From Oscillospiraceae bacterium (GTDB taxonomy: Bacteria; Bacillota; Clostridia; Oscillospirales; Butyricicoccaceae): DNA of 53,441 nt. Numbering within the stretch: the first letter of the stretch is position 1; each line of letters opens with the position of its first letter. This document shows, one piece after another, positions 1 to 53,441 of the stretch. The position numbers were made by a program, and so were the translations under genes. Where the stretch lies: the NCBI GenBank assembly GCA_045638565.1, contig JAZUBN010000021.1, positions 1 to 53,441 of the forward strand, given 5' to 3'. A model generated the notes under the pieces. The model was not told the DNA's origin, ran no database searches, and saw nothing but the letters and a program-made list of their open reading frames with translations.

Positions 1-30
1 CAATAAACGCTCTGTAGAGTGGCAAAAAAT

Positions 31-66
31 AAAACCTCCCAATCGGGAGGTTTTGTTTGTTTTTGA
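31..66. terminator. bidirectional rho-independent terminator
   Basis: AAAACCTCCC-aatc-GGGAGGTTTT is a perfect 10-bp stem with an A-run 5' and a T-run 3'. It lies 3' of the minus-strand trhA-like gene. Confidence 0.7.
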
Positions 67-67
67 T

Positions 68-116
68 AGCCTCCCTTGCCTAAAGGGAGGGGGACCACCG
101 AAGGTGGTGGAGGGAT
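68..116 (+). repeat. family-A structured intergenic repeat, copy A1 (CCTCCCT subtype)
   Basis: Hairpin 1 is CCTCCCTT-gccta-AAGGGAGG, hairpin 2 is ACCACC-gaa-GGTGGT, and the purine tail is GGAGGGAT. Nine other copies share this layout. Confidence 0.8.
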
Positions 117-128
117 ATATCCTCAATC

Positions 129-782
129 TTACAGCACCACATAAAACAGCACTGCAAAATACTGGAGAATCGTGCCGCCAAGCACGAAAAAGTGCCATAT
201 CGAGTGCATATATTTTTTGCGTATTGCGTAGAAGATGATGCCGACAGTGTATGCAAGACCGCCTGCCGCAAGAAGAATCATGCCGCCTTTTGCAAGGCTT
301 GCGATGAGCGGCTTTATAGCGAAAACAACCGCCCAGCCCATTGCGATATAGCATATCATAGAGAAAATCTTGAACTTTTCAAGGCTGACGATGTTGAGTA
401 TGACACCGATTATCGCCGCACCCCATACAACACCGAAAAGTGTCCACGCAATGGCAGGAGTTGTTTCACGAAGTGTTACAAGGGTGAAAGGGGTGTACGA
501 GCCTGCTATGAGCAGAAAGATGGAACAATGGTCAAAAACACGGAATACCGATTTGACCTTTCCGTCAGTAAACGAATGATAAAGGGCGGAAAATGTGTAA
601 AGAAGAATCATTGTTGCGCCGTAAATGGATGAGCTGACAACCTTCCATACATCGCCCTGAAGTGCGGAAAATACGATGAGAACAGCCATGCCGCCTGCTG
701 CGGCAAGAGCGCCTGTGCCGTGGGAGATAGAGTTTATAAGCTCTTCGGCAAGGGTGTAAACAGGTTTTTTGGATTTTTTCAT
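129..782 (-). CDS. trhA: hemolysin III / PAQR-family membrane protein (TrhA-like)
   Basis: 217 aa and multi-TM. Motifs NSISHGTGA, SALYHS, FDHCSIFLLIAGSYTPF and HSIWHFFVL are typical of the HlyIII family. RBS AAGGTG lies upstream of the ATG. Confidence 0.85.
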   Translation of the reverse strand: MKKSKKPVYTLAEELINSISHGTGALAAAGGMAVLIVFSALQGDVWKVVSSSIYGATMILLYTFSALYHSFTDGKVKSVFRVFDHCSIFLLIAGSYTPFTLVTLRETTPAIAWTLFGVVWGAAIIGVILNIVSLEKFKIFSMICYIAMGWAVVFAIKPLIASLAKGGMILLAAGGLAYTVGIIFYAIRKKYMHSIWHFFVLGGTILQYFAVLFYVVL

Positions 783-785
783 TGG

Positions 786-1226
786 TCACCTTAATTTCTT
801 GAAAAACTCGGTGAGAAGCTCTTTGCATTCATCCCCGAGAATGCCGCCAGTCACCTTTGGCTTGTGGTTGAAATTTTCGAAGAAAAGGTCGATAACGCCC
901 CCCACAGCGCCGCCTTTTTTGTCATATGCTCCGAAAAAGAGCGATTCTATCTTCGAATGAATGATTGCTCCTGCGCACATAGGACAAGGCTCGAGAGTGA
1001 CATACATATCGCAGCCTTCAAGCCTCCATGAAGACAAAGCGGAACAAGCCATGCTTATGGCGTTTATCTCGGCGTGACCGAGTGCTGTGTTGTTTCTTTC
1101 ACGGGTGTTGTGTCCCAGACCTATGATTTCGCCGTCTTTCACTATGACACAGCCCACAGGAACATCGCCTGAAAGGGCACATTTTTTCGCCTCTTCAATG
1201 GCGAGAGCCATATAATGTTCGTGCAT
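786..1226 (-). CDS. tadA: tRNA adenosine(34) deaminase
   Basis: 146 aa with cytidine/deoxycytidylate deaminase zinc motifs GHAEINAI and LEPCPMCAGAI. RBS GGAGGA is present. Confidence 0.92.
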   Translation of the reverse strand: MHEHYMALAIEEAKKCALSGDVPVGCVIVKDGEIIGLGHNTRERNNTALGHAEINAISMACSALSSWRLEGCDMYVTLEPCPMCAGAIIHSKIESLFFGAYDKKGGAVGGVIDLFFENFNHKPKVTGGILGDECKELLTEFFKKLR

Positions 1227-1292
1227 TTTGTCCTCCGCGCAGATTATACGAGAATTTTACCAAAGTAAATGACAAAAGTCAAGAAAAATGGC

Positions 1293-1321
1293 TTGAAAAA
1301 ATGCCCTATATAATGTATAAT
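1293..1321 (+). promoter_or_regulatory. candidate sigma-A promoter (TTGAAA-17-TATAAT)
   Basis: TTGAAA at 1293-1298, a 17-nt spacer, and TATAAT at 1316-1321. If active it would give gltX a leader of about 410 nt that contains the repeat mosaic. No experimental support. Confidence 0.35.
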
Positions 1322-1349
1322 TATTAAAATAGAATGGGTATCTATAAGC
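1316..1349 (+). repeat. 34-nt AT-rich direct repeat, copy 1
   Basis: tataattattaaaatagaatgggtatctataagc matches tataattattagaatagaatggagtattataggc at 1486-1519 at roughly 85 percent identity by eye, allowing one indel. The pair brackets the GC-rich module at 1375-1485. Confidence 0.7.
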
Positions 1350-1374
1350 AAATCTATAAAATAATTATACATTA

Positions 1375-1485
1375 TGGAGGGCCGAGCGCCCGACCGCGGC
1401 AAATGCCGTCGTGCCGAGCGGGAGGATTTACTCCGACCAGCGAGTATTAAATCGTGGGGCCCCTGCAAAACCTGTTTTGTGGGGA
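1375..1485. repeat. GC-rich structured module inserted in AT-rich spacer
   Basis: GGAGGGCCGAGCGCCCGACCGCGG...GGGGCCCCTGCAAAAC-ct-GTTTTGTGGGG. It shares the strings CGACCGCGG and CCGAGC with the insert at 1549-1628 and is bracketed by the 34-nt direct repeats. It contains no credible ORF. Confidence 0.55.
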
Positions 1486-1519
1486 TATAATTATTAGAAT
1501 AGAATGGAGTATTATAGGC
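1486..1519 (+). repeat. 34-nt AT-rich direct repeat, copy 2
   Basis: See copy 1 at 1316-1349. Confidence 0.7.
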
Positions 1520-1530
1520 TGATTCATATA

Positions 1531-1677
1531 AAGCCTTCCCCTTGAGGGTAGTGAAACGGCGACCGCGGTGTTGAATGACAACCCAGTGGGTTGTCAGACC
1601 CGCGGCGTGACCGAGCCGCAGCGAGACAGGTGTCAGCAAAGCTGACGGATGAGGTGTAGCCGTGTAACGGCGTTTAT
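1531..1677 (+). repeat. family-A repeat, copy A2, interrupted by an 80-nt nested insert (1549-1628)
   Basis: 1531-1548 is AAGCCTTCCCCTTGAGGG, the 5' part of the element. 1629-1677 is GGTGTCAGC-aaa-GCTGACGGATGAGGTGTAGCCG-tgtaa-CGGCGTTTAT, the 3' part. Intact copies have only GAA between these parts. The insert starts (G)GTAG, ends CCGCAGCGAGACA, and contains TGACAACCC-agt-GGGTTGTCA. Confidence 0.75.
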
Positions 1678-1735
1678 ATAATTACACCATTCCAAAATAT
1701 AGTTAAAAATCACTTCAGACGGAGGATAAAATATA

Positions 1736-3382
1736 ATGGACAACAACAAACTTGCCCAGCTTCTGTTCCCACACATCACTGTGGAAATGGACGAATATCT
1801 TGAAAAAATCTATCCAAAGCGTGACCTTCCGGAAGGCGCTTATGTAACACGCTTTGCCCCAAGCCCAACAGGCTTTATTCACATCGGCGGTCTTTTCACA
1901 GCCCTTGTAAATGAACGTCTTGCACATCAGTCGGGCGGTAAAATCTTCCTCAGAATCGAAGACACAGACAAGAAGAGAGAACAGGAAGACGGCATCAACG
2001 AAATCATCACAGGTCTTGCTGCTTTCGGCATCAACTTTGACGAAGGCAAGACTCTTGACGGCACAGAAAAGGGCAATTACGGCCCATATGTACAGAGCCA
2101 CAGAGCAGATATCTATCAGAGCTTCTGTAAGGCACTTGTTGTAAAGGGTTATGCATACCCTTGCTTCTGCACAGAAGAAGACCTTTCTGAAATCCGCAAG
2201 GTTCAGGAAGAAAAGAAGGTTCTCCCAGGCTATCATACAGAATATGCAAAGTGCAGAAACCTCACTTATGAAGAAATCGAAGAAAACATCAAGGCAGGCA
2301 AGCCTTATGTTGTACGTCTCAAGTCCCCGGGCAAAATCGGCGGCAGAGTCAAGTATAAGGACGTTGTCAAGGGCGATATCGAAATGGACGAAAACGTAGC
2401 AGATATCGTTCTCCTCAAGACAGACGGCATCCCAACATACCACTTCGCTCACGCTTGTGACGATACACTCATGGGCACAACACACGTTGTCCGTTCCGAT
2501 GAATGGGTACCATCTGTAAACATCCACCTTCAGCTCTTCTACTGCCTCGGCCTCAAGGCTCCAAAGTACTGCCACATCTCCCCAATCATGAAGGAAGACA
2601 ACGGCGGCAAGAGAAAGCTTTCCAAGCGTAAGGACCCTGAAGCAGCGGTAAGCTACTTCACAGAAGAAGGCTATCCAAAGGAAGCTGTGCTTGAATATCT
2701 CCTCACACTTGCAAACTCCCAGTACGAAGACTGGAGAAAGCAGAACAAGACAGCAGACCTTCACGATTATAAGTTCGCTATGAAGAATATGTCCAAGTCG
2801 GGCGCACTCTTTGACCTTGTAAAGCTCAACAACGTTTCGGGCGAAGTCATCTCCCGTTTCCCAGCTGAAAAGCTTTATGAATATGTTCTCGAATGGGCTA
2901 ATGAATTCGATAAGGAATTTGCTCAGAAGCTCACAGACAACAAGGATAAGGCTGTTACATTCTTCGGCGTTGACAGAAGCGGCAACAAGCCACGTAAGGA
3001 CATCACACAGTGGAAGGGTGTAGCTAAATATATGGAATACATCTTCTCCGATGTATTTGAATGTGAAGCTATCGAAAATATCGCAGCAGAAGACCAGAAG
3101 GCAGTTCTCGCCAAGTACGCAACAGTATTTGATGTAAATCATACAAAGGACGAATGGTTCGCTGCTATGAAGAGCATCTGCGAAGAGCTCGGCTTCTCTC
3201 CAGACGTTAAGGCTTATAAGGCTGACCCATCTGCATTCAAGGGCCATGTAGGTGATATCTCCACAATCGTCCGTGTTGCTCTCACAGGCAGAAAGAACAC
3301 ACCTGACCTTTATTCCATCATGGCTATCCTCGGCACAGATGAAATCAAGGCAAGACTTAACAAGTATATCGAAACTTTGTAA
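1736..3382 (+). CDS. gltX: glutamate--tRNA ligase (long, ~550-aa form)
   Basis: 548 aa. Class I motifs PSPTGFIHIGG (HIGH) and KLSKRK (KMSKS). RBS GGAGGA is present. Confidence 0.9.
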   Translation: MDNNKLAQLLFPHITVEMDEYLEKIYPKRDLPEGAYVTRFAPSPTGFIHIGGLFTALVNERLAHQSGGKIFLRIEDTDKKREQEDGINEIITGLAAFGINFDEGKTLDGTEKGNYGPYVQSHRADIYQSFCKALVVKGYAYPCFCTEEDLSEIRKVQEEKKVLPGYHTEYAKCRNLTYEEIEENIKAGKPYVVRLKSPGKIGGRVKYKDVVKGDIEMDENVADIVLLKTDGIPTYHFAHACDDTLMGTTHVVRSDEWVPSVNIHLQLFYCLGLKAPKYCHISPIMKEDNGGKRKLSKRKDPEAAVSYFTEEGYPKEAVLEYLLTLANSQYEDWRKQNKTADLHDYKFAMKNMSKSGALFDLVKLNNVSGEVISRFPAEKLYEYVLEWANEFDKEFAQKLTDNKDKAVTFFGVDRSGNKPRKDITQWKGVAKYMEYIFSDVFECEAIENIAAEDQKAVLAKYATVFDVNHTKDEWFAAMKSICEELGFSPDVKAYKADPSAFKGHVGDISTIVRVALTGRKNTPDLYSIMAILGTDEIKARLNKYIETL

Positions 3383-3470
3383 TACAACGAAAAATGCAGG
3401 GGCGGGTTTCCACGCCCGCCTGATAAATATAAAATCACATAATCCCATTTGATTTATACAGGAGTAAATA

Positions 3471-5150
3471 ATGGAAAATATTGAAAAGACAACAAACGAA
3501 GAAGTATTGTTTGAAGGCAACTTCATTCATGACTTCATTGATGAAGATCTTAAGGAAGGAAACTTCGACAGAGTTCAGACTCGTTTCCCACCTGAACCAA
3601 ACGGCTACCTTCATGTAGGCCACATCAAGGCTATCGCAGTTGACTTCACAACAGCAAAGAAGTACAACGGTATCTGCAATCTCCGCCTTGACGATACAAA
3701 CCCACAGAAGGAAGACGATGAATATGTAAACGCTATCATCGAAGATATCCGCTGGCTCGGCTTTGAACCGGACAATATCCTCTATGGCTCCAACTATTTT
3801 GACGACTGCTATGAAGCAGCTATCCGCCTTATCAAGAAGGGCAAGGCTTTCGTCTGCGACCTCAATGCTGAACAGATGAGAGAATACCGCGGCTCTCTCA
3901 CAGAGCCTGGCAAGGAAAGCCCATACCGCAACAGAACTGTTGAAGAAAACCTCGATCTCTTCGAAAGAATGAGAAAGGGTGAATTTGAGCCTGGTGAAAA
4001 GACACTCCGCGCAAAGATTGATATGGCATCCGGTAACGTAAATATGCGTGACCCTATCATCTACCGTATCATGAAGGTTCCACACGACCGCTGCGGCGAC
4101 AAGTGGTGCATCTACCCAATGTACGACTTCAACCACCCAATCTCCGATACAGTTGAAGGCGTTACACATTCCCTCTGCACACTTGAATTCGAAGACCACA
4201 GACCACTTTACGACTGGGTACTCAAGGAAGCTGAATTCGAAAAGCCATCCCGTCAGATCGAATTTGCTCGTCTCAACCTCAGCTACGCTCTTACAAGTAA
4301 GAGACGCTGCCTCGCTCTCGTAAACGGCGGCGCAGTAACAGGCTGGGATGATCCACGTATGGCAACAATCGCAGGTATGAGAAGACGCGGCTACCCAGCT
4401 CCAGCTCTCCTCGACTTCGTTTCCAAGGCAGGCCTTTCCAAGACATATTCTGTCGTTGATTACAGCCTCCTCGAATTCTGCGTACGTGACTATCTCAATA
4501 CAAATGCAGAACGTGCTATGGCAGTTCTCAAGCCTCTTAAGGTTGTTATCGAAAACTATCCTGAAGGAAAGACAGAAGAAGTTTCCGTTGAAATCAATCC
4601 AAATAAGCCTGAGCTTGGCTCCCGCAAGGTAACATTCTCCCGTGAAATCTACATCGAAGCTGATGACTTCACAGAAGTTCCACCAAAGGGCTACCACAGA
4701 CTTTCCCCAGGCAAGGAAGTTCGTCTCAAGGGCGGTTACTATATCACAGCTCAGAAGGCTGTTTACAACGAAAACGGCGACATCGACCACCTCATCTGCA
4801 CATATGACCCTGAAACAGCAGGCGGCACATCTCCTGACGGCCGCAAGGTAAAGGGCACAATCCACTGGGTTGACGCAAACAACTGCGTTGATGCTGAAGT
4901 TCGTCTTTACGACAGACTCTTCAAGAATCCTAACCCATCCGATGGCGAAGTATTCGATAACCTCAATCCTGATTCCCTCACAGTAGTTGAAAACGCAAAG
5001 GTTGAAAAGCATCTCCACGGTCACGCACCGCTCGATACTTTCCAGTTCCTCCGTCACGGCTACTTCACAGTTGACAAGGATTCCACAGCAGAGAAGATGG
5101 TCTTTAACAGAACAGTAACTCTCAAGGATTCCTGGGCAAAGCAGAAGTAA
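3471..5150 (+). CDS. glnS: glutamine--tRNA ligase
   Basis: 559 aa. RFPPEPNGYLHVGHIKA (HIGH region), LRLDDTNP, LTSKRR (KMSKS equivalent), and a GlnRS-type C-terminal beta-barrel region. Confidence 0.92.
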   Translation: MENIEKTTNEEVLFEGNFIHDFIDEDLKEGNFDRVQTRFPPEPNGYLHVGHIKAIAVDFTTAKKYNGICNLRLDDTNPQKEDDEYVNAIIEDIRWLGFEPDNILYGSNYFDDCYEAAIRLIKKGKAFVCDLNAEQMREYRGSLTEPGKESPYRNRTVEENLDLFERMRKGEFEPGEKTLRAKIDMASGNVNMRDPIIYRIMKVPHDRCGDKWCIYPMYDFNHPISDTVEGVTHSLCTLEFEDHRPLYDWVLKEAEFEKPSRQIEFARLNLSYALTSKRRCLALVNGGAVTGWDDPRMATIAGMRRRGYPAPALLDFVSKAGLSKTYSVVDYSLLEFCVRDYLNTNAERAMAVLKPLKVVIENYPEGKTEEVSVEINPNKPELGSRKVTFSREIYIEADDFTEVPPKGYHRLSPGKEVRLKGGYYITAQKAVYNENGDIDHLICTYDPETAGGTSPDGRKVKGTIHWVDANNCVDAEVRLYDRLFKNPNPSDGEVFDNLNPDSLTVVENAKVEKHLHGHAPLDTFQFLRHGYFTVDKDSTAEKMVFNRTVTLKDSWAKQK

Positions 5151-6268
5151 TGATTTATTTAGATAATTCAGCTACAACAAAGGTACTCGACTGCGCGCTT
5201 AATGCCGCAGTCGATGCCATGACAGAAAACTTCGGCAATCCTGCCGCAGTTCATTCCTTCGGCAAGAAGGCAAATGACATATTGGAAAATGCCCGTAAGG
5301 ACATTATGGCGGCGCTTAATGTGAAGAAGGGTACTCTCGTCTTTACATCGGGCGGCACAGAAAGCATCAACTGGGCGATTTCCTTTGCCGCAGACAAAAA
5401 CAAGCACAAGGGCAAACATATCGTGTCGACAAAAATTGAGCACGCCGCAACACTTGAAACTCTCAAGGCTCTCACAATGAAGGGTTATGAAGTAACTCTC
5501 GTCGAGCCTGAGCGTGACGGCAGCGTGTCGATTGATAAGATAAAATCTGCCATCAGAGAAGATACAATCCTGCTGACACTTATGGCGGTCTGCAACGAAA
5601 CAGGCGCAGTTTTGCCTTATCTCGAAGCGGCAAAATATATGAAGCAGGTCAATAAGGATGCTTTCGTACACATTGACGGGGTGCAGGGCTTTATGAAGAT
5701 TGATATGCCTCTTGATAATGTGGATTTCCTCTCCATTTCCGCCCATAAGATAGGTGGTGTCAAGGGAATTGGCGCTCTCTATATCAAAGATGGCGTTAAG
5801 ATTTCCCCAATGCTTCACGGCGGCTATCAGGATATGGGACTTCGCTCGGGCACACAGGCTGTTCCTCAGATGGCGGCTTTCGGCGCAGCGGCGAAATATC
5901 ACGCAGAGCATTTTGCCGAAGGCACAGCACATATGGATGAAGTCAGAAGATACTGCATCGAGCGCCTCAATGAAATCGAAGGCTCGACAGTTGCAGTTAG
6001 CGAAAACCAGGCGCCTCACGTTGTAAACGTAGGTTTCAAAAAGGGCAGAAGCGAAGTCATCATCCGCGTTCTTTCCGATAAGGGAATCTATGTTTCGGGC
6101 GGCTCTGCCTGCGCCAAGGGCAAGAAAAGCCATGTGCTTTTAGCAATGAACAGAGATCCGAAGGCCATCGATTCTTCTTTAAGAATCAGCCTTTCGGAAG
6201 AAAATACAAAGGAAGAGATTGACATTTTCATCGACACTCTCAAAATGGCGATGAAGATGTTCAGGTAA
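5150..6268 (+). CDS. cysteine desulfurase (class V aminotransferase, likely ThiI partner, NifZ/IscS-like)
   Basis: 372 aa. IYLDNSATT, PLP-lysine context SAHKIGGVKGIGALY, and active-site loop SGGSACA. The start overlaps the glnS stop (TAATG). Confidence 0.88.
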   Translation: MIYLDNSATTKVLDCALNAAVDAMTENFGNPAAVHSFGKKANDILENARKDIMAALNVKKGTLVFTSGGTESINWAISFAADKNKHKGKHIVSTKIEHAATLETLKALTMKGYEVTLVEPERDGSVSIDKIKSAIREDTILLTLMAVCNETGAVLPYLEAAKYMKQVNKDAFVHIDGVQGFMKIDMPLDNVDFLSISAHKIGGVKGIGALYIKDGVKISPMLHGGYQDMGLRSGTQAVPQMAAFGAAAKYHAEHFAEGTAHMDEVRRYCIERLNEIEGSTVAVSENQAPHVVNVGFKKGRSEVIIRVLSDKGIYVSGGSACAKGKKSHVLLAMNRDPKAIDSSLRISLSEENTKEEIDIFIDTLKMAMKMFR

Positions 6269-6272
6269 AAAT

Positions 6273-7442
6273 ATGAGAGAAGTTTTTCTTTTGAAGTTTG
6301 GCGAGCTGGTGCTCAAAGGTCTTAACAGACTCAAGTTTGAAAACCGCCTTGTCAAGCTTGTCAGAACAAGAATGTATAAATACGGCACATTCGAAGTTTA
6401 CGCAAAGCAGTCGGTGCTTTTCGTAGAGCCTATCGAATGTGAAGACCTTGAAGCAGCCTTCGATGCCTGCCGCAAGATTTTCGGTATAGTCGCGGTCCAG
6501 CGTTGCGCAGTTTGCGATAAGGATATTATGGTTGCCTGCAAGACAGCCGAAACTTATCTTGCAGATATGCTTAACGAAGTCAATAACTTCAAGGTCGAGT
6601 CCCGTCGCTCAGATAAGTCCTTCCCTATGACATCCATCCAGATTTCGCAGGAAATCGGCGGCTGGCTCAATGATAAGTTTGCTCATCTTTCCCCAAAGAT
6701 GGACAACCCTGAAATGACAGTCAAGGTGGAAGTCCGTGAAAAGGGCATCTACATCAGCGGTAAGGTTTATCCTGGCGCAGGCGGCTTGCCAACAGGCTCC
6801 AACGGACGCGGTCTCCTTATGCTTTCGGGCGGTATCGACAGCCCTGTTGCAGGTCATATGATGGCAAAGCGCGGTCTCGACCTCGCTGCAATCCACTTCT
6901 TCAGCTATCCATATACATCTGAAGAAGCAAAGCAGAAGGTGCTCAAGCTCGCTGAAATTATGACAGATTACACAGGCAAGATTCCTGTTTTCATCGTGCC
7001 ATTCACAGAAATCCAGGAAGCTATCCGCGATAACTGCTTCGAAGACCTCTTCACAGTTATTATGCGCCGCTTCATGGTGAGAATTGCCGATAAGCTCGCT
7101 CAGCAGCAGCTTTGCGGATGTATCATCACAGGCGAAAGCCTCGGTCAGGTTGCAAGCCAGACTATGGAAGCTTTGGGCGTTACAAATGCCTGCTCTGAAA
7201 CTCCTATCTTCCGTCCACTCATCGGTATGGATAAGAATGAAATCACAATAATTTCCCGCAAGATAGGCACTTTCGAAACATCCATCCTCCCATACGAAGA
7301 CTGCTGCACAGTCTTCACACCAAAGCACCCTGTCACAAAGCCAAAGATGAAGAAGGTCATCGAGGAAGAATCCCGCCTCGATATCGACGCACTCGTACAG
7401 CGCGCCCTCGACGAAACATACTACATCGTAGTGGGTGAATAG
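6273..7442 (+). CDS. thiI: tRNA 4-thiouridine(8) synthase ThiI (no rhodanese domain)
   Basis: 389 aa. THUMP-like N-terminus and PP-loop LMLSGGIDSPVA. It directly follows the cysteine desulfurase gene. Confidence 0.92.
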   Translation: MREVFLLKFGELVLKGLNRLKFENRLVKLVRTRMYKYGTFEVYAKQSVLFVEPIECEDLEAAFDACRKIFGIVAVQRCAVCDKDIMVACKTAETYLADMLNEVNNFKVESRRSDKSFPMTSIQISQEIGGWLNDKFAHLSPKMDNPEMTVKVEVREKGIYISGKVYPGAGGLPTGSNGRGLLMLSGGIDSPVAGHMMAKRGLDLAAIHFFSYPYTSEEAKQKVLKLAEIMTDYTGKIPVFIVPFTEIQEAIRDNCFEDLFTVIMRRFMVRIADKLAQQQLCGCIITGESLGQVASQTMEALGVTNACSETPIFRPLIGMDKNEITIISRKIGTFETSILPYEDCCTVFTPKHPVTKPKMKKVIEEESRLDIDALVQRALDETYYIVVGE

Positions 7443-7448
7443 TTTTAT

Positions 7449-7499
7449 GCCTTCCCCGGTGGGGGAAGGGGGACCGCTTGCGGTGGATGAGGCGTAACC
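7449..7499 (+). repeat. family-A repeat, copy A3
   Basis: GCCTTCCCC-ggtg-GGGGAAGG, ACCG-cttg-CGGT, tail GGATGAGGCG. It begins 6 nt after the thiI stop. Confidence 0.8.
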
Positions 7500-7506
7500 A
7501 ATCTGC

Positions 7507-7537
7507 CGTAGGGACCGACGTCCTCGGTGGTCCGCAG
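7507..7537 (+). repeat. family-B REP-like element
   Basis: CGTAGGGACCGACG-tcct-CGGTGGTCCGCAG. It is nearly identical to 28745-28775 and is followed by the small hairpin GGCAAAC-gaa-GTTTGTCC. Confidence 0.8.
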
Positions 7538-7607
7538 GCAAACGAAGTTTGTCCTTTCGATAAATCACAATCCCATATAAATATAATCAAGAAAGGCGAA
7601 AATCACC

Positions 7608-8858
7608 ATGCAAAAAAGTTTATCCTGTGAAATCCTCGCTGTCGGAACAGAGCTTCTGCTTGGCGAGATAGTCAATACAGATGCCCAGATGCTTTCTCAG
7701 GGCCTTTCCGAGCTGGGCATTTCGGTTTTCCACCACACAGTTGTGGGCGATAATCCTCAGCGCCTCAGCGAAGCTGTTGAAATCGCAAAAAAGAGAGCCG
7801 ATATCATCATCACAACAGGCGGCCTCGGCCCAACAGCCGACGACCTCACAAAGGAAACTATCGCAAAGGCTTTCGGCAAGAAGCTTGAATTGCATCAGCC
7901 TTCCCTTGAACGCCTTTATTCCCGCTGGTCCTTTGGCACAATGACAAAGAACAATGAGCGTCAGGCATGGCTTCCTGAAGGCTGTGAAGTGCTGGTCAAT
8001 GACTGGGGCACAGCTCCGGGCTGCGCTTTTGAAGCAGAGGGCAAGCATGTCATTATGCTCCCTGGCCCACCAAGAGAATGTACAGCTATGTGGCAATACA
8101 GAGCAAAGCCTTATCTTGAAAAGCTGACAGGCGGCGCTATCGTTTCACACTTCATCCGCCTTTACGGCATCGGTGAATCGGCTATGGAAGATAAGATTGC
8201 CTACATTATGGATAATGCTGTCAACCCATCTGCCGCACCTTATGCCAAGGAAGGCGAATGTCTCGTCCGTGTAACTGCAAAGGGCGAAACACACGAGCAG
8301 GCTGAAGAAATGACAAAGCCTCTCATCGAGCAGATTGTGGGCGAGCTTAAGGAATTCGTCTACGGTATCGATGCAAATTCCCTCGAAGAAGTGCTTGTTG
8401 CCCTTCTCAAAGAGAAGAATCTTACAATTTCTACAGCTGAAAGCTGCACAGGCGGCTATATTTCCAAACGAATCACAGATATCGCAGGCTGTTCCGACGT
8501 ATTTATGGGCGGTATGGTGACATACTCCAACGAAAGCAAGATGAAGCTTCTCGGCGTCAAGGCTGAAACTCTGGAAAAGTATGGCGCAGTAAGCGAACAG
8601 ACAGCCTATGAAATGGCTTCCAATGTTGCACGCGTTATGGGTACAGATATCGGTGTCGGTATCACAGGCATCGCAGGTCCGGGCGGCGGCAGCGAAGAAA
8701 AGCCTGTCGGTCTTGTCTATGCAGGTGTCTGCTATAAGGGCGAAACAAAGGTTTATGAACTGCCAAGAAGAAAGAATCAGTCGCGCGAAAGAGTGCGCCT
8801 GCTTGCCTCCTCCAAGGTGCTTGACCTTGTGAGAAGAACAGTTCTCGGCATAGAATAG
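7608..8858 (+). CDS. cinA: competence/damage-inducible protein CinA (MoCF-like domain plus nicotinamide-nucleotide amidohydrolase)
   Basis: 416 aa. N-terminal EILAVGTELLLGEIVNTDA and C-terminal ESCTGG...GIAGPGGG PncC-type motifs. Confidence 0.9.
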   Translation: MQKSLSCEILAVGTELLLGEIVNTDAQMLSQGLSELGISVFHHTVVGDNPQRLSEAVEIAKKRADIIITTGGLGPTADDLTKETIAKAFGKKLELHQPSLERLYSRWSFGTMTKNNERQAWLPEGCEVLVNDWGTAPGCAFEAEGKHVIMLPGPPRECTAMWQYRAKPYLEKLTGGAIVSHFIRLYGIGESAMEDKIAYIMDNAVNPSAAPYAKEGECLVRVTAKGETHEQAEEMTKPLIEQIVGELKEFVYGIDANSLEEVLVALLKEKNLTISTAESCTGGYISKRITDIAGCSDVFMGGMVTYSNESKMKLLGVKAETLEKYGAVSEQTAYEMASNVARVMGTDIGVGITGIAGPGGGSEEKPVGLVYAGVCYKGETKVYELPRRKNQSRERVRLLASSKVLDLVRRTVLGIE

Positions 8859-8920
8859 TATAATATATTGTAAGGGCGGGCTATGTCCCGCCCCTGTGAT
8901 TATAAGCGTATCCTATTTAT

Positions 8921-8988
8921 AAGCCTTCCCCTCGAGGGGAAGGGGGACCGCTTGCGGTGGATGAGGTGTAGACCGAAGGTCGTTTTAT
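8921..8988 (+). repeat. family-A repeat, copy A4
   Basis: AAGCCTTCCCC-tcga-GGGGAAGG, ACCG-cttg-CGGT, GGATGAGGTGTAG, GACC-gaa-GGTC, GTTTTAT. It is preceded by the hairpin GGGCGGG-ctatgt-CCCGCCC at 8874-8893. Confidence 0.8.
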
Positions 8989-9048
8989 CAAATGCATCGC
9001 AGATACATTAATGTTCCTAAGGAACAATTCATTTATAAACTATAACTT

Positions 9049-9077
9049 TTGACAACAATTCAACTTTATATATAAAT
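9049..9077 (+). promoter_or_regulatory. candidate promoter of the walR-like operon
   Basis: TTGACA at 9049-9054, about a 17-nt spacer, then an ATAAAT/TATAAA -10 region. It lies about 20 nt upstream of RBS AGGAGGG. Confidence 0.45.
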
Positions 9078-9098
9078 CTCAGAACAGGAGGGCTATTC

Positions 9099-9782
9099 AT
9101 GCCTAAAAAAGTTCTCATTGTCGAAGATGAAAAAGCCATCTCCGATATCATAATGTTCAATCTCAAACGTGAAGGTTACGAAGTCATGCAGGCGTTGACA
9201 GGCACAGACGGTCTTAATATGGCGCTCAGTGAAAATCCTGACATCGTCCTTCTCGATATAATGCTTCCTGAAATGGACGGCTTCCAGGTGCTTGAAAAAA
9301 TCCGCGAAGTCAGCGAAGTACCTGTGATTATGGTCACAGCTCGTGAAGAAGAGATGGACAAGGTCCTCGGTCTTGAAACAGGGGCGGACGACTATGTTAC
9401 AAAGCCATTTTCAATGGTCGAGCTGATAGCAAGAGTCAAGGCAAACACTCGCCGTCAGGTTGCTCCTGCAAAAAAGGCTGAAACCACAGTCACAATCGGC
9501 GACATCACAATAGATACCGATTCTCAGTCGGTTATGAAAAACAACGAAACTCTCGATCTCACTCAGCGCGAATATGAAATCATGGTCTATTTTGCAAAAA
9601 ATCCAACCAAGGTCATAAGCCGTGAAGAGCTTATGGAAAAGGTGTGGGGCTATGATTATTACGGCGATCTGCGCGCAGTTGACGTTGCTATGCGCCGCCT
9701 TCGTGAAAAAATCGAGGATGACCCATCTGAACCAAAACTCATTATCACAAAGCGAGGCTCAGGCTATTACTTAGGCAAATAA
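9099..9782 (+). CDS. walR: OmpR-family response regulator, WalR/YycF-like
   Basis: 227 aa. Receiver domain LIVEDE...LLDIMLPEMDG, GADDYVTKPFS, and a winged-helix C-terminus. Similarity to Bacillus WalR runs throughout by eye. Confidence 0.85.
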   Translation: MPKKVLIVEDEKAISDIIMFNLKREGYEVMQALTGTDGLNMALSENPDIVLLDIMLPEMDGFQVLEKIREVSEVPVIMVTAREEEMDKVLGLETGADDYVTKPFSMVELIARVKANTRRQVAPAKKAETTVTIGDITIDTDSQSVMKNNETLDLTQREYEIMVYFAKNPTKVISREELMEKVWGYDYYGDLRAVDVAMRRLREKIEDDPSEPKLIITKRGSGYYLGK

Positions 9783-9784
9783 CT

Positions 9785-11329
9785 ATGAAAAACTTCAAGC
9801 GACTCCTTAACATAATGGGGCACAGAGTGACGATTTTCGGCTCGGCCATCATTATATCCCTGCTGCTTGCGGTGACATTCATCTTCGGTATGGTGGAGGC
9901 AAGAGCGTGGCTGCACAAGCTTGCGCTTCTGATTTCCACCCTCGTCGTCATCTATCTTATCAACAGCAGAGAAAAACCGGGCTATAAAATCGCCTGGATG
10001 ATACCAATACTGTGCGCCCCTCTCGTGGGCGGCATATTCTATGTGCTCTTTGGCATCAAGCGTTACTCACGCAGGGAAATAGCAAAATACCGCGATATCT
10101 CCCGCAAGGCGATGAGTGTAATCACACCCAATAAGCAGCTCAATGAAAAGCTGAAAAATAAAAACAGCAGGGCTTTTGCTCAGTCACGTTATATCGAAAA
10201 ATACGGACGTTTCCCAGCTTATGAAAATACCCACGTGGATTATTTCCGTCTTGGCGAGGATATGTTTGCTCAGCTGAAAGCCGATATGCGTAAGGCTCAG
10301 CATTATATCTTCATCGAAACATTTATAATCGAAGAAGGCAAAATGTGGGGCGAAATGCTGGAAATCCTTAAAGAAAAGGTGAAGGAAGGGGTTGACGTCC
10401 GTCTTATATGGGATGATTTCGGCTCGATTCTCCTTCTTCCAAAGGATTTTACACAAAAGCTTAAGGATGCAGGTATCAAATACGGCATCCATTATCCCCT
10501 TCGTCCGTTTATCGACCTTCGTTTAAACAACCGTGACCATCGTAAAATAACGGTCATCGACGGTCATACAGGCTATGTGGGCGGTATCAACATCGCCGAC
10601 GAATATATCAATGAAAAAGTAAAGTACGGCCACTGGAAAGATACGGCGGTCCGCCTTGAAGGCGAGGCTGTGTGGTCGCTCTCTGTGATGTTTCTCACAA
10701 TGTGGGATGCCATCAAGGGAGAAATGGCCGATTACGATAAGTACAGACCGCAGGTCTATATGGAAAATCTCCCGTCCTGTGACGGCATAGTCCAGCCTTA
10801 CTGCGATAATCCGCTGGACGGTGAAAATGTAGGAGAAACCGTCTACCTCAACCTTATAAACAAGGCTGAAAAATATATCTATATCACAACACCTTATCTG
10901 GTCATCGATGACGGAATGATAAATGCTCTGACAACGGCGGCAAAAAACGGCGTCGATGTGAGAATAATCACACCACACATCGGCGATAAATGGTATGTCC
11001 ACGCTGTTACACGCGCCCATTATAATGTGCTTGTGGAAGCAGGTGTCCGCGTTTATGAATATACACCGGGCTTCATCCACGCCAAGTCTTTTGTGGTTGA
11101 CGATGAATATGCCGTTGTGGGCACTATCAATATGGACTATCGCAGCCTTTATCTCCATTACGAATGTGCTGTGTGGATGCACGGCTGCTCGTGTATCGGA
11201 AAAATCAAGGACGACTTTATAGGTACAATGAATATAAGCGATGAAGTCTCGCCTGAAGAAATGCAAAATATCAGATGGTGGCAGCGCCTCGGCAGAGCAA
11301 TCTTACGTTGCTTCGCCCCAATGATGTAA
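9785..11329 (+). CDS. cls: cardiolipin synthase
   Basis: 514 aa with N-terminal TM helices. Two HKD motifs, HRKITVIDG...GGINI and HAKSFVVDD...GTINMD. Confidence 0.92.
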   Translation: MKNFKRLLNIMGHRVTIFGSAIIISLLLAVTFIFGMVEARAWLHKLALLISTLVVIYLINSREKPGYKIAWMIPILCAPLVGGIFYVLFGIKRYSRREIAKYRDISRKAMSVITPNKQLNEKLKNKNSRAFAQSRYIEKYGRFPAYENTHVDYFRLGEDMFAQLKADMRKAQHYIFIETFIIEEGKMWGEMLEILKEKVKEGVDVRLIWDDFGSILLLPKDFTQKLKDAGIKYGIHYPLRPFIDLRLNNRDHRKITVIDGHTGYVGGINIADEYINEKVKYGHWKDTAVRLEGEAVWSLSVMFLTMWDAIKGEMADYDKYRPQVYMENLPSCDGIVQPYCDNPLDGENVGETVYLNLINKAEKYIYITTPYLVIDDGMINALTTAAKNGVDVRIITPHIGDKWYVHAVTRAHYNVLVEAGVRVYEYTPGFIHAKSFVVDDEYAVVGTINMDYRSLYLHYECAVWMHGCSCIGKIKDDFIGTMNISDEVSPEEMQNIRWWQRLGRAILRCFAPMM

Positions 11330-11334
11330 AGCAG

Positions 11335-11402
11335 AGCCTTCCCCTTGAGGGGAAGGTGTCACACTAAGTGTGACGGATGAGGTGCAGCCAAAGGCGTTTT
11401 AT
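11335..11402 (+). repeat. family-A repeat, copy A5
   Basis: AGCCTTCCCC-ttga-GGGGAAGG, GTCACAC-taa-GTGTGAC, GGATGAGGTGCAG, GCC-aaa-GGC, GTTTTAT. It begins 5 nt after the cls stop and lies between cls and the kinase gene. Confidence 0.8.
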
Positions 11403-11454
11403 TCAATGAGCCTTCATATCTTTCAACAAAACCCAAATGAAAAGAGGAAATCCT

Positions 11455-13200
11455 ATGCTGAAAAGCCTTCATACAAAGCTGGTGCTCATTCTTGTTGCTC
11501 TCATATTGTCGGTTATGGCAATCGTCGGCACATTTCTGGTCAGCAGCGTAACTGAATATAATATTTCGGAGTTTCAGGATGAAATGGCCAATGTTTTCAC
11601 CCAGGATTTCATTCTTTCTCTTGAAAACACCGCAAAAGAGGGCGGAAGCACATCGCTCAAGGACTATATGATAGCCTATTCTGTCAGCCTCGGCATAAAT
11701 CAGAACAGAAACTTCTATATCCTTGACGGAAAATCGGGCGAATATATCACAGGCTCAGATGATGATTCCGCATCAGACTTTGCCCTCACTCCAAATATGC
11801 TGACTGCAATGAATGGTCAGGTAGGGCAGGAGGTAAGCCCTGTCGGCACATATTTTGATGTTGCCATTCCGGTGCAGGCCGACGATACATTATATATAGT
11901 AGGTGTGCTCGATAATAAGCACGACCTCAATGCCTTCACATATAACCTTATCGGAGCGCTCATCCGTTCGATGCTTTTCGGTATGGTCATCGTTGTGCTT
12001 TTGTCCTATATCCTTTCCAAAACCATCACAAACCCTGTTGAGCAGCTGACAAAAACGGCTACCGAAATCTCAAAGGGTAAGTTTGAAAATGTAATTTCTG
12101 TTGAAAGCGGCGATGAAATCGGCGTGCTGACACAGACATTCAACGATATGGCGTCTGCCCTCAAAAACAGTATCGATGCCATGGACGGTGAGCGAAACAA
12201 GCTCAATACAATGTTCATCCATATGAAGGATGGTATCGTTGCCTTCGATAAGGACGGCAAGCTGATACATATCAATCCTGCGGCGACAGAAATGCTGGGT
12301 GAAAGCGAAGAGGGCACACATTATAAGAATGTCTTCAAAAATCTCCACATCGACAAGGAAGATTTAAGCGAAAACGGCAATTATATCGAGATCGACTATG
12401 CCACACCGGGCGCTGTGCTTAAATTATTTATTGCACCTTTTGACAGCGGCGACGGCGGCGGACTTATCGTGGTCCTCCATGATATCACCGAACAGAAAAA
12501 GCTGGACGATTCCAGACGAGAATTCGTTGCCAATGTATCCCATGAGCTTCGCACTCCGCTGACAAATATCAAAGGCTATACCGAAACTCTTATCAGCGCA
12601 GGCGATGATATCGATGGCGAAACACGAAAGAGCTTCCTTTCTGTCGTTTACAGCGAATCGGACCGAATGACACGAATCGTAAAAGACCTGCTTACACTTT
12701 CCCGTCTTGACCACGGCAAGGTTGAAATGAAGCAGGAGGTCACAGAGCTGAATCGCATTGTTGAAAATGCCGTTTCGTCGATGCATATCGAAGCGGTCAA
12801 GCAGAATATCGCTCTCGAATGTAAGCTTGAAGGAGAAATGAAAATTATGGGTGACGGTGAGCGCCTGACTCAGGTGGTTATCAACCTTATTTCCAACGCT
12901 CTCAAGTATAATAAAAAGGATGGCGCTGTCTATGTAAACGGCGGCATCGAAGAAAAAATGGCGGTAATTTCGGTGCGTGATACAGGTATCGGTATTCCGG
13001 AAGCCGACCTGCCGCGTATTTTCGAACGATTCTACCGAGTGGACAAGGCTCGTTCACGTGAACGCGGCGGCACAGGCTTGGGTCTTGCCATCGCAAAGGA
13101 AATCACAGAACAGCACGGCGGCACTATGGAAATCGCCTCTGTCTACGGCGAAGGAACAACCCTTACAATGAAAATCCCTCTCTTTGAAGAAAAGGAATAA
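11455..13200 (+). CDS. walK: sensor histidine kinase, WalK/VicK-like (TM, HAMP, PAS, HisKA, HATPase)
   Basis: REFVANVSHELRTPLTNIKGY (H-box), DTGIGIP and GGTGLGLAI (G-boxes), and HAMP segment NPVEQL...FNDMA. I prefer ATG 11455 (RBS AGAGGA, 7-nt spacing) over the track start 11437. Confidence 0.88.
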   Translation: MLKSLHTKLVLILVALILSVMAIVGTFLVSSVTEYNISEFQDEMANVFTQDFILSLENTAKEGGSTSLKDYMIAYSVSLGINQNRNFYILDGKSGEYITGSDDDSASDFALTPNMLTAMNGQVGQEVSPVGTYFDVAIPVQADDTLYIVGVLDNKHDLNAFTYNLIGALIRSMLFGMVIVVLLSYILSKTITNPVEQLTKTATEISKGKFENVISVESGDEIGVLTQTFNDMASALKNSIDAMDGERNKLNTMFIHMKDGIVAFDKDGKLIHINPAATEMLGESEEGTHYKNVFKNLHIDKEDLSENGNYIEIDYATPGAVLKLFIAPFDSGDGGGLIVVLHDITEQKKLDDSRREFVANVSHELRTPLTNIKGYTETLISAGDDIDGETRKSFLSVVYSESDRMTRIVKDLLTLSRLDHGKVEMKQEVTELNRIVENAVSSMHIEAVKQNIALECKLEGEMKIMGDGERLTQVVINLISNALKYNKKDGAVYVNGGIEEKMAVISVRDTGIGIPEADLPRIFERFYRVDKARSRERGGTGLGLAIAKEITEQHGGTMEIASVYGEGTTLTMKIPLFEEKE

Positions 13201-13219
13201 TTTTCCCCTATAAAATATC

Positions 13220-13309
13220 GGTAGGGGCGAGCATTGCTCGTCCGTATTTGCAGGGACCGGCGTCTTCGGCAGTCCGCAGAAAAAGCAGGGGACACTGACG
13301 AATGTCCCC
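13220..13309 (+). repeat. three tandem family-B-like hairpin units
   Basis: GGTAGGGGCGAGCA-tt-GCTCGTCC (13220-13244), TGCAGGGACCGGCG-tctt-CGGCAGTCCGCAG (13249-13279) and GCAGGGGACA-ctgacgaa-TGTCCCC (13285-13309), all in the same orientation. Confidence 0.75.
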
Positions 13310-13349
13310 ATATATCATAATAATATAAAACAAATCATAACAAACAATT

Positions 13350-14573
13350 ATGGAAAAATTCAAAAACTTTCTCGTGGTGTTTCTCTCGTTTACAATGTGT
13401 CTGCTCTGCTTTGCCACACTTATAGTGATGAGCGGCAACGATATCGACCTTAGAAACATCCTCACCGATGAAATTGAATATGAAAATCCCGAAAAGGAAA
13501 AGACTGTCTATAAGAATATGGCTATCCCTTACAGAATATCTGTCATAACCGGGGAAAATGTCTATACCGAGCAGGGCGTTTCCAAAAACAGCCAGTTTTT
13601 CAAGGACTGCGAAAAGCTTCTTCTTGAAGCTGTCGGCTCAATGTCCCAGCCTGAAGAATGTTCTTATGATCAGTATGACAAGGCGCTTCAGAGCAAAAGC
13701 CTTGTATTCACTCTCAATGGAAGACTGCCTCTTTATCTTATGCAGATGTGGTCGGGCAGCACAGACGGCTATGAAAATCAGACGTCCACCGTGGCGCTTG
13801 TCCGTGAAAGCAAGGGCGTCAAGGTCTATTTTATGGATGATGAAACGGGCAAATGCTTTTCCTCACAGACTTCTTCCGCCAATGCCGTAATAGATGAGCT
13901 TATCGCAAATTATGCAGGGGATAACGGAAACTTCATTTCGGGCAGAGTGTATAGCGATGTTGCGCCAAAAGCGATGGAATATGCAGTTACTGAGAATGAT
14001 ACTGCCCTGTTTGAAGGCAGAATGGAAGATATACAGCGAGCATTCGGTATCAATCCTTATATTTCGAAGACATATCAGGCGCCGGGCGGCGACAAGGTAT
14101 ATGTTGAAGAGGATGACGTGCTGACAGTTTCGGGTGACGGCAGTATGACATACCGTGCCTCGGAAGGCGGTATCGTCCTCAAGGAAAACGGCTCTGCAAC
14201 AGAGCACGAAAGTGTCGGTCTTGCCGCCAACAAACTTGCTGAAATCTCAGCCTTGCTCTATAGCGATATGCCTTATGCTTCGGCAGACATTATCAGCGTT
14301 AAGAAGCAGGATGATGAAATACACATAGGCGGCATTATCAAGCTTAACGGTATACCGGTATCGGAAGATGTATATTCAGCAGGTGTTATCGTCCGTGATG
14401 GTGTCATCATAAGAATGTGGATCGATATTCCGTCGGTCGCCGAGAGCCAGATGAAGAGCCTTATGAGCGATGTCATGGCGATGAGCGTCAATGACGATAA
14501 GGATGGACGTTACGAGATAATCTATATGATGGAAAACGGAATCCTCACACCGGTGAATGCACTGGTGGAATAG
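13350..14573 (+). CDS. YycH-like two-component regulatory protein (membrane anchored); start uncertain
   Basis: 407 aa with one N-terminal TM helix then an extracytoplasmic domain. The call rests on its position after walK and general resemblance to YycH. No clear RBS. Confidence 0.5.
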   Translation: MEKFKNFLVVFLSFTMCLLCFATLIVMSGNDIDLRNILTDEIEYENPEKEKTVYKNMAIPYRISVITGENVYTEQGVSKNSQFFKDCEKLLLEAVGSMSQPEECSYDQYDKALQSKSLVFTLNGRLPLYLMQMWSGSTDGYENQTSTVALVRESKGVKVYFMDDETGKCFSSQTSSANAVIDELIANYAGDNGNFISGRVYSDVAPKAMEYAVTENDTALFEGRMEDIQRAFGINPYISKTYQAPGGDKVYVEEDDVLTVSGDGSMTYRASEGGIVLKENGSATEHESVGLAANKLAEISALLYSDMPYASADIISVKKQDDEIHIGGIIKLNGIPVSEDVYSAGVIVRDGVIIRMWIDIPSVAESQMKSLMSDVMAMSVNDDKDGRYEIIYMMENGILTPVNALVE

Positions 14574-14646
14574 TTAATATTCATATGAAATAACGAAAAA
14601 ATTATCAGACTTATTTAGCTCAGTACAACAGAAAGGAGCAGCCATT

Positions 14647-15447
14647 ATGGAATGGAAACGGGCAAAAAATATAATACTGTGCGTGCTGGTTTTTGCAAAC
14701 CTGTTTCTCGCCATAAATCTTGGCACTCTCATTGACAGACGTCTGAGCGAGCAGCGGGACAAGACTGCAATAGCTGTCACAAATCTCATCACCCGCGGTC
14801 ACAAAGTGGAAGAAGGGGCAGAGAAAAAGCTGTCCTACAAATTATATATATATGATGTGCAGCGAAACGAAAGCTTTGAAGCCTCCATTGCCGAAAGCCT
14901 TTTGGGAAAAACAAAGAAGGAAACCAAGGGCGGCGGTATCGAGGAATATTCCTCCGATGTAGGTCTCTGCACATTCCGTTCGGGCGGTAATTTCCTTTGC
15001 GAAATATACGGACGAAATATCGAAGATGATATGGAAAAATCTGCCCGTGAACTTGTAAAGGCTATGGGCATCAAAAAATATAAGATGGCACAAGCCACCG
15101 AAAACAGCGTGATTTTCACCACAAAGGCAGAAAACCGCCATCTGATCGAAGATTACAATATAAAAATAGAGCAGACGACAAGAGGCGTACAGATTTCGGG
15201 CAGACTGCTCGATCTCGATAATGCAGCGCGTACATCGGTATCGCCTGATTATGCGAAAATACTGATAAAAATGGCCGATTCGGCCGAAAAAGAGGGGATA
15301 AAGCTTGACATCCTCTCGATGGAAGTGGTTTATATTGCCGACTATACCCATCCCGATGAATCGGCACTCACACCTTACCTGAGGCTGACCGAACCAGATG
15401 GCGTGCGATATGTAAACCTCAGCACATCAGAAATAATTAAAAATTAA
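14647..15447 (+). CDS. YycI-like two-component regulatory protein
   Basis: 266 aa. The N-terminus MEWKRAKNIILCVLVFANLFL resembles the YycI/YycH N-terminal anchor. RBS AAAGGAG. Confidence 0.55.
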   Translation: MEWKRAKNIILCVLVFANLFLAINLGTLIDRRLSEQRDKTAIAVTNLITRGHKVEEGAEKKLSYKLYIYDVQRNESFEASIAESLLGKTKKETKGGGIEEYSSDVGLCTFRSGGNFLCEIYGRNIEDDMEKSARELVKAMGIKKYKMAQATENSVIFTTKAENRHLIEDYNIKIEQTTRGVQISGRLLDLDNAARTSVSPDYAKILIKMADSAEKEGIKLDILSMEVVYIADYTHPDESALTPYLRLTEPDGVRYVNLSTSEIIKN

Positions 15448-15599
15448 AAAAAACTATTTGTATTTCTGAAAAAATATGTTATAATAGATATAACTAACTT
15501 GGTTGGGTCTTTTTGCCTTGCAAACAATAATACATATCCCAACTTCGTTTTACTTTGAAAATGTAGTATGTTAAATATATAAAGTAATGAGGCGTTGTA

Positions 15600-16868
15600 A
15601 TGGAAAAATTCGTTATCAAAGGTGGTAAGCCTCTCCACGGAGAGATTTCTATCGGCGGAGCAAAAAATGCTGCTATCGCTATAATCCCTGCCGCAGTTCT
15701 CGTAAAGGGTGTGTGCAGGCTTGAAAACATGCCTAAAATCAGTGACGTTAAAATTCAGCTTGAAATATTGGAAGAACTTGGCGCAAAGGTGCACTATGTG
15801 GATGAAACAACTGTAGATATCGACTGCACAGAAATCCACGAAGCAACAGAAGGCGCTTATGAACTTATGCGTGGCATCCGCGCTTCATATTATCTCCTCG
15901 GCTCGCTCCTTGGCAGATATAACAGAGCGTCTGTTTCCATGCCGGGCGGCTGCGATTTCGGTATCCGTCCTATCGACCAGCATATCAAGGGCTTTGAAGC
16001 TCTCGGTGCTCATATCGAAGTTCGTAACGGTAAAATCGAAGCTGACGCTATGAGCGGTCTTCACTCTGCAAATATCTATTTTGATACAGTATCTGTCGGC
16101 GCTACAATGAATGTTATGCTTGCTGCTGTTATGGCGAAGGGCACAACAATCATGGAAAATGTTGCCAAGGAGCCACATATCGTTGACCTTGCAAACTTCC
16201 TCAATTCCATGGGCGCAAAGGTTTCCGGCGCAGGCACTGACGTAATCAAGATCAAGGGCGTGGAAAGCCTCCACGGCGGTACTTACAGCATCATCCCTGA
16301 CCAGATTGAAGCAGGCACATATATGGCTGCAGTTGCTGCAACAGGCGGCAGCCTTCTCATCAAAAATGTTATCCCACGTCACCTTGAATGTATCACAAAC
16401 AAGCTTGTCGATATGAATGTCGAAGTTGAAGAGCTTGACGATGCAGTACGTGTGACACGTATCAATAAAAATCTCACAAAGACAAATATCAAGACTCTCC
16501 CATATCCTGGCTTCCCTACAGATATGCAGCCGCAGCTTGCTGTTGTTCTCTGTCTTGCCGAAGGCACAAGTATCGTGACAGAAGGCATCTGGGACGACCG
16601 TTTCAGATATATGGATGAGCTCAAGAAAATGGGCGCAATCACACAGGTTGACGGCAAGGTTGCCATCATTGAAGGCGTACGCCGTCTCAATGGTGCAAGC
16701 GTCAGAGCGCGTGACCTCCGTGCAGGTGCTGCAATGGTTATTGCAGGTATGGCTGCCGAGGGCACAACTGAAGTTGTAGATATCCAGTTTATCGAAAGAG
16801 GCTATGAGGATATCGTAAACAAGCTTCAGGCTGTAGGCGCGGACATCTGCCGCGTATGCGAAGAATAG
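15600..16868 (+). CDS. murA: UDP-N-acetylglucosamine 1-carboxyvinyltransferase
   Basis: 422 aa. GGKPLHGEISIGGAKNA and catalytic Cys loop PGGCDFGIRPIDQH. Confidence 0.95.
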   Translation: MEKFVIKGGKPLHGEISIGGAKNAAIAIIPAAVLVKGVCRLENMPKISDVKIQLEILEELGAKVHYVDETTVDIDCTEIHEATEGAYELMRGIRASYYLLGSLLGRYNRASVSMPGGCDFGIRPIDQHIKGFEALGAHIEVRNGKIEADAMSGLHSANIYFDTVSVGATMNVMLAAVMAKGTTIMENVAKEPHIVDLANFLNSMGAKVSGAGTDVIKIKGVESLHGGTYSIIPDQIEAGTYMAAVAATGGSLLIKNVIPRHLECITNKLVDMNVEVEELDDAVRVTRINKNLTKTNIKTLPYPGFPTDMQPQLAVVLCLAEGTSIVTEGIWDDRFRYMDELKKMGAITQVDGKVAIIEGVRRLNGASVRARDLRAGAAMVIAGMAAEGTTEVVDIQFIERGYEDIVNKLQAVGADICRVCEE

Positions 16869-16875
16869 TCATAAT

Positions 16876-17646
16876 ATGACGAAAATTCTCCCTGTTGCCA
16901 GCGGCTCATCGGGAAATGCTCTGCTCTATATGACAGACAGCGCAAAAATCCTCATCGACGCAGGCAGCAATACAAAGACCATCAAAAAGGCTCTTGAAAC
17001 ACAGGGTCTTGGTTTGGCTGACCTTACACATATTTTCATCACACATACACACAACGACCATATCGCCGCTCTCAATGTGATGCTCAAGCATACGCCGGCA
17101 AAGCTCTACATAAGCGAAAATGCGTATACTGAGTTTTATGGCTTCAAGGACAGAGCACTTACATTTGCTTATGGCGAAACTGTCGATGCCAATGGAATTG
17201 CCGTTAAAAACTTTCAGACAAGCCATGACAGCTTCGGCTCGGTGGGGTATGTGCTGAATGACGGCAAACTTGATTTCGGCTACTGCACAGACCTTGGTTA
17301 TGTGACAGAGCAAGTGGTGAATGCTGTGAAGGACTGCCATACATTATATATAGAGTCAAATCACGATGTGGAAATGCTCAGGAGAGGTCCGTATCCATAT
17401 TTCCTCAAAGAGCGTATCCTTTCGATGACAGGACATATTTCCAATAAGGAATGTGCCCAGCTTGCTGTCCATCTGGCACAGCAAAAGACACGCAATTTCA
17501 TCCTCGCTCATCTGTCTGAGCAGAACAATACTCCTGCAAAAGCCTTGCTCGAAACAGAGAATGCATTGTTCAGGGCGGGAGCCGATGAAAGTGTCCGCGT
17601 GTATGTGGCGCAGAAGAAAAATACAAACCCACCGCTTACATTATAA
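16876..17646 (+). CDS. walJ: MBL-fold metallo-hydrolase, WalJ/YycJ-like
   Basis: 256 aa with the HTHNDH (HxHxDH) motif. The N-terminus LPVASGSSGNALL parallels Bacillus YycJ. Confidence 0.75.
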   Translation: MTKILPVASGSSGNALLYMTDSAKILIDAGSNTKTIKKALETQGLGLADLTHIFITHTHNDHIAALNVMLKHTPAKLYISENAYTEFYGFKDRALTFAYGETVDANGIAVKNFQTSHDSFGSVGYVLNDGKLDFGYCTDLGYVTEQVVNAVKDCHTLYIESNHDVEMLRRGPYPYFLKERILSMTGHISNKECAQLAVHLAQQKTRNFILAHLSEQNNTPAKALLETENALFRAGADESVRVYVAQKKNTNPPLTL

Positions 17647-17650
17647 TAGT

Positions 17651-18097
17651 ATGCTTAAAATCAAAATAATCCCTGTAGGCAAGCTTAAGGAAAAGTTTTA
17701 TATCGATGCCTGCAAAGAATATATAAAGCGTCTTGACTTTTACTGCAAGACAGAAATAAAGGAGCTGCCCGAAGGCGGCGGCCTTGCTAAAGAGGCCGAG
17801 CTTATCAAAGCTGAAATCATTCCGGGAAGCTTCGTTATTGCTATGTGTATCGAAGGCAAGCTTCATTCTTCCGAAGAACTTGCCGAAGTCATTCAGAAGG
17901 CGCAGAACAGGGGCAAGTCTGCCATCTGTGTTCTGCTCGGTTCTTCCGAAGGAATGGACGAAAGCGTAAAGGCTATGTCCGATTTAAGACTCTCCATGTC
18001 AAGAATGACATTCCCGCATCATCTGGCGCGAGTTATGGTGCTTGAGCAGATATACAGAGCAATGAACATCAACGGCGGCGGAAAATACCATAAATAA
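17651..18097 (+). CDS. rlmH: 23S rRNA (pseudouridine1915-N3)-methyltransferase
   Basis: 148 aa from the internal ATG at 17651 of track ORF 17453-18097. MLKIKIIPVGKLKE...LLGSSEG...SMSRMTFPHHLARVMVLEQIYRA is typical SPOUT RlmH. Confidence 0.9.
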   Translation: MLKIKIIPVGKLKEKFYIDACKEYIKRLDFYCKTEIKELPEGGGLAKEAELIKAEIIPGSFVIAMCIEGKLHSSEELAEVIQKAQNRGKSAICVLLGSSEGMDESVKAMSDLRLSMSRMTFPHHLARVMVLEQIYRAMNINGGGKYHK

Positions 18098-18175
18098 GCC
18101 GCAATGAAACAAAAATTACTTCAAAACAGCCCTATAAAGCTACCACTGCTTTATAGCCCTGCAAATAAAGCTTGT

Positions 18176-18202
18176 AAAAATGCCGAAATTTCGGCTTTTT
18201 TA
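18176..18202 (+). terminator. rho-independent terminator after rlmH
   Basis: GCCGAAATTTCGGC palindrome followed by TTTTTT. Confidence 0.6.
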
Positions 18203-18308
18203 TTGGGCAATTTAATGCGAAATATAGTTTTTATCAATAAAACAAAGCTTTATAGAAAAAACCTATCAATAAAATTGTGAATTTCTAAAAAAAATTCTGA
18301 AAAAAGTA

Positions 18309-18337
18309 TTGAAAAATAACGAGTTTTATCATATAAT
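18309..18337 (+). promoter_or_regulatory. candidate grd operon promoter (TTGAAA-17-TATAAT)
   Basis: TTGAAA at 18309-18314, a 17-nt spacer, and TATAAT at 18332-18337. This leaves a leader of about 65 nt before grdX. Confidence 0.55.
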
Positions 18338-18410
18338 ATGGTTGTGAGCGAGTGAGTGAAACAAACACTACACCTGCGCACAAAAAGAGATCAGCAAAAT
18401 TGGAGGAAAA

Positions 18411-18800
18411 ATGGTATACAACTTTAAAATCATTACCAATAATGAGCTGGTGTTCGAAAAGTACGGAAACGAGTTTGAAGTCGATTACAAGCCGGGCACT
18501 TTCGAAGAGCTTCTCCTGCGTGTTCGAAATGAAGTCCACAACGGCGCAAAGCTTCTGACACATCCGCTCACAGGCTCTATCAAGCCTAACGAAACACCAT
18601 TCAAAACTGTATACGTCAGAAAGGGCAAGGGTCCTACACATCTGGACTTTGATTCTGTGCAGTTGATTGAAAATGCAATCGTGACAGCAAAGAAGTTCAA
18701 GCTCAGATTCCCAGTTATGCCGGATTACATCCGCGCAGACTTCGCTCTTATTGATCTTTCTCTGATGGAAAGCGCAATCTCTGCTGTAACACAGTCATAA
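18411..18800 (+). CDS. grdX: GrdX-family protein (glycine reductase cluster accessory protein)
   Basis: 129 aa. Size, sequence style (..NGAKLLTHPLTGSIKPNETPFKTV..) and position immediately 5' of grdE. RBS GGAGGA. Confidence 0.75.
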   Translation: MVYNFKIITNNELVFEKYGNEFEVDYKPGTFEELLLRVRNEVHNGAKLLTHPLTGSIKPNETPFKTVYVRKGKGPTHLDFDSVQLIENAIVTAKKFKLRFPVMPDYIRADFALIDLSLMESAISAVTQS

Positions 18801-18864
18801 AATGTGTTTAAAACCGCGTTATTTAACAAATTATAAAAAACTAAGATAAGTGAGGTGCATGAAT

Positions 18865-20145
18865 TTGAAATTAGAATTAGGTTACATCAAAATCTCCGAC
18901 ATTCAGTTTTCAAATGAATCCAAGGTAGAAAATGGCGTTCTCTACGTAAATCCAGAGGACATCATCAATCTCGTTAAGGAAGACGAAAACATCGCAAGCT
19001 GTACAGTTGATATCGCTCGTCCAGGCGAATCCATTCGTATTACTCCTGTTAAGGACGTTATCGAACCACGTGTTAAGGTTGAAGGCCCAGGCGAAATTTT
19101 CCCAGGCGTTATCGGTAAGGTAAACCGCGTTGGTGAAGGCCGTACACACGTTCTTAAGGGTGCTGCTGTTGTTACAACAGGTAGAATCGTTGGCTTCCAG
19201 GAAGGTATCATCGATATGGTTGGCGAAGGTGCTAAGTACACACCATTCTCCCAGACACTCAACCTCGTTCTCACAATGGAACCAGTTGATGGTCTTCGCC
19301 CACATGAACACGAAAAGGCTCTCCGTTTCGCAGGTCTCAAGACAGCTGTTTTCCTCGGTGAACTCGGCCGCAATGTAGAACCAGACGAAATCGAAACATT
19401 CGAATCCCTCAACGTTAAGGAAGGTATCGAAAAGTATCCTAACCTCCCACGCGTTGCTTACGTTCAGATGCTTCAGTCTCAGGGTCTTATGCATGACACA
19501 TATGTTTACGGTGTTGACGCAAAGCGTACACTCTCCACAATTATCATGCCTACAGAAATTATGGACGGCGCAATCCTCTCCGGTAACTGCGTATCCTCCA
19601 CAGACAAGAACACAACTTACCACCACCTTAACAACCCAGTTATCCACGACTTGTTCAAGGCTCACGGTAAGACACTCAACTTTGCTGGTATGATCATCAC
19701 AAACGAAAACGTTTACCTTGCTGACAAGGAACGTTCTTCTGACTGGGCTTCCAAGCTCTGCCAGTACCTCGGCGTTGACGGTGCTATCGTATCTCAGGAA
19801 GGCTTCGGTAACCCAGATACAGACCTTATCATGAATGCTAAGAAGATCGAAATGGTTGGCGTTAAGACTGTTATCATCACAGACGAATACGCAGGCCGTG
19901 ACGGTAGATCCCAGTCCCTCGCTGACGCAGACCCACTTGCAAACGCAGTAGTAACTGGTGGTAACGCAAACATGGTTATCCACCTTCCAAAGCTCGACAA
20001 GGTTATCGGTCATATCAACTTTGTTGACACAATCGCTGGTGGCTTCGATGGTTCCCTCCACGAAGATGGCACAATCGAATGTGAAGTACAGATCATCACA
20101 GGTGCTACAAACGAACTCGGCTTTAGCAAGCTGTCCGCAAGATAA
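18865..20145 (+). CDS. grdE: glycine reductase complex protein B, GrdE proprotein (alpha/beta subunits)
   Basis: LKLELGYIKISDIQFSNESKVENGVLYVN... is typical of the GrdE N-terminus. A putative self-cleavage Asn-Cys (SGN|C) lies at nt 19585-19590. A TTG start at 18865 has RBS GAGGTG at 7-nt spacing. ATG 18859 and GTG 18850 are alternatives. Confidence 0.88.
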   Translation: MKLELGYIKISDIQFSNESKVENGVLYVNPEDIINLVKEDENIASCTVDIARPGESIRITPVKDVIEPRVKVEGPGEIFPGVIGKVNRVGEGRTHVLKGAAVVTTGRIVGFQEGIIDMVGEGAKYTPFSQTLNLVLTMEPVDGLRPHEHEKALRFAGLKTAVFLGELGRNVEPDEIETFESLNVKEGIEKYPNLPRVAYVQMLQSQGLMHDTYVYGVDAKRTLSTIIMPTEIMDGAILSGNCVSSTDKNTTYHHLNNPVIHDLFKAHGKTLNFAGMIITNENVYLADKERSSDWASKLCQYLGVDGAIVSQEGFGNPDTDLIMNAKKIEMVGVKTVIITDEYAGRDGRSQSLADADPLANAVVTGGNANMVIHLPKLDKVIGHINFVDTIAGGFDGSLHEDGTIECEVQIITGATNELGFSKLSAR

Positions 20146-20163
20146 TTAAGGAGGTCACAATTA

Positions 20164-21489
20164 ATGGGAAAAATTAGAGTTGTACATTATGTCAACCAGT
20201 TCTTCGCAGGTATTGGTGGCGAAGAAAAGGCTGACCAGGTAGCGTTCAAGCAGGACGGTACTATGCCTATCGGTTCTCAGATCGAAAAGGCAATGCAGGC
20301 TATTAACGCAGATGTAGAAATCGTTGGTACAATCGTATGCGGCGACTCCTACTTCAATGAAAATCTCGAGAAGGCTAAGGCTGACATTCTCGAAATGGTA
20401 AAGAGCTATGAACCAGACCTCTTCATTGCAGGTCCAGCATTTAACGCAGGTCGTTACGGTGTTGCTTGTGGTACTATCACAGTAGAAGTTCAGGAACAGC
20501 TCAACATTCCTGTTCTCACAGGTATGTATAAGGAAAACCCAGGTGCTGATATGTACAAGACAAAGGTATATATCGTTCCTACAAAGGACTCCGCAGCTGG
20601 TGCTCGTGACGCTATCAAGAAGATGGCTCCTCTCGCTGTTAAGCTCGCAACAGGCCAGGAAATCCTCGCTTCTTGCGTAGATAACTATATGCCAAACGGT
20701 ATCCGTAAGAACTTCTTCGAAACAAAGCGTGGTTCTGAACGTGCTGTTGAAATGATGATCAAGAAGCTCGCTGGTAAGGAATTTGTTACAGAATTCCCAA
20801 TGCCTGACTTCGACCGTGTAGATCCAAACCCAGCTGTTAAGGATATGTCCAAGGCTCGTGTTGCTCTCGTTACATCCGGTGGTGTTGTTCCAAAGGGTAA
20901 CCCAGACCGTATCGAATCCTCTTCTGCTTCCAAGTACGGCGAATACTCCATCGCAGAATTCGACGATCTCACAGAAGAAACACACGAAACAGCTCACGGT
21001 GGTTACGACCCAGTTTACTGTAACCAGGACTCCGACCGCGTTCTTCCAGTTGACGTTCTTCGTGAAATGGAAAAGGCTGGCCGTATCGGTAAGCTCCACG
21101 AATACTTCTACACAACAACAGGTAACGGTACTGCTGTTCTTAACTCTGTTGCATTTGCTAAGGAATACTCCCAGAAGCTCGTTGCAGCAGGCGTAGACGC
21201 TGTAGTTCTCACTTCCACCTGAGGCACATGTACAAGATGCGGTGCATCTATGGTTAAGGAAATCGAACGCGCTGGTATCCCAGTTGTTCACATCTGCACA
21301 GTTACACCAATCTCCATGACAGTTGGTGCTAACAGAATCGTTCCAGCTATTGCTATCCCTCATCCACTCGGTAACCCAGCTCTCTCTATGGAAGAAGAAA
21401 AGGTTATCCGTCGTAAGATTGTTGAAACTGCTCTTCAGGCTCTCGAAACAGAAGTTGACAAGCAGACAATCTTCGAAGTTAAGTATTAA
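20164..21489 (+). CDS. grdB: glycine reductase selenoprotein B (Sec at codon 353, UGA 21220-21222)
   Basis: Track ORFs 20164-21222 and 21250-21489 are in the same frame. The junction reads VVLTST-UGA-GTCTRCGASMVKE, the canonical GrdB selenocysteine motif. RBS AAGGAGG. Confidence 0.93.
21235..21249 (+). promoter_or_regulatory. candidate SECIS apical hairpin for grdB
   Basis: AGATGC-GGT-GCATCT is a 6-bp stem with G and U in the loop, beginning 13 nt after the UGA. This spacing and loop type match bacterial SECIS elements. I could only see a weak lower stem. Confidence 0.55.
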
Positions 21490-21509
21490 TATTACAAACC
21501 ACTATATTG

Positions 21510-21540
21510 CAGACAGGGCTAACTGTGTTAGCCCAGTCTG
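21510..21540 (+). other. intercistronic stem-loop between grdB and trxB
   Basis: CAGACAGGGCTAAC-tgt-GTTAGCCCAGTCTG is a 14-bp stem with one mismatch and no T-run. Possibly an RNA processing or stability element or a partial terminator. Confidence 0.55.
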
Positions 21541-21571
21541 TGTGTAATTCAATTATAGGAGATTACAAAAA

Positions 21572-22510
21572 ATGAGCAAGATTTATGACGTAATCGTTCT
21601 CGGCGCAGGCCCTGCTGGCCTCGCTGCTGGTCTTTACGCTGGCAGATCCCGTCTTTCCGTACTCATCATTGAAAAGGGTCAGGACGGCGGTCAGATCGCT
21701 ATCACAGACGAAATCGAAAACTACCCAGGTCAGGTAGAAGGCGATTCCGGCCCATCCCTCATCGCTCGTATGACAGAACAGGCTAAGCACTTCGGTGCAG
21801 AACGTGTTTCTGACCTCATCAAGAGCGTAGAACTCGAAGGCGACGTTAAGAAGCTCGTTGGTGCTAAGGGCGAATACCTCGGCAAGACAGTTATCGTTGC
21901 TACAGGCGCTTTCCCTAAGCCAATCGGCTGTGAAAACGAAGGCAAGTTCGTTGGTAAGGGTATTTCCTTCTGCGCAACATGTGACGCTGCATTCTTCGAA
22001 GATTTCGAAGTATTCGTAGTTGGTGGTGGTGACTCTGCTGTTGAAGAAGCTATGTACCTCACAAAGTTCGCACGTAAGGTTACAATCATCCACAGACGTG
22101 ACCAGCTCCGTGCTGCTAAGTCCATCCAGGAAAAGGCATTCAAGAATCCAAAGATCGAATTCATGTGGGATACAGTTGTTGAACGCGTTGAAGGCGATGA
22201 AATGCTCGAAGCTATGATCGTTAAGAATGTTAAGACAGGCGAAACAAAGCGTATCGAAGCTGACGAAGAAGATGGTATCTTCGGTCTCTTCGGCTTTATC
22301 GGCTACAATCCTAACTCTTCCCTCTTCGAAGGCATTCTCGATATGGAATACGGTTACATCAAGACAGATGACAACATGCACACAAACATCGAAGGTGTTT
22401 ATGCTGCTGGTGACATCCGTGTTAAGAGCCTTCGCCAGGTTGTTACAGCTGCTGCTGACGGCGCTATCGCTGCTATGCAGGCTGAACACTACCTTGCAAA
22501 CAAGGAATAA
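21572..22510 (+). CDS. trxB: thioredoxin-disulfide reductase
   Basis: 312 aa. VIVLGAGPAGLAAG (FAD), redox CATCD, GGGDSAVEEA (NADPH). Confidence 0.93.
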   Translation: MSKIYDVIVLGAGPAGLAAGLYAGRSRLSVLIIEKGQDGGQIAITDEIENYPGQVEGDSGPSLIARMTEQAKHFGAERVSDLIKSVELEGDVKKLVGAKGEYLGKTVIVATGAFPKPIGCENEGKFVGKGISFCATCDAAFFEDFEVFVVGGGDSAVEEAMYLTKFARKVTIIHRRDQLRAAKSIQEKAFKNPKIEFMWDTVVERVEGDEMLEAMIVKNVKTGETKRIEADEEDGIFGLFGFIGYNPNSSLFEGILDMEYGYIKTDDNMHTNIEGVYAAGDIRVKSLRQVVTAAADGAIAAMQAEHYLANKE

Positions 22511-22554
22511 TTTCCTTTTTAATTAACAAATAATATTCAAGGAGGACACTAACT

Positions 22555-22878
22555 ATGTCTATGCTCGAACTCGATAAGAACACTTTTGAACCAGAAGTTC
22601 TCAACGCTGAAGGTAAGGTATTCGTAGACTTCTATGGCGACGGTTGCGTTCCATGTAAGGCTCTTATGCCATTCGTTCACGAATGCGCTGAAAAGTATCA
22701 TGAACACATGAAGTTCTGTGCTCTCAATACAACAGCTGCACGTCGTCTCGCTATTAAGCAGGGTATCATGGGTCTCCCAGTTCTCGCTATCTACGAAGGC
22801 GGCAAGATGATCGCTTCCTGCGTTAAGGATGACGCTACAGAAGAAAACATCGAAAACATGATCAAGGCTCACATCTAA
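22555..22878 (+). CDS. trxA: thioredoxin, glycine-reductase type (GCVPC active site)
   Basis: 107 aa. FYGDGCVPCKALMP replaces the usual WCGPC. This matches what I recall for thioredoxins of glycine-reductase systems. Confidence 0.88.
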   Translation: MSMLELDKNTFEPEVLNAEGKVFVDFYGDGCVPCKALMPFVHECAEKYHEHMKFCALNTTAARRLAIKQGIMGLPVLAIYEGGKMIASCVKDDATEENIENMIKAHI

Positions 22879-23007
22879 TTATATTAGATTAAAGCATATT
22901 ATCAAACTTTTATCGTGTAAAACCGCTTTGGTAGGGCGGATTTACAAGTGTACCTCACGTGCACTATAAAAAATTCTACAAATAAATCGAAGAAGGAGGA
23001 TTTTACC

Positions 23008-23478
23008 ATGAGCTTGTTAGAAGGCAAGAAGGTAATCATTATCGGCGATAGAGACGGTATTCCAGGCGACGCTATTGCTGAATGTGCTACAAGCGCTGGT
23101 GCGGAAGTAATCTACTCCTCAACGGAGTGCTTCGTCTGAACAGCTGCTGGTGCAATGGACTTGGAAAATCAGAAGAGAGTTAAGGAATTCACAGAAGAAT
23201 TCGGTGGCGAGAACATCGTTGTTCTCCTCGGTGCTGCTGAAGGTGAAGCATCCGGCCTTGCTGCTGAAACAGTAACAGCTGGCGACCCTACATTTGCTGG
23301 TCCATTGACAGGAGTCTCGTTGGGACTCAAGGTTTACCATGTTTGCGAACCTGAAATTAAGGAACTTATTGCTGAAGACGTTTACGAAGAACAGATTTCT
23401 ATGATGGAAATGGTTCTCGACGTTGATGATATCATCAGCGAAATGACAGCTATCCGCGACGAGTTCTGCAAGTACTAA
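23008..23478 (+). CDS. grdA: glycine reductase selenoprotein A (Sec at codon 44, UGA 23137-23139)
   Basis: [20 protein letters not shown]...[20 protein letters not shown]. Track ORFs 22948-23139 and 23155-23478 are in the same frame. Real start is ATG 23008 with RBS GAAGGAGGA. Confidence 0.95.
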
Positions 23479-23495
23479 TTTTTGTGGAATTACCC

Positions 23496-23531
23496 CTTAA
23501 AGTGATATGGCCTCGGCCATATCACTTTAAG
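23496..23531 (+). other. very stable stem-loop directly after grdA
   Basis: CTTAAAGTGATATGGCC-tc-GGCCATATCACTTTAAG is a perfect 17-nt inverted repeat with no adjacent T-run. A weaker hairpin, AAAGCTAT-N9-ATAGCTTT plus a T-rich tail, follows at 23554-23585. Confidence 0.65.
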
Positions 23532-23651
23532 CCATATTTGGGGTTAATAGATAAAAGCTATTGAAATATGATAGCTTTATTTGCATATCTAATAATTTTA
23601 ATAGCTTTTCTGTATTAATTTACAAATTTTATTTTATGGAGGAAAACTTCA

Positions 23652-25190
23652 ATGAATAGCGTAGTAAAAGGCACTGGCTATATCCTGGTTCACACACCAG
23701 ATATGATCATCCGCAATGGTACAACTCAGACAACAGAAATGATTGTTAACCCTGGTTCCGAATACCTCAAGGAACTCCCAAATCATATCAGAACATATGA
23801 TCAGGCTGTTAACTACTATCCAAACCAGACATACATCGGCAACATGACTCCTGCTGAACTCGCAGCAATCCCAACACCTTGGTACGATAAGCCAATGGAA
23901 AATGCTCCACGTTACGGTAAGTTTGGTGAAATTATGCCAGAAGCAGAATTCTACATCCTTATGCAGACATGTGACGTATTTGACCTTATGCGTCTCCACA
24001 AGGACTTCGTTGCTGAACACATCGAAGCTTTCAAGGCTAACCCAATCATCGACGAAACAATCGTTGCACGCGTTCACGCTGGCGTTGAACAGGACGAAAT
24101 CGAACATTTCGTAAACGACGAACACGCTGAAGGCATCTACTTCAACGACAAGCTCGTTGGTTACCTCAAGAGAGCTCACGACGTTGACGTTAACCTCTCT
24201 GCACACGTTATGCTCGAAAACATCGTTTCCAAGGCTTCCTCCGTTCTCGCAACACTTTACGCTGTTCAGAACGCAGGCATCAACAAGGAAGATGTTGACT
24301 ACATCATCGACTGCTGTGAAGAAGCTTGCGGCGATATGAATCAGCGCGGCGGCGGTAACTTCGCTAAGGCAACTGCTGAAATCGCAGGTCTCGTAAATGC
24401 TTCCGGTTCCGACGTTCGTGGCTTCTGCGCAGGTCCAGCTCACGCTATCGTTGACGCTGCTTCCCTCGTAAAGTCCGGCGCATTCAAGTGCGTAATCGTT
24501 TCCGCTGGTGGCTGCACAGCTAAGCTCGGTATGAACGGTAAGGACCACGTTAAGAAGGGTCTCCCAATCCTCGAAGACGTTCTCGGTGGCTTTGCTATCG
24601 TTATCACAGAAAATGACGGCGAATCTGCTGAAATCAACCTCGACATCCTCGGCAAGCACTCTGTTGGTACAGGCTCTGCTCCACAGAAGGTTATCTCTGC
24701 TCTCGTAACATCCGGTCTCGAAAAGGCTGGCCTCAAGATCACAGATATCGACAAGTACTCCCCAGAAATGCAGAACCCAGACGTTACAGTTCCAGCAGGC
24801 GCAGGTGACGTTCCACTCGGCAACTACAAGATGATCGCTGCTCTCGCTGTTAAGAATGGCGAAATCGACAAGAAGGATCTTGCTACATTCCCAGCTAAGC
24901 ACGGTATGATGGGTTGGGCTCCAACACAGGGTCATATTCCATCTGGCGTTCCATACATTGGCTTCGCTCGTGAAGAAATCATGAGAGGCGAAATCAAGAA
25001 GGCTATGATCATCGGTAAGGGTTCTCTCTTCCTCGGCCGTATGACAAACCTCTTCGACGGTATGTCTTTCGTTATGCAGACAAATACATCTGCTGAAGCT
25101 CAGCAGGCTGCAGGCGTATCCGAAGACGAAGTAAAGGTACTTATCGGTAAGGCTCTTAAGGAATTCGCAGCTAACCTCATCGCTGAATAA
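23652..25190 (+). CDS. grdC: glycine reductase complex protein C, beta subunit
   Basis: 512 aa. The N-terminus MNSVVKGTGYILVHTPDMIIRNGTTQT and its length and position match GrdC. RBS GGAGGA. Confidence 0.88.
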   Translation: MNSVVKGTGYILVHTPDMIIRNGTTQTTEMIVNPGSEYLKELPNHIRTYDQAVNYYPNQTYIGNMTPAELAAIPTPWYDKPMENAPRYGKFGEIMPEAEFYILMQTCDVFDLMRLHKDFVAEHIEAFKANPIIDETIVARVHAGVEQDEIEHFVNDEHAEGIYFNDKLVGYLKRAHDVDVNLSAHVMLENIVSKASSVLATLYAVQNAGINKEDVDYIIDCCEEACGDMNQRGGGNFAKATAEIAGLVNASGSDVRGFCAGPAHAIVDAASLVKSGAFKCVIVSAGGCTAKLGMNGKDHVKKGLPILEDVLGGFAIVITENDGESAEINLDILGKHSVGTGSAPQKVISALVTSGLEKAGLKITDIDKYSPEMQNPDVTVPAGAGDVPLGNYKMIAALAVKNGEIDKKDLATFPAKHGMMGWAPTQGHIPSGVPYIGFAREEIMRGEIKKAMIIGKGSLFLGRMTNLFDGMSFVMQTNTSAEAQQAAGVSEDEVKVLIGKALKEFAANLIAE

Positions 25191-25204
25191 GGGGGACGCT
25201 AACA

Positions 25205-26359
25205 ATGTCTATTGAAAAAATCATTGCTAAGACTTTCGAAGAACTCGGCGAAGGTCTTATCTCCGGCAACTTCGGCTCCAAGCCAAAGATTGCTATTACA
25301 GGTATGGGTTCCGAACTCGGCGAAGAAAACGCAATGGCTGGCGCAGTTATGGCTGCAAAGCAGGGCGTAGACGTTTACTTCATCGGTACTCTTACACACC
25401 CACTCGTTAAGACTGTTGCAGTTAAGGACGAAGAAGAAGGCCACAAGAAGATGGAAGAACTCGTTGAAACAGGCGCAGTTGATGGCGCAGTTACAATGCA
25501 CTTCCCATTCCCAATCGGCGTTTCTACAGTAGGCCGCGTTGTTACACCTGCTAAGGGTAAGGAAATGTTCGTTGCTACAACAACAGGTACATCTTCCTCC
25601 GACCGTATCGAAGGTATGATCAAGAACGCTATCTACGGTATCATCGCTGCTAAGGCTACAGGCATCGAAAACCCAACAGTTGGTATCCTCAACGTTGACG
25701 GTGCTCGTCAGACAGAAATCGCTCTCAAGAAGCTCCAGGAAAATGGCTACCCAATCACATTCGCAACATCCGGTCGTTCCGACGGCGGCTGCGTAATGCG
25801 TGGTAACGACGTTCTCATGGCTTCTCCAGACGTTATGGTAACAGACTCCCTCACAGGTAATATCCTCATGAAGCTCATGAGCTCCTTCACAACAGGCGGC
25901 TCCTTCGAAGCTACAGGTTACGGCTACGGCCCTGGTATCGGTGAAGGTTATGACAAGATGATCCTCATCGTTTCCCGTGCTTCCGGTGCTCCAGTTATCG
26001 CTGGCGCTCTCAAGTATGCTGCTGAACTCGCAAAGAACAAGTTCTTCCAGGTAGCAGCAAACGAATTTGCACTTGCTAACAAGGCAGGTCTCAAGAAGCT
26101 TCTCGAAGAAAGAAAGGCAGCAGCTAAGCCAGCTGCAGCTGAAGCTGAAGAAGTTAAGGCTCCACCAACAGAAATCGTAACAGCTCAGATCCCAGGTGTT
26201 GAAATCATGGACCTCGAAGACGCTGTTAAGGTTGTCTGGAAGGAAGGCGTATACGCTCAGAGCGGTATGGGCTGCACAGGTCCTATCATCCTCGTTTCCG
26301 AAGCTAACCTCGAAAAGGCAAGAGAAATCCTCAAGAAGGCTGGCTACATCCAGGAATAA
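25205..26359 (+). CDS. grdD: glycine reductase complex protein C, alpha subunit
   Basis: 384 aa and PlsX-like. It directly follows grdC. RBS AGGGGGA. Confidence 0.88.
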   Translation: MSIEKIIAKTFEELGEGLISGNFGSKPKIAITGMGSELGEENAMAGAVMAAKQGVDVYFIGTLTHPLVKTVAVKDEEEGHKKMEELVETGAVDGAVTMHFPFPIGVSTVGRVVTPAKGKEMFVATTTGTSSSDRIEGMIKNAIYGIIAAKATGIENPTVGILNVDGARQTEIALKKLQENGYPITFATSGRSDGGCVMRGNDVLMASPDVMVTDSLTGNILMKLMSSFTTGGSFEATGYGYGPGIGEGYDKMILIVSRASGAPVIAGALKYAAELAKNKFFQVAANEFALANKAGLKKLLEERKAAAKPAAAEAEEVKAPPTEIVTAQIPGVEIMDLEDAVKVVWKEGVYAQSGMGCTGPIILVSEANLEKAREILKKAGYIQE

Positions 26360-26370
26360 TTTAATTGCAT

Positions 26371-26399
26371 AAAGGGCAAAGCAATCCTTTGCCCTTTTG
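26371..26399 (+). terminator. rho-independent terminator after grdD
   Basis: AAAGGGCAAAG-caatc-CTTTGCCCTTTT. Confidence 0.8.
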
Positions 26400-26448
26400 C
26401 AGGTTATTACATTACTATATAAAAATATAAAAAGGGGAAGCAAATAAA

Positions 26449-27291
26449 ATGTACAAGATTTTGCGTCGTGAAGACCTTAATGAACAGGTCGTACTGATGG
26501 AAATTGAAGCTCCTATCGTTGCAAAGAAGTGCAAGGCAGGCCAGTTCATTATCCTCCGCGTAAACGAAGAAGGCGAAAGAATCCCACTCACAGTTGCTGA
26601 TTACGACCGTGAAAAGGGCACAGTTACTATCATCTTCCAGATCGTTGGTAAGACAACTAAGATCCTCTCTGAAAAGAAGCAGGGCGAATACATCCAGGAC
26701 TTCGTAGGTCCTCTCGGTAAGGCATCTGAAATCGAAGGCAAGAAGGTTGCTATCATCGGTGGTGGTCTCGGCTGTGCTATCGCATATCCACAGGCTAAGG
26801 CATTCCACGAAGCAGGCGTAGAAGTTGACCTCATCGCTGGCTTCCGTAACAAGGACTTCGTTATCCTTGAAGAAGAAATGAAGGCTGCATGTAACAGACT
26901 CCACATCGTAACAGATGACGGTTCCTACATTGAAAAGGCTCTCGTTACAAATAAGCTCGAACAGCTCATCAACGAAGGCAACGAATACGATCTCGTTATC
27001 GCTATCGGTCCACTCGTAATGATGAAGTTCGTATGTCTCCTCACAAAGAAGTACAACCTCAAGACTATCGTTTCCATGAACCCAATCATGATCGATGGTA
27101 CAGGTATGTGCGGCTGCTGCCGTGTAACAGTTGGCGGCGAAACAAAGTTCGCTTGCGTTGACGGCCCAGACTTCGATGGCCACCTCATCGACTTTGATGA
27201 AGTTATCCGTCGTTCCAGAATGTACTCCATCGAAGAACGTCAGTCTATGGAAGATCACAAGCACAAGTGTAATTTGGAGGGTATGAACTAA
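26449..27291 (+). CDS. nfnA: sulfide/dihydroorotate dehydrogenase-like FAD/NAD-binding protein (NfnA-type small subunit)
   Basis: 280 aa. FNR-like fold motifs RIPLTVADYD and GGGLGCA. C-terminal 2Fe-2S cluster motif GTGMCGCCRV...CVDGP. Confidence 0.8.
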   Translation: MYKILRREDLNEQVVLMEIEAPIVAKKCKAGQFIILRVNEEGERIPLTVADYDREKGTVTIIFQIVGKTTKILSEKKQGEYIQDFVGPLGKASEIEGKKVAIIGGGLGCAIAYPQAKAFHEAGVEVDLIAGFRNKDFVILEEEMKAACNRLHIVTDDGSYIEKALVTNKLEQLINEGNEYDLVIAIGPLVMMKFVCLLTKKYNLKTIVSMNPIMIDGTGMCGCCRVTVGGETKFACVDGPDFDGHLIDFDEVIRRSRMYSIEERQSMEDHKHKCNLEGMN

Positions 27292-28673
27292 TGGCTAATA
27301 TGTCTCTTACAAAATTGCCAATGCCTGAACAGGATCCATTGGTACGTAACAAAAACTTTGAAGAAGTTGCTCTCGGCTACACAGCTGAAATGGCTATGGA
27401 AGAAGCTACACGTTGCCTCAACTGTAAGCACAAGCCATGCGTAAGCGGTTGCCCAGTTAATGTTAAGATCCCAGAATTCATCGCTAAGGTTGCTGAAGGT
27501 AAGTTCGTAGAAGCTTACGAAATTATCTCCGAAACATCTGCTCTCCCAGCAGTTTGCGGCCGTGTTTGCCCACAGGAATCCCAGTGTGAAGGCAAGTGTA
27601 TCCGTGGCGTTAAGGGCGAACCAGTTGCTATCGGTCGTCTCGAACGTTTCGTTGCTGACTACGTAATGGTAAACGGCGGCGCTAAGGTTACAAAGGCTGA
27701 ACCAAACGGCCATAAGGTTGCTGTTCTCGGTGCTGGCCCTGCAGGTCTCACAGCTGCTGGTGACCTTGCTCGTATGGGTTACGATGTAACAATCTTCGAA
27801 GCATTCCACAAGGCTGGTGGCGTTCTCGTTTACGGTATCCCACAGTTCCGTCTTCCTAAGGAAATCGTTCAGAAGGAAGTTGACAAGCTTATCGAAATGG
27901 GCGTTAAGGTTGAACTCAACGTTCTCGGTGGTAAGGCTATCACAGTTCAGGAACTCTTCGAAATGGGCTTTGAATCTGTATTCGTAGGTACAGGTGCTGG
28001 TCTCCCAATCTTCATGAACATCCCAGGCGAATCCCTTAACGGTGTTTACTCCGCTAACGAATTCCTCACACGTATCAACCTCATGAAGGCTTACAAGCCA
28101 GAATACGACACACCAACTAAGTACCATAAGGTAGTTGCTGTTGTTGGTGGCGGTAACGTTGCAATGGACGCAGCTCGCTGCGCAAAGCGTCTCGGCGCTG
28201 AAGTTCACGTTATCTACCGTCGTGGCATGGAAGAAATGCCTGCACGTGCTGAAGAAGTTCACCACGCTATCGAAGAAGAAGTTATCTTCGATACACTCTG
28301 CAACCCAGTTCAGATCCTCGGTGACGAAAACGGCGTTGTTAACGGCGTAGAATGCATCCGTATGGAACTCGGCGAACCAGACGAAAGAGGCCGCCGTCGT
28401 CCAATCGAAATCCCAGGCTCCAACTTCGTTCTCCCAGTAGACGCAGTTATTATGTCCCTCGGTACAAACCCTAACCCAATCATGAAGGACAACACACCTG
28501 GTCTCGAAACAAACAAGAAGGGCTGCATCGTAGCTAACGAAGATGGTCTCACATCTATCGAAGGCGTTTACGCTGGCGGCGACGCAGTAACAGGTGCTGC
28601 TACAGTTATCCTCGCTATGGGTGCTGGTAAGACAGCTGCTGCTGCTATCCACGAATACATCTCCAAGAAGTAA
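27291..28673 (+). CDS. nfnB: NADPH-dependent glutamate synthase-like oxidoreductase (NfnB-type large subunit)
   Basis: 460 aa. Cys clusters CLNCKHKPCVSGCPV and CGRVCPQESQCEGKC. Two dinucleotide folds, VLGAGPAGL and VVGGGNVAMD. The start overlaps the nfnA stop (TAATG). Confidence 0.82.
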   Translation: MANMSLTKLPMPEQDPLVRNKNFEEVALGYTAEMAMEEATRCLNCKHKPCVSGCPVNVKIPEFIAKVAEGKFVEAYEIISETSALPAVCGRVCPQESQCEGKCIRGVKGEPVAIGRLERFVADYVMVNGGAKVTKAEPNGHKVAVLGAGPAGLTAAGDLARMGYDVTIFEAFHKAGGVLVYGIPQFRLPKEIVQKEVDKLIEMGVKVELNVLGGKAITVQELFEMGFESVFVGTGAGLPIFMNIPGESLNGVYSANEFLTRINLMKAYKPEYDTPTKYHKVVAVVGGGNVAMDAARCAKRLGAEVHVIYRRGMEEMPARAEEVHHAIEEEVIFDTLCNPVQILGDENGVVNGVECIRMELGEPDERGRRRPIEIPGSNFVLPVDAVIMSLGTNPNPIMKDNTPGLETNKKGCIVANEDGLTSIEGVYAGGDAVTGAATVILAMGAGKTAAAAIHEYISKK

Positions 28674-28703
28674 TTCTTCACGACTTACATAATGGATAAT
28701 ATT

Positions 28704-28734
28704 AAGGACTCTCCGTAAGGAGAGTCCTTTTTGT
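28704..28734 (+). terminator. rho-independent terminator after nfnB
   Basis: AAGGACTCTCC-gtaa-GGAGAGTCCTT followed by TTTTG. Confidence 0.85.
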
Positions 28735-28744
28735 GTATTTAATC

Positions 28745-28775
28745 TGTAGGGACCGACGTCCTCGGCGGTCCGCAG
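28745..28775 (+). repeat. family-B REP-like element
   Basis: TGTAGGGACCGACG-tcct-CGGCGGTCCGCAG. Confidence 0.8.
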
Positions 28776-28790
28776 AATTTCTTAACTAAA

Positions 28791-28819
28791 TGTAGGGTGC
28801 GGCGCCCTCGACGCACCGC
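28791..28819 (+). repeat. family-B REP-like element
   Basis: TGTAGGGTGCG-gcgccctcga-CGCACCGC. Confidence 0.8.
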
Positions 28820-28833
28820 TTATTTAATACATA

Positions 28834-28861
28834 CAAAAAGGACACCCTTGTGGATGTCCTT
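28834..28861 (-). terminator. terminator of the minus-strand methyltransferase gene
   Basis: On the minus strand this reads AAGGACA-tccacaaggg-TGTCCTT followed by TTTTTG. Confidence 0.7.
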
Positions 28862-28870
28862 AATTTTATT

Positions 28871-29629
28871 CTACTTTTGTGCTGCAATCATATATCTGTG
28901 TGTCGTACCTTCGACATAACCATCTTTTTCAATTATTTCCTGCATTTTCAGCAGATTATCAAGGCAATTTTCCACAGAAAATCCCGGAAACTCCCACTCT
29001 ATAATGCGTGCAAACCAGACAAAAGCACCAATATCATAAAATCTCATCGGACGAAAAGCTTCTCCTTCTTCGAGAATCGTAAAGCCTGCATTTTCAAAAT
29101 CCGCCTTCTGCTGAGCAAGATTAAGCCCTTCAAACTGCTTAGGAGTACCTGGCATAGCAAGCTCTACAAGCTGACGGTCGTTGTCCTCGCCCACCTGCTG
29201 AGTGATGAAAATGCCGCCCTTTTTCAGCAGACGATGAATTTCACGAGGGTCAAAACTGCCGTGTCGATTTATAATTATATCAAAACTGTCATTCTCAAAA
29301 GGAATAGCCGAAGGATTGTCACAAGGGCGGAAATCTATTCCGAGAGGAAGCAAAACCTCCTTGCAAAGCTCAACATTGGGAGGGAAACCCTCTGTAGCTG
29401 CCGTGTTTTCGTGTGGATGACCGAGAGAAAGCAAAAATTCGCCGCCGCCCGTGTCATAATCGAGAAGCTTCATATCATTTTTGAGATATTTTTTAATCAG
29501 TTCACGATAATCCCACGGAAAGCTGGTGTCCTCAGAATAGCGCCCTTCAATATGGGAAAAATCCCAGCCGTGAATATGAGCAACTTCCTCCTCAGCCTTC
29601 CATTGTGCTATCAGTTTATTTCTATTCAT
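28871..29629 (-). CDS. class I SAM-dependent methyltransferase
   Basis: 252 aa from the internal ATG 29629. The upstream part of the track ORF runs through a repeat. Motif I is LLDYDTGGGEF. Confidence 0.75.
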   Translation of the reverse strand: MNRNKLIAQWKAEEEVAHIHGWDFSHIEGRYSEDTSFPWDYRELIKKYLKNDMKLLDYDTGGGEFLLSLGHPHENTAATEGFPPNVELCKEVLLPLGIDFRPCDNPSAIPFENDSFDIIINRHGSFDPREIHRLLKKGGIFITQQVGEDNDRQLVELAMPGTPKQFEGLNLAQQKADFENAGFTILEEGEAFRPMRFYDIGAFVWFARIIEWEFPGFSVENCLDNLLKMQEIIEKDGYVEGTTHRYMIAAQK

Positions 29630-29651
29630 CGAAAAGCTTACCTTTCTGAAA

Positions 29652-29702
29652 TGTAGGGGAGGCGTTTCGCCTCCCGCGGGCGGGGTGACCCCGCACCTAC
29701 AG
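29652..29702. repeat. pair of family-B units in opposite orientation sharing CCGCGG
   Basis: The forward unit is TGTAGGGGAGGCG-ttt-CGCCTCCCGCGG. The reverse complement of 29674-29702 reads CTGTAGGTGCGGGG-tca-CCCCGCCCGCGG. The pair therefore has TGTAGG...CCTACA ends. Confidence 0.75.
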
Positions 29703-29725
29703 TATTTATATGCATATGTTATTAA

Positions 29726-29758
29726 CACAAAAAAGACCGCAGAAATCCCGCGGTCTTT
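29726..29758 (-). terminator. terminator after the pxp operon / zinc-ribbon gene
   Basis: On the minus strand this reads AAAGACCGC-gggatttct-GCGGTCTTTTTTG. Confidence 0.75.
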
Positions 29759-29761
29759 GAT

Positions 29762-30073
29762 TTATTCTTCAAAATCTTCGCCAAACATAAGGTCGGAAAT
29801 TTCGTTTGCCAGATTTACAGCACCATAAGGTATATAAATCTGCAGCTGTTCGCTCAGCATACCCAGCTTTGCGGTCAGCCCCGCGCCCATAACAGGCTTA
29901 CTGGCAGCATCAACACCATTGTCGCGGAGCGCATCGATGAACATTTCTGCCCACATCTGCTCACGCACGGCAAAAAGAACATAATCGTGAGCCTCGGGAA
30001 CACGAAGTTCACCCCTGCAGGCAGGACAGACTTCGCCGCCTGCGAGAATATGGCATTTTTCGCAATATTTCAT
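29762..30073 (-). CDS. hypothetical protein, N-terminal CxxC-x10-CxxC zinc ribbon (possibly DUF2007-like)
   Basis: 103 aa. MKYCEKCHILAGGEVCPACRG. RBS AGGAGG. The start lies 11 nt after the pxpC stop, so it is probably co-transcribed. Confidence 0.6.
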   Translation of the reverse strand: MKYCEKCHILAGGEVCPACRGELRVPEAHDYVLFAVREQMWAEMFIDALRDNGVDAASKPVMGAGLTAKLGMLSEQLQIYIPYGAVNLANEISDLMFGEDFEE

Positions 30074-30083
30074 AGGAAACCTC

Positions 30084-31091
30084 CTACTCGCTCAGTTCGA
30101 CCTCAAACTTCATATCATTTACTTCGACAACAAACTTTCTTGGCGGATAAACGGCCGTCAGCTTTGCTTCAAGCTCATCGAGAATCGCCTTTTTAGCCTT
30201 GAAAATCTCATGGGATTCATTAACAGAAATAGCCTTGAAACGCACCTTGCCGCCAACGGCACACTGAACAAGCTTGTCGAGGTCGGATGAAATTACGGTA
30301 GCAATCTTTGTGTAGCCACCTGCTGTCTGACGGTCAGCCAGCATAACGATAGGCATACCATGCTTTGGCACCTGAACAGCGCCAACACAGATACCATCGG
30401 AAATGATGTCACTGCCGTTTTTTGTGGCAACTGCATCACCCGAAAGGCGACAGACCATACGATCAAACTCACTTGTAACAGTATATTCAGCCGAAAGGAA
30501 AGTGCCGATGCCTTCCTCTGTGAAATGGTCATCCTGAGGACCGAGCACAACGCGGAGAGCAATCTCACTTGCATAATCATTGCGTCTGAAGTGGCGCAGT
30601 TTCATATTAGCAAGCTTGAAAATATTGTCGCAAAGACGGATTTTGTCGCCTGATGCCAGCTTTCTGCCATCAAGACCGCCGATTTTAGCCTTCATATATG
30701 TGGAACGGCTGCCCATAACAAGAGGAATGTCCATTCCGCCTGCAAAGGCAACATAGCAGTAATTGCCATTGTCGGAAGCGCCGAAAGAAAGCACATCGCC
30801 GTTTCTGATAACGACAGCCTCATTCATAGGCACAGGCTTTTTGTTGACAGTCGGCTTCATATCAGCGCCTGTGATGGCAATAATTGCAGGACCGTCAAAT
30901 TCAAGAGTTGCGCCCATCATAAGCATTTCAAGGCAGGCTTCATTACGGTTGTTGCCCACTAAAATGTTGGCAAGATTAAGGGAAAACATATCCATCGCGC
31001 CCGAAACAGGCACACCGGAAGCCTGATAGCCATAGCGTCCCGCGTCCTGAATTGTGGTGGAAATGCCCGGATTTTTAACGATAAATCCCAT
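30084..31091 (-). CDS. pxpC: 5-oxoprolinase subunit C (KipA / allophanate hydrolase subunit 2 family)
   Basis: 335 aa from ATG 31091 (RBS AAAGGGG). MGFIVKNPGISTTIQDAGRYGYQASGVPVSGAMD. Confidence 0.85.
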   Translation of the reverse strand: MGFIVKNPGISTTIQDAGRYGYQASGVPVSGAMDMFSLNLANILVGNNRNEACLEMLMMGATLEFDGPAIIAITGADMKPTVNKKPVPMNEAVVIRNGDVLSFGASDNGNYCYVAFAGGMDIPLVMGSRSTYMKAKIGGLDGRKLASGDKIRLCDNIFKLANMKLRHFRRNDYASEIALRVVLGPQDDHFTEEGIGTFLSAEYTVTSEFDRMVCRLSGDAVATKNGSDIISDGICVGAVQVPKHGMPIVMLADRQTAGGYTKIATVISSDLDKLVQCAVGGKVRFKAISVNESHEIFKAKKAILDELEAKLTAVYPPRKFVVEVNDMKFEVELSE

Positions 31092-31092
31092 A

Positions 31093-31818
31093 TTACACAC
31101 CCCTTTCACGCATCTTGCAGAGGTAAACGCCCTTGTCAGCCTGCTCTTTTATCTTAAAATATTCTTCCTTTGAAACAGGGACAAACTTGAGATAGTTGCC
31201 GCTCTTGAGAAGGACAGGATTTTCTCTCTCCATATCGAAAAGCTTTACAGGAGTCTTGCCGATAAGACGCCAGCCGCCAGGGGAATCGACAGAATAAATG
31301 CCTGTCTGACTGCCTGCGATACCAACGCTGCCCGCCTCGATTTTCACACGAGGATTGTCGAGACGAGGGGTTGCGATGGAATTATCCATACCGCCAAGGT
31401 AAGGGAAGCCCGGAGTAAAGCCAATCATATAAATAAGGTATTCAGGCTCGGAATGGATTTTGATGACTTCTTCCACAGTCTTGCCGTTGTGCTGAGCCAC
31501 AAACTCAAGGTCAGGGCCGCACTCAGAGGAATACCATACAGGAATTTCAATAACATAAGGATTTGTAACGCTCAGACCGATTTCCGACTCAAGAAGCTCA
31601 TCAATGAGGGAAGTGAGGCTTTCAAGGTCGAGCACTGCAGGGTCATAGTAAACCGAAACAGAGCGGTATGTAGGCATGGTTTCGATAATGCCGTTGACGT
31701 TGAGAGTCTTCAGCATATCGCACAGACGTGTGACACGGGAATTGATGGCAGGAGAAATCTCATTGCCGAATTCCACAGTCAGACCTGTGTCACCAAGAGG
31801 TAAATATCTTACATCCAT
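31093..31818 (-). CDS. pxpB: 5-oxoprolinase subunit B (KipI family)
   Basis: 241 aa. LPLGDTGLTVEFGNEI...PTYRSVSVYYDP...GFTPGFPYLGG. Confidence 0.85.
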   Translation of the reverse strand: MDVRYLPLGDTGLTVEFGNEISPAINSRVTRLCDMLKTLNVNGIIETMPTYRSVSVYYDPAVLDLESLTSLIDELLESEIGLSVTNPYVIEIPVWYSSECGPDLEFVAQHNGKTVEEVIKIHSEPEYLIYMIGFTPGFPYLGGMDNSIATPRLDNPRVKIEAGSVGIAGSQTGIYSVDSPGGWRLIGKTPVKLFDMERENPVLLKSGNYLKFVPVSKEEYFKIKEQADKGVYLCKMRERGV

Positions 31819-32585
31819 CAGACAATTTCTCCTACAGGAACGATTTCGATGCCTTCAGCAAGGAGGGCAGCCTTGATTTTTGTAACGAATTCAACAGCCT
31901 TAGGATTGTCGCCGTGTACACAGACAGAATCAGCCTTGATTTCGATGTCTTCGCCTGTATTTGTCTTGACCTTGCCTTCCTTGATCATGCGGATAACACG
32001 GTCGATAGCTTCCTTTTCATCGTGGATGAATGCACCAGGTTCAGAACGAGGAACGAGAGTGCCCTCAGCAGTATAGCCGCGGTCAGCGAATACTTCACTT
32101 GCAACACGCAAGCCTACATCCACGCCTGCCTTGAGCATCTGGGAGCCGGATGGAGCCATAAGAATGATATTCTTGTCCACTTCATAAATCGCATCAGCAA
32201 TAGCCTTTGCAAGATTATAGTCTACACCTGCCATATTGTAAAGAGCGCCGTGAGGCTTTACATGCTGAATCTTTAAGTCGCGTGCAGTTGTGAAAGCCAT
32301 AAGAGCGCCAAGCTGATATTTGACATAAGTCTTTGCTTCAAGCGGTGTGATCTTCATATTGCGTCTGCCGAAGCCGAGAAGATCAGGGAAGCCAGGATGA
32401 GCGCCAATAGCAGTGTTGAACTGCTTGCAGTAGTCAACTGTTTTTTCCATAACCATAGGGTCGCCGCCGTGATAGCCACAGGCAACGTTTGCCGAAGTGA
32501 CATGCTTTATAACTTCTTCGTCCATACCGATGGTGTAGTTGCCGAAGCTTTCGCCGAGGTCAGAATTAAGGTCGATTCTATACAT
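31818..32585 (-). CDS. pxpA: 5-oxoprolinase subunit A (LamB/YcsF family)
   Basis: 255 aa from ATG 32585 (RBS AAGGAG). [12 protein letters not shown]...ACGYHGGDP. The stop overlaps the pxpB start (TGATG). Confidence 0.88.
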
Positions 32586-32621
32586 GATATTTCTCCTTTT
32601 CAAGGTATTTATTATGACTTT

Positions 32622-32650
32622 ATTGTATCACAAACGCATCAAATGTTCAA
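32622..32650 (-). promoter_or_regulatory. candidate pxp operon promoter (TTGAAC-17-TACAAT on the minus strand)
   Basis: The reverse complement shows TTGAAC (32650-32645), a 17-nt spacer, and TACAAT (32627-32622). Confidence 0.5.
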
Positions 32651-32657
32651 TAGAAAA

Positions 32658-32682
32658 TGTAGGGGCGACCATTGGTCGTCCG
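32658..32682 (+). repeat. family-B REP-like element
   Basis: TGTAGGGGCGACCA-tt-GGTCGTCCG. Identical in core to 42961-42985. It lies in an intergenic region transcribed only from the minus strand. Confidence 0.8.
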
Positions 32683-32694
32683 AAATATAAATTG

Positions 32695-32720
32695 AAAAAG
32701 GCACCCGAAACGGATGCCTT
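32695..32720 (-). terminator. terminator of mscL
   Basis: On the minus strand this reads AAGGCATCCG-ttt-CGGGTGCCTTTTTC. Confidence 0.75.
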
Positions 32721-32731
32721 TATGTATTAAA

Positions 32732-33151
32732 TTACTTCTTGAGAAGGTCGCGGATTTCTGTGAGAAGTTCTTCTGTTGTAGGACCTGCTGGTGGTGGAGG
32801 TGGAGCTGGTTCTTCCTTCTTCTTGAGGTTGTTCATAATCTTGACAAAGATGAAGATGGAAAGAGCGATGAGGAGGAAGTCAACTACATTCTGGATAAAG
32901 TTGCCGTAAAGAACAGCAGCTTCAGGAGTTACAACTTCGCCTGCTTCGTTGAGAACTGCAGGGGAGAGCACCCACTTGAATGCCTTGAAATCCATACCAC
33001 CGATGAGAGCACCGAGCATTGGCATTACAACATCGTTTACGAGAGATGTTACGATTTTACCGAAAGCGCCGCCGATGATAACACCGACTGCCATGTCAAC
33101 TACGTTGCCCTTGAAGGCAAACTTCTTGAATTCTTCAATCATTTTCTTCAT
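32732..33151 (-). CDS. mscL: large-conductance mechanosensitive channel
   Basis: 139 aa. [37 protein letters not shown]. Confidence 0.93.
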
Positions 33152-33155
33152 TGTG

Positions 33156-33659
33156 TTATTCCTCCACTATAACTTTCATAATTTCGCCAACATAGACGTC
33201 GTGCCAGTCCTTTTCAGGATAATTCTTGTTCATTACATCCTTATCGAGGAAGCAGTTTTCTTCAAGTGGCTGACGGTACATCTTGCGGCAGACGATAGTC
33301 ACGCGAGCTTCCTTAAAGCATGGTGTGCCATCGATAAACTCAACAGTAAGCCCTGCCTTTGCAATCTTGTCCTCATCTCTGCCCGAAACTGTGCCGAGAT
33401 AGGAAAGCTGCTTGCGCCATTCTTCTGTGAAGAAGGTGAGGGAGAATGTGTTTTCGTTATCTACAAAGCCCTTTGTATAGCGCTGAGGTCTGACGAAAAT
33501 AAAGGCTACATCCTTATTCCAGAGATGACCGAAGCCGCCCCAGGATGCTGTCATTGTGTTGCACTTTTCTTCGTTGCCTGCTGTAATGAGCATCCATTCC
33601 TTGCCGACCATGTGGAAAGGGTTGCCCTGGAGCTCTTTTGCAGAAATTTCTTTCTTCAT
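33156..33659 (-). CDS. flavin reductase family protein
   Basis: 167 aa. [24 protein letters not shown]... is typical of the flavin reductase-like FMN-binding split-barrel. RBS AAGGAGGA. Confidence 0.7.
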
Positions 33660-33877
33660 AGTGTCCTCCTTGCTTTTTTATAAATTTTACCACAATTTCT
33701 GTATAAAGTCCATAGCAAATTGCATAATTTTGCAGGAAATACGCATAAGGCGCAGAGTTTCGGAATTATAAAAAATATTTTTCAATTTTATGGAACAAAA
33801 TCGAAAAAAATCAGTCTAAATATCTGTTTGCGTAAAACAGATAAATAATTAAATGTACAAATACAATGGAGGAAAAA

Positions 33878-34606
33878 ATGAACAAGAAGATTTCCGTACT
33901 TATGGCACTCACAATGGCTGTTATGATGATTATGGCTGGCTGCTCCGCTAAGGAAGAAGCAACAACAGCTGCTCCTGCAACAGAGGCAACAACAGCAGCT
34001 ACAACAGCGGCTACAACTGCTGCAACAGAGGCTACAACAGCAGCAACAGAAGCTACAACTGCTGCAACAGAAGCAGAAGAAACAACATCCGAAGCAGCAA
34101 CAGAAGCAACAACAGCAGCAACTGAAGCTACAAAGGCTACAGAAGCTAAGAACGAGCTCACAACAGCATCCACAGCTGCTACTGAAGCACCAACAGAAGC
34201 TCCAAAGCCAACAGCTAAGGCAGACCTCGTTTCCATGATGAACAAGCTCTACGATGGTCTCACACCAGGTGAAGACTGCCCAATGGTAGGCCAGATTGAA
34301 ATCGACGGCGAAAGCTCTGCATACTATGTAGGTATCGAAAATCTCCAGTGCAAGCAGGCACTCGCTTCCGAAGCTATGATCGGCGCTATCGCACATTCCC
34401 TTGTTCTTATCGAAGTAGAAGACGGCACAGACATTGCAGCACTCAAGGCTGAAATCCGTGAAAATATCAACCCAAGAAAGTGGGTTTGCGTTGGCGTTGA
34501 ACGTGACGAAGTTGTTATCGAAAACGTTGGCAACATCATCTTCGTCTGCATCGAAGCTAATATGGCTGACCACTACCGCACACAGTTCTTTAACGTTGTA
34601 AAGTAA
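33878..34606 (+). CDS. lipoprotein with Thr/Ala/Glu-rich linker and DUF4358-like C-terminal domain
   Basis: Signal peptide plus lipobox MIMAGC. About 90 aa of ATEATTAA-type repeats. C-terminal ...ASEAMIGAIAHSLVLIEVEDG...NPRKWVCV resembles DUF4358. I prefer ATG 33878 (RBS GGAGGA) over 33866. Confidence 0.6.
   Translation: MNKKISVLMALTMAVMMIMAGCSAKEEATTAAPATEATTAATTAATTAATEATTAATEATTAATEAEETTSEAATEATTAATEATKATEAKNELTTASTAATEAPTEAPKPTAKADLVSMMNKLYDGLTPGEDCPMVGQIEIDGESSAYYVGIENLQCKQALASEAMIGAIAHSLVLIEVEDGTDIAALKAEIRENINPRKWVCVGVERDEVVIENVGNIIFVCIEANMADHYRTQFFNVVK
33955..34215 (+). repeat. imperfect in-frame tandem repeat (about 21-nt period) encoding the TEATTAA linker
   Basis: Repeated gcaacagaRgcWacaacWgcWgc units are visible by eye. 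A shorter relative lies at 34666-34735 in the next gene. Confidence 0.7.
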
Positions 34607-35571
34607 TGAAGCGAATTCTTGCTCTTACACTGGCGCTTATGCTGATTTCAGGCTGTTCATCAGCTCCTGAAGCAACAACAGCGGCTACAGAAAGCACAAC
34701 AGCGGCAACAACTGCTCCGACAGAAGCAAAGGCTGAAATCGAAGTAAACTCCGAAGGCATATACGAAATCGACGGAGTGCTCTTCTCAAAGCTTTATCCT
34801 ATGGAAGAAGCTTCGGTGACAAAACTTGCCGAAAAGATTAACGCTGTTCAGGCTGAATATCTCACAGAGAACAACAAGGTGTTCGTTTCGCTCATCCCTG
34901 ACAAGAGCTATTTCTCCGATTATGACGAGAAAATCGACCATGTAAAAATGGAGGAAATGCTTAAAAACGGCATTGAAAATGGGGAATATATCTCCATCGG
35001 TGACACACTTTCTCTCGATGATTTCTATATGACAGACGGCCATTGGCGTCAGGAAAAAATCCTTGATACTGTCAATAAGCTTGGTGAAACAATGGGATTT
35101 GCTCTTGAAAAATCCGATTTTGAAGAAAATGCGATCGTGGATTTTGAGTACAGAGGTATGTATGCTCCTCTCTATGAAGGCGAAACAGAAAGTGAAGTAA
35201 TGTATTATCTCACAAATGAGCATACCGAAAATGCCGTGGTGGATAATTTCCAGAAAAAGGATTTTACAGAGGTCTATGATATGGCGATGCTTGAAACAAA
35301 AACGCCATACGATATCTTCCTCTCCGGCCCTACACCGCTGATGACTATTACAAATCCGAATGCTGAAACCGAAAAGAAGCTTGTGATTTTCCGCGATTCC
35401 TTCGCTTCCTCTCTCGTTCCGATGATGCTTGGCGAATACAGCGAAATCACACTTATCGACCTGCGCTATATGGCAAGTCAGCTTATGCCACAGCTTGTCG
35501 AATTTACAAATCAGGATGTACTCTTCCTTTATTCCGCCGCCGTGGCAAATAACAGCATAATGCTCAAGTAA
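34606..35571 (+). CDS. DHHW-family lipoprotein
   Basis: 321 aa. Lipobox LISGC, a TAATESTTAATTAPTE linker, and YMTDGHWRQ at the position of the family-defining DHHW motif. The start overlaps the previous stop (TAATG). Confidence 0.6.
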   Translation: MKRILALTLALMLISGCSSAPEATTAATESTTAATTAPTEAKAEIEVNSEGIYEIDGVLFSKLYPMEEASVTKLAEKINAVQAEYLTENNKVFVSLIPDKSYFSDYDEKIDHVKMEEMLKNGIENGEYISIGDTLSLDDFYMTDGHWRQEKILDTVNKLGETMGFALEKSDFEENAIVDFEYRGMYAPLYEGETESEVMYYLTNEHTENAVVDNFQKKDFTEVYDMAMLETKTPYDIFLSGPTPLMTITNPNAETEKKLVIFRDSFASSLVPMMLGEYSEITLIDLRYMASQLMPQLVEFTNQDVLFLYSAAVANNSIMLK

Positions 35572-35600
35572 ATAAAAATCTCTTCCATTTCCCACATCCT

Positions 35601-35651
35601 GCCTCCCCTTGTCAGGGGAGGGGGACCATCGGAACTATGGTGGAAGGGTAG
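35601..35651 (+). repeat. family-A repeat, copy A6 (CCTCCCC subtype)
   Basis: GCCTCCCC-ttgtca-GGGGAGG, ACCAT-cggaact-ATGGT, tail GGAAGGGTAG. Confidence 0.75.
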
Positions 35652-35652
35652 T

Positions 35653-35682
35653 AAAAAAGCCATCCGTAAGGGTGGCTTTTTC
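35653..35682 (+). terminator. rho-independent terminator
   Basis: AAAAAGCCATCC-gtaa-GGGTGGCTTTTT. Confidence 0.75.
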
Positions 35683-35769
35683 TATACTGTCAAATAAATG
35701 ACACAGCTTGCCATTATATTCATTGTATGTTATCATATAATCATAATAAATAATCCACAGGAGGCTATT

Positions 35770-36831
35770 ATGAATATAAACCGCATTCCAACTCCGGCTC
35801 TTATCGTCGAACACGACATTTTCTATAAAAATCTCGAAACTATGAAGGGCATCTTTGCCGATAAAAAGGTGTCGCTCCGCCCTCATTACAAGTCTAATAA
35901 ATCGTCATTTATCGCCCATGAACAGATGAAATACGGCGCAAAGGGCATCACCTGCGCAAAATTAGGCGAAGCAATCGACCTTGCTGACAGCGGCATAAAG
36001 GACATTCTTATAGCAAATCAGATTGTGGAGGAAAGCAAGATAAACCGTGTAGCTCAGCTTGCTCTCGACTGTCATCTCACAGTCTGTGTCGATAATTCCG
36101 ACAATGTGAAGGCGCTTTCAAAGGCGGCTGTAAACGCAGGAAGCACCATCCACTGCTATGTTGAATACGATATCGGCATGGACAGATGCGGTGTTGTAAA
36201 TCAGGATGATGTTGTGGCTCTCGCTCGTGAAATCGAAGCGCTCGATGGTCTTACCTTCGATGGAATTCAAGCCTATGCAGGACATATTTCCCATGTTGTA
36301 GGCAAGGATGAACGCCTTGATATGACAAGCGACAATTCAGCTAAACTCCGTCAGCTTCTCGCAAAGCTTGAAGAGGCAGGCATTCCTGCCCGTGAGCTTT
36401 CGGGCGGCAGCACAGGCACATCGCTTATCAAGGCTGAGGAAGGCTTATATACAGAAATCCAGGCGGGCAGCTATATTTTCATGGATGCCACATATCGTGA
36501 CCTTGCCCTTCCGTTTGAAAATTCCCTCTTTATTCTCGCAACTGTTGTAAGCACAAGAGGGGGCGTTACAGTCCTCGATGCCGGCGTAAAATCCTGCGGA
36601 ATGGACCAGGGAAACCCTGTTTTAGTCGGTATGAATGCCGAAAAAATCGAAGCAAATGAAGAGCATATCAAGCTTTTCGGTCTTGATACCGAGCTGAAAA
36701 TCGGTGATAAAGTCCGTCTTATCCCGGGGCATTGCTGCTCGACAGTAAATCTTTACGATAAAATCTATATGGTTAAAAATGATGAAGTTGTCGATAGGAT
36801 TATTGTTACAGCAAGAGGAAAAAGCAGATAA
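35770..36831 (+). CDS. DSD1-family PLP enzyme (D-serine dehydratase / D-threonine aldolase-like, alanine racemase N-terminal fold)
   Basis: 353 aa from ATG 35770 (RBS AGGAGG). IPTPALIV... and PLP-lysine context LRPHYKSNK. Confidence 0.65.
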   Translation: MNINRIPTPALIVEHDIFYKNLETMKGIFADKKVSLRPHYKSNKSSFIAHEQMKYGAKGITCAKLGEAIDLADSGIKDILIANQIVEESKINRVAQLALDCHLTVCVDNSDNVKALSKAAVNAGSTIHCYVEYDIGMDRCGVVNQDDVVALAREIEALDGLTFDGIQAYAGHISHVVGKDERLDMTSDNSAKLRQLLAKLEEAGIPARELSGGSTGTSLIKAEEGLYTEIQAGSYIFMDATYRDLALPFENSLFILATVVSTRGGVTVLDAGVKSCGMDQGNPVLVGMNAEKIEANEEHIKLFGLDTELKIGDKVRLIPGHCCSTVNLYDKIYMVKNDEVVDRIIVTARGKSR

Positions 36832-36846
36832 GATATAAACTCCATA

Positions 36847-36875
36847 TTGCAATTTTTTGCTTGCTATGATATAAT
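36847..36875 (+). promoter_or_regulatory. candidate promoter (TTGCAA-17-TATAAT with TG extended -10)
   Basis: TTGCAA at 36847-36852, TGaTATAAT ending at 36875. Confidence 0.55.
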
Positions 36876-36918
36876 CATAAAGTTAGTGAAAAAATCAAAA
36901 GCAATATAGAGGTATAGA

Positions 36919-37182
36919 ATGAAATACGTATATAACACAACAGGTACATGTACAAAGCAGTTTGGAATTGAAATTGAAAATAACCGCCTTGTCCATCTTG
37001 AATCTGCAGGCGGCTGCCCTGGCAACCTTATCGGTATGGCAGCTCTCGTACAGGATATGGAAATCGATGAAATCATCAAGCGTCTTGAAGGTATTTCTTG
37101 CGCAGGTCGTCCTACATCCTGCCCTGACCAGCTTGCTCAGGCTCTCAAGCAGATTAAGGAACTTGAATCCAATCAGTTGTAA
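36919..37182 (+). CDS. TSCPD domain protein (TIGR03905-like)
   Basis: 87 aa. GGCPGNL and the literal TSCPD motif (RPTSCPDQLA). Confidence 0.8.
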   Translation: MKYVYNTTGTCTKQFGIEIENNRLVHLESAGGCPGNLIGMAALVQDMEIDEIIKRLEGISCAGRPTSCPDQLAQALKQIKELESNQL

Positions 37183-37187
37183 AAAAT

Positions 37188-37220
37188 AAAGCGGGGCATT
37201 ATGCTCCGCTTTTTGGTTTT
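37188..37220 (+). terminator. rho-independent terminator
   Basis: AGCGGGGCA-tta-TGCTCCGCT followed by TTTTGGTTTT. Confidence 0.8.
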
Positions 37221-37359
37221 GTACAGGATAAAGGACAATAAAACGAAGGCAGATCGTAAAACCGATTAAAAATACACATAAATGTCACACAACTGCCATA
37301 ATTTTGATATATAATTATTCGTGATAAATCAACAATATATAAGAAAGGTCAGATGAACA

Positions 37360-39024
37360 ATGTCATTATTCAAAGGCAAAAACGACAAGTCATCGTCCGA
37401 TATGGACAAAAATGCAAAAAACAAGGTGAAGAAAAAGCACCTTTTATCGGCTGTGGCCATAATCCTTGCCGTTGCTGTCGCAGGTGTGGCTGCTTTGCAG
37501 TTTACAAAGATATCAAGGGAAAAGGAAAGGGCGAATGCAGCTCAGTACAATGATGTGACTGTGGAAAAACGTGACCTTACAGCCACAATAAGCGGCACAG
37601 GTACAATTCAGCCTGCCAATTCCTATACAGTAACAAGCCTTGTGCAGGGCGAGATTCTGTCGGCTGACTTTGACGAGGGCGACATTGTCTATGAGGATAC
37701 TGTGCTGTATACAGTCGACTCCTCCGATGCATCGGCAACTCTCGAAAGAGCGCAGATTTCGCTTAATCAGGCTCAGCGAAGCTATGAAAACACTCTTGAA
37801 AATATAGAAAATCTTGAAATAAAGGCAGAAAATTCGGGCATTATCACAGAAATGATGGTTGAAGCCGGAGATAATATCACTGCAGGACAGACTATTGCCA
37901 GATTCCGTGACAGTGGCACTATGACATTGAAGATTCCGTTTTCCTCCGATGATGCCATGAATATTCATGTTGGCGATATGGCAACAGTCACTCTCGACAG
38001 CTCTTTTGAAACCCTTTACGGCACCGTGACAAAGGTTTCGGGCGTGGATGATATATCCCCATCCAATATGATGACACGAAATGTCACAATCGAAGTGGCA
38101 AATCCTGGTGCGCTCGGCACAAATCAGGCGGCTACAGCCATGGTAAATGGCTATGCCTGTGCTTCTGCAGGCACATTCAGCTATCGTAAGGAAGGTACTA
38201 TCGTTTCGAAGGCTATGGGAAAGGTTGCCGCAGTCCACGTTGATGAAGGCGGCGAGATTTATGACGGTAAAGTGATCGTAAGCCTTGATTCGGATGATAT
38301 CGACGATCAGATTGCAGCGGCGAGGGACAATCTCCGCAATGCCGAACTTTCCTATGAAAGCCAGATGGACATCCTCGATAACTACACTATCACATCCCCT
38401 ATCGAAGGTACTGTAATTGAAAAATACTTTGAAACAGGGGAAAATATTTCACAGACTTCCGGTCCGCTCTGCGTAATCTATGACCTTTCATATTTTGAAA
38501 TCATCCTCAATATCGACGAGCTTGATATCGGAAAGGTCAAGGAAGGGCAGAAGGTCAGAATCACAGCCGATGCAGCGGGTGACAAGGAGTATGAAGGATA
38601 TATCACCAAGGTTTCCATTCAGGGTGCCACTGCAGGCGGTATCACAGTATATCCAGCCACAATCCGTATTGACAATACAGAAGGTCTGCTTCCGGGCATG
38701 AATGCCGATATTGAAATCGTTGTCGAAGACAGAGCAAACGCTCTCACAGTGCCGGTTGCCGCTGTTGATCGCAATGGTATGGTGCTTGTAAAGGGCGAAG
38801 GAACATCTCCGGAAGGCTTCACTGCTCCTGAAGGCTATTACTATGTGGAAGTTAAGACAGGTATGACAACAGAAGATTACATAGAAATCACGGAAGGTCT
38901 TAAGGAAGGCGATATAATCGGTGTTCAGCAGAGAACAGCATCCAATATGTTCGAAGCTATGGGCAATATCGCTTATAACAATATGTCTCAGGGTGAAAGA
39001 CCGCAAGGAGGAATGCCTCGATGA
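37360..39024 (+). CDS. HlyD/MacA-type periplasmic adaptor (membrane fusion) protein
   Basis: 554 aa. An N-terminal TM helix, a coiled-coil region, and beta-barrel/lipoyl-like segments. It sits directly 5' of the MacB-type ABC pair. Confidence 0.75.
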   Translation: MSLFKGKNDKSSSDMDKNAKNKVKKKHLLSAVAIILAVAVAGVAALQFTKISREKERANAAQYNDVTVEKRDLTATISGTGTIQPANSYTVTSLVQGEILSADFDEGDIVYEDTVLYTVDSSDASATLERAQISLNQAQRSYENTLENIENLEIKAENSGIITEMMVEAGDNITAGQTIARFRDSGTMTLKIPFSSDDAMNIHVGDMATVTLDSSFETLYGTVTKVSGVDDISPSNMMTRNVTIEVANPGALGTNQAATAMVNGYACASAGTFSYRKEGTIVSKAMGKVAAVHVDEGGEIYDGKVIVSLDSDDIDDQIAAARDNLRNAELSYESQMDILDNYTITSPIEGTVIEKYFETGENISQTSGPLCVIYDLSYFEIILNIDELDIGKVKEGQKVRITADAAGDKEYEGYITKVSIQGATAGGITVYPATIRIDNTEGLLPGMNADIEIVVEDRANALTVPVAAVDRNGMVLVKGEGTSPEGFTAPEGYYYVEVKTGMTTEDYIEITEGLKEGDIIGVQQRTASNMFEAMGNIAYNNMSQGERPQGGMPR

Positions 39025-39749
39025 TTCCTCTTATCGAGTTCAGGGATTTATATAAGCTCTACCCGATGGGTGATACAGTCGTCCACGCTGTCGATGGTAT
39101 CTCAATGAAGATTTACGAAGGCGAATTTGTCGCCATAGTCGGTCAGTCGGGCTCGGGTAAATCGACCTGTATGAATATAATCGGCTGTCTTGATGTGCCG
39201 ACTCACGGAAGCTATTACTTAGGCGGCGAGGATGTAAGCTCGATGAATGACAATCAGCTTGCCGAAATCCGCAACAAGATGATAGGCTTTATTTTCCAGC
39301 AGTATAATCTTCTGGCAAAGCTCAGCGTAGTTGAAAATGTGGAAGTCCCTATGCTCTATGCCGGACTTGGCAAGAGCGAAAGACGAAAGAGAGCTCTCGA
39401 TGTGCTTGAACGTGTGGGACTTTCCGATAAGATAAAAAATCTCCCTAAACAGCTTTCGGGCGGTCAGCAGCAGCGAGTATCCATAGCAAGAGCTCTGGCC
39501 GGCAGACCTAAGCTTCTTCTCTGCGATGAGCCGACAGGTGCTCTCGATTCCAGAACAGGTAAGGAAGTGCTTGAGCTTCTGCAGGAGATTCACAAGGAGG
39601 GCAATACCGTCGTCCTTATCACTCATGACAATGCAATAGCCGCTCAGGCCCAGCGAATAATAAGACTTGAAGACGGAAAGATTGTATATGACGGCCCTGC
39701 AAAGGGCGCACCGAAACAGGTTTCCGTCGGGGACGGAGGTGAGGGATAA
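39021..39749 (+). CDS. ABC transporter ATP-binding protein (MacB/LolD type)
   Basis: Walker A GQSGSGKST, signature LSGGQQQRVSIARAL, Walker B LLLCDEPTGALD. The start overlaps the upstream stop. Confidence 0.92.
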   Translation: MIPLIEFRDLYKLYPMGDTVVHAVDGISMKIYEGEFVAIVGQSGSGKSTCMNIIGCLDVPTHGSYYLGGEDVSSMNDNQLAEIRNKMIGFIFQQYNLLAKLSVVENVEVPMLYAGLGKSERRKRALDVLERVGLSDKIKNLPKQLSGGQQQRVSIARALAGRPKLLLCDEPTGALDSRTGKEVLELLQEIHKEGNTVVLITHDNAIAAQAQRIIRLEDGKIVYDGPAKGAPKQVSVGDGGEG

Positions 39750-40940
39750 ATGTCATTACGTCAGTCCTTTATGATGGCGATTAAAAACATAATGGCCAGC
39801 AAAGTCCGCTCACTTCTCACAATGCTTGGTATTATTATCGGCGTTGCCGCTGTTATTATAATTACAGGCCTGGGCAACGGCATGGAAACCTATATGGAAG
39901 ATTCCTTCAAAAGTATGGGTACAAATCTGCTGACAGTACAGATTATGGGCAGAGGTTCTTCACGAAGCGCAAGTGTTGAAGATATGTATCAGCTTGTAAG
40001 GGATAATCCTGAGTATCTCGATGCCCTTTCTCCGACAGTCACATACAGAGGCGGTGTCAAAGTGGGCACAGAAAGCCTTTCGTCTTCGGTGACAGGTGTT
40101 TCGGAAGATTATTTCTATATGAAAAACTATGAAATTGCTCAGGGGCGTGACCTTTCCTATATTGATATGGAAAACCGCAGCAAAGTCTGCATTGTGGGCA
40201 ATTACATATCCAAGGAGTTTTATAATAATCGCCCTGTAGGGCAGGAGATAAAAATCGGCGGAAATACCTTCACAATTATCGGTGTTATGGCTGAAGAACT
40301 GGACTCCACAAAAGGCTCGACAGACGATGCCGTATTTATCCCTTATTCCACAGCGGCGCGTCTCAGCCAGATGGGCAATATAAACTCATATAATTTCGCC
40401 GTTGTCTCGGAGCAGACAATTCCGCAGAGCAAGGCGATAATCGAAGAAAAGCTTGAAAAAATCTATGGCTCAGACAGCGCATTTCTTGTCATCAGCCTTT
40501 CGGAAATCCTCGATGTGATGACCGAAATGATAGATATTATGGTTACAGTCCTTGCAGGTATTGCGGCAATATCCCTTGTTGTCGGCGGTATTGGCATTAT
40601 GAATATTATGCTTGTTTCTGTAACAGAGCGAACACGCGAAATCGGTATCCGCAAGGCGCTTGGCGCAAAGCAGAGCAATATTATGAGTCAGTTTGTCATA
40701 GAAGCGGCAACAACATCTGCTCTCGGCGGTGTGCTTGGCATCGGTATGGGATATGCTTCTTCAAGAGTGATTTCGGTAATAATCGGTATGACTCTCGAAG
40801 TCGATATGAAGGTTATTCCGACAATCGGCTCTGTTATGCTGGCATTCGGCATTTCTGTGGGCATCGGTATCCTTTTTGGCTATCTGCCTGCAAAGAAGGC
40901 GGCACGACTCAATCCTATCGATGCATTGAGATATGAATAA
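39750..40940 (+). CDS. ABC transporter permease (FtsX/MacB family)
   Basis: 396 aa. N-terminal TM helix, a large extracytoplasmic domain, and C-terminal FtsX region ERTREIGIRKALGA. Confidence 0.88.
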   Translation: MSLRQSFMMAIKNIMASKVRSLLTMLGIIIGVAAVIIITGLGNGMETYMEDSFKSMGTNLLTVQIMGRGSSRSASVEDMYQLVRDNPEYLDALSPTVTYRGGVKVGTESLSSSVTGVSEDYFYMKNYEIAQGRDLSYIDMENRSKVCIVGNYISKEFYNNRPVGQEIKIGGNTFTIIGVMAEELDSTKGSTDDAVFIPYSTAARLSQMGNINSYNFAVVSEQTIPQSKAIIEEKLEKIYGSDSAFLVISLSEILDVMTEMIDIMVTVLAGIAAISLVVGGIGIMNIMLVSVTERTREIGIRKALGAKQSNIMSQFVIEAATTSALGGVLGIGMGYASSRVISVIIGMTLEVDMKVIPTIGSVMLAFGISVGIGILFGYLPAKKAARLNPIDALRYE

Positions 40941-40955
40941 ACTTAATCGCTCCTC

Positions 40956-41003
40956 GCCTCCCTATGATGAGGGAGGGGGGCCGCACTGCGGTGGAGGGAG
41001 AGA
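40956..41003 (+). repeat. family-A repeat, copy A7 (CCTCCCT subtype)
   Basis: GCCTCCCT-atgatg-AGGGAGG, CCGC-act-GCGG, tail GGAGGGAGAG. It begins 15 nt after the permease stop. Confidence 0.8.
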
Positions 41004-41056
41004 TAGTATCCCTTTAATATACTCCAAAATTTATCACTAAACCGGAGGAAATATAA

Positions 41057-42916
41057 ATGAAAAGATTTATATCGGCTTTGCTGATATTCGGCATGATTTT
41101 CGGTCTTGTGCCGGTAATCGCAAATGCAGCAGCCACCAATTATACATCGGCTTATCAGACTGTCAAGGCGACAGGCATTATGGTGGGCGATGAAAATGGC
41201 AATATGAATCTTGGCAATAACGTGACACGCGCCGAGTTTGCCAAGATGATGGTTGCCGCAAGTATTTATAAGGACACCATCGGTGAAGGCAGCAATATCT
41301 CGCCTTTCAAGGATGTAAAATACACTCACTGGGCATCCGAATATATCAGGACAGCCGCAAATGCAGGCTGGTTTATCGGCTTCACAGACGGCACATTCCG
41401 TCCTAATAACAACATCACAATCGAGGAAGCGGCAACCGCTTCAATCCGTCTTCTGGGATATACAGCAAGCGATTTGTCTGGCTCTTTCCCATATGCACAG
41501 CTTGCAAAGTTCTCTGCTCTCGGTCTCAAGGACGGCATAAACAAGGAACGCGGTCAGCTTATAACACGAGAAGACTGTATGTACCTTTTCTATAATCTCC
41601 TCACAGCTCAGACAAAGAGTGGTCAGGTTTATGGAATGACACTTGGTTATTCCCTCAATGCCTCGGGCGAAGTGGATTACAGCGCTCTTGTGAAAAAGAA
41701 TATGAAGGGCCCATATGTAACAGAAAATGCAAACCTCAGCCTTCCTTTCACAGGCAATATGGAGGTATACCGCAACGGCAAGGCGGCAGCACTTAACGAA
41801 ATCATGCCTTATGATGTCTATTACTACAACAGCGGTATGCGTACTGTGTGGGCATTTTCCAATAAGGTGACAGGCACATTTACAAATGCCGCACCAAGCA
41901 AGACAAATCCATCTTCCGTCACAGTTGCAGGCACAAATTACTCTCTCGGCACAAGCTCTGCCGCATATAAGCTTTCCACAATGGGCGAGTTTACATACGG
42001 CGATACAGTGACGCTCCTTCTCGGTATGGATGGCTCTGTCGTCGATGTGGTTGCGCCTGACAAGCTCAACGCAACAGAATACGGCGTTGTTGTTGCGACA
42101 GGCACATCCAGTTATACTGACAATCTCGGTCTTACACAGACATCAAAGACAGCAACAGTAATCTGCGCTGACGGCATTGAAAGAACATATAATGTCACAA
42201 GCACTTACGAAGTGGGCGACCTGCTCAAGGCGGTTTACACCAACGGCAAGCTGACAGTTTCCAAAACATCCGACAAGGGTATTTCGGGCAAGGTCAATGA
42301 TACAGCCACAAAAATCGGCAATTATGCCCTTGCTGACGATGTGCAGATGATAGATGTGACAAGTCAGGGCACATATACTGTCGTTTATCCTCAGCGCCTC
42401 AGGGGAGCAAGCTTCACATCCTCCGCTTTCAGATATTATGAGCTTGACGAAAATGATAAGATAACAAAAATCATCTTCGATGATGTAACAGGCGATGCGT
42501 ATTCCTACGGCATTGTGACTAATGCTGTCGAAATCAGCATGAATATGACACTCAATTCCACATATCAGTACATTATCGGCGGCAGACAGGGCGTTTTCCA
42601 GTCGAGCAATTCTGTTCTCGGCGCAGAGACAGGTCCTGCAAGATTTGCTGTCAAGAATGGCGCTGTGACACAGATTAAGAACCTTAAGCAGATTTCCATT
42701 TCCTCGCTTGAAGGTACAAAGGCTGTCGGTAATGGCGAAAGCTACGAAATCTGGGGCGATGTTCAGGTTTATGTCTATAGTGACAAGACATATTCTCAGA
42801 CAAATATGGCGGCTGTCCTCGGTAACGATGACTATACAGTCCGCGGCTATGTGGACGATTTCGGTCCATCCCTCGGCAAGCTCGTAAGAGTAATTATAGC
42901 AGAACCAAAGAAGTAA
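41057..42916 (+). CDS. S-layer homology (SLH) domain cell-wall protein
   Basis: 619 aa with a signal peptide. SLH-type repeats (...FKDVKYTHWASEYIRTAANAGWFIGFTDGTFRPNNNITIEEAA...). The C-terminal ~400 aa are unassigned. Confidence 0.78.
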   Translation: MKRFISALLIFGMIFGLVPVIANAAATNYTSAYQTVKATGIMVGDENGNMNLGNNVTRAEFAKMMVAASIYKDTIGEGSNISPFKDVKYTHWASEYIRTAANAGWFIGFTDGTFRPNNNITIEEAATASIRLLGYTASDLSGSFPYAQLAKFSALGLKDGINKERGQLITREDCMYLFYNLLTAQTKSGQVYGMTLGYSLNASGEVDYSALVKKNMKGPYVTENANLSLPFTGNMEVYRNGKAAALNEIMPYDVYYYNSGMRTVWAFSNKVTGTFTNAAPSKTNPSSVTVAGTNYSLGTSSAAYKLSTMGEFTYGDTVTLLLGMDGSVVDVVAPDKLNATEYGVVVATGTSSYTDNLGLTQTSKTATVICADGIERTYNVTSTYEVGDLLKAVYTNGKLTVSKTSDKGISGKVNDTATKIGNYALADDVQMIDVTSQGTYTVVYPQRLRGASFTSSAFRYYELDENDKITKIIFDDVTGDAYSYGIVTNAVEISMNMTLNSTYQYIIGGRQGVFQSSNSVLGAETGPARFAVKNGAVTQIKNLKQISISSLEGTKAVGNGESYEIWGDVQVYVYSDKTYSQTNMAAVLGNDDYTVRGYVDDFGPSLGKLVRVIIAEPKK

Positions 42917-42921
42917 AGTAA

Positions 42922-42950
42922 AAAAGACCATCCGAAATGGATGGTCTTTT
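42922..42950. terminator. bidirectional terminator between convergent genes
   Basis: AAAAGACCATCC-gaaa-TGGATGGTCTTTT. Confidence 0.8.
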
Positions 42951-42960
42951 AATTTTATAT

Positions 42961-42988
42961 TGTAGGGGCGACCATTGGTCGTCCGCGG
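42961..42988 (+). repeat. family-B REP-like element
   Basis: TGTAGGGGCGACCA-tt-GGTCGTCCGCGG. Confidence 0.8.
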
Positions 42989-43004
42989 GAGATTCGTGAG
43001 TATG

Positions 43005-43769
43005 TTAGATTCTGCCGACAGGAGCAAGATATACAACGAATTCTTCTTCGCCGTCGATTTCACAGATAGCGTCAACCTTCTGCTGATCGTAAGCGGCGAT
43101 GCCGCAAGTGCCGCAGCCGATAGCTTCACAAGCGAGGTAGAGATTCTGGCAGACATGACCAACATCAATAAGAACAACCTTCTGTGCGTGTGTTGGGTAT
43201 CTCCATTCGGAGCGGTACATAACTGCGCTCCAGAAGAATGTAACAGCACAGCGGCCTACGAAAATCTGCTTGTTTGCAGATGCGCCGATAACATCTTCCA
43301 TATCGTCGCCGTATTCTCTTACGAGAAGAAGCTTGTGTTCTTCTGGGAGATAGCGGTATACAGCGCGCTTGAGACCTTCAACATTCATACAAGCGAGATA
43401 TGTTTCAAATGGATGACGTGCGCCTGCAGATGGAACAGTACGGAGTGTAGCTGTCTTGCCAGGGCGGTAATCACGGATGCCCTGTGTATTGAAAAGGAGG
43501 TAAGAAAGCTCTTCAAGAGTGATGCTTTCCTTCTTGAAAAGTCTGTTGGACTTTCTTTCAACGAAAGCACGTGTGAGATCATTGTGCTTGAGAGCGCACT
43601 TTTCAGGAGCAGGAAGGTCAACGATTTCGCCGTTTGGGTCGTAAGGCTTTACAAGTGGTGGCTGTGGCTTGCCGAGAGACTGGTCGGATTTAACATGGTC
43701 TGTCCAGTCGTGGTCCTTGAGATAATAACGCAGTTCCTTAGGGTCGAGTTCTCTTAATTGTTCCTTCAT
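43005..43769 (-). CDS. SagB/ThcOx-type nitroreductase-family dehydrogenase
   Basis: 254 aa from ATG 43769 (RBS AAGAGG). ...RKSNRLF...RTVPSAGARHPFETY... is typical of SagB-type proteins. Confidence 0.72.
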   Translation of the reverse strand: MKEQLRELDPKELRYYLKDHDWTDHVKSDQSLGKPQPPLVKPYDPNGEIVDLPAPEKCALKHNDLTRAFVERKSNRLFKKESITLEELSYLLFNTQGIRDYRPGKTATLRTVPSAGARHPFETYLACMNVEGLKRAVYRYLPEEHKLLLVREYGDDMEDVIGASANKQIFVGRCAVTFFWSAVMYRSEWRYPTHAQKVVLIDVGHVCQNLYLACEAIGCGTCGIAAYDQQKVDAICEIDGEEEFVVYLAPVGRI

Positions 43770-43874
43770 TGTGAGTACCTCTTTCTTTAGTTTTTGTTTA
43801 TAATATAATATTATAACATAATGGCGCAAAATACAAGAGGAAAATTGAGAAAATGGATTACTGTTGCCATAAAA

Positions 43875-43905
43875 TGTAGGGTACGGCGCCCTCGATGTGC
43901 CGCAG
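43875..43905 (+). repeat. family-B REP-like element
   Basis: TGTAGGGTAC-ggcgccctcgat-GTGCCGCAG. The stem contains a T:G position. It lies in a minus-only transcribed spacer. Confidence 0.75.
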
Positions 43906-43928
43906 CTATTTATTAATTTTTAGCTATA

Positions 43929-43957
43929 ACAAAAAGGACGGTATTTCTACCGTCCTT
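43929..43957 (-). terminator. terminator after the guaB-HAD operon
   Basis: On the minus strand this reads AAGGACGGTA-gaaa-TACCGTCCTTTTTG. Confidence 0.8.
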
Positions 43958-43961
43958 AATT

Positions 43962-44614
43962 TTATTTAAGAATAAAATCTTTAAGCTCACCTGCATCTTT
44001 TGCAAGGATAACGTGAGGATAAGCCTCAAGCTCTTCCTTACTGCCGTAGCCGTAAAGCACGCCTGCGCAGTCGAGACCAAGAAGCTCGGCCGCTTCCATA
44101 TCGTGATGCTTGTCACCAACCATAAGGATTTTTGAAATATCCTTTTCCTCGATATTTTCAAGCACATAACGCATAACAGCCACCTTGCTGTTGCGCTCTT
44201 CGCCGACAGATGCGCCGCCCGCAAATGTGAAATATTCGGAAATGCCGAAATGCTTGATTATATCGTGGGCAAAATGCTCAGGCTTGCTTGTGCAAAGGCA
44301 GATTTTAATGCCATTTTCGTGCATAGTCTTGAGCAAATCTTCGATGCCGTCGTAAAGACGGTTTTCAAACTTGCCGATGCGGTCATATCGTTCTCTGTAG
44401 AGGGCGACAGCCTTGTGGGAAGTTTCTTCATCGAAGCCGAAAGTTTCGCGGCAGGACCAGAGCAGAGGAGGACCGATTATGCCGCTGAAAAGCTCTTCAT
44501 CCCAGACTTTGCCAGGGAAAAGAGTTTCAAGAGCATAGTCAAAGCATTTTCTTATGCCGATGCCCGATTCTGTCAGTGTGCCGTCGAGATCAAATAAAAC
44601 AGTTGAATATTTCA

Positions 44615-44615
<1 letters not shown>
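43962..44615 (-). CDS. HAD-family hydrolase (phosphoglycolate phosphatase-like)
   Basis: 217 aa. Motif I VLFDLDGTL and motif IV MVGDKHHD. The start overlaps the guaB stop (TAATG). Confidence 0.8.
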
Positions 44616-46099
<1,484 letters not shown>

Positions 46100-46127
46100 T
46101 TAGTTTATTTGACTTATTATTCCCATA

Positions 46128-46156
46128 AATATAGCACAATTTAAACTTAATGTCAA
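46128..46156 (-). promoter_or_regulatory. candidate guaB promoter (TTGACA-17-TATATT, TG extended -10)
   Basis: The reverse complement shows TTGACA (46156-46151), a 17-nt spacer ending in TGc, and TATATT (46133-46128). Confidence 0.55.
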
Positions 46157-46223
46157 CAAAAAATCACAAAATTTTCCGATGAAATAGCTGTAAAAATATG
46201 CTATAATATTAGTATGATACTGA

Positions 46224-46278
46224 AGCCTTTCCCCATAGGGGAAGGGGGACCACCTCTGGTGGTGGATGAGGCGTAATC
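46224..46278 (+). repeat. family-A repeat, copy A8
   Basis: AGCCTTTCCCC-ata-GGGGAAGG, ACCACC-tct-GGTGGT, tail GGATGAGGCG. It lies in the divergent guaB/ogg spacer. Confidence 0.8.
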
Positions 46279-46359
46279 ATTCTTAAAATTGTATGTCATT
46301 CTGAACGAATGTGAAGAATCTCATACGCTTACTTATAACTTAACTTACACGAGGTGCTT

Positions 46360-47175
46360 ATGAAGATTATTGAGCATAAAAATTACATAGAAATAAAGGA
46401 TATCGAGCGTTTTGCCCCGAAACACACATTCGAATGCGGTCAGTGTTTCCGCTGGTTTGAAAAGGACGGAAAGTTTGAAGGGGTTGCCATGGGGAAGAAG
46501 CTGACCGTCTGGGCAGATGAAAATGCCCTGTATATGACATCGACACAAGCCGAGTTTGAAAGCATCTGGCGAAAGTATTTCGACCTTGACCGAAGCTATG
46601 AAAATATTGCAAAAGCTTTCAATGGCGATGAGTTTTTCGAAAAGGCTGTCGAATACGGCCTCGGCCTTCGCCTTCTGAAGCAGGACCCTTGGGAGGCCTT
46701 GTGCTCCTTTATCATTTCCCAGTGCAACAATATTTCACGCATACAGAAAATCGTTGCCACCTTATGCGAAAACTTTGGCGAGAAAATCGAGGGGGGATAT
46801 GCCTTCCCGACTGCCGAAAGAATAGCTCAGCTCGAGCTTTCTGACCTTGATATTCTGCGCAGCGGATACCGTGCAAAATATATCCTGAATGCGGCAAAAG
46901 CCGTTGCAAACGGGGAGATTTCTTTTGAAAAGCTGGAATCCATGCCGACAGATGAGGCACGTAAATACATAATGAGCCTTAATGGCGTGGGCAGAAAGGT
47001 CGCCGACTGCTTCCTGCTTTTCGGTATGGCAAAGTATGACGCTTTCCCTGTGGACACATGGATGAAAAAGGCGAAAGACCACTACGATATCAAAAATTAC
47101 GGCGCACACTTCGGCGAATTCGCCGGCATCGCACAGCAGTATATCTTCTATTACGCACGAAGCCAGAAAATATAA
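46360..47175 (+). CDS. ogg: HhH-GPD DNA glycosylase, Ogg-type (8-oxoguanine DNA glycosylase/lyase)
   Basis: 271 aa. HhH-GPD region LNGVGRKVADCFLLFG...FPVDTW with a lysine in the hairpin. The N-terminal OGG_N-like FECGQCFRW is present. Confidence 0.7.
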   Translation: MKIIEHKNYIEIKDIERFAPKHTFECGQCFRWFEKDGKFEGVAMGKKLTVWADENALYMTSTQAEFESIWRKYFDLDRSYENIAKAFNGDEFFEKAVEYGLGLRLLKQDPWEALCSFIISQCNNISRIQKIVATLCENFGEKIEGGYAFPTAERIAQLELSDLDILRSGYRAKYILNAAKAVANGEISFEKLESMPTDEARKYIMSLNGVGRKVADCFLLFGMAKYDAFPVDTWMKKAKDHYDIKNYGAHFGEFAGIAQQYIFYYARSQKI

Positions 47176-47213
47176 TTATGCAATGGCATTATGCTCGTCC
47201 GCACAATGCTTAT

Positions 47214-48050
47214 TTATGCCTTCTTTTTAAGTACAGAAATTGTTCTTACAGTCTTATAACCAAGTGACTTATAAAGTCCGATAGCTCTTTCATTTATCGA
47301 AACAACTTCCAGCTCAGCAAAGCCTCTTTCTGACATAAGAGCACGGTTTGTAGCAAAAATTGCAAGCTGACGACCAAAGCCAAGATCCTGAGCTTCAGGA
47401 AGCACGCAGAGATTTTCAATATGGTTGCCCATTTCGATAGTTACAGCTGCGATAGGCTTGTCCTGAGAGTTGATGGCAAGGAATGTCTCACTTTCAAACA
47501 TTTCATCACGGTTGCCGTTAGGGATGATTTTGTATGGCTCAGCGCCGATTGTCTTGCGCATATCATAGAAAGCCTCGCCTAAAAGCTCGTAGTAGCTTTC
47601 ATAATACTTGTCTTCGTAAGGCTCGAAAAGTGTATTAGGTGTTGGCAGAAGCTCATCATTATACACCATAGTGTGTGTGGAAATCCAAGGAAGGAAGCCG
47701 ATTTTGCCGCAGAAATAGATTGCTGCAAGGTCGTCTGCGAGAATGCGGCATTCGTAGGAATCACAGGAGTATCTCTCCTTTGCAAGACGGGAAATGCTGT
47801 GCCATAAAGCTGTGCCGATACCCTGACGACGTACAGATTTGTCAACAACGATGCCTACGTCAATGCGCTTGCCCATTGCGAAAGGCTGGAAAAAGCCGAA
47901 AGCCACGATTTCCTTGTTTACTTCGTAAACGAAAACTCTGCCTTCGTTGTGGGCGATTATATCTTCAATATTGAGAAGGATGTCCTTGGCGTTGTCAAGG
48001 GCAATCTTTTTAACTGTTTCAAGATGTTCCTGCTTAAAAAGTTTAACCAT
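47214..48050 (-). CDS. GNAT-family N-acetyltransferase (two acetyltransferase-like halves)
   Basis: 278 aa from ATG 48050 (RBS GGAGGT). RRQGIGTALW and QDLGFGRQL are acetyl-CoA binding motifs. Confidence 0.72.
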   Translation of the reverse strand: MVKLFKQEHLETVKKIALDNAKDILLNIEDIIAHNEGRVFVYEVNKEIVAFGFFQPFAMGKRIDVGIVVDKSVRRQGIGTALWHSISRLAKERYSCDSYECRILADDLAAIYFCGKIGFLPWISTHTMVYNDELLPTPNTLFEPYEDKYYESYYELLGEAFYDMRKTIGAEPYKIIPNGNRDEMFESETFLAINSQDKPIAAVTIEMGNHIENLCVLPEAQDLGFGRQLAIFATNRALMSERGFAELEVVSINERAIGLYKSLGYKTVRTISVLKKKA

Positions 48051-48203
48051 ATTACCTCCGAAGAGCACTTTTCTGTGCCCTATAAATATACATTATAATT
48101 ATAACACAAAATATTTGAAATTTCAATAAATTGACACCACTTTAACGCAGTTGAAAAGCTATATATAATATGGTATAATAAGTTAAAATAAAATGAAATT
48201 TAT

Positions 48204-48232
48204 TGTAGGGGACGGCGCACTCGACGTCCCGG
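48204..48232 (+). repeat. family-B REP-like element
   Basis: TGTAGGGGACG-gcgcactcga-CGTCCCGG. Confidence 0.8.
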
Positions 48233-48279
48233 GTTATCAATAGCGAAATTAATAATTTATCATACAAAGGAGAACTACT

Positions 48280-48924
48280 ATGAAGATACTCATCACAGGT
48301 TTTGAACCATTCGGCGGCGAAAGCATCAATCCATCATGGGAAGCTGTAAAGCTCCTTCCAGATTCCATCGACGGTCACGAAGTTGTAAGAAAAATGCTCC
48401 CTTGCGTATTTGTCAAGGCAGGCGACGTGCTTGATGCACTTATCGAAGAACATAAGCCTGATTTTGTTTTCTGCGTAGGTCACGCAGGCGGCAGAGCAAA
48501 TCTCACTGTCGAAAAGGTTGGCATCAATCTTATGGACGGCAGAATTGCCGACAACGAAGGCTATCAGCCTGTCGACGAGCCAATCAAGGCTGATGGCGAA
48601 ACAGCATACTTCTCCAATCTTCCTGTCAAGGGCGTTGTAAACGCAATCCGTGAAGCAGGCATTCCTGCTTCTGTTTCCTATACAGCAGGTACATACGTAT
48701 GCAACTATATTCTCTATACAACAATGTATCTCATCAATAAGAAGTACCCAAATATCAAGGGTGGCTTTATGCACATCCCATTTGCTCCTGAACAGGCTGT
48801 AACAAAGTCCCCAAGCACACCAACAATGCCTATCCCAATGATCGCAGACGGCATCAAGGCAGCGGCTAAGTTTATCCTTACAAACAGCGAAGAACTCAAG
48901 GTAAACGAAGGCACAGAACACTAA
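48280..48924 (+). CDS. pcp: pyroglutamyl-peptidase I
   Basis: 214 aa. KILITGFEPFGGESINPSWEA, and Cys/His in GTYVCNY...MHIP. Confidence 0.92.
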   Translation: MKILITGFEPFGGESINPSWEAVKLLPDSIDGHEVVRKMLPCVFVKAGDVLDALIEEHKPDFVFCVGHAGGRANLTVEKVGINLMDGRIADNEGYQPVDEPIKADGETAYFSNLPVKGVVNAIREAGIPASVSYTAGTYVCNYILYTTMYLINKKYPNIKGGFMHIPFAPEQAVTKSPSTPTMPIPMIADGIKAAAKFILTNSEELKVNEGTEH

Positions 48925-48934
48925 TTCAAATATA

Positions 48935-49000
48935 AAGCCTTCCCCTTGAGGGGAAGGTGTTAGCAAAGCTGACGGATGAGGTGTAGCCGAAGGCGTTTAT
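48935..49000 (+). repeat. family-A repeat, copy A9
   Basis: AAGCCTTCCCC-ttga-GGGGAAGG, GTTAGC-aaa-GCTGAC, GGATGAGGTGTAG, GCC-gaa-GGC, GTTTAT. It begins 10 nt after the pcp stop. Confidence 0.8.
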
Positions 49001-49029
49001 TAAATAGTGCCACAGGCACCTTACGTCAA

Positions 49030-49055
49030 TGTAGGGGAGCCGCTTGCTGCTCCCG
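49030..49055 (+). repeat. family-B REP-like element
   Basis: TGTAGGGGAGC-cgcttgct-GCTCCCG. It lies 30 nt after copy A9, the same A-then-B arrangement as at 7449-7537. Confidence 0.8.
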
Positions 49056-49090
49056 AAACATCATAATCCTACCTCAAAAGGAGAATAAAT

Positions 49091-49744
49091 ATGAAAAAAA
49101 TCGTTGCTGTAAATACAAGCCCGCGCACAGGCTGGAATACATCCACTCTTGTAAATGAAGCGGCAAAGGGCGCACAGAATGCAGGGGCTGAAGTCGTGGT
49201 TTTCGACCTCTATAAAATGGAAAAGTTCACGGGCTGTATCTCCTGCTTCGGCTGTAAGCTCGCGCCAAACGAAGGCAAGTGTATTTGCCAGGATGGTCTT
49301 ACACCAATCCTCGACGCAATCAGAGAGGCTGACGGTCTCATCATCGGCACACCAAACTATCTCAGCAATGTTTCTGCCGGCTTCCACGCTCTACACGAGC
49401 GCCTTTACTTCCAGTATGTCACATACCAGAAGGAAAATCCAAGCTATCCACATCGCAAAATCCCTGTGCTTTTCATTATGACAAGCGGCGCAGGCGAAGA
49501 TGCATATACACCTGAGCGTTACGGCCGCCTTGTCGATTCATACAAGCGCACTCTCGGTATGGTAGGCCCTACAAAGGCTCTCATCAGCGGCAACGCATAT
49601 CAGGTGCCTGATTACAGCAAGTACAACTGGACTCTCTTTGACCCTGAAGCAAAGAAGCAGCATTTTGACACAGTATTCCCACAGCACAAGCAGCAGGCTT
49701 TTGAATTAGGTGCTGAAATGGTAAATACACCTTGGGAGGCATAG
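49091..49744 (+). CDS. flavodoxin-family / NAD(P)H-dependent FMN oxidoreductase
   Basis: 217 aa. IVAVNTSPR..., the Cys cluster CISCFGCK...CIC, and GLIIGTPNY. Confidence 0.7.
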   Translation: MKKIVAVNTSPRTGWNTSTLVNEAAKGAQNAGAEVVVFDLYKMEKFTGCISCFGCKLAPNEGKCICQDGLTPILDAIREADGLIIGTPNYLSNVSAGFHALHERLYFQYVTYQKENPSYPHRKIPVLFIMTSGAGEDAYTPERYGRLVDSYKRTLGMVGPTKALISGNAYQVPDYSKYNWTLFDPEAKKQHFDTVFPQHKQQAFELGAEMVNTPWEA

Positions 49745-49745
49745 T

Positions 49746-50090
49746 ATGTTATCACCGGTTTACATAGCCGCAGGAGTGTTGGTTTTTGCGGCATTCGCAG
49801 TCTTTCAGCATTGGACTCTTAAAAATGGGCTTACAAGAAGCATCAGAAATATGCCACTCGTGTTTGCCCTCGTCGCTGTGTTTATGAGCCTTATGATTTA
49901 TTCGGGCGCATTCGGCGGCGATAAGGCGGCTCTCGGTTTTACAGAAAAGGAGCTTTACGGTCTTTCTTTCGGCATGATTTCCGCCTGCGCTCTCTTTGGC
50001 GATTTCCTCGGCTGGATAGTCTTCAAAATGACAAATAAACAGCCAAAGCCACAGCCTAAAAAGAAAAACAATAAAAAGAAGAAGAAATAA
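49746..50090 (+). CDS. small hypothetical membrane protein with poly-Lys tail
   Basis: 114 aa with 3-4 hydrophobic helices. C-terminus KQPKPQPKKKNNKKKKK. The ATG lies 2 nt after the previous stop, with GGAGG inside the end of the upstream gene. Confidence 0.55.
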   Translation: MLSPVYIAAGVLVFAAFAVFQHWTLKNGLTRSIRNMPLVFALVAVFMSLMIYSGAFGGDKAALGFTEKELYGLSFGMISACALFGDFLGWIVFKMTNKQPKPQPKKKNNKKKKK

Positions 50091-50104
50091 CGCACCAAGC
50101 TCTC

Positions 50105-50153
50105 TTGCCTCCCTCAGACGAGGGAGGTGGCACGCACAGCGTGACGGAGGGAG
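50105..50153 (+). repeat. family-A repeat, copy A10 (CCTCCCT subtype)
   Basis: GCCTCCCT-cagacg-AGGGAGG, CACGC-aca-GCGTG, tail GGAGGGAGTG. Confidence 0.8.
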
Positions 50154-50192
50154 TGAATTTCATATCACATACATTCCGACAGAGGTGCTATA

Positions 50193-50492
50193 ATGAGAAC
50201 AATAAGCTACAACGTCATAAAACAGGCGGGAAGATATTGGAATTATATGCTTCTCTCTTTATTGTGCATATTTTTCACGGGAAATTTTTTCATCATTCCG
50301 ATTTCGGTTGCGGCAGTTTTTCTGTTTAAGTATGTGCGTTATACAGAAGAAAATCTCAGATGTCCGGCTTGTGGAAAACAGATAAATCTTCGTATGTATG
50401 ACCGGGCAATTCTCAAAGGCTATGCCTATTGTTGTGCAGAATGTCAGACGCAGATTTATATGACAGACCTTCCGGAAATCAAGAAAAAGTAA
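50193..50492 (+). CDS. hypothetical membrane-anchored zinc-ribbon protein
   Basis: 99 aa with two N-terminal hydrophobic helices, then CPACG...CCAECQ. RBS AGAGGTG. Confidence 0.5.
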   Translation: MRTISYNVIKQAGRYWNYMLLSLLCIFFTGNFFIIPISVAAVFLFKYVRYTEENLRCPACGKQINLRMYDRAILKGYAYCCAECQTQIYMTDLPEIKKK

Positions 50493-50529
50493 GCTCATTA
50501 TGAATAATAATTAAGAAAGGACATATATT

Positions 50530-51303
50530 ATGGTAGTTATCAATAATGAAAAATGCATCGGCTGCGGTTTGTGCGCAAGCGACTGCGTTGGTGACAATAT
50601 TGTTATTAAGGATGGCAAGGCAACTCTTATAAGCTCCTGTCTGCAGTGCGGACATTGTGTGGCTGTCTGCCCTGTGAACGCTGTGTCCATTCCGGACTAT
50701 GATATGAATGATGTTGAAGACTTTGACGAAAAGCGCTTCGGCTTTGATATCGATAATCTTATGCACACAATCAAACAGCGCCGCAGTATCCGTCAGTTTG
50801 AAGATAAGAAAATCGAGCAGGACAAGCTTGAAAAAATCGTGCAGGCAGGCCGCTATACTGCAACAGGCTCCAACAGCCAGAACTGCCGTTTTGTTGTCGT
50901 TCAAGACGGTATGGACCAGCTCAAGAAGATGATCTGGGACTATATCGACAATGGCGAAGATATTCCTGAAGAAAGGCGTGCCGCCTTCAAGAGAATTGGC
51001 GATAAGCGTGAAAACGGCATAGATTTCCTCTTCCGCAATGCTCCTGCAGTTATCTATGTGGCATCCAAGAGCACAGTAAATGCCGCTCTCGCCGCACAGA
51101 ATATTGAGCTTGCCGCTGTTGCACAGGGTCTCGGCGTTATGTATAACGGCTATCTCGTCGGTGCAACAAATATGAATGAAGAAGCTGTAAAGTGGCTCGA
51201 CCTTGAAGATAAGCCTGTGGCTGTTTCGATGATTATCGGCTACCCAAGCGTAAAATATCAGCGCAGCGCACCTCGTAAGGAAGCAGACGTCCGCTGGAGA
51301 TAA
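50530..51303 (+). CDS. nitroreductase-family protein with N-terminal 2x[4Fe-4S] ferredoxin domain
   Basis: CIGCGLCASDC and CLQCGHCVAVCP, followed by the nitroreductase fold (RRSIRQF...GSNSQNCRF). Confidence 0.8.
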   Translation: MVVINNEKCIGCGLCASDCVGDNIVIKDGKATLISSCLQCGHCVAVCPVNAVSIPDYDMNDVEDFDEKRFGFDIDNLMHTIKQRRSIRQFEDKKIEQDKLEKIVQAGRYTATGSNSQNCRFVVVQDGMDQLKKMIWDYIDNGEDIPEERRAAFKRIGDKRENGIDFLFRNAPAVIYVASKSTVNAALAAQNIELAAVAQGLGVMYNGYLVGATNMNEEAVKWLDLEDKPVAVSMIIGYPSVKYQRSAPRKEADVRWR

Positions 51304-51357
51304 AATAGGATATTCAAAGAAGGAAGATAAAGACACACTACTGTGGAGGTGGATACT

Positions 51358-52512
51358 TTGGGCTTAAAAGTTAGGAAATCTATCAAAATTGCTCCTGGTG
51401 TAAGAGTTAATTTTGGCAAAAAAAGCGTAGGCCTTAGTTTCGGAACAAAAGGTGCTCGTTACTCCGTCAATTCAAGTGGTAGCAGAACTGCTACTGTGGG
51501 AATTCCGGGGACTGGAATAAGTTACAGCACTACCTCTCGCAAGAAACACTCCAGTGCCCAGGCTAAAAGAAACCAACTGGAACGAGAACTGGCAAAGGCC
51601 GAGAAAGAAAAACAGAAGCAACTTGAGTTGGAACACGCTAAAGCTGTTGTAGAGGAATACGAGGCAAAGATTGATGCAATAACAACAATTCATCGGTCTT
51701 GCGCAGAGATTATCTTTTGGAGTAGCCTTGTAAATGTTCCTGCCCCGTTTGTAGCAGGAGAACAAGGTCCTAGAGAAATTGAAGCTAGACAGAAAGCAGA
51801 TTCTTACAAGCCAGGTTTCTTCGCGAAACGTATTCGTGCCCTCGATGCTAATGCTAATGGTTCTTTGGAAAAGAAGATTGCAGAAGCCATTGAAGATGAC
51901 AAAAAGGAATATGATGAATGGGAAACGATGCATACTTTGGCAACTCGTGTAGTAGGCAAAGATACTGATGCCATGCTTGAAGTGATTGAGAGTACTGGAA
52001 TTTTTGACGATTTGACTGAGTATGGCAGCGGCTTTGAAGTAGGTTTAATCAACTATATTGCCGCAGAAGTTGAGTTTGATATTATGGCAGATGCTGTAGT
52101 TCCGAAAGAAAGCGCGTCTTTGACATCAACAGGTAAGCTTTCTCAAAAGCCACTCTCTGTGACCAAGCGATTGGATATTATGCAGGATTATGTGTGTAGC
52201 TGTGCGTTTCGTATTGCGCGAGATTTATTTGCTATCCTGCCTATTGGTGCTGTGCTAATTCATGCCAAAGATAGTCTCATTGATACAAGTGTTGGAAATA
52301 GTGTGAAGCAAGATATTCTTTCCGTACTTATCACAAGAGATAAGATTAGAAAACTAAACTTTGACCAAATTGATCCGTCTGATGCAATGGTTAATTTCAC
52401 TCATAATATGAAGTTCCTGAAAACTAAAGGTTTTCAGCCTATTACTCGAATTAAAGTGGATAGTGTTACAGATACACAGACAGGTACAGAGCAACTTTCC
52501 GTAAGCTATTAA
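51358..52512 (+). CDS. DUF4236-like domain protein, otherwise uncharacterised
   Basis: The N-terminus (M)GLKVRKSIKIAPGVRVNFGKKSVGLSFG...GIPGTGISY matches my recollection of DUF4236. A Lys/Glu coiled-coil and about 250 unassigned residues follow. A TTG start at 51358 with RBS GGAGGTG is preferred to GTG 51343. Confidence 0.6.
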   Translation: MGLKVRKSIKIAPGVRVNFGKKSVGLSFGTKGARYSVNSSGSRTATVGIPGTGISYSTTSRKKHSSAQAKRNQLERELAKAEKEKQKQLELEHAKAVVEEYEAKIDAITTIHRSCAEIIFWSSLVNVPAPFVAGEQGPREIEARQKADSYKPGFFAKRIRALDANANGSLEKKIAEAIEDDKKEYDEWETMHTLATRVVGKDTDAMLEVIESTGIFDDLTEYGSGFEVGLINYIAAEVEFDIMADAVVPKESASLTSTGKLSQKPLSVTKRLDIMQDYVCSCAFRIARDLFAILPIGAVLIHAKDSLIDTSVGNSVKQDILSVLITRDKIRKLNFDQIDPSDAMVNFTHNMKFLKTKGFQPITRIKVDSVTDTQTGTEQLSVSY

Positions 52513-52516
52513 CTTC

Positions 52517-52556
52517 AAAAGCTCCACGCATTTCAATGGGTGGAGCTTTTTCTTTT
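52517..52556 (+). terminator. rho-independent terminator
   Basis: AAAAGCTCCAC-gcatttcaatgg-GTGGAGCTTTTTCTTTT. Confidence 0.85.
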
Positions 52557-52628
52557 CAGTATGACGAAGAGATTTGGAATCTACATGAAACTAGACAAAA
52601 TGTTAATTGAGAGTGGATTCCACACCTC

Positions 52629-52657
52629 TTGACAAAAGCGGCAATTTATTATACAAT
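52629..52657 (+). promoter_or_regulatory. tyrS promoter (TTGACA-17-TACAAT)
   Basis: TTGACA at 52629-52634, a 17-nt spacer, and TACAAT at 52652-52657. Confidence 0.7.
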
Positions 52658-52659
52658 AT

Positions 52660-52926
52660 AAAATGCATAAACACGGTGACCAAAAGAAGTAGCATTATGA
52701 ATCCTTTCCAGAGAGTCTGCGGCCGGTGAAAGCAGATAAAGGGGCTTTTGCGAAATACATTTGCGAGTGGTGGCTTTGAAATGAAGTAGAGGCCGACAGG
52801 TGCGCCTGTTACAGCGCAGAGTGTTAGATGACACTCACAAAGGCTGTAGGTGTGAGCCTACGGCGAATTAAGGTGGTATCACGATTCTATCGTCCTTATG
52901 CTCTCAGCATAAGGACTTTATTTATT
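52660..52926 (+). promoter_or_regulatory. T-box riboswitch leader, tyrosine specifier (UAC)
   Basis: Stem I elements AGAGAG and GGTGAAAG. Specifier context GAAA-TAC-A at 52753-52759. T-box sequence AATTAAGGTGGTATCACG at 52866-52883. Terminator GTCCTTATGC-tctca-GCATAAGGAC plus TTTATTTATTT at 52892-52926. Confidence 0.88.
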
Positions 52927-52940
52927 TCAGGAGGAAAATA

Positions 52941-53441
52941 TGAAATTATATGAAGAACTTCAGGCTCGTGGCCTGATTGCACAGGTTACTAACGAAGAAG
53001 AAATCCGCGAAATGATCAACAACGGTAAGGCTACATTCTACATCGGCTTTGACTGCACAGCAGACAGCCTTACAGCAGGTCACTTCATGGCTCTCACACT
53101 TATGAAGCGCCTTCAGATGGCAGGCAACAAGCCAATCGCTCTCATCGGCGGCGGCACAACAATGATCGGCGACCCATCCGGCAGAACAGATATGCGTCAG
53201 ATGCTCACAAAGGAAGACATCGACCACAACGCAGAATGCTTCAAGCGTCAGATGGAAAGATTCATCGAGTTCGGCGAAGGCAAGGCGATGATGGTAAACA
53301 ACGCCGATTGGCTTCTTAACCTCAACTACGTTGACCTCCTGCGTGAGGTTGGCGCTTGCTTCTCCGTCAACAATATGCTCCGTGCGGAGTGCTACAAGCA
53401 GAGAATGGAAAAGGGTCTTTCCTTCCTTGAATTCAACTACA
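52941..53441 (+). CDS. tyrS: tyrosine--tRNA ligase (5' part, runs off the window)
   Basis: [17 protein letters not shown]...[16 protein letters not shown] (HIGH region)...[22 protein letters not shown]. It is absent from the ORF track because no stop codon is reached. Confidence 0.93.

Follow-up and report, generated by a model that had tools for sequence, protein, structure and literature searches.

Holder et al. (2015) defined class II motifs and found that TM_ECO of Escherichia coli forms a stable triplex in vitro; in vivo DMS footprinting of TM_ECO gave no sign of a stable triplex (PMC4666352). According to the same study, the mirror rule of the purine motif is a property of DNA and the structure cannot form in RNA (PMC4666352). 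The layout of E. coli BoxC/PIT/TM_ECO is shared by a repeat found in 53,441 nucleotides of DNA from an Oscillospiraceae bacterium (the window), in which a second hairpin replaces the 3-nt second loop of BoxC. The order on the G-rich strand is 5'-G-pyrimidine arm, loop, purine arm, 1–3 nt, variable hairpin P2 and G/A/T tail-3', the two arms forming hairpin P1. The tail of the repeat, GGATGAGG(G/T)G, differs from that of TM_ECO, GGGTGAGGGG, at one or two positions. From our analyses, we conclude that the ten copies in the window are probably gene-less (non-autonomous) members of a family of triplex-forming DNA repeats linked to DUF559 nuclease genes.

A covariance model built from the repeat family was run over the entire window with filters off. 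It recovered all ten copies that a model reading the letters alone (the sequence-only reading) had listed; all are on the + strand, and one is interrupted, the other nine being intact (Table 1; E-values from 4e-23 to 1.5e-07). No further copy was detected on either strand of the window, the minus-strand matches being only the palindromic P1 read in reverse. The arms and purine tails had been read correctly, except for the 5' arm of P1 in copy 8 (46224), which carries an extra T (CCTTTCCCC). The additional module of GTAG or GCAG, a small hairpin and GTTT(T)AT is indeed present in copies 2, 4, 5 and 9 (1531, 8921, 11335 and 48935). In copy 2, a hairpin-rich insertion of about 80 nt (about 1549–1629) takes the place of part of the purine arm, and the 3' part shares 97% identity with copy 9. 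Over 72 nt, copy 4 matches a copy in a Clostridia genome from buffalo caecum at 93% identity.

Table 1. Repeat copies in the window, with covariance-model matches, hairpin arms (pyrimidine/purine arm for P1) and tails.
Copy	Position	Strand	Model match	P1	P2	Tail and 3' end	Bits
1	69–116	+	67–119	CCTCCCTT 70–77, loop 78–82, AAGGGAGG 83–90	ACCACC/GGTGGT 94–108	GGAGGGAT 109–116; mirror match 8/8	31
2 (interrupted)	1533–1677	+	1613–1657; weak 5' piece 1531–1578	5' piece GCCTTCCCCTTGAGGG 1533–1548	GTCAGC/GCTGAC	GGATGAGG 1647–1654, then GTAG, GCCG/CGGC hairpin, GTTTAT to 1677	26; 6
3	7449–7494	+	7447–7495	GCC; CCTTCCCC/GGGGAAGG	ACCGC/GCGGT, CTTG loop	GGATGAGG 7485–7492, then CG	53.8
4	8923–8988	+	8921–8969	CCTTCCCC/GGGGAAGG	ACCGC/GCGGT	GGATGAGG 8959–8966, then GTAG, GACC/GGTC hairpin, GTTTTAT	60.6
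5	11336–11402	+	11334–11385	CCTTCCCC/GGGGAAGG	GTCACAC/GTGTGAC	GGATGAGG 11375–11382, then GCAG, GCC/GGC hairpin, GTTTTAT	68.6
6	35601–35649	+	35599–35652	CCTCCCCT/AGGGGAGG	ACCAT/ATGGT	GGAAGGGT 35642–35649; mirror match 7/8	33.5
7	40956–41000	+	40954–41003	CCTCCCT/AGGGAGG	CCGC/GCGG	GGAGGGAG 40993–41000	32.5
8	46225–46273	+	46223–46274	CCTTTCCCC/GGGGAAGG	ACCACC/GGTGGT	GGATGAGG 46264–46271, then CG	52
9	48937–49000	+	48935–48984	CCTTCCCC/GGGGAAGG	GTTAGC/GCTGAC, one T:G position	GGATGAGG 48974–48981, then GTAG, GCC/GGC hairpin, GTTTAT	61
10	50107–50153	+	50105–50156	CCTCCCTC/GAGGGAGG	CACGC/GCGTG	GGAGGGAG 50146–50153; mirror match 8/8	49.6

The compensatory stem changes proposed from these copies are real: each of the 13 base pairs in the model varies at both of its positions across 123 distinct family members, and both hairpins covary. 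The covariation score was 0.436 versus 0.185 for shuffles, none of 500 shuffles reached this value, and slid controls gave at most 0.134. The earlier argument that a conserved fold with drifting sequence reflects selection on structure is supported by this covariation and by the triplet-rule tests below. When folded as DNA, copy 1 formed P1 and P2 with a free tail, and the tail was unpaired in 9/9 folds; copies 5 and 10 reached −14.4 kcal/mol (z −6.0) and −14.6 kcal/mol, respectively. The P2 loops were mostly C(GNA)G and cGNNAg, not GNRA or UNCG (C(GNA)G 31%, GNRA 5%, UNCG 0%). A search of Rfam yielded no family at gathering score, and the sequence-only reading had likewise not recognised the element as a named RNA family; the best weak matches were whalefall-1 (15.1 bits) and Hammerhead_II (15.4 bits), each with a cut-off of 37.

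At the 3' end, the purine tail mirrors the purine arm of P1, and the two covary, such that a C:G pair corresponds to G and a T:A pair to A or T in the tail. As read from the aligned sequences, this correspondence obeys the rule for DNA triple helices of the antiparallel purine motif. In element-selected loci of the non-main subfamilies, 45/106 had a perfect mirror tail, versus 8 for a direct repeat and 7 for an upstream control. An independent test used loci picked by protein only, with modules located blind to the tail (n = 130): the mirror was perfect in 52 and within one mismatch in 99, compared with 7 and 31 for direct repeats and means of 5.1 and 35.1 for shuffled arms, while tails dealt among modules gave a mean of 8.3 perfect mirrors. 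The triplet rule was satisfied in 794 of 906 cells of the CM-fitted alignment (slid controls 293–526, direct register 500, permutations at most 694), and triplets 4, 7 and 8 covary (Fisher p 5e-18, 4e-24 and 1e-14). At position 9, which the fetch pattern left unconstrained, T:A closing pairs occurred with T in 69/76 cases and C:G with G in 20/21. A conserved non-canonical triplet in the main subfamily, A opposite C:G at position 6 (70/118 cells), counts against a triplex. By our reasoning, mirror repeats are unexpected from templated copying or symmetric protein binding, so we take the mirror covariation as a sign of selection on a folded structure. The repeats appear able to fold into a hairpin with a three-stranded helix, and such a triplex may form in the cell. 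The mirror relation had been overlooked in the sequence-only reading.

Inverted copies of the repeat enclose a gene for a DUF559 (Vsr-like) nuclease of about 120 amino acids (Pfam PF04480, E 3.8e-30) in 9 of 120 element-selected loci. A module was located at most 150 nt away in 73/80 DUF559-selected metagenome loci, compared with 0/97 mock positions, and upstream matches within this distance comprised 42 sense and 10 antisense. Protein identity follows repeat type (64.8% versus 53.6%; reached in 0/1000 permutations). The linkage spans phyla, with BoxC-type motifs flanking DUF559 in 8/8 loci from Neisseria, cyanobacteria, Deinococcus, alpha-proteobacteria and Klebsiella, and E. coli ycjD lying 168 nt from TM_ECO #9; we found no literature report of a link between the repeat and DUF559. 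In the Clostridial cassettes, as in L001, the upstream tail (GGATGAGGTG) occupies the expected ribosome-binding site position of the DUF559 gene, and in several Clostridial cassettes the downstream inverted copy overlaps its stop codon. Gene–repeat orientation varies by phylum: tails point toward the gene in Clostridia and Sinorhizobium, pyrimidine arms in Deinococcus and at the ycjD stop codon, which overlaps a decayed pyrimidine arm. Eight aligned DUF559 proteins share invariant D, E-x-D and Q-H columns, relatives in the PDB are 3hrl and the homing endonuclease 3r3p, and a DUF559 protein triggers an SOS response in Caulobacter (PMC12907096). No DUF559 gene is present within the window or in 1.07 Mb of element-bearing phage contigs, so that action in trans must be assumed. 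Lying outside the window, the nuclease gene was invisible to the earlier reader.

The repeat family reaches a very large size across gut and rumen Clostridia, other phyla and phage contigs, with near-identical copies in distant genomes. Its loci form a decay series from intact cassettes (L001, L038) through a premature stop (L041), an internal deletion (L104) and a gene-less doublet (L020) to singlets, the only form in the window; a tandem array was also found (L116). The repeat is a target for other small insertions, as in copy 2 and, comparably and in the same arm, at a viral locus. No target-site duplication was found at the repeats and the single empty site is doubtful, so mobility is not demonstrated. 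Bacterial contexts were convergent in 13 cases versus divergent in 5, with a preference for 3' ends of genes. All ten copies in the window lie on the strand of most genes. Isolated copies in other bacterial genomes (n = 98–126) were sense to co-directional flanking genes in 10–16 cases versus antisense in 18–22, and phage contigs had 50 antisense versus 1 sense. This pattern is a point against the nuclease-cassette model.

Six copies lie 5–30 nt past a + strand stop codon, as noted previously (7449, 11335, 35601, 40956, 48935 and 50105); copy 3 begins 7 nt past a ThiI-like gene (6273–7442) and copy 9 about 10 nt past a pyroglutamyl-peptidase gene. The neighbours had also been named correctly, namely PLD/cls-like and histidine kinase genes around copy 5 and MacB/FtsX permease and SLH genes around copy 7. 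Copy 8 occupies a divergent intergenic region upstream of an OGG-like gene, about 17 nt past TATAAT at 46202–46207. A plain intrinsic terminator was rightly ruled out. No T-run follows the element itself, but at copy 6 a separate canonical hairpin and T-run terminator begins 5 nt later (about 35654–35684). Copy 1 follows a bidirectional terminator at 30–56, and its nearest gene, to which it is antisense, is on the minus strand (129–782) with the stop codon about 12 nt away.

Seven copies between co-directional + genes, the six just past stop codons and the uniform strand in the window would suit an action at the RNA level, with the copies stabilising 3' ends, marking processing sites or causing attenuation between genes; the two hairpins might block exonucleases, or the Shine-Dalgarno-like tail might bind ribosomes. 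Copy 6 is probably transcribed, lying between stop codon and terminator, the hairpins are stable and covary, the tail sits at the expected ribosome-binding site of DUF559, and the authors of the related whalefall-1 motif considered it likely to be an RNA (PMC2864571). We nevertheless consider this unlikely. The mixed or antisense orientation outside the window leaves a general sense-RNA role, including the stabiliser and processing site suggested earlier, unsupported, and copy 1 is itself antisense. RNA pairing offers no explanation for the covarying mirror tail, the Watson-Crick (direct-register) alternative fits worse, and neither the reported inability of purine-motif triplexes to form in RNA (PMC4666352), nor the loop types, nor the Rfam result favours RNA. 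Sense-oriented copies in this particular genome may have an RNA effect.

A DNA structural element serving the host independently of DUF559, near which the nuclease gene merely lands or stays, is quite improbable. It could pause replication or transcription, bind nucleoid, gyrase or repair proteins, or generate local genome variation, a role suggested for TM_ECO, which Holder et al. tied to local genome variability and in which they found no promoter or terminator activity (PMC4666352). The gene-end and convergent preference, the insertions received by the repeat and the strict phage-contig orientation, suggestive of an orientation-dependent cost or benefit in transcription or replication, fit such a role. 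However, chance landing does not account for so specific a placement of tail and stop codon, nor for the agreement in type between the two flanking copies; the proteins diverge together with the repeat types, and the DUF559 association is strong and recurs across phyla. Least probable, and to our minds very unlikely, is an ordinary MITE or solo terminal repeat of a conventional transposon, with hairpins and mirror tail incidental to transposase binding sites. High copy number, intergenic sites, inverted doublets, tandem arrays, presence in phage contigs and near-identical copies in distant genomes are all MITE-like, but the gene between inverted copies encodes DUF559 and no transposase gene was seen there, target-site duplications were not seen, and the mirror repeats would be unexpected.

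In the nuclease-cassette reading that we favour, the repeats would delimit, as inverted terminal repeats, a small cassette encoding a DUF559 (YcjD-type, Vsr-like PD-(D/E)XK) endonuclease. In transiently single-stranded DNA, the strand would fold into P1, and the tail would fold back antiparallel in its major groove through G*G-C, A*A-T and T*A-T triplets, with P2 as a structured connector, giving a class II purine-motif intrastrand triple helix. The nuclease may recognise and nick the folded repeat or its cruciform. Repair or replication would then copy or retain the repeats, and decaying cassettes would leave doublets and singlets persisting in intergenic DNA. A point against this reading is that a PD-(D/E)XK nuclease alone cannot join DNA. 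Among the three candidates of the sequence-only reading, the single-stranded DNA hairpin used for mobilisation comes closest, although we only infer the mobility itself. The proposed pairing of repeat and DUF559 gene parallels that of REP/REPIN repeats with the RAYT gene, with another enzyme and another DNA structure.

The repeat occurs exactly ten times in the window, always on the + strand and with E-values of 4e-23 to 1.5e-07. These sites were read individually and recovered with a loose regular expression on both strands and with R1, a covariance model built from 79 family members and run over the window with filters off. On the - strand of the whole window, R1 matched the palindromic first hairpin in reverse and nothing else. 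Each copy, named by its approximate start, consists of a hairpin with a pyrimidine and a purine arm (P1), a variable second hairpin (P2) and a 3' segment of G, A and T (the tail). The sequence-only reading had reported ten such copies, and its description of arms, tails and an optional third hairpin agrees with our reading of all ten sites, apart from a one-base bulge in the 5' arm of copy 46224. Codon-position gene calls, which give a sensible gene map of the window, bear out that in six cases a copy follows a stop codon at a distance of 5-30 nt. Copy 68 adjoins the stop codon of a minus-strand gene and is thus antisense to that gene. The flanking genes are unrelated housekeeping genes: PLD/cls-like and histidine kinase, MacB/FtsX and SLH, ThiI and CinA, pyroglutamyl peptidase, and OGG. 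The earlier statement that no T-run follows the copies holds for the element itself but not for copy 35601, behind which lies a separate intrinsic terminator. The repeat is not itself an intrinsic terminator, because the purine tail follows P2 in every copy and the T-run after copy 35601 belongs to another hairpin.

Copy 46224 may lie at the extreme 5' end of the transcript of the OGG-like gene. Elsewhere in the window, a selenoprotein gene is likely at the TGA/SECIS_4 site. The genes present, the T-box and the SECIS element point to a Clostridia-like Firmicute as source. None of the loci fetched for comparison overlaps the window beyond a single element.

Coordinates of features in the window and in comparison loci
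Feature	Sequence	Positions	Remarks
Canonical hairpin and T-run terminator	window	30-56	adjoins copy 68; both strands
Insertion in P1 purine arm of copy 1531	window	1549-1629	~80 nt, hairpin-rich
Short GC-rich repeat, CGTAGGGACCGACGTCCTCGGTGGTCCGCA-like	window	7508-7537	directly after copy 7449
Same repeat, second copy	window	28746-28775	97% identity over 30 nt
whalefall-1 (RF01762) match	window	11320-11415	15.1 bits, E 0.079
ORF	window	20164..21222	
In-frame TGA closing this ORF	window	21220-21222	
SECIS_4 match	window	21223-21260	next to the TGA; 41.5 bits
ORF	window	21250..21489	resumes the frame of 20164..21222 past the SECIS_4 match
Canonical hairpin and T-run terminator	window	35654-35684	adjoins copy 35601
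TATAAT	window	46202-46207	~17 nt upstream of copy 46224; divergent intergenic region
T-box leader	window	52667-52900	+ strand; 127 bits; full length
Tandem array	L116	1154-1349	four head-to-tail copies, 49-nt period
TM_ECO #9	E. coli K-12	1351204-1351239	
ycjD	E. coli K-12	1351407-1351760	minus strand
ycjD stop codon and decayed arm region	L121 (NC_000913.3 1349500-1352500)	about 1700-2340	

The exact pattern of the main subfamily is GCCTTCCCC N3-6 GGGGAAGG N14-30 GGATGAGG. It was found in at least 120 stretches of a one-genome-per-species bacterial collection and in at least 120 of a viral contig collection. Among the matches listed, most hosts were Clostridia from gut and rumen (Oscillospiraceae, Acutalibacteraceae, Christensenellales, Ruminococcus, Lachnospiraceae, and Gemmiger and Pseudoflavonifractor isolates), together with Schwartzia/Selenomonas and two Bifidobacterium isolates. 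Loop 1 measures 3-6 nt, and the connector between purine arm and tail, mostly 10-25 nt long, forms P2. The 131 distinct main-family sequences among the matches listed held 112 different P2 sequences, nearly all of them paired. In a model-fitted alignment of 123 distinct members among these matches, all 13 modelled pairs (all eight of P1 and all five of P2) changed on both sides, 92% of the cells were paired, and the covariation score was 0.436, compared with 0.185 for shuffles (0 of 500 reached it) and at most 0.134 with partners slid. This confirms the compensatory stem changes that had been noticed in the ten copies. The loops of 221 distinct P2 hairpins were C(GNA)G in 31%, GNRA in 5% and UNCG in none, and many further loops were cGNNAg. 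Among DNA mini-hairpins, those with a GNA or GNNA loop and a C:G closing pair are the classic very stable ones. Some P2 stems carry tandem G·A/A·G mismatches at their middle, e.g. in loci L011, L034 and L119 (CCGAGC GAA GCGAGG, CTGAAC GAA GTGAAG). The P1 loop varied between CTCG and CGAG at one orthologous site; a general "flip-flop" of this loop was rejected, with TTGA present 41 times in the tabulated classes and TCAA absent from the loops listed.

Four classes of intrastrand triplex motif have been defined, of which class II consists of a pyrimidine arm, a purine arm and a reverse-Hoogsteen strand (PMC4666352). The class II order, with a G/A/T third segment, is present in all ten window copies and in several hundred relatives. 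The tail is the purine arm reversed, with A or T opposite A:T pairs, and it changes together with hairpin 1 across subfamilies; in the window copies the mirror matches at 7/8, 7/7 or 8/8 positions.

Arm and tail types of the repeat family
Pyrimidine arm	Purine arm	Tail
CCTTCTCC	GGAGAAGG	GGATGAGG
CCTCCCTC	GAGGGAGG	GGAGGGAG
CCTCCCTT	AAGGGAGG	GGAGGGAT
CCTCCCCT	AGGGGAGG	GGAGGGGT
CCCCCTT	AAGGGGG	GGGGGATT
CCCTCTCC	GGAGAGGG	GGGTGTGG

Among the matches listed, element-selected loci of the other subfamilies had a perfect mirror in 45 of 106 cases, a direct repeat in 8 and a mirror in the control segment upstream of the hairpin in 7. An independent test used loci chosen solely by the protein DUF559, a small (~120-aa) YcjD-type, Vsr-like PD-(D/E)XK nuclease, with the modules located blind to the tail. 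Here the mirror was perfect in 52 of 130 modules and had at most one mismatch in 99, the corresponding numbers for a direct repeat being 7 and 31; composition-matched shuffled arms gave means of 5.1 and 35.1, and tails dealt to other modules gave a mean of 8.3 perfect mirrors. Written as triplets (C:G with G, T:A with A or T), the rule was kept in 794 of 906 cells of the model-fitted alignment, which holds no information on the mirror relation, compared with 293-526 for a slid tail and at most 694 for permuted tails. Triplets 4, 7 and 8 covary in this alignment (Fisher p 5e-18, 4e-24 and 1e-14). The base after GGATGAGG in the main family, at position 9 and free in the fetch pattern, covaries with the loop-closing pair: among the matches listed, it was T with T:A in 69 of 76 cases (62 loci) and G with C:G in 20 of 21 (16 loci). 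One exception, an A opposite the C:G pair at triplet 6, is conserved in the main subfamily. The minimum-energy DNA fold of the nine intact copies is P1 plus P2 with the tail unpaired (9/9), as calculated by a folding tool that models Watson-Crick pairs only.

Templated copying would not be expected to yield mirror repeats, and such repeats are ill suited to binding by a symmetric protein; their covariation thus speaks for a folded structure. As judged from sequence, the mirror-tail rule is the rule of an antiparallel purine-motif triple helix, in which the major groove of hairpin 1 would accommodate the tail and hairpin 2 would connect the two. Pairing of the tail with the 5' arm, as in a switch or attenuator, was rejected, since the direct register accounts for 500 of the 906 cells and the base at tail position 9 depends on the loop-closing pair and not on the invariant 5' G. 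A pyrimidine-motif triplex of the bottom strand, which would be compatible with RNA, was likewise dismissed as the form under selection: the top strand often has T opposite A:T pairs, which would place A in a pyrimidine third strand.

Comparison of the element-selected loci with one another revealed a shared unit of ~440 nt that consists of one copy, a 120-aa ORF and an inverted copy. The ORF product is a DUF559 protein (PF04480, E 3.8e-30; weak match to the NCBIfam YcjD model) with relatives in PDB entries 3hrl (E 8e-27) and 3r3p, a Vsr-fold homing endonuclease (E 6e-6). Eight aligned DUF559 proteins have D, E-x-D and Q-H as invariant columns. In cassettes of the type found at locus L001, the upstream copy is oriented as the gene and its tail, GGATGAGGTG, stops 3-8 nt before the start codon, and the downstream inverted copy overlaps the last codons. 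A DUF559 gene adjoined the copies in 9 of the 120 element-selected loci among the matches listed. Conversely, 80 metagenome loci were selected by DUF559 similarity alone (45-88% identity), and 73 of these had a generic class II module no more than 150 nt from the gene, compared with 0 of 97 mock positions situated 900 nt away in the same loci. R1 copies were present within 150 nt in 62 of the 80 loci, and the upstream hits in this range comprised 42 sense and 10 antisense copies. Where both flanking copies were present, they were usually of one repeat type. Genes with the same repeat type shared 64.8% protein identity versus 53.6%, a difference reached in 0 of 1000 label permutations, and the nearest protein neighbour had the same repeat type in 35 of 54 cases.

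The loci form a decay series that runs from intact cassettes (L001, L038) over a premature stop (L041), an internal deletion that leaves the initial 25 codons fused with the inverted copy (L104), gene-less doublets with a ~27-nt spacer (L020) and tandem arrays (L116) to singlets as in the window. Single-position differences occur among the tandem copies in L116, one of them within the P2 loop and others where two units join. No DUF559 gene was present in the window or in 1.07 Mb of phage contigs among the matches listed (L202-L321). We conclude that the repeat is a hairpin-bearing variant of the class II intrastrand-triplex repeat and that the window contains gene-less copies of a DUF559-associated family, both of which are well supported.

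The link between DUF559 and triplex repeats extends beyond Clostridia. In E. coli K-12, the gene ycjD (annotated DUF559) lies 168 nt from TM_ECO #9, and its stop codon overlaps a decayed pyrimidine arm, CCCTCTCCC. Around 40 nt of the ycjD 3' end are duplicated ahead of the intact TM_ECO #9, and the start codon is preceded by a hairpin and GAATGAGGTG, which resembles the Clostridial tail. A tblastn search with YcjD against a plasmid collection returned 34 records, from which eight diverse ones were fetched (Neisseria, Picosynechococcus, Synechocystis, Deinococcus, Azospirillum, Sphingomonas, Sinorhizobium and Klebsiella). BoxC-type class II motifs were found within ~100-160 nt of the DUF559 gene in all eight, usually on both sides; in the two cyanobacterial records, where the arms are shorter than or divergent from the detector threshold, they were read by eye in the flanks. 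The clearest case is S. meliloti, where CCCTCTCCCCGCGCGCGGGGAGAGGGCTAGGGTGAGGG precedes the gene by 23 nt and its inverted twin follows the gene at 52 nt. No literature linking DUF559 or ycjD to triplex repeats was found in the searchable library, which does not reach subscription journals (e.g. Hoyne et al. 2000). A DUF559 protein has been reported to trigger the DNA-damage response in Caulobacter (PMC12907096).

An RNA 3'-end stabiliser or processing site had been proposed for the copies, and seven of the ten in the window are indeed sense between + genes. However, isolated copies in other bacterial genomes were sense to co-directional neighbours in 10-16 cases and antisense in 18-22, with 13 between convergent and 5 between divergent genes, and the phage copies (L202-L321) were antisense in 50 cases versus 1 sense (p 5e-14; examples confirmed by reading), all among the matches listed. 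In addition, purine-motif triplexes are reported to be unable to form in RNA (PMC4666352). An RNA role in the source genome is thus unlikely, and the stabiliser or processing idea is not favoured. A Shine-Dalgarno mimic or CsrA site, as the GGA/GAGG content might suggest, was set aside because the orientation is not tied to transcripts. The 163 copies in the listed phage contigs fell into 121 clusters by flank similarity, and 26 of the 28 listed multi-copy contigs carried all copies on one strand. It is a possibility that phage operons with heavy transcription incur a cost when the triplex-forming G-rich strand is the non-template strand; this would not explain the window, where the polarity is opposite to that of the phage copies. 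Copy orientation in the listed bacterial loci had no relation to GC skew or gene-strand bias (53/104 and 52/104).

The repeats appear to be dynamic at the DNA level. Orthologous phage sites whose flanks are 91-100% identical carry copies with a different P1 loop, a different P2 or even of another subfamily. The purine arm of P1 is interrupted by an insertion in copy 1531 and, over 58 nt, in the viral locus L302; the two insertions do not resemble each other, and the repeat seems to be a target for another small element. The inverted doublets and tandem arrays might recall an ordinary MITE, but the enclosed gene is DUF559, and we consider this identity very improbable. No target-site duplications were evident at the copy borders, the one empty site found was doubtful, most related loci were filled at that place, and no transposase was seen between inverted copies. 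A structural role in host DNA that does not depend on the nuclease is distinctly improbable. We find it rather probable that single-stranded DNA of the repeat folds into the hairpin-triplex, that the DUF559 nuclease recognises the folded repeat, and that copies are thereby propagated or retained and then decay to singlets. More tentatively, YcjD-type DUF559 proteins may be the partner enzymes of intrastrand-triplex repeats throughout bacteria, i.e. of the Clostridial family, BoxC/PIT and probably whalefall-1, in a REPIN-RAYT-like system with a PD-(D/E)XK nuclease that would recognise a folded hairpin-triple helix.

If this partnership is true, the covariation between third strand and duplex would be evolutionary evidence for a DNA triple helix that is formed and selected in living cells. 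We know of no partner protein of BoxC/PIT-type repeats and of no evidence that they fold in cells. New here is a third strand that changes together with its duplex in hundreds of diverged copies, a type of evidence familiar from RNA structure and now applied to a DNA triple helix. Also new is a candidate enzyme, DUF559 (YcjD), physically tied to triplex repeats in Firmicutes, Proteobacteria, Deinococcus and cyanobacteria. The link between YcjD and BoxC makes repeats and protein directly testable in E. coli. Clostridia of gut and rumen, like their phages, contain such repeats in abundance; these are easily misread as small RNAs, terminators or ribosome-binding sites, and short-loop triplex searches would probably overlook them.

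The absence of a named RNA family, as first supposed, stands: no copy, nor the whole window, gave an Rfam match at gathering score, and a lax E-value returned only whalefall-1 and Hammerhead_II. Hammerhead_II (RF02276) was rejected at 15.4 bits against a gathering score of 37, with the core CGGAUGA instead of CUGAUGA and GAAA absent; membership of whalefall-1 was rejected against the same gathering score of 37. Whalefall-1 (Weinberg et al. 2010) was rated a non-coding RNA and described from whale-fall metagenomes only (PMC2864571). It shares with the present family a pyrimidine/purine hairpin 1, a covarying hairpin 2 with a CUUG loop, and a purine tail, and its consensus also obeys the mirror rule (tail GUGAGG, purine arm GGAGAGA); this "RNA" may instead belong with such DNA triplex repeats. 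The DUF559 protein shares its fold family with Vsr and I-Bth0305I (PDB 3hrl, 3r3p; PMC3424549). Its Vsr-fold relatives include one selfish homing enzyme, but unlike Vsr and I-Bth0305I the DUF559 gene has no link to a cytosine methyltransferase or an intron and is linked to structured repeats instead.

In REP/REPIN repeats, the RAYT gene encodes a Y1 HUH transposase. The two systems have in common short structured extragenic repeats in hundreds of copies, a single small gene between inverted copies, inverted doublets and singlets that lack the gene, co-divergence of gene and repeat type, and a preference for 3' gene ends. In the present family, by contrast, the enclosed gene encodes a DUF559 PD-(D/E)XK nuclease, with no Y1_Tnp match returned, and the repeat has a triple-helix module in place of one imperfect palindrome and lacks a 5' GTAG guide.

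The closest counterpart is the E. coli intrastrand triplex repeat described in the 1990s and named BoxC, then PIT, then TM_ECO, with the consensus CCCTCNCCC N3-6 GGGNGAGGG N3 GGGNGAGGG (PMC4666352). TM_ECO is intergenic, shows no preference for a strand, is often arranged in inverted pairs, of which there are two types, and has no known function; one of its triplets is usually mismatched. It forms a stable triplex in vitro, but none was detected by in vivo DMS footprinting (PMC4666352). Its consensus has no match in the window; near-identity is confined to the tail. Triplets as in the class II definition, at least 6-8 with at most one mismatch, are present in this family, but not the short loops, which were 1-6 nt in the ITxF search (PMC4666352) and 0-10 nt in that of Hoyne et al. 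2000 (as cited in PMC4666352); published searches, which allowed loops only up to 6 or 10 nt, are therefore expected to miss it. Its second loop is a covarying hairpin of 14-30 nt, compared with 3 nt in BoxC/TM_ECO, its arms are CCTTCCCC-like and 7-9 nt long, some copies have a third small hairpin, and it occurs mainly in Clostridia of gut and rumen and in the phages of these. The two families nevertheless agree in class II order with an antiparallel third strand of G, A and T, in usually having one mismatched triplet, in an intergenic location, and in the occurrence of singlets beside inverted doublets of two types. Their tails are nearly equal (GGATGAGG(G/T)G here and GGGTGAGGGG in TM_ECO), and both, as found in the present analysis, adjoin DUF559 genes.

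Follow-up and report, generated by a model that had tools for sequence, protein, structure and literature searches.

We analyzed a stretch of 53,441 nucleotides from an Oscillospiraceae bacterium (the window), a species represented by short metagenome contigs in a fragmentary assembly. The gene map was checked with Pfam and with a codon model, which recovers the map in two-fold validation. It places about 39-40 genes on the + strand (75%) and 13 on the - strand, in agreement with the 39 of 52 genes on + counted in an earlier note on this DNA. Spacers with - genes on both sides lie at 29632-29761, 32604-32731 and 43830-43961, convergent spacers at 28674-28870 and 42917-43004, and divergent spacers at 1227-1735, 46100-46353 and 48069-48279. 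The orientation-corrected 4-fold AT skew of the window is +0.09; the corresponding GC skew, +0.015 (CI -0.09 to 0.12), is not distinguishable from 0. The gene-strand bias (75% on +) and the AT skew suggest that + has the leading-strand sequence here.

Two repeat families are scattered over the window. Family A consists of two hairpins, the second of which is hypervariable with compensating changes, and a conserved single-stranded GGATGAGG tail (or a GGAGGG tail). Its copies start at about 68, 1532, 7448, 8922, 11335, 35601, 40955, 46224, 48936 and 50106. Seven of the ten lie 5-63 nt past the stops of + genes: 7448-7500 (6 nt past the stop), 8922-8980 (63 nt past, with a tail of GTAG, a mini-hairpin and a T-run), 11335-11395 (5 nt past), 35600-35650 (a variant between a + stop and the terminator of that gene), 40953-41010 (a GGAGGG-tail variant, 14 nt past), 48936-48995 (11 nt past the pcp stop) and 50104-50153 (a variant about 15 nt past). 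The other three occupy divergent or edge spacers. The copy at 68-125, a CCTCCCT/AGGGAGG variant with a GGAGGG tail, has a + terminator (30-58) on one side and the 3' end of a - gene on the other; those at 1531-1670, in which ~80 nt of inserted sequence interrupts the first hairpin, and at 46224-46275 each follow a TATAAT box within a divergent spacer. None of the ten A copies is in a spacer flanked only by - genes. Family A is found in genomes of 34-70% G+C from several phyla, and plasmid and phage searches for it gave no match. With the E cutoff relaxed to 5, an Rfam covariance-model search of the window still gave no hit overlapping either family; the only Rfam matches that passed in the window are a T-box and a SECIS. 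A is a widespread, unclassified two-hairpin element separate from B.

Family B units start with a GTAGGG head, or its variant GCAGGG, and continue into a GC-rich hairpin with a stem of 8-9 bp and a loop of 3-4 nt. The head directly at the stem is GTAGGG in 10 units, GCAGGG in 3 and GTAGGT in the single reverse unit, and the stems of the 14 window units hold at most one mismatch. All 14, spread over 53 kb, are intergenic. A B-like unit with a GCAGGG head follows the gltX stop (3396-3421), and a unit at 7508-7535 reads GTAGGGACCGACGTCCTCGGTGGTCCGC. Three head-to-tail units (13221, 13250 and 13285) fill 13221-13309 between two + genes, and two more (28746 and 28792) fill 28746-28819, with a pair of convergent terminators on either side (28704-28729 on + and 28861-28838 on -). 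The only inverted pair lies in a minus-only spacer beyond a - terminator (29758-29732); its forward half is at 29653-29677 and its reverse half, GTAGGTGCGGGGTCACCCCGCCCGC on the - strand, at 29678-29702. A single unit at 32659-32682, GTAGGGGCGACCATTGGTCGTCCG, has the mscL terminator (32721-32697) on one side and a promoter-like site of the - strand on the other. Its 24-mer recurs identically at 42962-42985, in a convergent spacer just beyond a bidirectional terminator. The remaining units are at 43876-43903 (beyond a - terminator at 43957-43934), 48205-48232 (in a divergent spacer) and 49031-49056 (flanked by two + genes).

REPs are defined by a hairpin whose foot is preceded, 0-2 nt to the 5' side, by GTAG or GTGG (PMC6006769). 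In B the GTAG head lies 0 nt from the stem, and the hairpin falls within the range set for REPs (7-20 paired nt, a loop of 2-5 nt, GC-rich). The inverted-pair organization of BIMEs and REPINs is present in only 1 of the 10 B clusters of the window. Inverted pairing is typical of REPs but not obligatory, and single and head-to-tail units are also recognized. Several hairpin subfamilies are represented among the window units; each subfamily is dispersed across many genera, and members of a subfamily recur 10-20 kb apart in the window. Their hairpins vary freely with compensation, and identical 24-mers are common to different genera. Among stem positions outside Watson-Crick pairing, the GTAG strand shows G.T in 259 cases and A.C in 18; the hairpin is strand-specific, built for folding on the GTAG-bearing strand only. 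No RAYT gene was found in the window. In related genomes, the exact 24-mer of 32659 and 42962 lies inside or beside RAYT-like reading frames at three loci (L149, L140, L172), and three further RAYT-like genes (L175, L287, L353) have their own cognate hairpin pair and hit the NCBIfam model NF047646 (REP_Tyr_transpos) with E values of 1e-17 to 1e-19, under the curated cutoff. These features identify B as a probable GTAG-headed REP family, and its assignment to the RAYT type is supported by the identical hairpin in RAYT-like genes of related genomes.

We then counted orientations. All 10 A copies and 13 of the 14 B hairpins read on +, the sole reverse unit being the partner at 29678-29702. The one-strand polarity reported in the earlier note thus holds, with a B tally of 13/14 rather than 12/13 because the GCAGGG-headed variant at 3396 was added. 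GTAG is the most frequent 4-mer preceding GG-hairpins in the window, with 10 occurrences on + and 0 on - with a GG start. Under random orientation, nine informative B clusters on one named strand have p = 0.002 and ten A copies on one strand p = 0.001, and an independent gene-linked model with the 78% sense rate measured elsewhere gives the B pattern p = 0.0023, all values affected by selection, as the window was chosen for its one-strand pattern. The local strand coherence of the repeats in the window is real.

The earlier note had further held that polarity follows the DNA strand and not the local mRNA, and had cited the three minus-only spacers in support. For B this stands: the singletons at 32659 and 43876 are antisense to both of their Pfam-checked - neighbors, and 5 of the 10 clusters lie past strong intrinsic terminators, in stretches that separate transcription units. 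Only these two singletons truly contradict gene direction; the third minus-only spacer holds the inverted pair at 29653, which is uninformative. In the window, the local mRNA does not determine the orientation of B. For A the claim is not supported. All informative A copies are in sense after + genes, and A is on + because it sits in sense right after genes, 75% of which are on +. In other Clostridia A shows no orientation rule, with 47 sense against 39 antisense copies and 81:78 relative to the gene majority.

The two families differ, and we lean, with somewhat less than even confidence, towards two different causes for their shared + polarity: single-strand REP insertion for B and gene position for A. 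In the case of B, GTAG-headed REPs would be handled as single-stranded DNA by RAYTs; single and head-to-tail units in the window sit with their GTAG strand on + whatever the neighboring genes do. The mechanism put forward in the earlier note, exposure of GTAG-hairpins on the lagging-strand template, may then apply, for B only. Its strand geometry is sound: with + as the leading-strand sequence, the parental + strand is the lagging-strand template, at which IS608 and ISDra2 excise and insert (PMC3333891; PMC6006769). Replication-linked orientation bias is likewise a published behavior of IS200/IS605 (PMC3333891). Replication coupling for B is plausible; we infer the replication direction, the insertion mechanism and the activity of B in the source genome. 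Family A sits in sense just after genes in the genus, and its + polarity would mirror the 75% of genes on +. A bolder proposal, which we regard as rather doubtful, is that in this lineage singleton and head-to-tail REPs lie nearly only on the lagging-strand template, that their orientation is a replication compass flipping at ori and ter, and that the sense bias of REPs in many genomes stems from gene-strand bias and not from a function of the RNA.

We examined orientation in about 350 loci of 8 kb from other Clostridia. Pure B clusters (single or tandem units) in tandem spacers are sense in 69 cases and antisense in 20 (78% sense), and in relatives the counts are 13 sense to 3 antisense for B and 6 to 1 for A. 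In both loci where genes flip, L331 from a close relative and L170, B flips with them. B clusters in convergent or divergent spacers neither track the gene majority of their locus (26:21) nor cohere with other clusters of the same locus (12:9). All this speaks for a gene-linked sense preference of single REPs and, in this genus, of A elements, combined with chance. The 75% of genes on + would put most copies on +, and chance would account for the two B units that are antisense as well as for the six copies that read on + in convergent, divergent or edge spacers. The preference might come from selection for mRNA 3' hairpins that fold only in sense owing to G.U pairs, or from insertion into the non-template strand while transcription exposes it. 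REPs are reported to lie mainly downstream of coding regions and to be likely RNA elements (PMC3733652), R-loops have been named as a possible source of single-stranded DNA by Ton-Hoang 2012 (PMC3333891), and the finding that two of six tandem clusters are antisense matches expectation. Yet the full B pattern of the window has p ~0.002 under this explanation. The residual, both antisense units in minus spacers and all three convergent or divergent clusters on +, has p ~0.008, to which A adds a further 0.125, and five of the ten B clusters are located outside transcripts. Furthermore, pure B cluster pairs in same-direction gene runs are concordant 24:0, against ~16:8 expected from 78% sense (p ~0.001), which, like the all-antisense locus described below, exceeds an independent 78% sense prediction. 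We consider this explanation possible but on balance unlikely.

In a close relative, RGIG2985, the orientation of B differs between two + blocks. Six B units in a row at L146, which holds pyrD, pyrF, ftsY and rph, read against nine genes that share one direction; the B units of L003 are in sense. A single replication rule fits both blocks only if L146 is on the lagging strand. One-orientation runs with either relation to genes may also arise by local spread, in which REP copies seed nearby copies on the same strand, through hopping of a single-stranded intermediate or template switching. The resulting runs would extend for several kb up to tens of kb, irrespective of replichore. The 24:0 concordance and the recurrence of subfamily members 10-20 kb apart fit such spread, as does the fast turnover of orthologous spacers: the spacer with A and B at 7443-7607 in the window has four B units in L003, and neither A nor B was detected in its L001 copy. 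However, the window units come from several subfamilies that are each dispersed across many genera, coherence is absent from convergent and divergent spacers within the same 8-kb locus (12:9), and the sharing of the strand by A is left unexplained. We judge local spread improbable, though not negligible.

Returning to single-strand insertion of B, the 24:0 concordance and the antisense run of L146 also count in its favor as signs of regional coherence, and the counts in convergent or divergent spacers (26:21 and 12:9) and the two gene-direction flips (0:2) count against a link with replication. Such a link was further sought through strand skew. B units tend to be oriented along the orientation-corrected G-rich strand (R_GC), in 36:16 and 28:11 loci, and a logistic fit gives a skew term of 0.75 (CI 0.12-1.75) and an adjacent-gene term of 0.40, which is not significant. 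The association drops to 30:14 without element-overlapping genes and to 13:8 or 15:11 without adjacent genes. The skew proxy agrees with the gene majority in only 29 of 58 cases, so the proxies disagree, and p ~0.01-0.02 for skew is not strong among the many tests run. The strand-skew association of B is fragile, tests of a replication link in other genomes are mixed and mostly negative, and replication-linked polarity is not a general rule of B in other Clostridia.

The earlier note also mentioned KOPS-like or Chi-like functions. A polar DNA signal of the KOPS/SRS or Chi type would be read by a translocase or a RecBCD/AddAB-type enzyme. Only the one-strand arrangement of the window and its G-rich top strand speak for it. 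Within 8-kb loci of other genomes, these A and B sequences turn up in either orientation, and B pairs less than 150 nt apart are inverted in 135 cases and direct in 88. Family A shows no polarity elsewhere, and a recognition word would be fixed, whereas the hairpin sequences are free to change as long as pairing is compensated. A signal of this kind is very improbable.

How REPs spread is unsettled; RAYT cleaves REPs in vitro, and to our knowledge REP transposition in cells has not been seen. If single REPs were replichore-dependent, they would give in-genome evidence for single-stranded insertion at forks, as for IS608, extend to RAYT/REP systems the replication coupling known for IS200/IS605, and make it possible to read replication direction in draft genomes that lack a usable GC skew. 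If the polarity were gene-linked instead, it would support an RNA-level or transcription-coupled role. Either way, Clostridial REPs can occur as one-strand singletons in place of inverted pairs, and the co-resident family A behaves unlike REPs.

Family A belongs to no named family and resembles in general other MITE/REP-like structured repeats with two hairpins. Family B shares with the proteobacterial GTAG-REP/BIME/REPIN and RAYT (TnpA-REP) systems (PMC2817692; PMC3333891; PMC3733652) the 5' GTAG directly before a GC-rich hairpin, the intergenic and apparently high-copy distribution with several hairpin subfamilies per genome, the inverted pairs common in other Clostridia and the linkage, in related genomes, of a Y1/HUH RAYT-like gene to an identical hairpin. 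In contrast to those systems, B units in the window are single or head-to-tail on one strand with one inverted pair in 10 clusters, the RAYT-like genes of related genomes hold the REP pair inside the reading frame and not flanking it, and B 24-mers are identical across genera. Text searches of the REP survey papers found no mention of Clostridia or Firmicutes REPs, and searches of the REP papers for strand terms found no reported replication-strand bias of REPs. The IS200/IS605 elements IS608 and ISDra2, with a Y1 HUH enzyme and a hairpin plus 5' guide tetranucleotide on the 'top' strand, offer a model for B polarity, whereas B units are hairpins of 25-28 nt without a transposase and without left or right ends. 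Among the REP dimers classified by Di Nocera 2013 (PMC3733652), the window arrays at 13221-13309 and 28746-28819 fit the head-tail (HT) class; HH/TT dimers are reported there as prevailing in many families, whereas HT arrays and singletons dominate here.

The earlier note had described two repeat families in the window, each reading along one strand, and both were recovered by repeat finding, motif listing and a hairpin scan. The orientation pattern that it described was confirmed. We mapped the genes of the window by searching Pfam with every ambiguous overlapping frame pair and by scoring frames with a codon log-odds model. This model replaced a logistic gene-caller on positional composition, whose accuracy of 90% was too poor. 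The highest-GC bin of the gene model looked mis-trained, so most tests were restricted to loci below 0.58-0.62 G+C. The map places 13 genes on the minus strand and about 39-40 on the plus strand, a gene-strand bias of 75%, and its three minus-only, two convergent and three divergent spacers agree with the earlier description. Two RNA elements that pass Rfam gathering thresholds also lie in the window: a SECIS after the in-frame UGA of grdB (21223-21260) and a T-box leader before tyrS (52667-52900).

Family A comprises 10 window copies, found by repeat finding and direct motif listing. A first hairpin, (G)CCTYCCC - loop - GGGRAGG, is followed by a second hairpin of free sequence. A tail conserved as GGATGAGG or GGAGGG comes next, and in this genus it often continues with GTAG, a mini-hairpin of 3-4 bp and a T-run. 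The tail then reads GGATGAGGTGTAG followed by the mini-hairpin and GTTT(T)AT (8959-8985, 11375-11400, 48974-49000 and 1647-1675), which amounts to a GTAG-headed mini-hairpin plus T-run at the end of family A. Seven of the 10 copies lie 5-63 nt after plus-strand stop codons; divergent spacers hold two more, each downstream of a TATAAT box, and the last follows a plus-strand terminator at the edge of the window. None of the 10 falls in a minus-only spacer of the window. The window copies cannot decide between transcription and strand, and their polarity is accounted for by their lying in sense behind plus-strand genes.

Other genomes were compared using roughly 350 loci, none longer than 8 kb, obtained from three pattern scans. 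Three exact-protein look-ups made to extend the window found nothing, and the nearest homologue cluster (94% identity) lies on a 910-nt contig. Family A occurs in at least 120 stretches by pattern scan, in genomes of 34-70% G+C from several phyla; carriers among the matches listed include Bifidobacterium, Selenomonadaceae and Christensenellales (loci L008-L127 and L246-L358). Across these loci the first hairpin and the GGATGAGG tail are almost invariant. The second hairpin is hypervariable yet keeps its pairing: 325 copies hold 237 distinct segments, 201 of which can form a hairpin with 5 bp or more. Family A follows no general orientation rule. Sense and antisense copies numbered 20:14 for generic copies in tandem spacers, 31:28 for the TGTAG-tail subtype and 47:39 for pure clusters; the comparison with the non-adjacent gene majority gave 81:78, and orientation showed no association with skew in these loci. 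Only in three close relatives were copies mostly sense (6:1). A role as terminator or 3'-UTR RNA element was rejected as a general explanation, family A being orientation-neutral in other genomes. Searches of Rfam at gathering and permissive thresholds returned no family matching A or B, and plasmid and phage collections held no match to A. Family A is something other than a REP, an unclassified repeat.

Family B has a GTAGGG head directly abutting a stem of 8-9 bp, a loop of 3-4 nt and a CCG end; in three window units the head is GCAGGG. Ahead of GG-hairpins in the window GTAG far outnumbers every other tetranucleotide, and a purpose-written scan found 10 GTAGG-hairpins on the plus strand and one on the minus strand (29678-29702). 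The published definition of a REP asks for GTAG 0-2 nt from a stem of 7-20 bp with a loop of 2-5 nt (PMC6006769), and family B, having this structure, is a REP family. Among non-Watson-Crick stem positions in all loci and the window, 259 read G.T on the GTAG strand against 18 that read A.C; the hairpin is therefore suited to folding on a single strand and stable only there, whether as DNA or sense RNA. The window 24-mer at 32659-32682 and 42962-42985, GTAGGGGCGA(C/G)CATTG(C/G)TCGTCCG, has an identical copy in more than 118 stretches (loci L128-L245). Its hosts span many genera of Oscillospiraceae, Acutalibacteraceae, Faecousia and Ruminococcus, and also bins labelled Lachnospiraceae and Coriobacteriaceae. 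Such wide sharing of one sequence suggests either horizontal spread or strong constraint. A metagenome scan for a second family B subfamily returned only six short loci.

REP-associated tyrosine transposase (RAYT) genes were sought by tblastn of the loci with a RAYT query that serves as a lead only; seven loci matched. Three carry intact frames (L175:2312-2824, minus strand; L287:1522-2025 and L353:7484-7963, plus strand) and four carry broken copies (L149, L140, L172 and L225). The intact frames matched NCBIfam REP_Tyr_transpos with E values of 1e-17 to 1e-19 at scores under the curated cutoff, and their matches to Pfam Y1_Tnp were marginal. Each RAYT-like frame holds, in frame and at conserved protein positions, two inverted copies of its own GTAGGG hairpin about 160 nt apart. 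The hairpin sequence varies from gene to gene; in L149, L140 and L172 it is the exact window 24-mer of 32659 and 42962.

The earlier note had also proposed that repeat polarity is not set by the local mRNA. This is not supported for family A, whose copies are placed in sense after plus-strand genes. Family B is a little more telling, and for it the proposal holds: the units at 32659 and 43876 run opposite to the genes on either side, and five clusters (28746, 29653, 32659, 42962 and 43876) lie just past strong intrinsic terminators. Preceded by such terminators, these units are probably outside any mRNA. The strong terminators at 28700-28865, 42920-42950 and 43934-43957 share a stem motif, AAGGAC...GTCCTT or AAAGAC...GTCTTT, and the REPs sit 10-30 nt past their T-runs.

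In other genomes, family B units less than 150 nt apart are mostly inverted (135 inverted to 88), and all units taken together across 0.5-8 kb are random (229:211). We also considered pure clusters, those of a single orientation (singletons or head-to-tail arrays). In tandem spacers they were sense to antisense 69:20, and pairs in the same locus were concordant to discordant 49:21. At convergent or divergent spacers the gene majority, a weak proxy for the leading strand, gave 26:21, and was discarded as showing no signal. Proxy-free tests scored the concordance of cluster pairs by gene-run direction: 24:0 within same-direction runs, 0:2 between opposite-direction runs (L331 and L170), where B flips with the genes, and 12:9 for pairs involving convergent or divergent spacers. 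The flips and the results at convergent and divergent spacers are incompatible with a universal replication rule. In a locus of the close relative RGIG2985 (L146; JAFSBG010000015.1, 8001-16000; about 91% protein identity), six B units all lie on the minus strand, antisense to nine co-directional genes, with pyrD, pyrF, ftsY and rph all on plus. Pfam searches bore out the gene calls for L146 as well as those for L331 and L170. The single family A copy of the L146 block is sense.

A purely independent gene-linked rule is insufficient, because it leaves unexplained the 24:0 concordance (p ~0.001), the antisense run of L146 and the window itself (p = 0.0023). Combined with chance, a gene-linked preference agrees with the flips in L331 and L170, and we regard it as a possible but rather unlikely account of the window B pattern. 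The data fit some regions or lineages holding strand-coherent REPs, and the strand coherence of B in the window is probably real. Repeat content turns over fast between species, since orthologous spacers differ: window 7443-7607 holds A and B, L003:5870-6065 (RGIG2985) holds four head-to-tail B units, and our scans detected neither family in L001:5826-6036 (SIG471). That local spread produced the window B pattern seems to us unlikely.

Replication coupling is, tentatively, the leading cause of the strand coherence of B in the window, and is unproven; indirect tests of it on Clostridial loci gave mixed results. Splitting 4-fold-site skew into gene-direction and strand parts gave a strand part of +0.015 for GC (CI -0.09 to 0.12) and +0.09 for AT (CI 0.03 to 0.14), beside the gene-strand bias of 75%; that plus is the leading strand is only suggested. 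Elsewhere, taking the 4-fold GC skew of plus genes minus that of minus genes as proxy, B orientation agreed in 36 of 52 loci (28 of 39 at a stricter threshold), and in a joint fit the proxy outperformed adjacent-gene direction. Leaving out element-overlapping genes weakens the association to 30:14, and leaving out adjacent genes weakens it to 13:8 or 15:11; the proxy and the gene majority are not in agreement (29 of 58). Because many tests were run, we rate this positive but fragile signal as suggestive only, and our verdict does not rest on it. A KOPS- or Chi-like reading was rejected.

In REP papers text-searched for strand and replication terms (PMC3733652, PMC8266576, PMC3333891, PMC3116915 and PMC6006769), no replichore bias of REP orientation appears; these papers give gene-relative positions and HH, TT and HT dimer types. 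Lagging-strand targeting is cited there for IS608 and ISDra2 (PMC3333891, PMC6006769), and R-loops are named as another source of single-stranded DNA (PMC3333891). Clostridia are absent from the GTAG survey text. Together, the window elements are of a known kind, REPs, in a phylum outside the coverage of the surveys, accompanied by an unclassified repeat.

Follow-up and report, generated by a model that had tools for sequence, protein, structure and literature searches.

The family B elements in the 53,441-nucleotide stretch of Oscillospiraceae DNA analysed here (the window) are probably GTAG-tagged REPs, which would serve as single-stranded DNA substrates for a RAYT-like enzyme whose gene would lie elsewhere in the genome. 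An earlier note on this DNA had read them as REP-like, and that reading is supported by the GC-rich hairpin whose foot carries a 5′ GTAG, the extragenic location, the repetition, the covarying arms, and the link to a RAYT-like gene in related genomes. This layout is the one by which REPs are defined (Quentin et al. 2018, PMC6006769, Methods; Di Nocera et al. 2013, PMC3733652).

REP units in the window

The 53-kb window has 14 units, a density of roughly one every 4 kb that applies to this window only. Every position given in the earlier note proved real, with the quoted sequence in place; its list had missed a unit at 8869–8895, and its member at 13285 is doubtful. The consensus is Y-GTAG-GG[stem]-loop-[stem]CC-G, about 25–31 nt, and the + strand folds into a GC-rich DNA hairpin, with stems of about 8–9 bp and loops of 3–4 nt in the DNA folds of the window units. 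A REP stem was taken to be either GC-rich, at least 7 bp long and closed by a short loop, or longer and interrupted by an irregularity, with complementarity of the arms preserved from copy to copy. Two types of structure are found side by side in the window, one an imperfect palindrome having a YCCT loop and a conserved purine–purine mismatch (GTAGGG-NN-CG-R-CG-YCCT-CG-R-CG-NN-CCG), the other near-perfect 8-bp palindromes with 3–4-nt loops. With the REP head defined as GT[AG]G 0–2 nt 5′ of the hairpin foot, GTAG was found directly at the foot in 11 units (10 on the + strand plus one inverted partner); the remaining heads are GCAG in two units and GTAA in one.

The long-loop class is represented at 7507–7537 (+, CGTAGGGACCGACGTCCTCGGTGGTCCGCAG) by an exact match to the cross-genome pattern, located between thiI and cinA immediately after a family-A element. 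In its DNA fold (−7.2 kcal/mol), 6 bp of stem are followed by a mismatch, another 2 bp, and a loop of 4 nt. The sub-class pattern and the DNA fold also identify 28745–28775 (+), between two convergent terminators at 28704–28729 (+) and 28861–28838 (−), and 28791–28819 (+, GTAGGGTGCGGCGCCCTCGACGCACCG), whose sequence recurs in frame within the RAYT-like gene of L023 and there codes for VGCGALDAP. The pattern further finds 43875–43905 (+), between two − strand genes for a nitroreductase and a HAD hydrolase, and 48204–48233 (+), in the divergent promoter region that separates a GNAT gene from pcp, with a promoter-like site (48151–48179) upstream of it. The unit at 13249–13279 (+, TGCAGGGACCGGCGTCTTCGGCAGTCCGCAG; repeat family D13) is a decayed long-loop REP with a GCAG head and two stem mismatches.

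Among the short-loop REPs, the unit at 13220–13244 (+, GGTAGGGGCGAGCATTGCTCGTCCG), assigned by the sub-class pattern and the DNA fold, lies 3′ of a histidine-kinase gene and has one G·T wobble on its + strand. The units at 32658–32682 (+) and 42961–42987 (+) match the sub-class pattern; the former has the mscL terminator on one side and the lamB start on the other and is antisense to both of these − strand genes, and the latter lies 3′ of the terminator of an SLH-protein gene, between convergent genes. Both have GACC/GGTC in the stem, versus GAGC/GCTC at 13220. The unit at 29652–29676 (+, TGTAGGGGAGGCGTTTCGCCTCCCG) has a perfect 8-bp stem and forms the left half of the window's single inverted doublet. 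Its partner, already reported in the earlier note and seen in the DNA fold, is TGTAGGTGCGGGGTCACCCCGCCCG at 29677–29702 (−), placed tail-to-tail against it.

Three units stand outside these descriptions. The REP-like unit at 8869–8895 (+, TGTAAGGGCGGGCTATGTCCCGCCC) has a GTAA head and a perfect 7-bp stem (−8.9 kcal/mol), lies just 3′ of the cinA stop codon, and is identical in the sister-strain contigs L001–L010. The doubtful member at 13285–13310 (+, GCAGGGGACACTGACGAATGTCCCC) is a real hairpin with a 7-bp stem and an 8-nt loop; its GCAG head and its loop are atypical, and no match to it was found elsewhere. The unit at 49030–49055 (+, TGTAGGGGAGCCGCTTGCTGCTCCCG), recognised by its DNA fold, is 3′ of a family-A element and 5′ of an FMN-reductase gene.

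The arm pairs previously described are correct (GCGACCA/TGGTCGT, GCGAGCA/TGCTCGT, GGTGCG/CGCACC, GGGACG/CGTCCC, GGGAGC/GCTCCC and, at 29652, GGGAGGCG/CGCCTCCC), as are the tails, CCGCAG at 7507, 13249, 28745, and 43875 and CCGCGG at 29652, its inverted partner, and 42961.

Enrichment, covariation, and folding

GTAGGG alone is weakly enriched in the window (17 observed, 9.9 expected). When GTAGG is followed immediately by a hairpin of at least 7 bp, there are 10 occurrences on the + strand and 1 on the − strand, and these 11 compare with 0.27 ± 0.53 (maximum 3) for both strands together in 300 dinucleotide-preserving shuffles. The two sub-class patterns have 5 and 3 matches in the window and none in 100 shuffles each.

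The claim that the arms vary while staying complementary holds in other genomes. We scanned with GTAGGG-NN-CGRCGYCCTCGRCG-NN-CCG, which leaves four stem positions free. Among the matches listed, the free positions are Watson–Crick complementary in 141 of 143 genome copies, with 8 pair types, and with the same pattern they are paired in 143 of 149 copies from viral contigs. The free S..S positions of the short-loop class are complementary in 34/34 copies. Flanks are random outside YY-GTAG...CC-G (140 unique copies); the repeated unit is the hairpin alone.

Folding is strand-specific and favours the + strand of the unit, which gives the more stable fold in 13 of the 14 window units. Non-Watson–Crick wobbles among 296 unique units are G·T in 26 cases versus A·C in 5, with p = 2e-4, a value that is optimistic because many of the G·T wobbles may have been inherited from one short-loop subfamily.

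Location, orientation, and turnover

All 14 units are intergenic, lying between Pfam-supported genes. Thirteen of them are + oriented (p = 0.002), and at five of ten sites they adjoin − strand genes; about 74% of the window genes are on the + strand. In other genomes, single intergenic units point along the strand that carries most genes in 58 cases and against it in 33 (p = 0.011). The direction of replication was taken from gene-strand bias only, and GC skew is weak in the window. The units are thus a feature of the DNA rather than of the RNA, and their orientation is independent of transcription.

Rho-independent terminators are also GC-rich intergenic hairpins, often near gene 3′ ends. However, none of the window units has a T-run, a terminator scan picks up none of them, their orientation is gene-independent, and separate true terminators adjoin them, so we rejected this identity. 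Nor does any unit match an Rfam family at the gathering score, the only matches in the window being a T-box and a SECIS element.

The long-loop sub-class, GTAGGG-NN-CGRCGYCCTCGRCG-NN-CCG, occurs in at least 120 stretches of Oscillospirales genomes, and the family has a wide distribution among gut Oscillospirales (Clostridia). Paired units make up roughly half of those in other genomes. Many genera share the conserved core CGRCGYCCTCGRCG and loop; such conservation is unusual for REPs and could instead reflect a host function.

Orthologous spacers were compared in contigs that encode identical flanking proteins, which we assumed to be sister strains. Contigs with identical ThiI or MscL have different REPs, REPs with stems swapped from G-C to C-G, or other elements in the same spacers. 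In these contigs the thiI–cinA spacer of the 7507 site contains other REPs or other elements, and the spacer of the 32658 unit contains a family-A-like element in place of the REP in contig L131. No clean empty site was found in these spacer comparisons, and therefore no insertion target can be defined.

These observations bear on whether the units are non-mobile signals selected by the host, such as mRNA 3′-end stabilisers, weak terminators or attenuators, or sites for nucleoid or DNA-binding proteins. We consider this unlikely, since the orientation of the units ignores the direction of transcription, several of them lie beyond true terminators or between convergent ones, where little transcription is expected, T-runs and Rfam matches are lacking, and spacers between genes for identical proteins hold different units or none. 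It would nevertheless fit the cross-genus conservation of the core and loop, the position of many units just 3′ of genes, and the 48204 unit, which would fall in the pcp 5′ UTR. E. coli REPs have such host roles too, and the explanation is compatible with a REP origin.

An associated RAYT-like gene

Among the matches listed, 6 of 120 genome stretches selected with the pattern also encode a small HUH...YIxxNP protein of 160–185 aa. The NCBIfam model 'REP-associated tyrosine transposase' (REP_Tyr_transpos) matches this protein with E = 1e-14 to 1e-16, and the sole sequence match in the PDB is 4ER8, E. coli TnpA_REP. An AlphaFold model (pLDDT 75) has 4ER8 as its top Foldseek match (E = 4e-7, TM 0.57), followed by IS200/IS605 transposases. 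Our definition of a RAYT was an IS200-like fold bearing an HUH motif plus one catalytic Tyr within a YxxxNP context; here the HUH motif is PDHIHLI and the single Tyr is in YIENNP, on a predicted fold of that type. The Q, D/E-H, and R of E. coli TnpA_REP that contact GTAG (PMC6006769) align with a conserved Q...DH..R in the RAYT-like proteins. The scores are below the curated cut-offs, at 17–22.6 bits versus 23 for Pfam Y1_Tnp (PF01797) and 53–61 bits versus 80 for NCBIfam NF047646. Judged by sequence and predicted fold, the protein is a divergent relative of RAYT/TnpA_REP, and we do not file it as an equivalog. The family comprises 2309 protein clusters, most of them unannotated and listed in NCBI as 'hypothetical protein'.

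Long-loop REPs are physically associated with the RAYT-like gene in related genomes. REPs flank the gene in the three loci examined. In L255, there are 4–5 REPs within 600 bp of the gene versus 1 in the other 20 kb, and in L132 the REPs cluster at the gene, with a 'double-foot' REP, GTAG...CTAC, directly after it and a partial, decayed gene copy with its own REPs upstream. This link to the enzyme is for the long-loop class only; what ties short-loop REPs to it is their common architecture and the fact that they co-occur on the same contigs. The earlier note had stated that the window has no RAYT, and tblastn indeed found no RAYT-like gene in the 53-kb window or the sister-strain contigs. The viral contigs that the same pattern had selected, 1.09 Mb in all, also had none.

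It seems to us quite improbable that the match to the RAYT-like gene is coincidental and that another hairpin-recognising system (IS200/IS605 ends, another HUH nuclease, or a MITE) is responsible. IS200/IS605 transposases are the next-best fold matches, and the enzyme was not found in the window, but the best match of the associated protein in both sequence and fold is TnpA_REP, REPs cluster around and within its gene in several unrelated genomes, and conservation does not extend into the flanks beyond about 29 nt, so that a longer element bounded by inverted repeats or by IS-type left and right ends is absent. That the intergenic units are debris of decayed RAYT-like genes, with the 26-nt sequence being part of that ORF, is very improbable despite the decayed copy with REPs in L132 and the identity of the 28791 unit to the L023 in-frame copy, as gene similarity stops at the hairpin (random logo flanks, no tblastn match in the window), the units are much too dense for this, at roughly one every 4 kb, and the short-loop classes are absent from the gene.

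Proposed mechanism

As REPs, the GTAG-footed hairpins would be recognised and cleaved by a RAYT/TnpA_REP-like HUH single-tyrosine enzyme, presumably encoded elsewhere in this chromosome. By cutting and rejoining single-stranded DNA, the enzyme would cause REPs to be copied, replaced, and lost in intergenic spacers. It may act preferentially on the strand exposed as the lagging-strand template, and such a preference would explain the near-uniform orientation of the window units if replication is its cause.

In all eight RAYT-like genes that we read as DNA, two in-frame REPs, one of them sense and the other antisense, occupy the same two sites and bracket the HUH-coding segment. Of the 120 closest homologues, 114 retain the peptide of the first of these REPs (VGGGA.DAP). 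The pair looks ancestral rather than a sporadic insertion, and it also looks selected, because substitutions in the stems are compensatory and alter two amino acids at a time, as from VGGGALDAP to VGDGVLDVP. We suggest, tentatively and with considerable doubt, that the pair is a built-in part of the system and not an accidental insertion. It could then be a master or regulatory site of the enzyme, serving in autoregulation, in self-processing, or as a protected template that reseeds the intergenic REPs. If so, it would account for the REP core common to many Oscillospirales genera. Classical REPs are species-specific.

Relation to known systems

The closest comparison is with the REP/BIME elements and TnpA_REP (4ER8) of E. 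coli. There too, an imperfect, GC-rich extragenic palindrome has a 5′ GTAG at its foot, a conserved irregularity interrupts the stem, a small HUH single-tyrosine protein is associated, with the same fold (here predicted), and REPs surround its gene, as in the REPtron. However, the host here is a Firmicute (Oscillospirales), the window units are mostly single and in one orientation whereas BIMEs are doublets, the core is common to many genera rather than species-specific, and the RAYT-like protein is too divergent for the curated HMM cut-offs. The subterminal hairpins of IS200/IS605 elements (IS608, ISDra2) are also single-stranded DNA hairpins, recognised by a Y1 HUH enzyme, and the lagging-strand-template bias expected of them fits the one-way orientation seen here. 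They differ in that family B has no transposase between hairpins, no left and right ends, and a unit of only about 29 nt.

The REPIN hairpins of Pseudomonas are believed to owe their copying to a domesticated Y1 transposase present in a single copy. Family B resembles the REPIN–RAYT system (Bertels and Rainey) in its short GTAG-type hairpin repeats and in the occurrence of inverted doublets, but the doublet does not look dominant here, with 12 of the 14 window units being singlets. We therefore rejected the REPIN as the unit in this window, where 29652/29702 is the only doublet.

By description, subclass 2.4 of TnpA_REP (PMC6006769) is similar in its long REPs with a stem foot of consecutive G-C pairs, in its 'double-foot' GTAG...CTAC REPs, like the one after the L132 gene, and in frame-keeping REPs inside the tnpA_REP gene, one of them between the HUH and Tyr motifs. 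This subclass has been described as abundant among Cyanobacteria and Bacteroidetes; Firmicutes are not discussed (PMC6006769). Our in-gene REPs differ in being at fixed positions in 8/8 genes.

To our knowledge, work on REPs and RAYTs has been almost only in Proteobacteria, with some in Cyanobacteria and Bacteroidetes. The view that elements of this kind are poorly characterised in Clostridia fits the searchable literature, in which we found no earlier description of such REPs for Firmicutes: GTAG repeats are given only for Proteobacteria, Cyanobacteria, Chloroflexi, and the PVC group by Di Nocera (PMC3733652), Nunvar 2010 and Corneloup 2021 do not mention Firmicutes, and Bertels 2017 notes RAYT group 1 in Clostridia and nothing more. 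With a large REP family that spans genera and a RAYT-like family to match, the system reaches into Firmicutes that are abundant in the gut and rumen. The way in which REPs spread is not yet clear (PMC8266576), and metagenomes, with many near-identical strains that differ in REP content per spacer, could be used to study REP gain and loss. The hairpins and other intergenic elements probably also break assemblies and yield spurious small ORFs in these genomes.

Number and structure of the units

At all 12 positions listed in the earlier note, a GC-rich hairpin comes after (T)GTAGGG, or after GCAGGG in the case of 13249 and 13285; the arm sequences quoted in the note are correct. GTAGGG by itself is barely enriched in the window, with 17 observed and 9.9 expected. 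The window has 11 cases of GTAGG with an immediate hairpin of ≥7 bp, 10 of them on + and 1 on −; the expectation for both strands, from 300 dinucleotide-preserving shuffles, is 0.27 ± 0.53, with a maximum of 3. The patterns for the two sub-classes have 5 and 3 matches in the window and 0 in 100 shuffles each. These shuffle counts exclude a chance origin of the units. A unit at 8869–8895, absent from the original list, has the head GTAA. The unit at 13249 is a decayed copy, and it is doubtful that 13285 is a family member. The total is 14 units, 13 on the + strand and 1, the tail-to-tail partner of 29652, on the − strand.

The units are DNA hairpins with GTAG at the foot, covarying arms, and a strand-specific fold, and they are of two structural types. 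The long-loop type (7507, 13249, 28745, 28791, 43875, and 48204) reads GTAG-GG-NN-CG-R-CG-YCCT-CG-R-CG-NN-CC-G and folds into an outer stem of 6 bp, a purine–purine mismatch, 2 further bp, and a 4-nt loop. Copies differ in their NN pairs, with complementarity kept. The short-loop type (13220, 32658, 42961, 29652 and its partner, and 49030) has a near-perfect 8-bp stem and a 3–4-nt loop, and three GCGASC copies contain a G·T wobble that is present on the + strand only. With DNA energy parameters, the + strand folding energies are −5 to −10 kcal/mol, and the + strand fold is the more stable one in 13 of the 14 units. The sequence CATTATGCTCGTCCGCA at 47190–47205 is similar to a short-loop REP in its 3′ half (..CATTGCTCGTCCG), with the GTAG half absent, and may be a truncated REP remnant.

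Genomic context and turnover between strains

Pfam matches place about 37 genes on the + strand and 13 on the − strand (ca. 74% on +), and with these gene assignments all 14 units are intergenic. Thirteen of the 14 units point in the same direction (p = 0.002). Five sites (29652 and its partner, 32658, 42961, 43875, and 48204) are next to − strand genes, and the + direction is kept nonetheless. The units at 28745 and 28791 are flanked by convergent terminators at 28704–28729 (+) and 28861–28838 (−), 42961 is located past the terminator at 42922–42950, and 32658 past the mscL terminator. None of the 14 units is followed by a T-run, and the terminator and promoter scans call no unit a terminator. 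Given the + direction beside − strand genes, the location past terminators, and the lack of T-runs, orientation tracks the DNA strand and not transcription. An Rfam scan of the window at gathering thresholds gave only a T-box and a SECIS element and nothing at the units, which thus are in no known RNA family. The SECIS element is in grdB (21223–21260), within a glycine/sarcosine/betaine reductase cluster (18850–28673), and the T-box leader (52667–52900) is upstream of an apparent tyrosyl-tRNA synthetase gene.

The earlier note had proposed a presence/absence comparison of orthologous spacers in sister strains, and this comparison shows both presence/absence and replacement polymorphisms. Metagenome contigs L001–L010, taken as sister strains, encode a ThiI protein identical to that of the window; the thiI–cinA spacer is completely different. 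In the window this spacer holds one REP and an element of family A, the second repeat family; in 8 of the contigs it holds two other REPs, GTAGGGCGGGGGCTTGCTCCCGCCG and GTAGGGGACGGCATTTATGACGTCCCGG, and in 2 it holds family A and a different hairpin array. The spacer between cinA and the response regulator gene has family A in the window and a short-loop REP in the other strains, among which the stem is GAGC/GCTC or GACC/GGTC. The histidine kinase spacer contains three units in the window, whereas L001 and L003 have family-A-type sequence there, and the place of 32658 is taken by a family-A-like element in a contig whose MscL protein is identical to that of the window. Arrays of variable short hairpins spaced by the constant heptamer AATTCAT (L001 3258–3470, L009 3264–3480, and window 9003–9040) sit in spacers that carry REPs in other strains. 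Exact-protein look-ups of pcp, the nitroreductase, the GltA-like protein, and the HAD hydrolase returned no record that would extend the comparison to further spacers, so no clean empty site was recovered and no insertion target can be defined. The hairpins are extragenic, are oriented independently of transcription, and turn over between strains.

An explanation of the units as a host-functional RNA or DNA signal and nothing more is disfavoured, because their orientation ignores transcription, they are located past terminators, and the spacers are polymorphic between strains. The hairpins may have a host function as a secondary role.

Distribution and covariation in other genomes

One genome per species was scanned with the long-loop pattern GTAGGGNNCGRCGYNCTCGRYGNNCC, which has four free positions in the stem and one in the loop, giving at least 120 stretches. 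Nearly all of the matches listed are from Oscillospirales-type Clostridia, including Ruminococcus flavefaciens, Gemmiger formicilis, Acutalibacteraceae, Faecousia, Monoglobus, and many Oscillospiraceae MAGs, and the best nucleotide matches to the window among them are only 64–67% identical. This cross-genus conservation of the REP core merits follow-up. A few pattern matches are in MAGs labelled Bacteroides, Muribaculaceae, or Kiritimatiellaeota (L028, L071, L090, and L118), which could be mis-binning or horizontal transfer. Both free pairs are Watson–Crick in 141 of the 143 matches listed, with 8 pair types and a chance expectation of about 1 in 16; the arms are thus complementary beyond chance, as the earlier note had it. 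Of the 140 unique copies in the matches listed, 138 have C at the free loop position and 123 have G next to the stem; GTAG is preceded by YY. The sequence outside YY-GTAG...stem-G is random, so the repeat is the hairpin alone, ca. 29 nt.

In a viral-contig collection, the long-loop pattern gave 118 stretches, and in 143 of its 149 matches both free pairs are Watson–Crick. With the short-loop pattern, 39 stretches were obtained, and the S..S positions are complementary in 34/34 unique matches. Both REP classes are found together on several contigs, and both also occur in IMG/VR viral or prophage contigs (L137–L254 and L257–L288). The wobble-type irregularities in 296 unique units are 26 G·T and 5 A·C, an excess showing that the preserved fold is that of the GTAG-bearing strand, although many of the G·T cases may come from one short-loop subfamily, so that the events are not fully independent. 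In other genomes, about half of the units are arranged as inverted pairs, and of the single intergenic ones 58 share the orientation of the majority gene strand and 33 oppose it (p = 0.011). The fraction of REPs within ORFs in these genomes is unreliable, since the classification is crude and GC-rich genomes yield long spurious ORFs.

The RAYT-like enzyme and its in-frame REPs

In related genomes, the long-loop hairpins are associated with a RAYT-like HUH/Y1 protein of 160–185 aa that has HUH (PNHIHxL) and YIxxNP motifs. It is encoded in 6 of the 120 pattern-selected genome stretches listed, in eight gene copies, three of which, one degenerate, lie inside 8 kb of L023. RAYT-like genes are located at L013 4144–4653, L023 3264–3743 and 762–1334, L100 5366–5920, L104 3114–3626, L129 417–875, L132 1829–2326, and L255 10001–10498. 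The protein scores 17–22.6 bits against Pfam Y1_Tnp, just under the cut-off of 23, and E = 1e-14 to 1e-16 against NCBIfam NF047646, 'REP-associated tyrosine transposase', under the equivalog cut-off. The family comprises 2309 clusters at E ≤ 1e-5; one cluster is named RayT by JGI, and one NCBI member is labelled 'hypothetical protein'. The only PDB sequence match is 4ER8, the E. coli TnpA_REP, which is also the top Foldseek match (E = 4e-7, TM 0.57) of the AlphaFold model (pLDDT 75, pTM 0.71), followed by IS200/IS605 transposases. In the 4ER8 alignment, IFQRSYYDHVIRN is opposite IWQPRFWEHAIRN, and the Q, acidic-H, and R positions, which contact GTAG in TnpA_REP (Quentin et al., PMC6006769), are kept. 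It is unlikely that the units belong to another hairpin-recognising system, since the best matches of the associated protein are to TnpA_REP. That they are debris of RAYT genes is excluded by their random flanks and too high density.

The statement that the window lacks a RAYT holds, as tblastn with the RAYT-like proteins gave no match there; nor did it match the sister-strain contigs. Two abundant RAYT-like clusters, P0032 and P0100, trace to other samples and not to the lineage of the window. A control set of viral contigs obtained with the long-loop pattern (1.09 Mb) contains no RAYT-like gene.

Each RAYT-like gene read carries two in-frame REPs, one sense and one antisense, and it is because of these that the pattern scan matched the genes. 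The sense REP is located 5′ of the HUH motif; its peptide, VGGGALDAP for example, is a β-hairpin loop (residues 40–47) in the predicted model. The antisense REP, between the HUH and Tyr motifs, encodes, for example, GTSRAPSPT, a predicted disordered loop (residues 95–103) that corresponds to a gap in 4ER8. The stems vary between genes (GGGC, GTGC, GGCC, GGAC, and GGTC) with complementarity kept, and the paired, compensatory changes alter two amino acids simultaneously. This fixed pair in the enzyme gene merits follow-up. The window unit 28791 is identical to the in-frame REP of L023. L255 has two REPs upstream, two inside the gene, one truncated after the stop codon, and one in the other 20 kb. 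In L132, REPs flank the gene, part of a second, decayed copy of it is present, and the stop codon is immediately followed by a 'double-foot' REP (GTAG...CTAC). In one lineage (L132 1010–2326, and L133), the RAYT-like gene is directly downstream of rplQ, for ribosomal protein L17, and the decayed partial copy lies between the two.

Proposed mechanism and relation to known REPs

By analogy with TnpA_REP and IS200/IS605 (PMC8266576, PMC6006769), the enzyme, if encoded elsewhere in this genome, would bind the folded single strand, read GTAG, and cut and rejoin the DNA, which would spread or replace REPs. With ca. 74% of genes on it, the + strand is probably the leading-strand sequence, i.e., the lagging-strand template, a placement taken from gene-strand bias only; the GC skew in the window is weak. 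The GTAG-bearing strand of the units would then be on the lagging-strand template, fitting the preference of this enzyme class for an active strand there (PMC8266576, PMC6006769).

The present system resembles subclass 2.4 of Quentin et al. (PMC6006769), for which the published traits are long REPs with a GGG foot, double-foot REPs, and REP copies kept in frame inside tnpA_REP. A published survey of GTAG repeats covers Proteobacteria, Cyanobacteria, Chloroflexi, and the PVC group (Di Nocera et al. 2013, PMC3733652), and the RAYT literature, in the parts available to us, leaves Firmicutes untreated apart from one comment that Clostridia contain RAYT group 1. A literature search on REP, RAYT, or REPIN in Clostridia and Oscillospirales taxa found no description of these elements.

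The family A repeat

Family A is a composite repeat, found in the window at 70–115, 1532–1665, 7448–7500, 8922–8985, 11335–11400, 35600–35645, 40950–41005, 46224–46275, 48936–48995, and 50105–50160. It is built of GCCTTCCCC-TTGA-GGGGAAGG, a second variable hairpin, GGATGAGGTGTAG, and a mini hairpin. Its 3′ module is GTAG with a short hairpin, and thus family A may be related to the REP system. Sister strains are polymorphic for the presence of copies; for example, the one at 11335 is not in L001 and L003, and comparison with these contigs suggests a possible AGCCTT duplication at this site.
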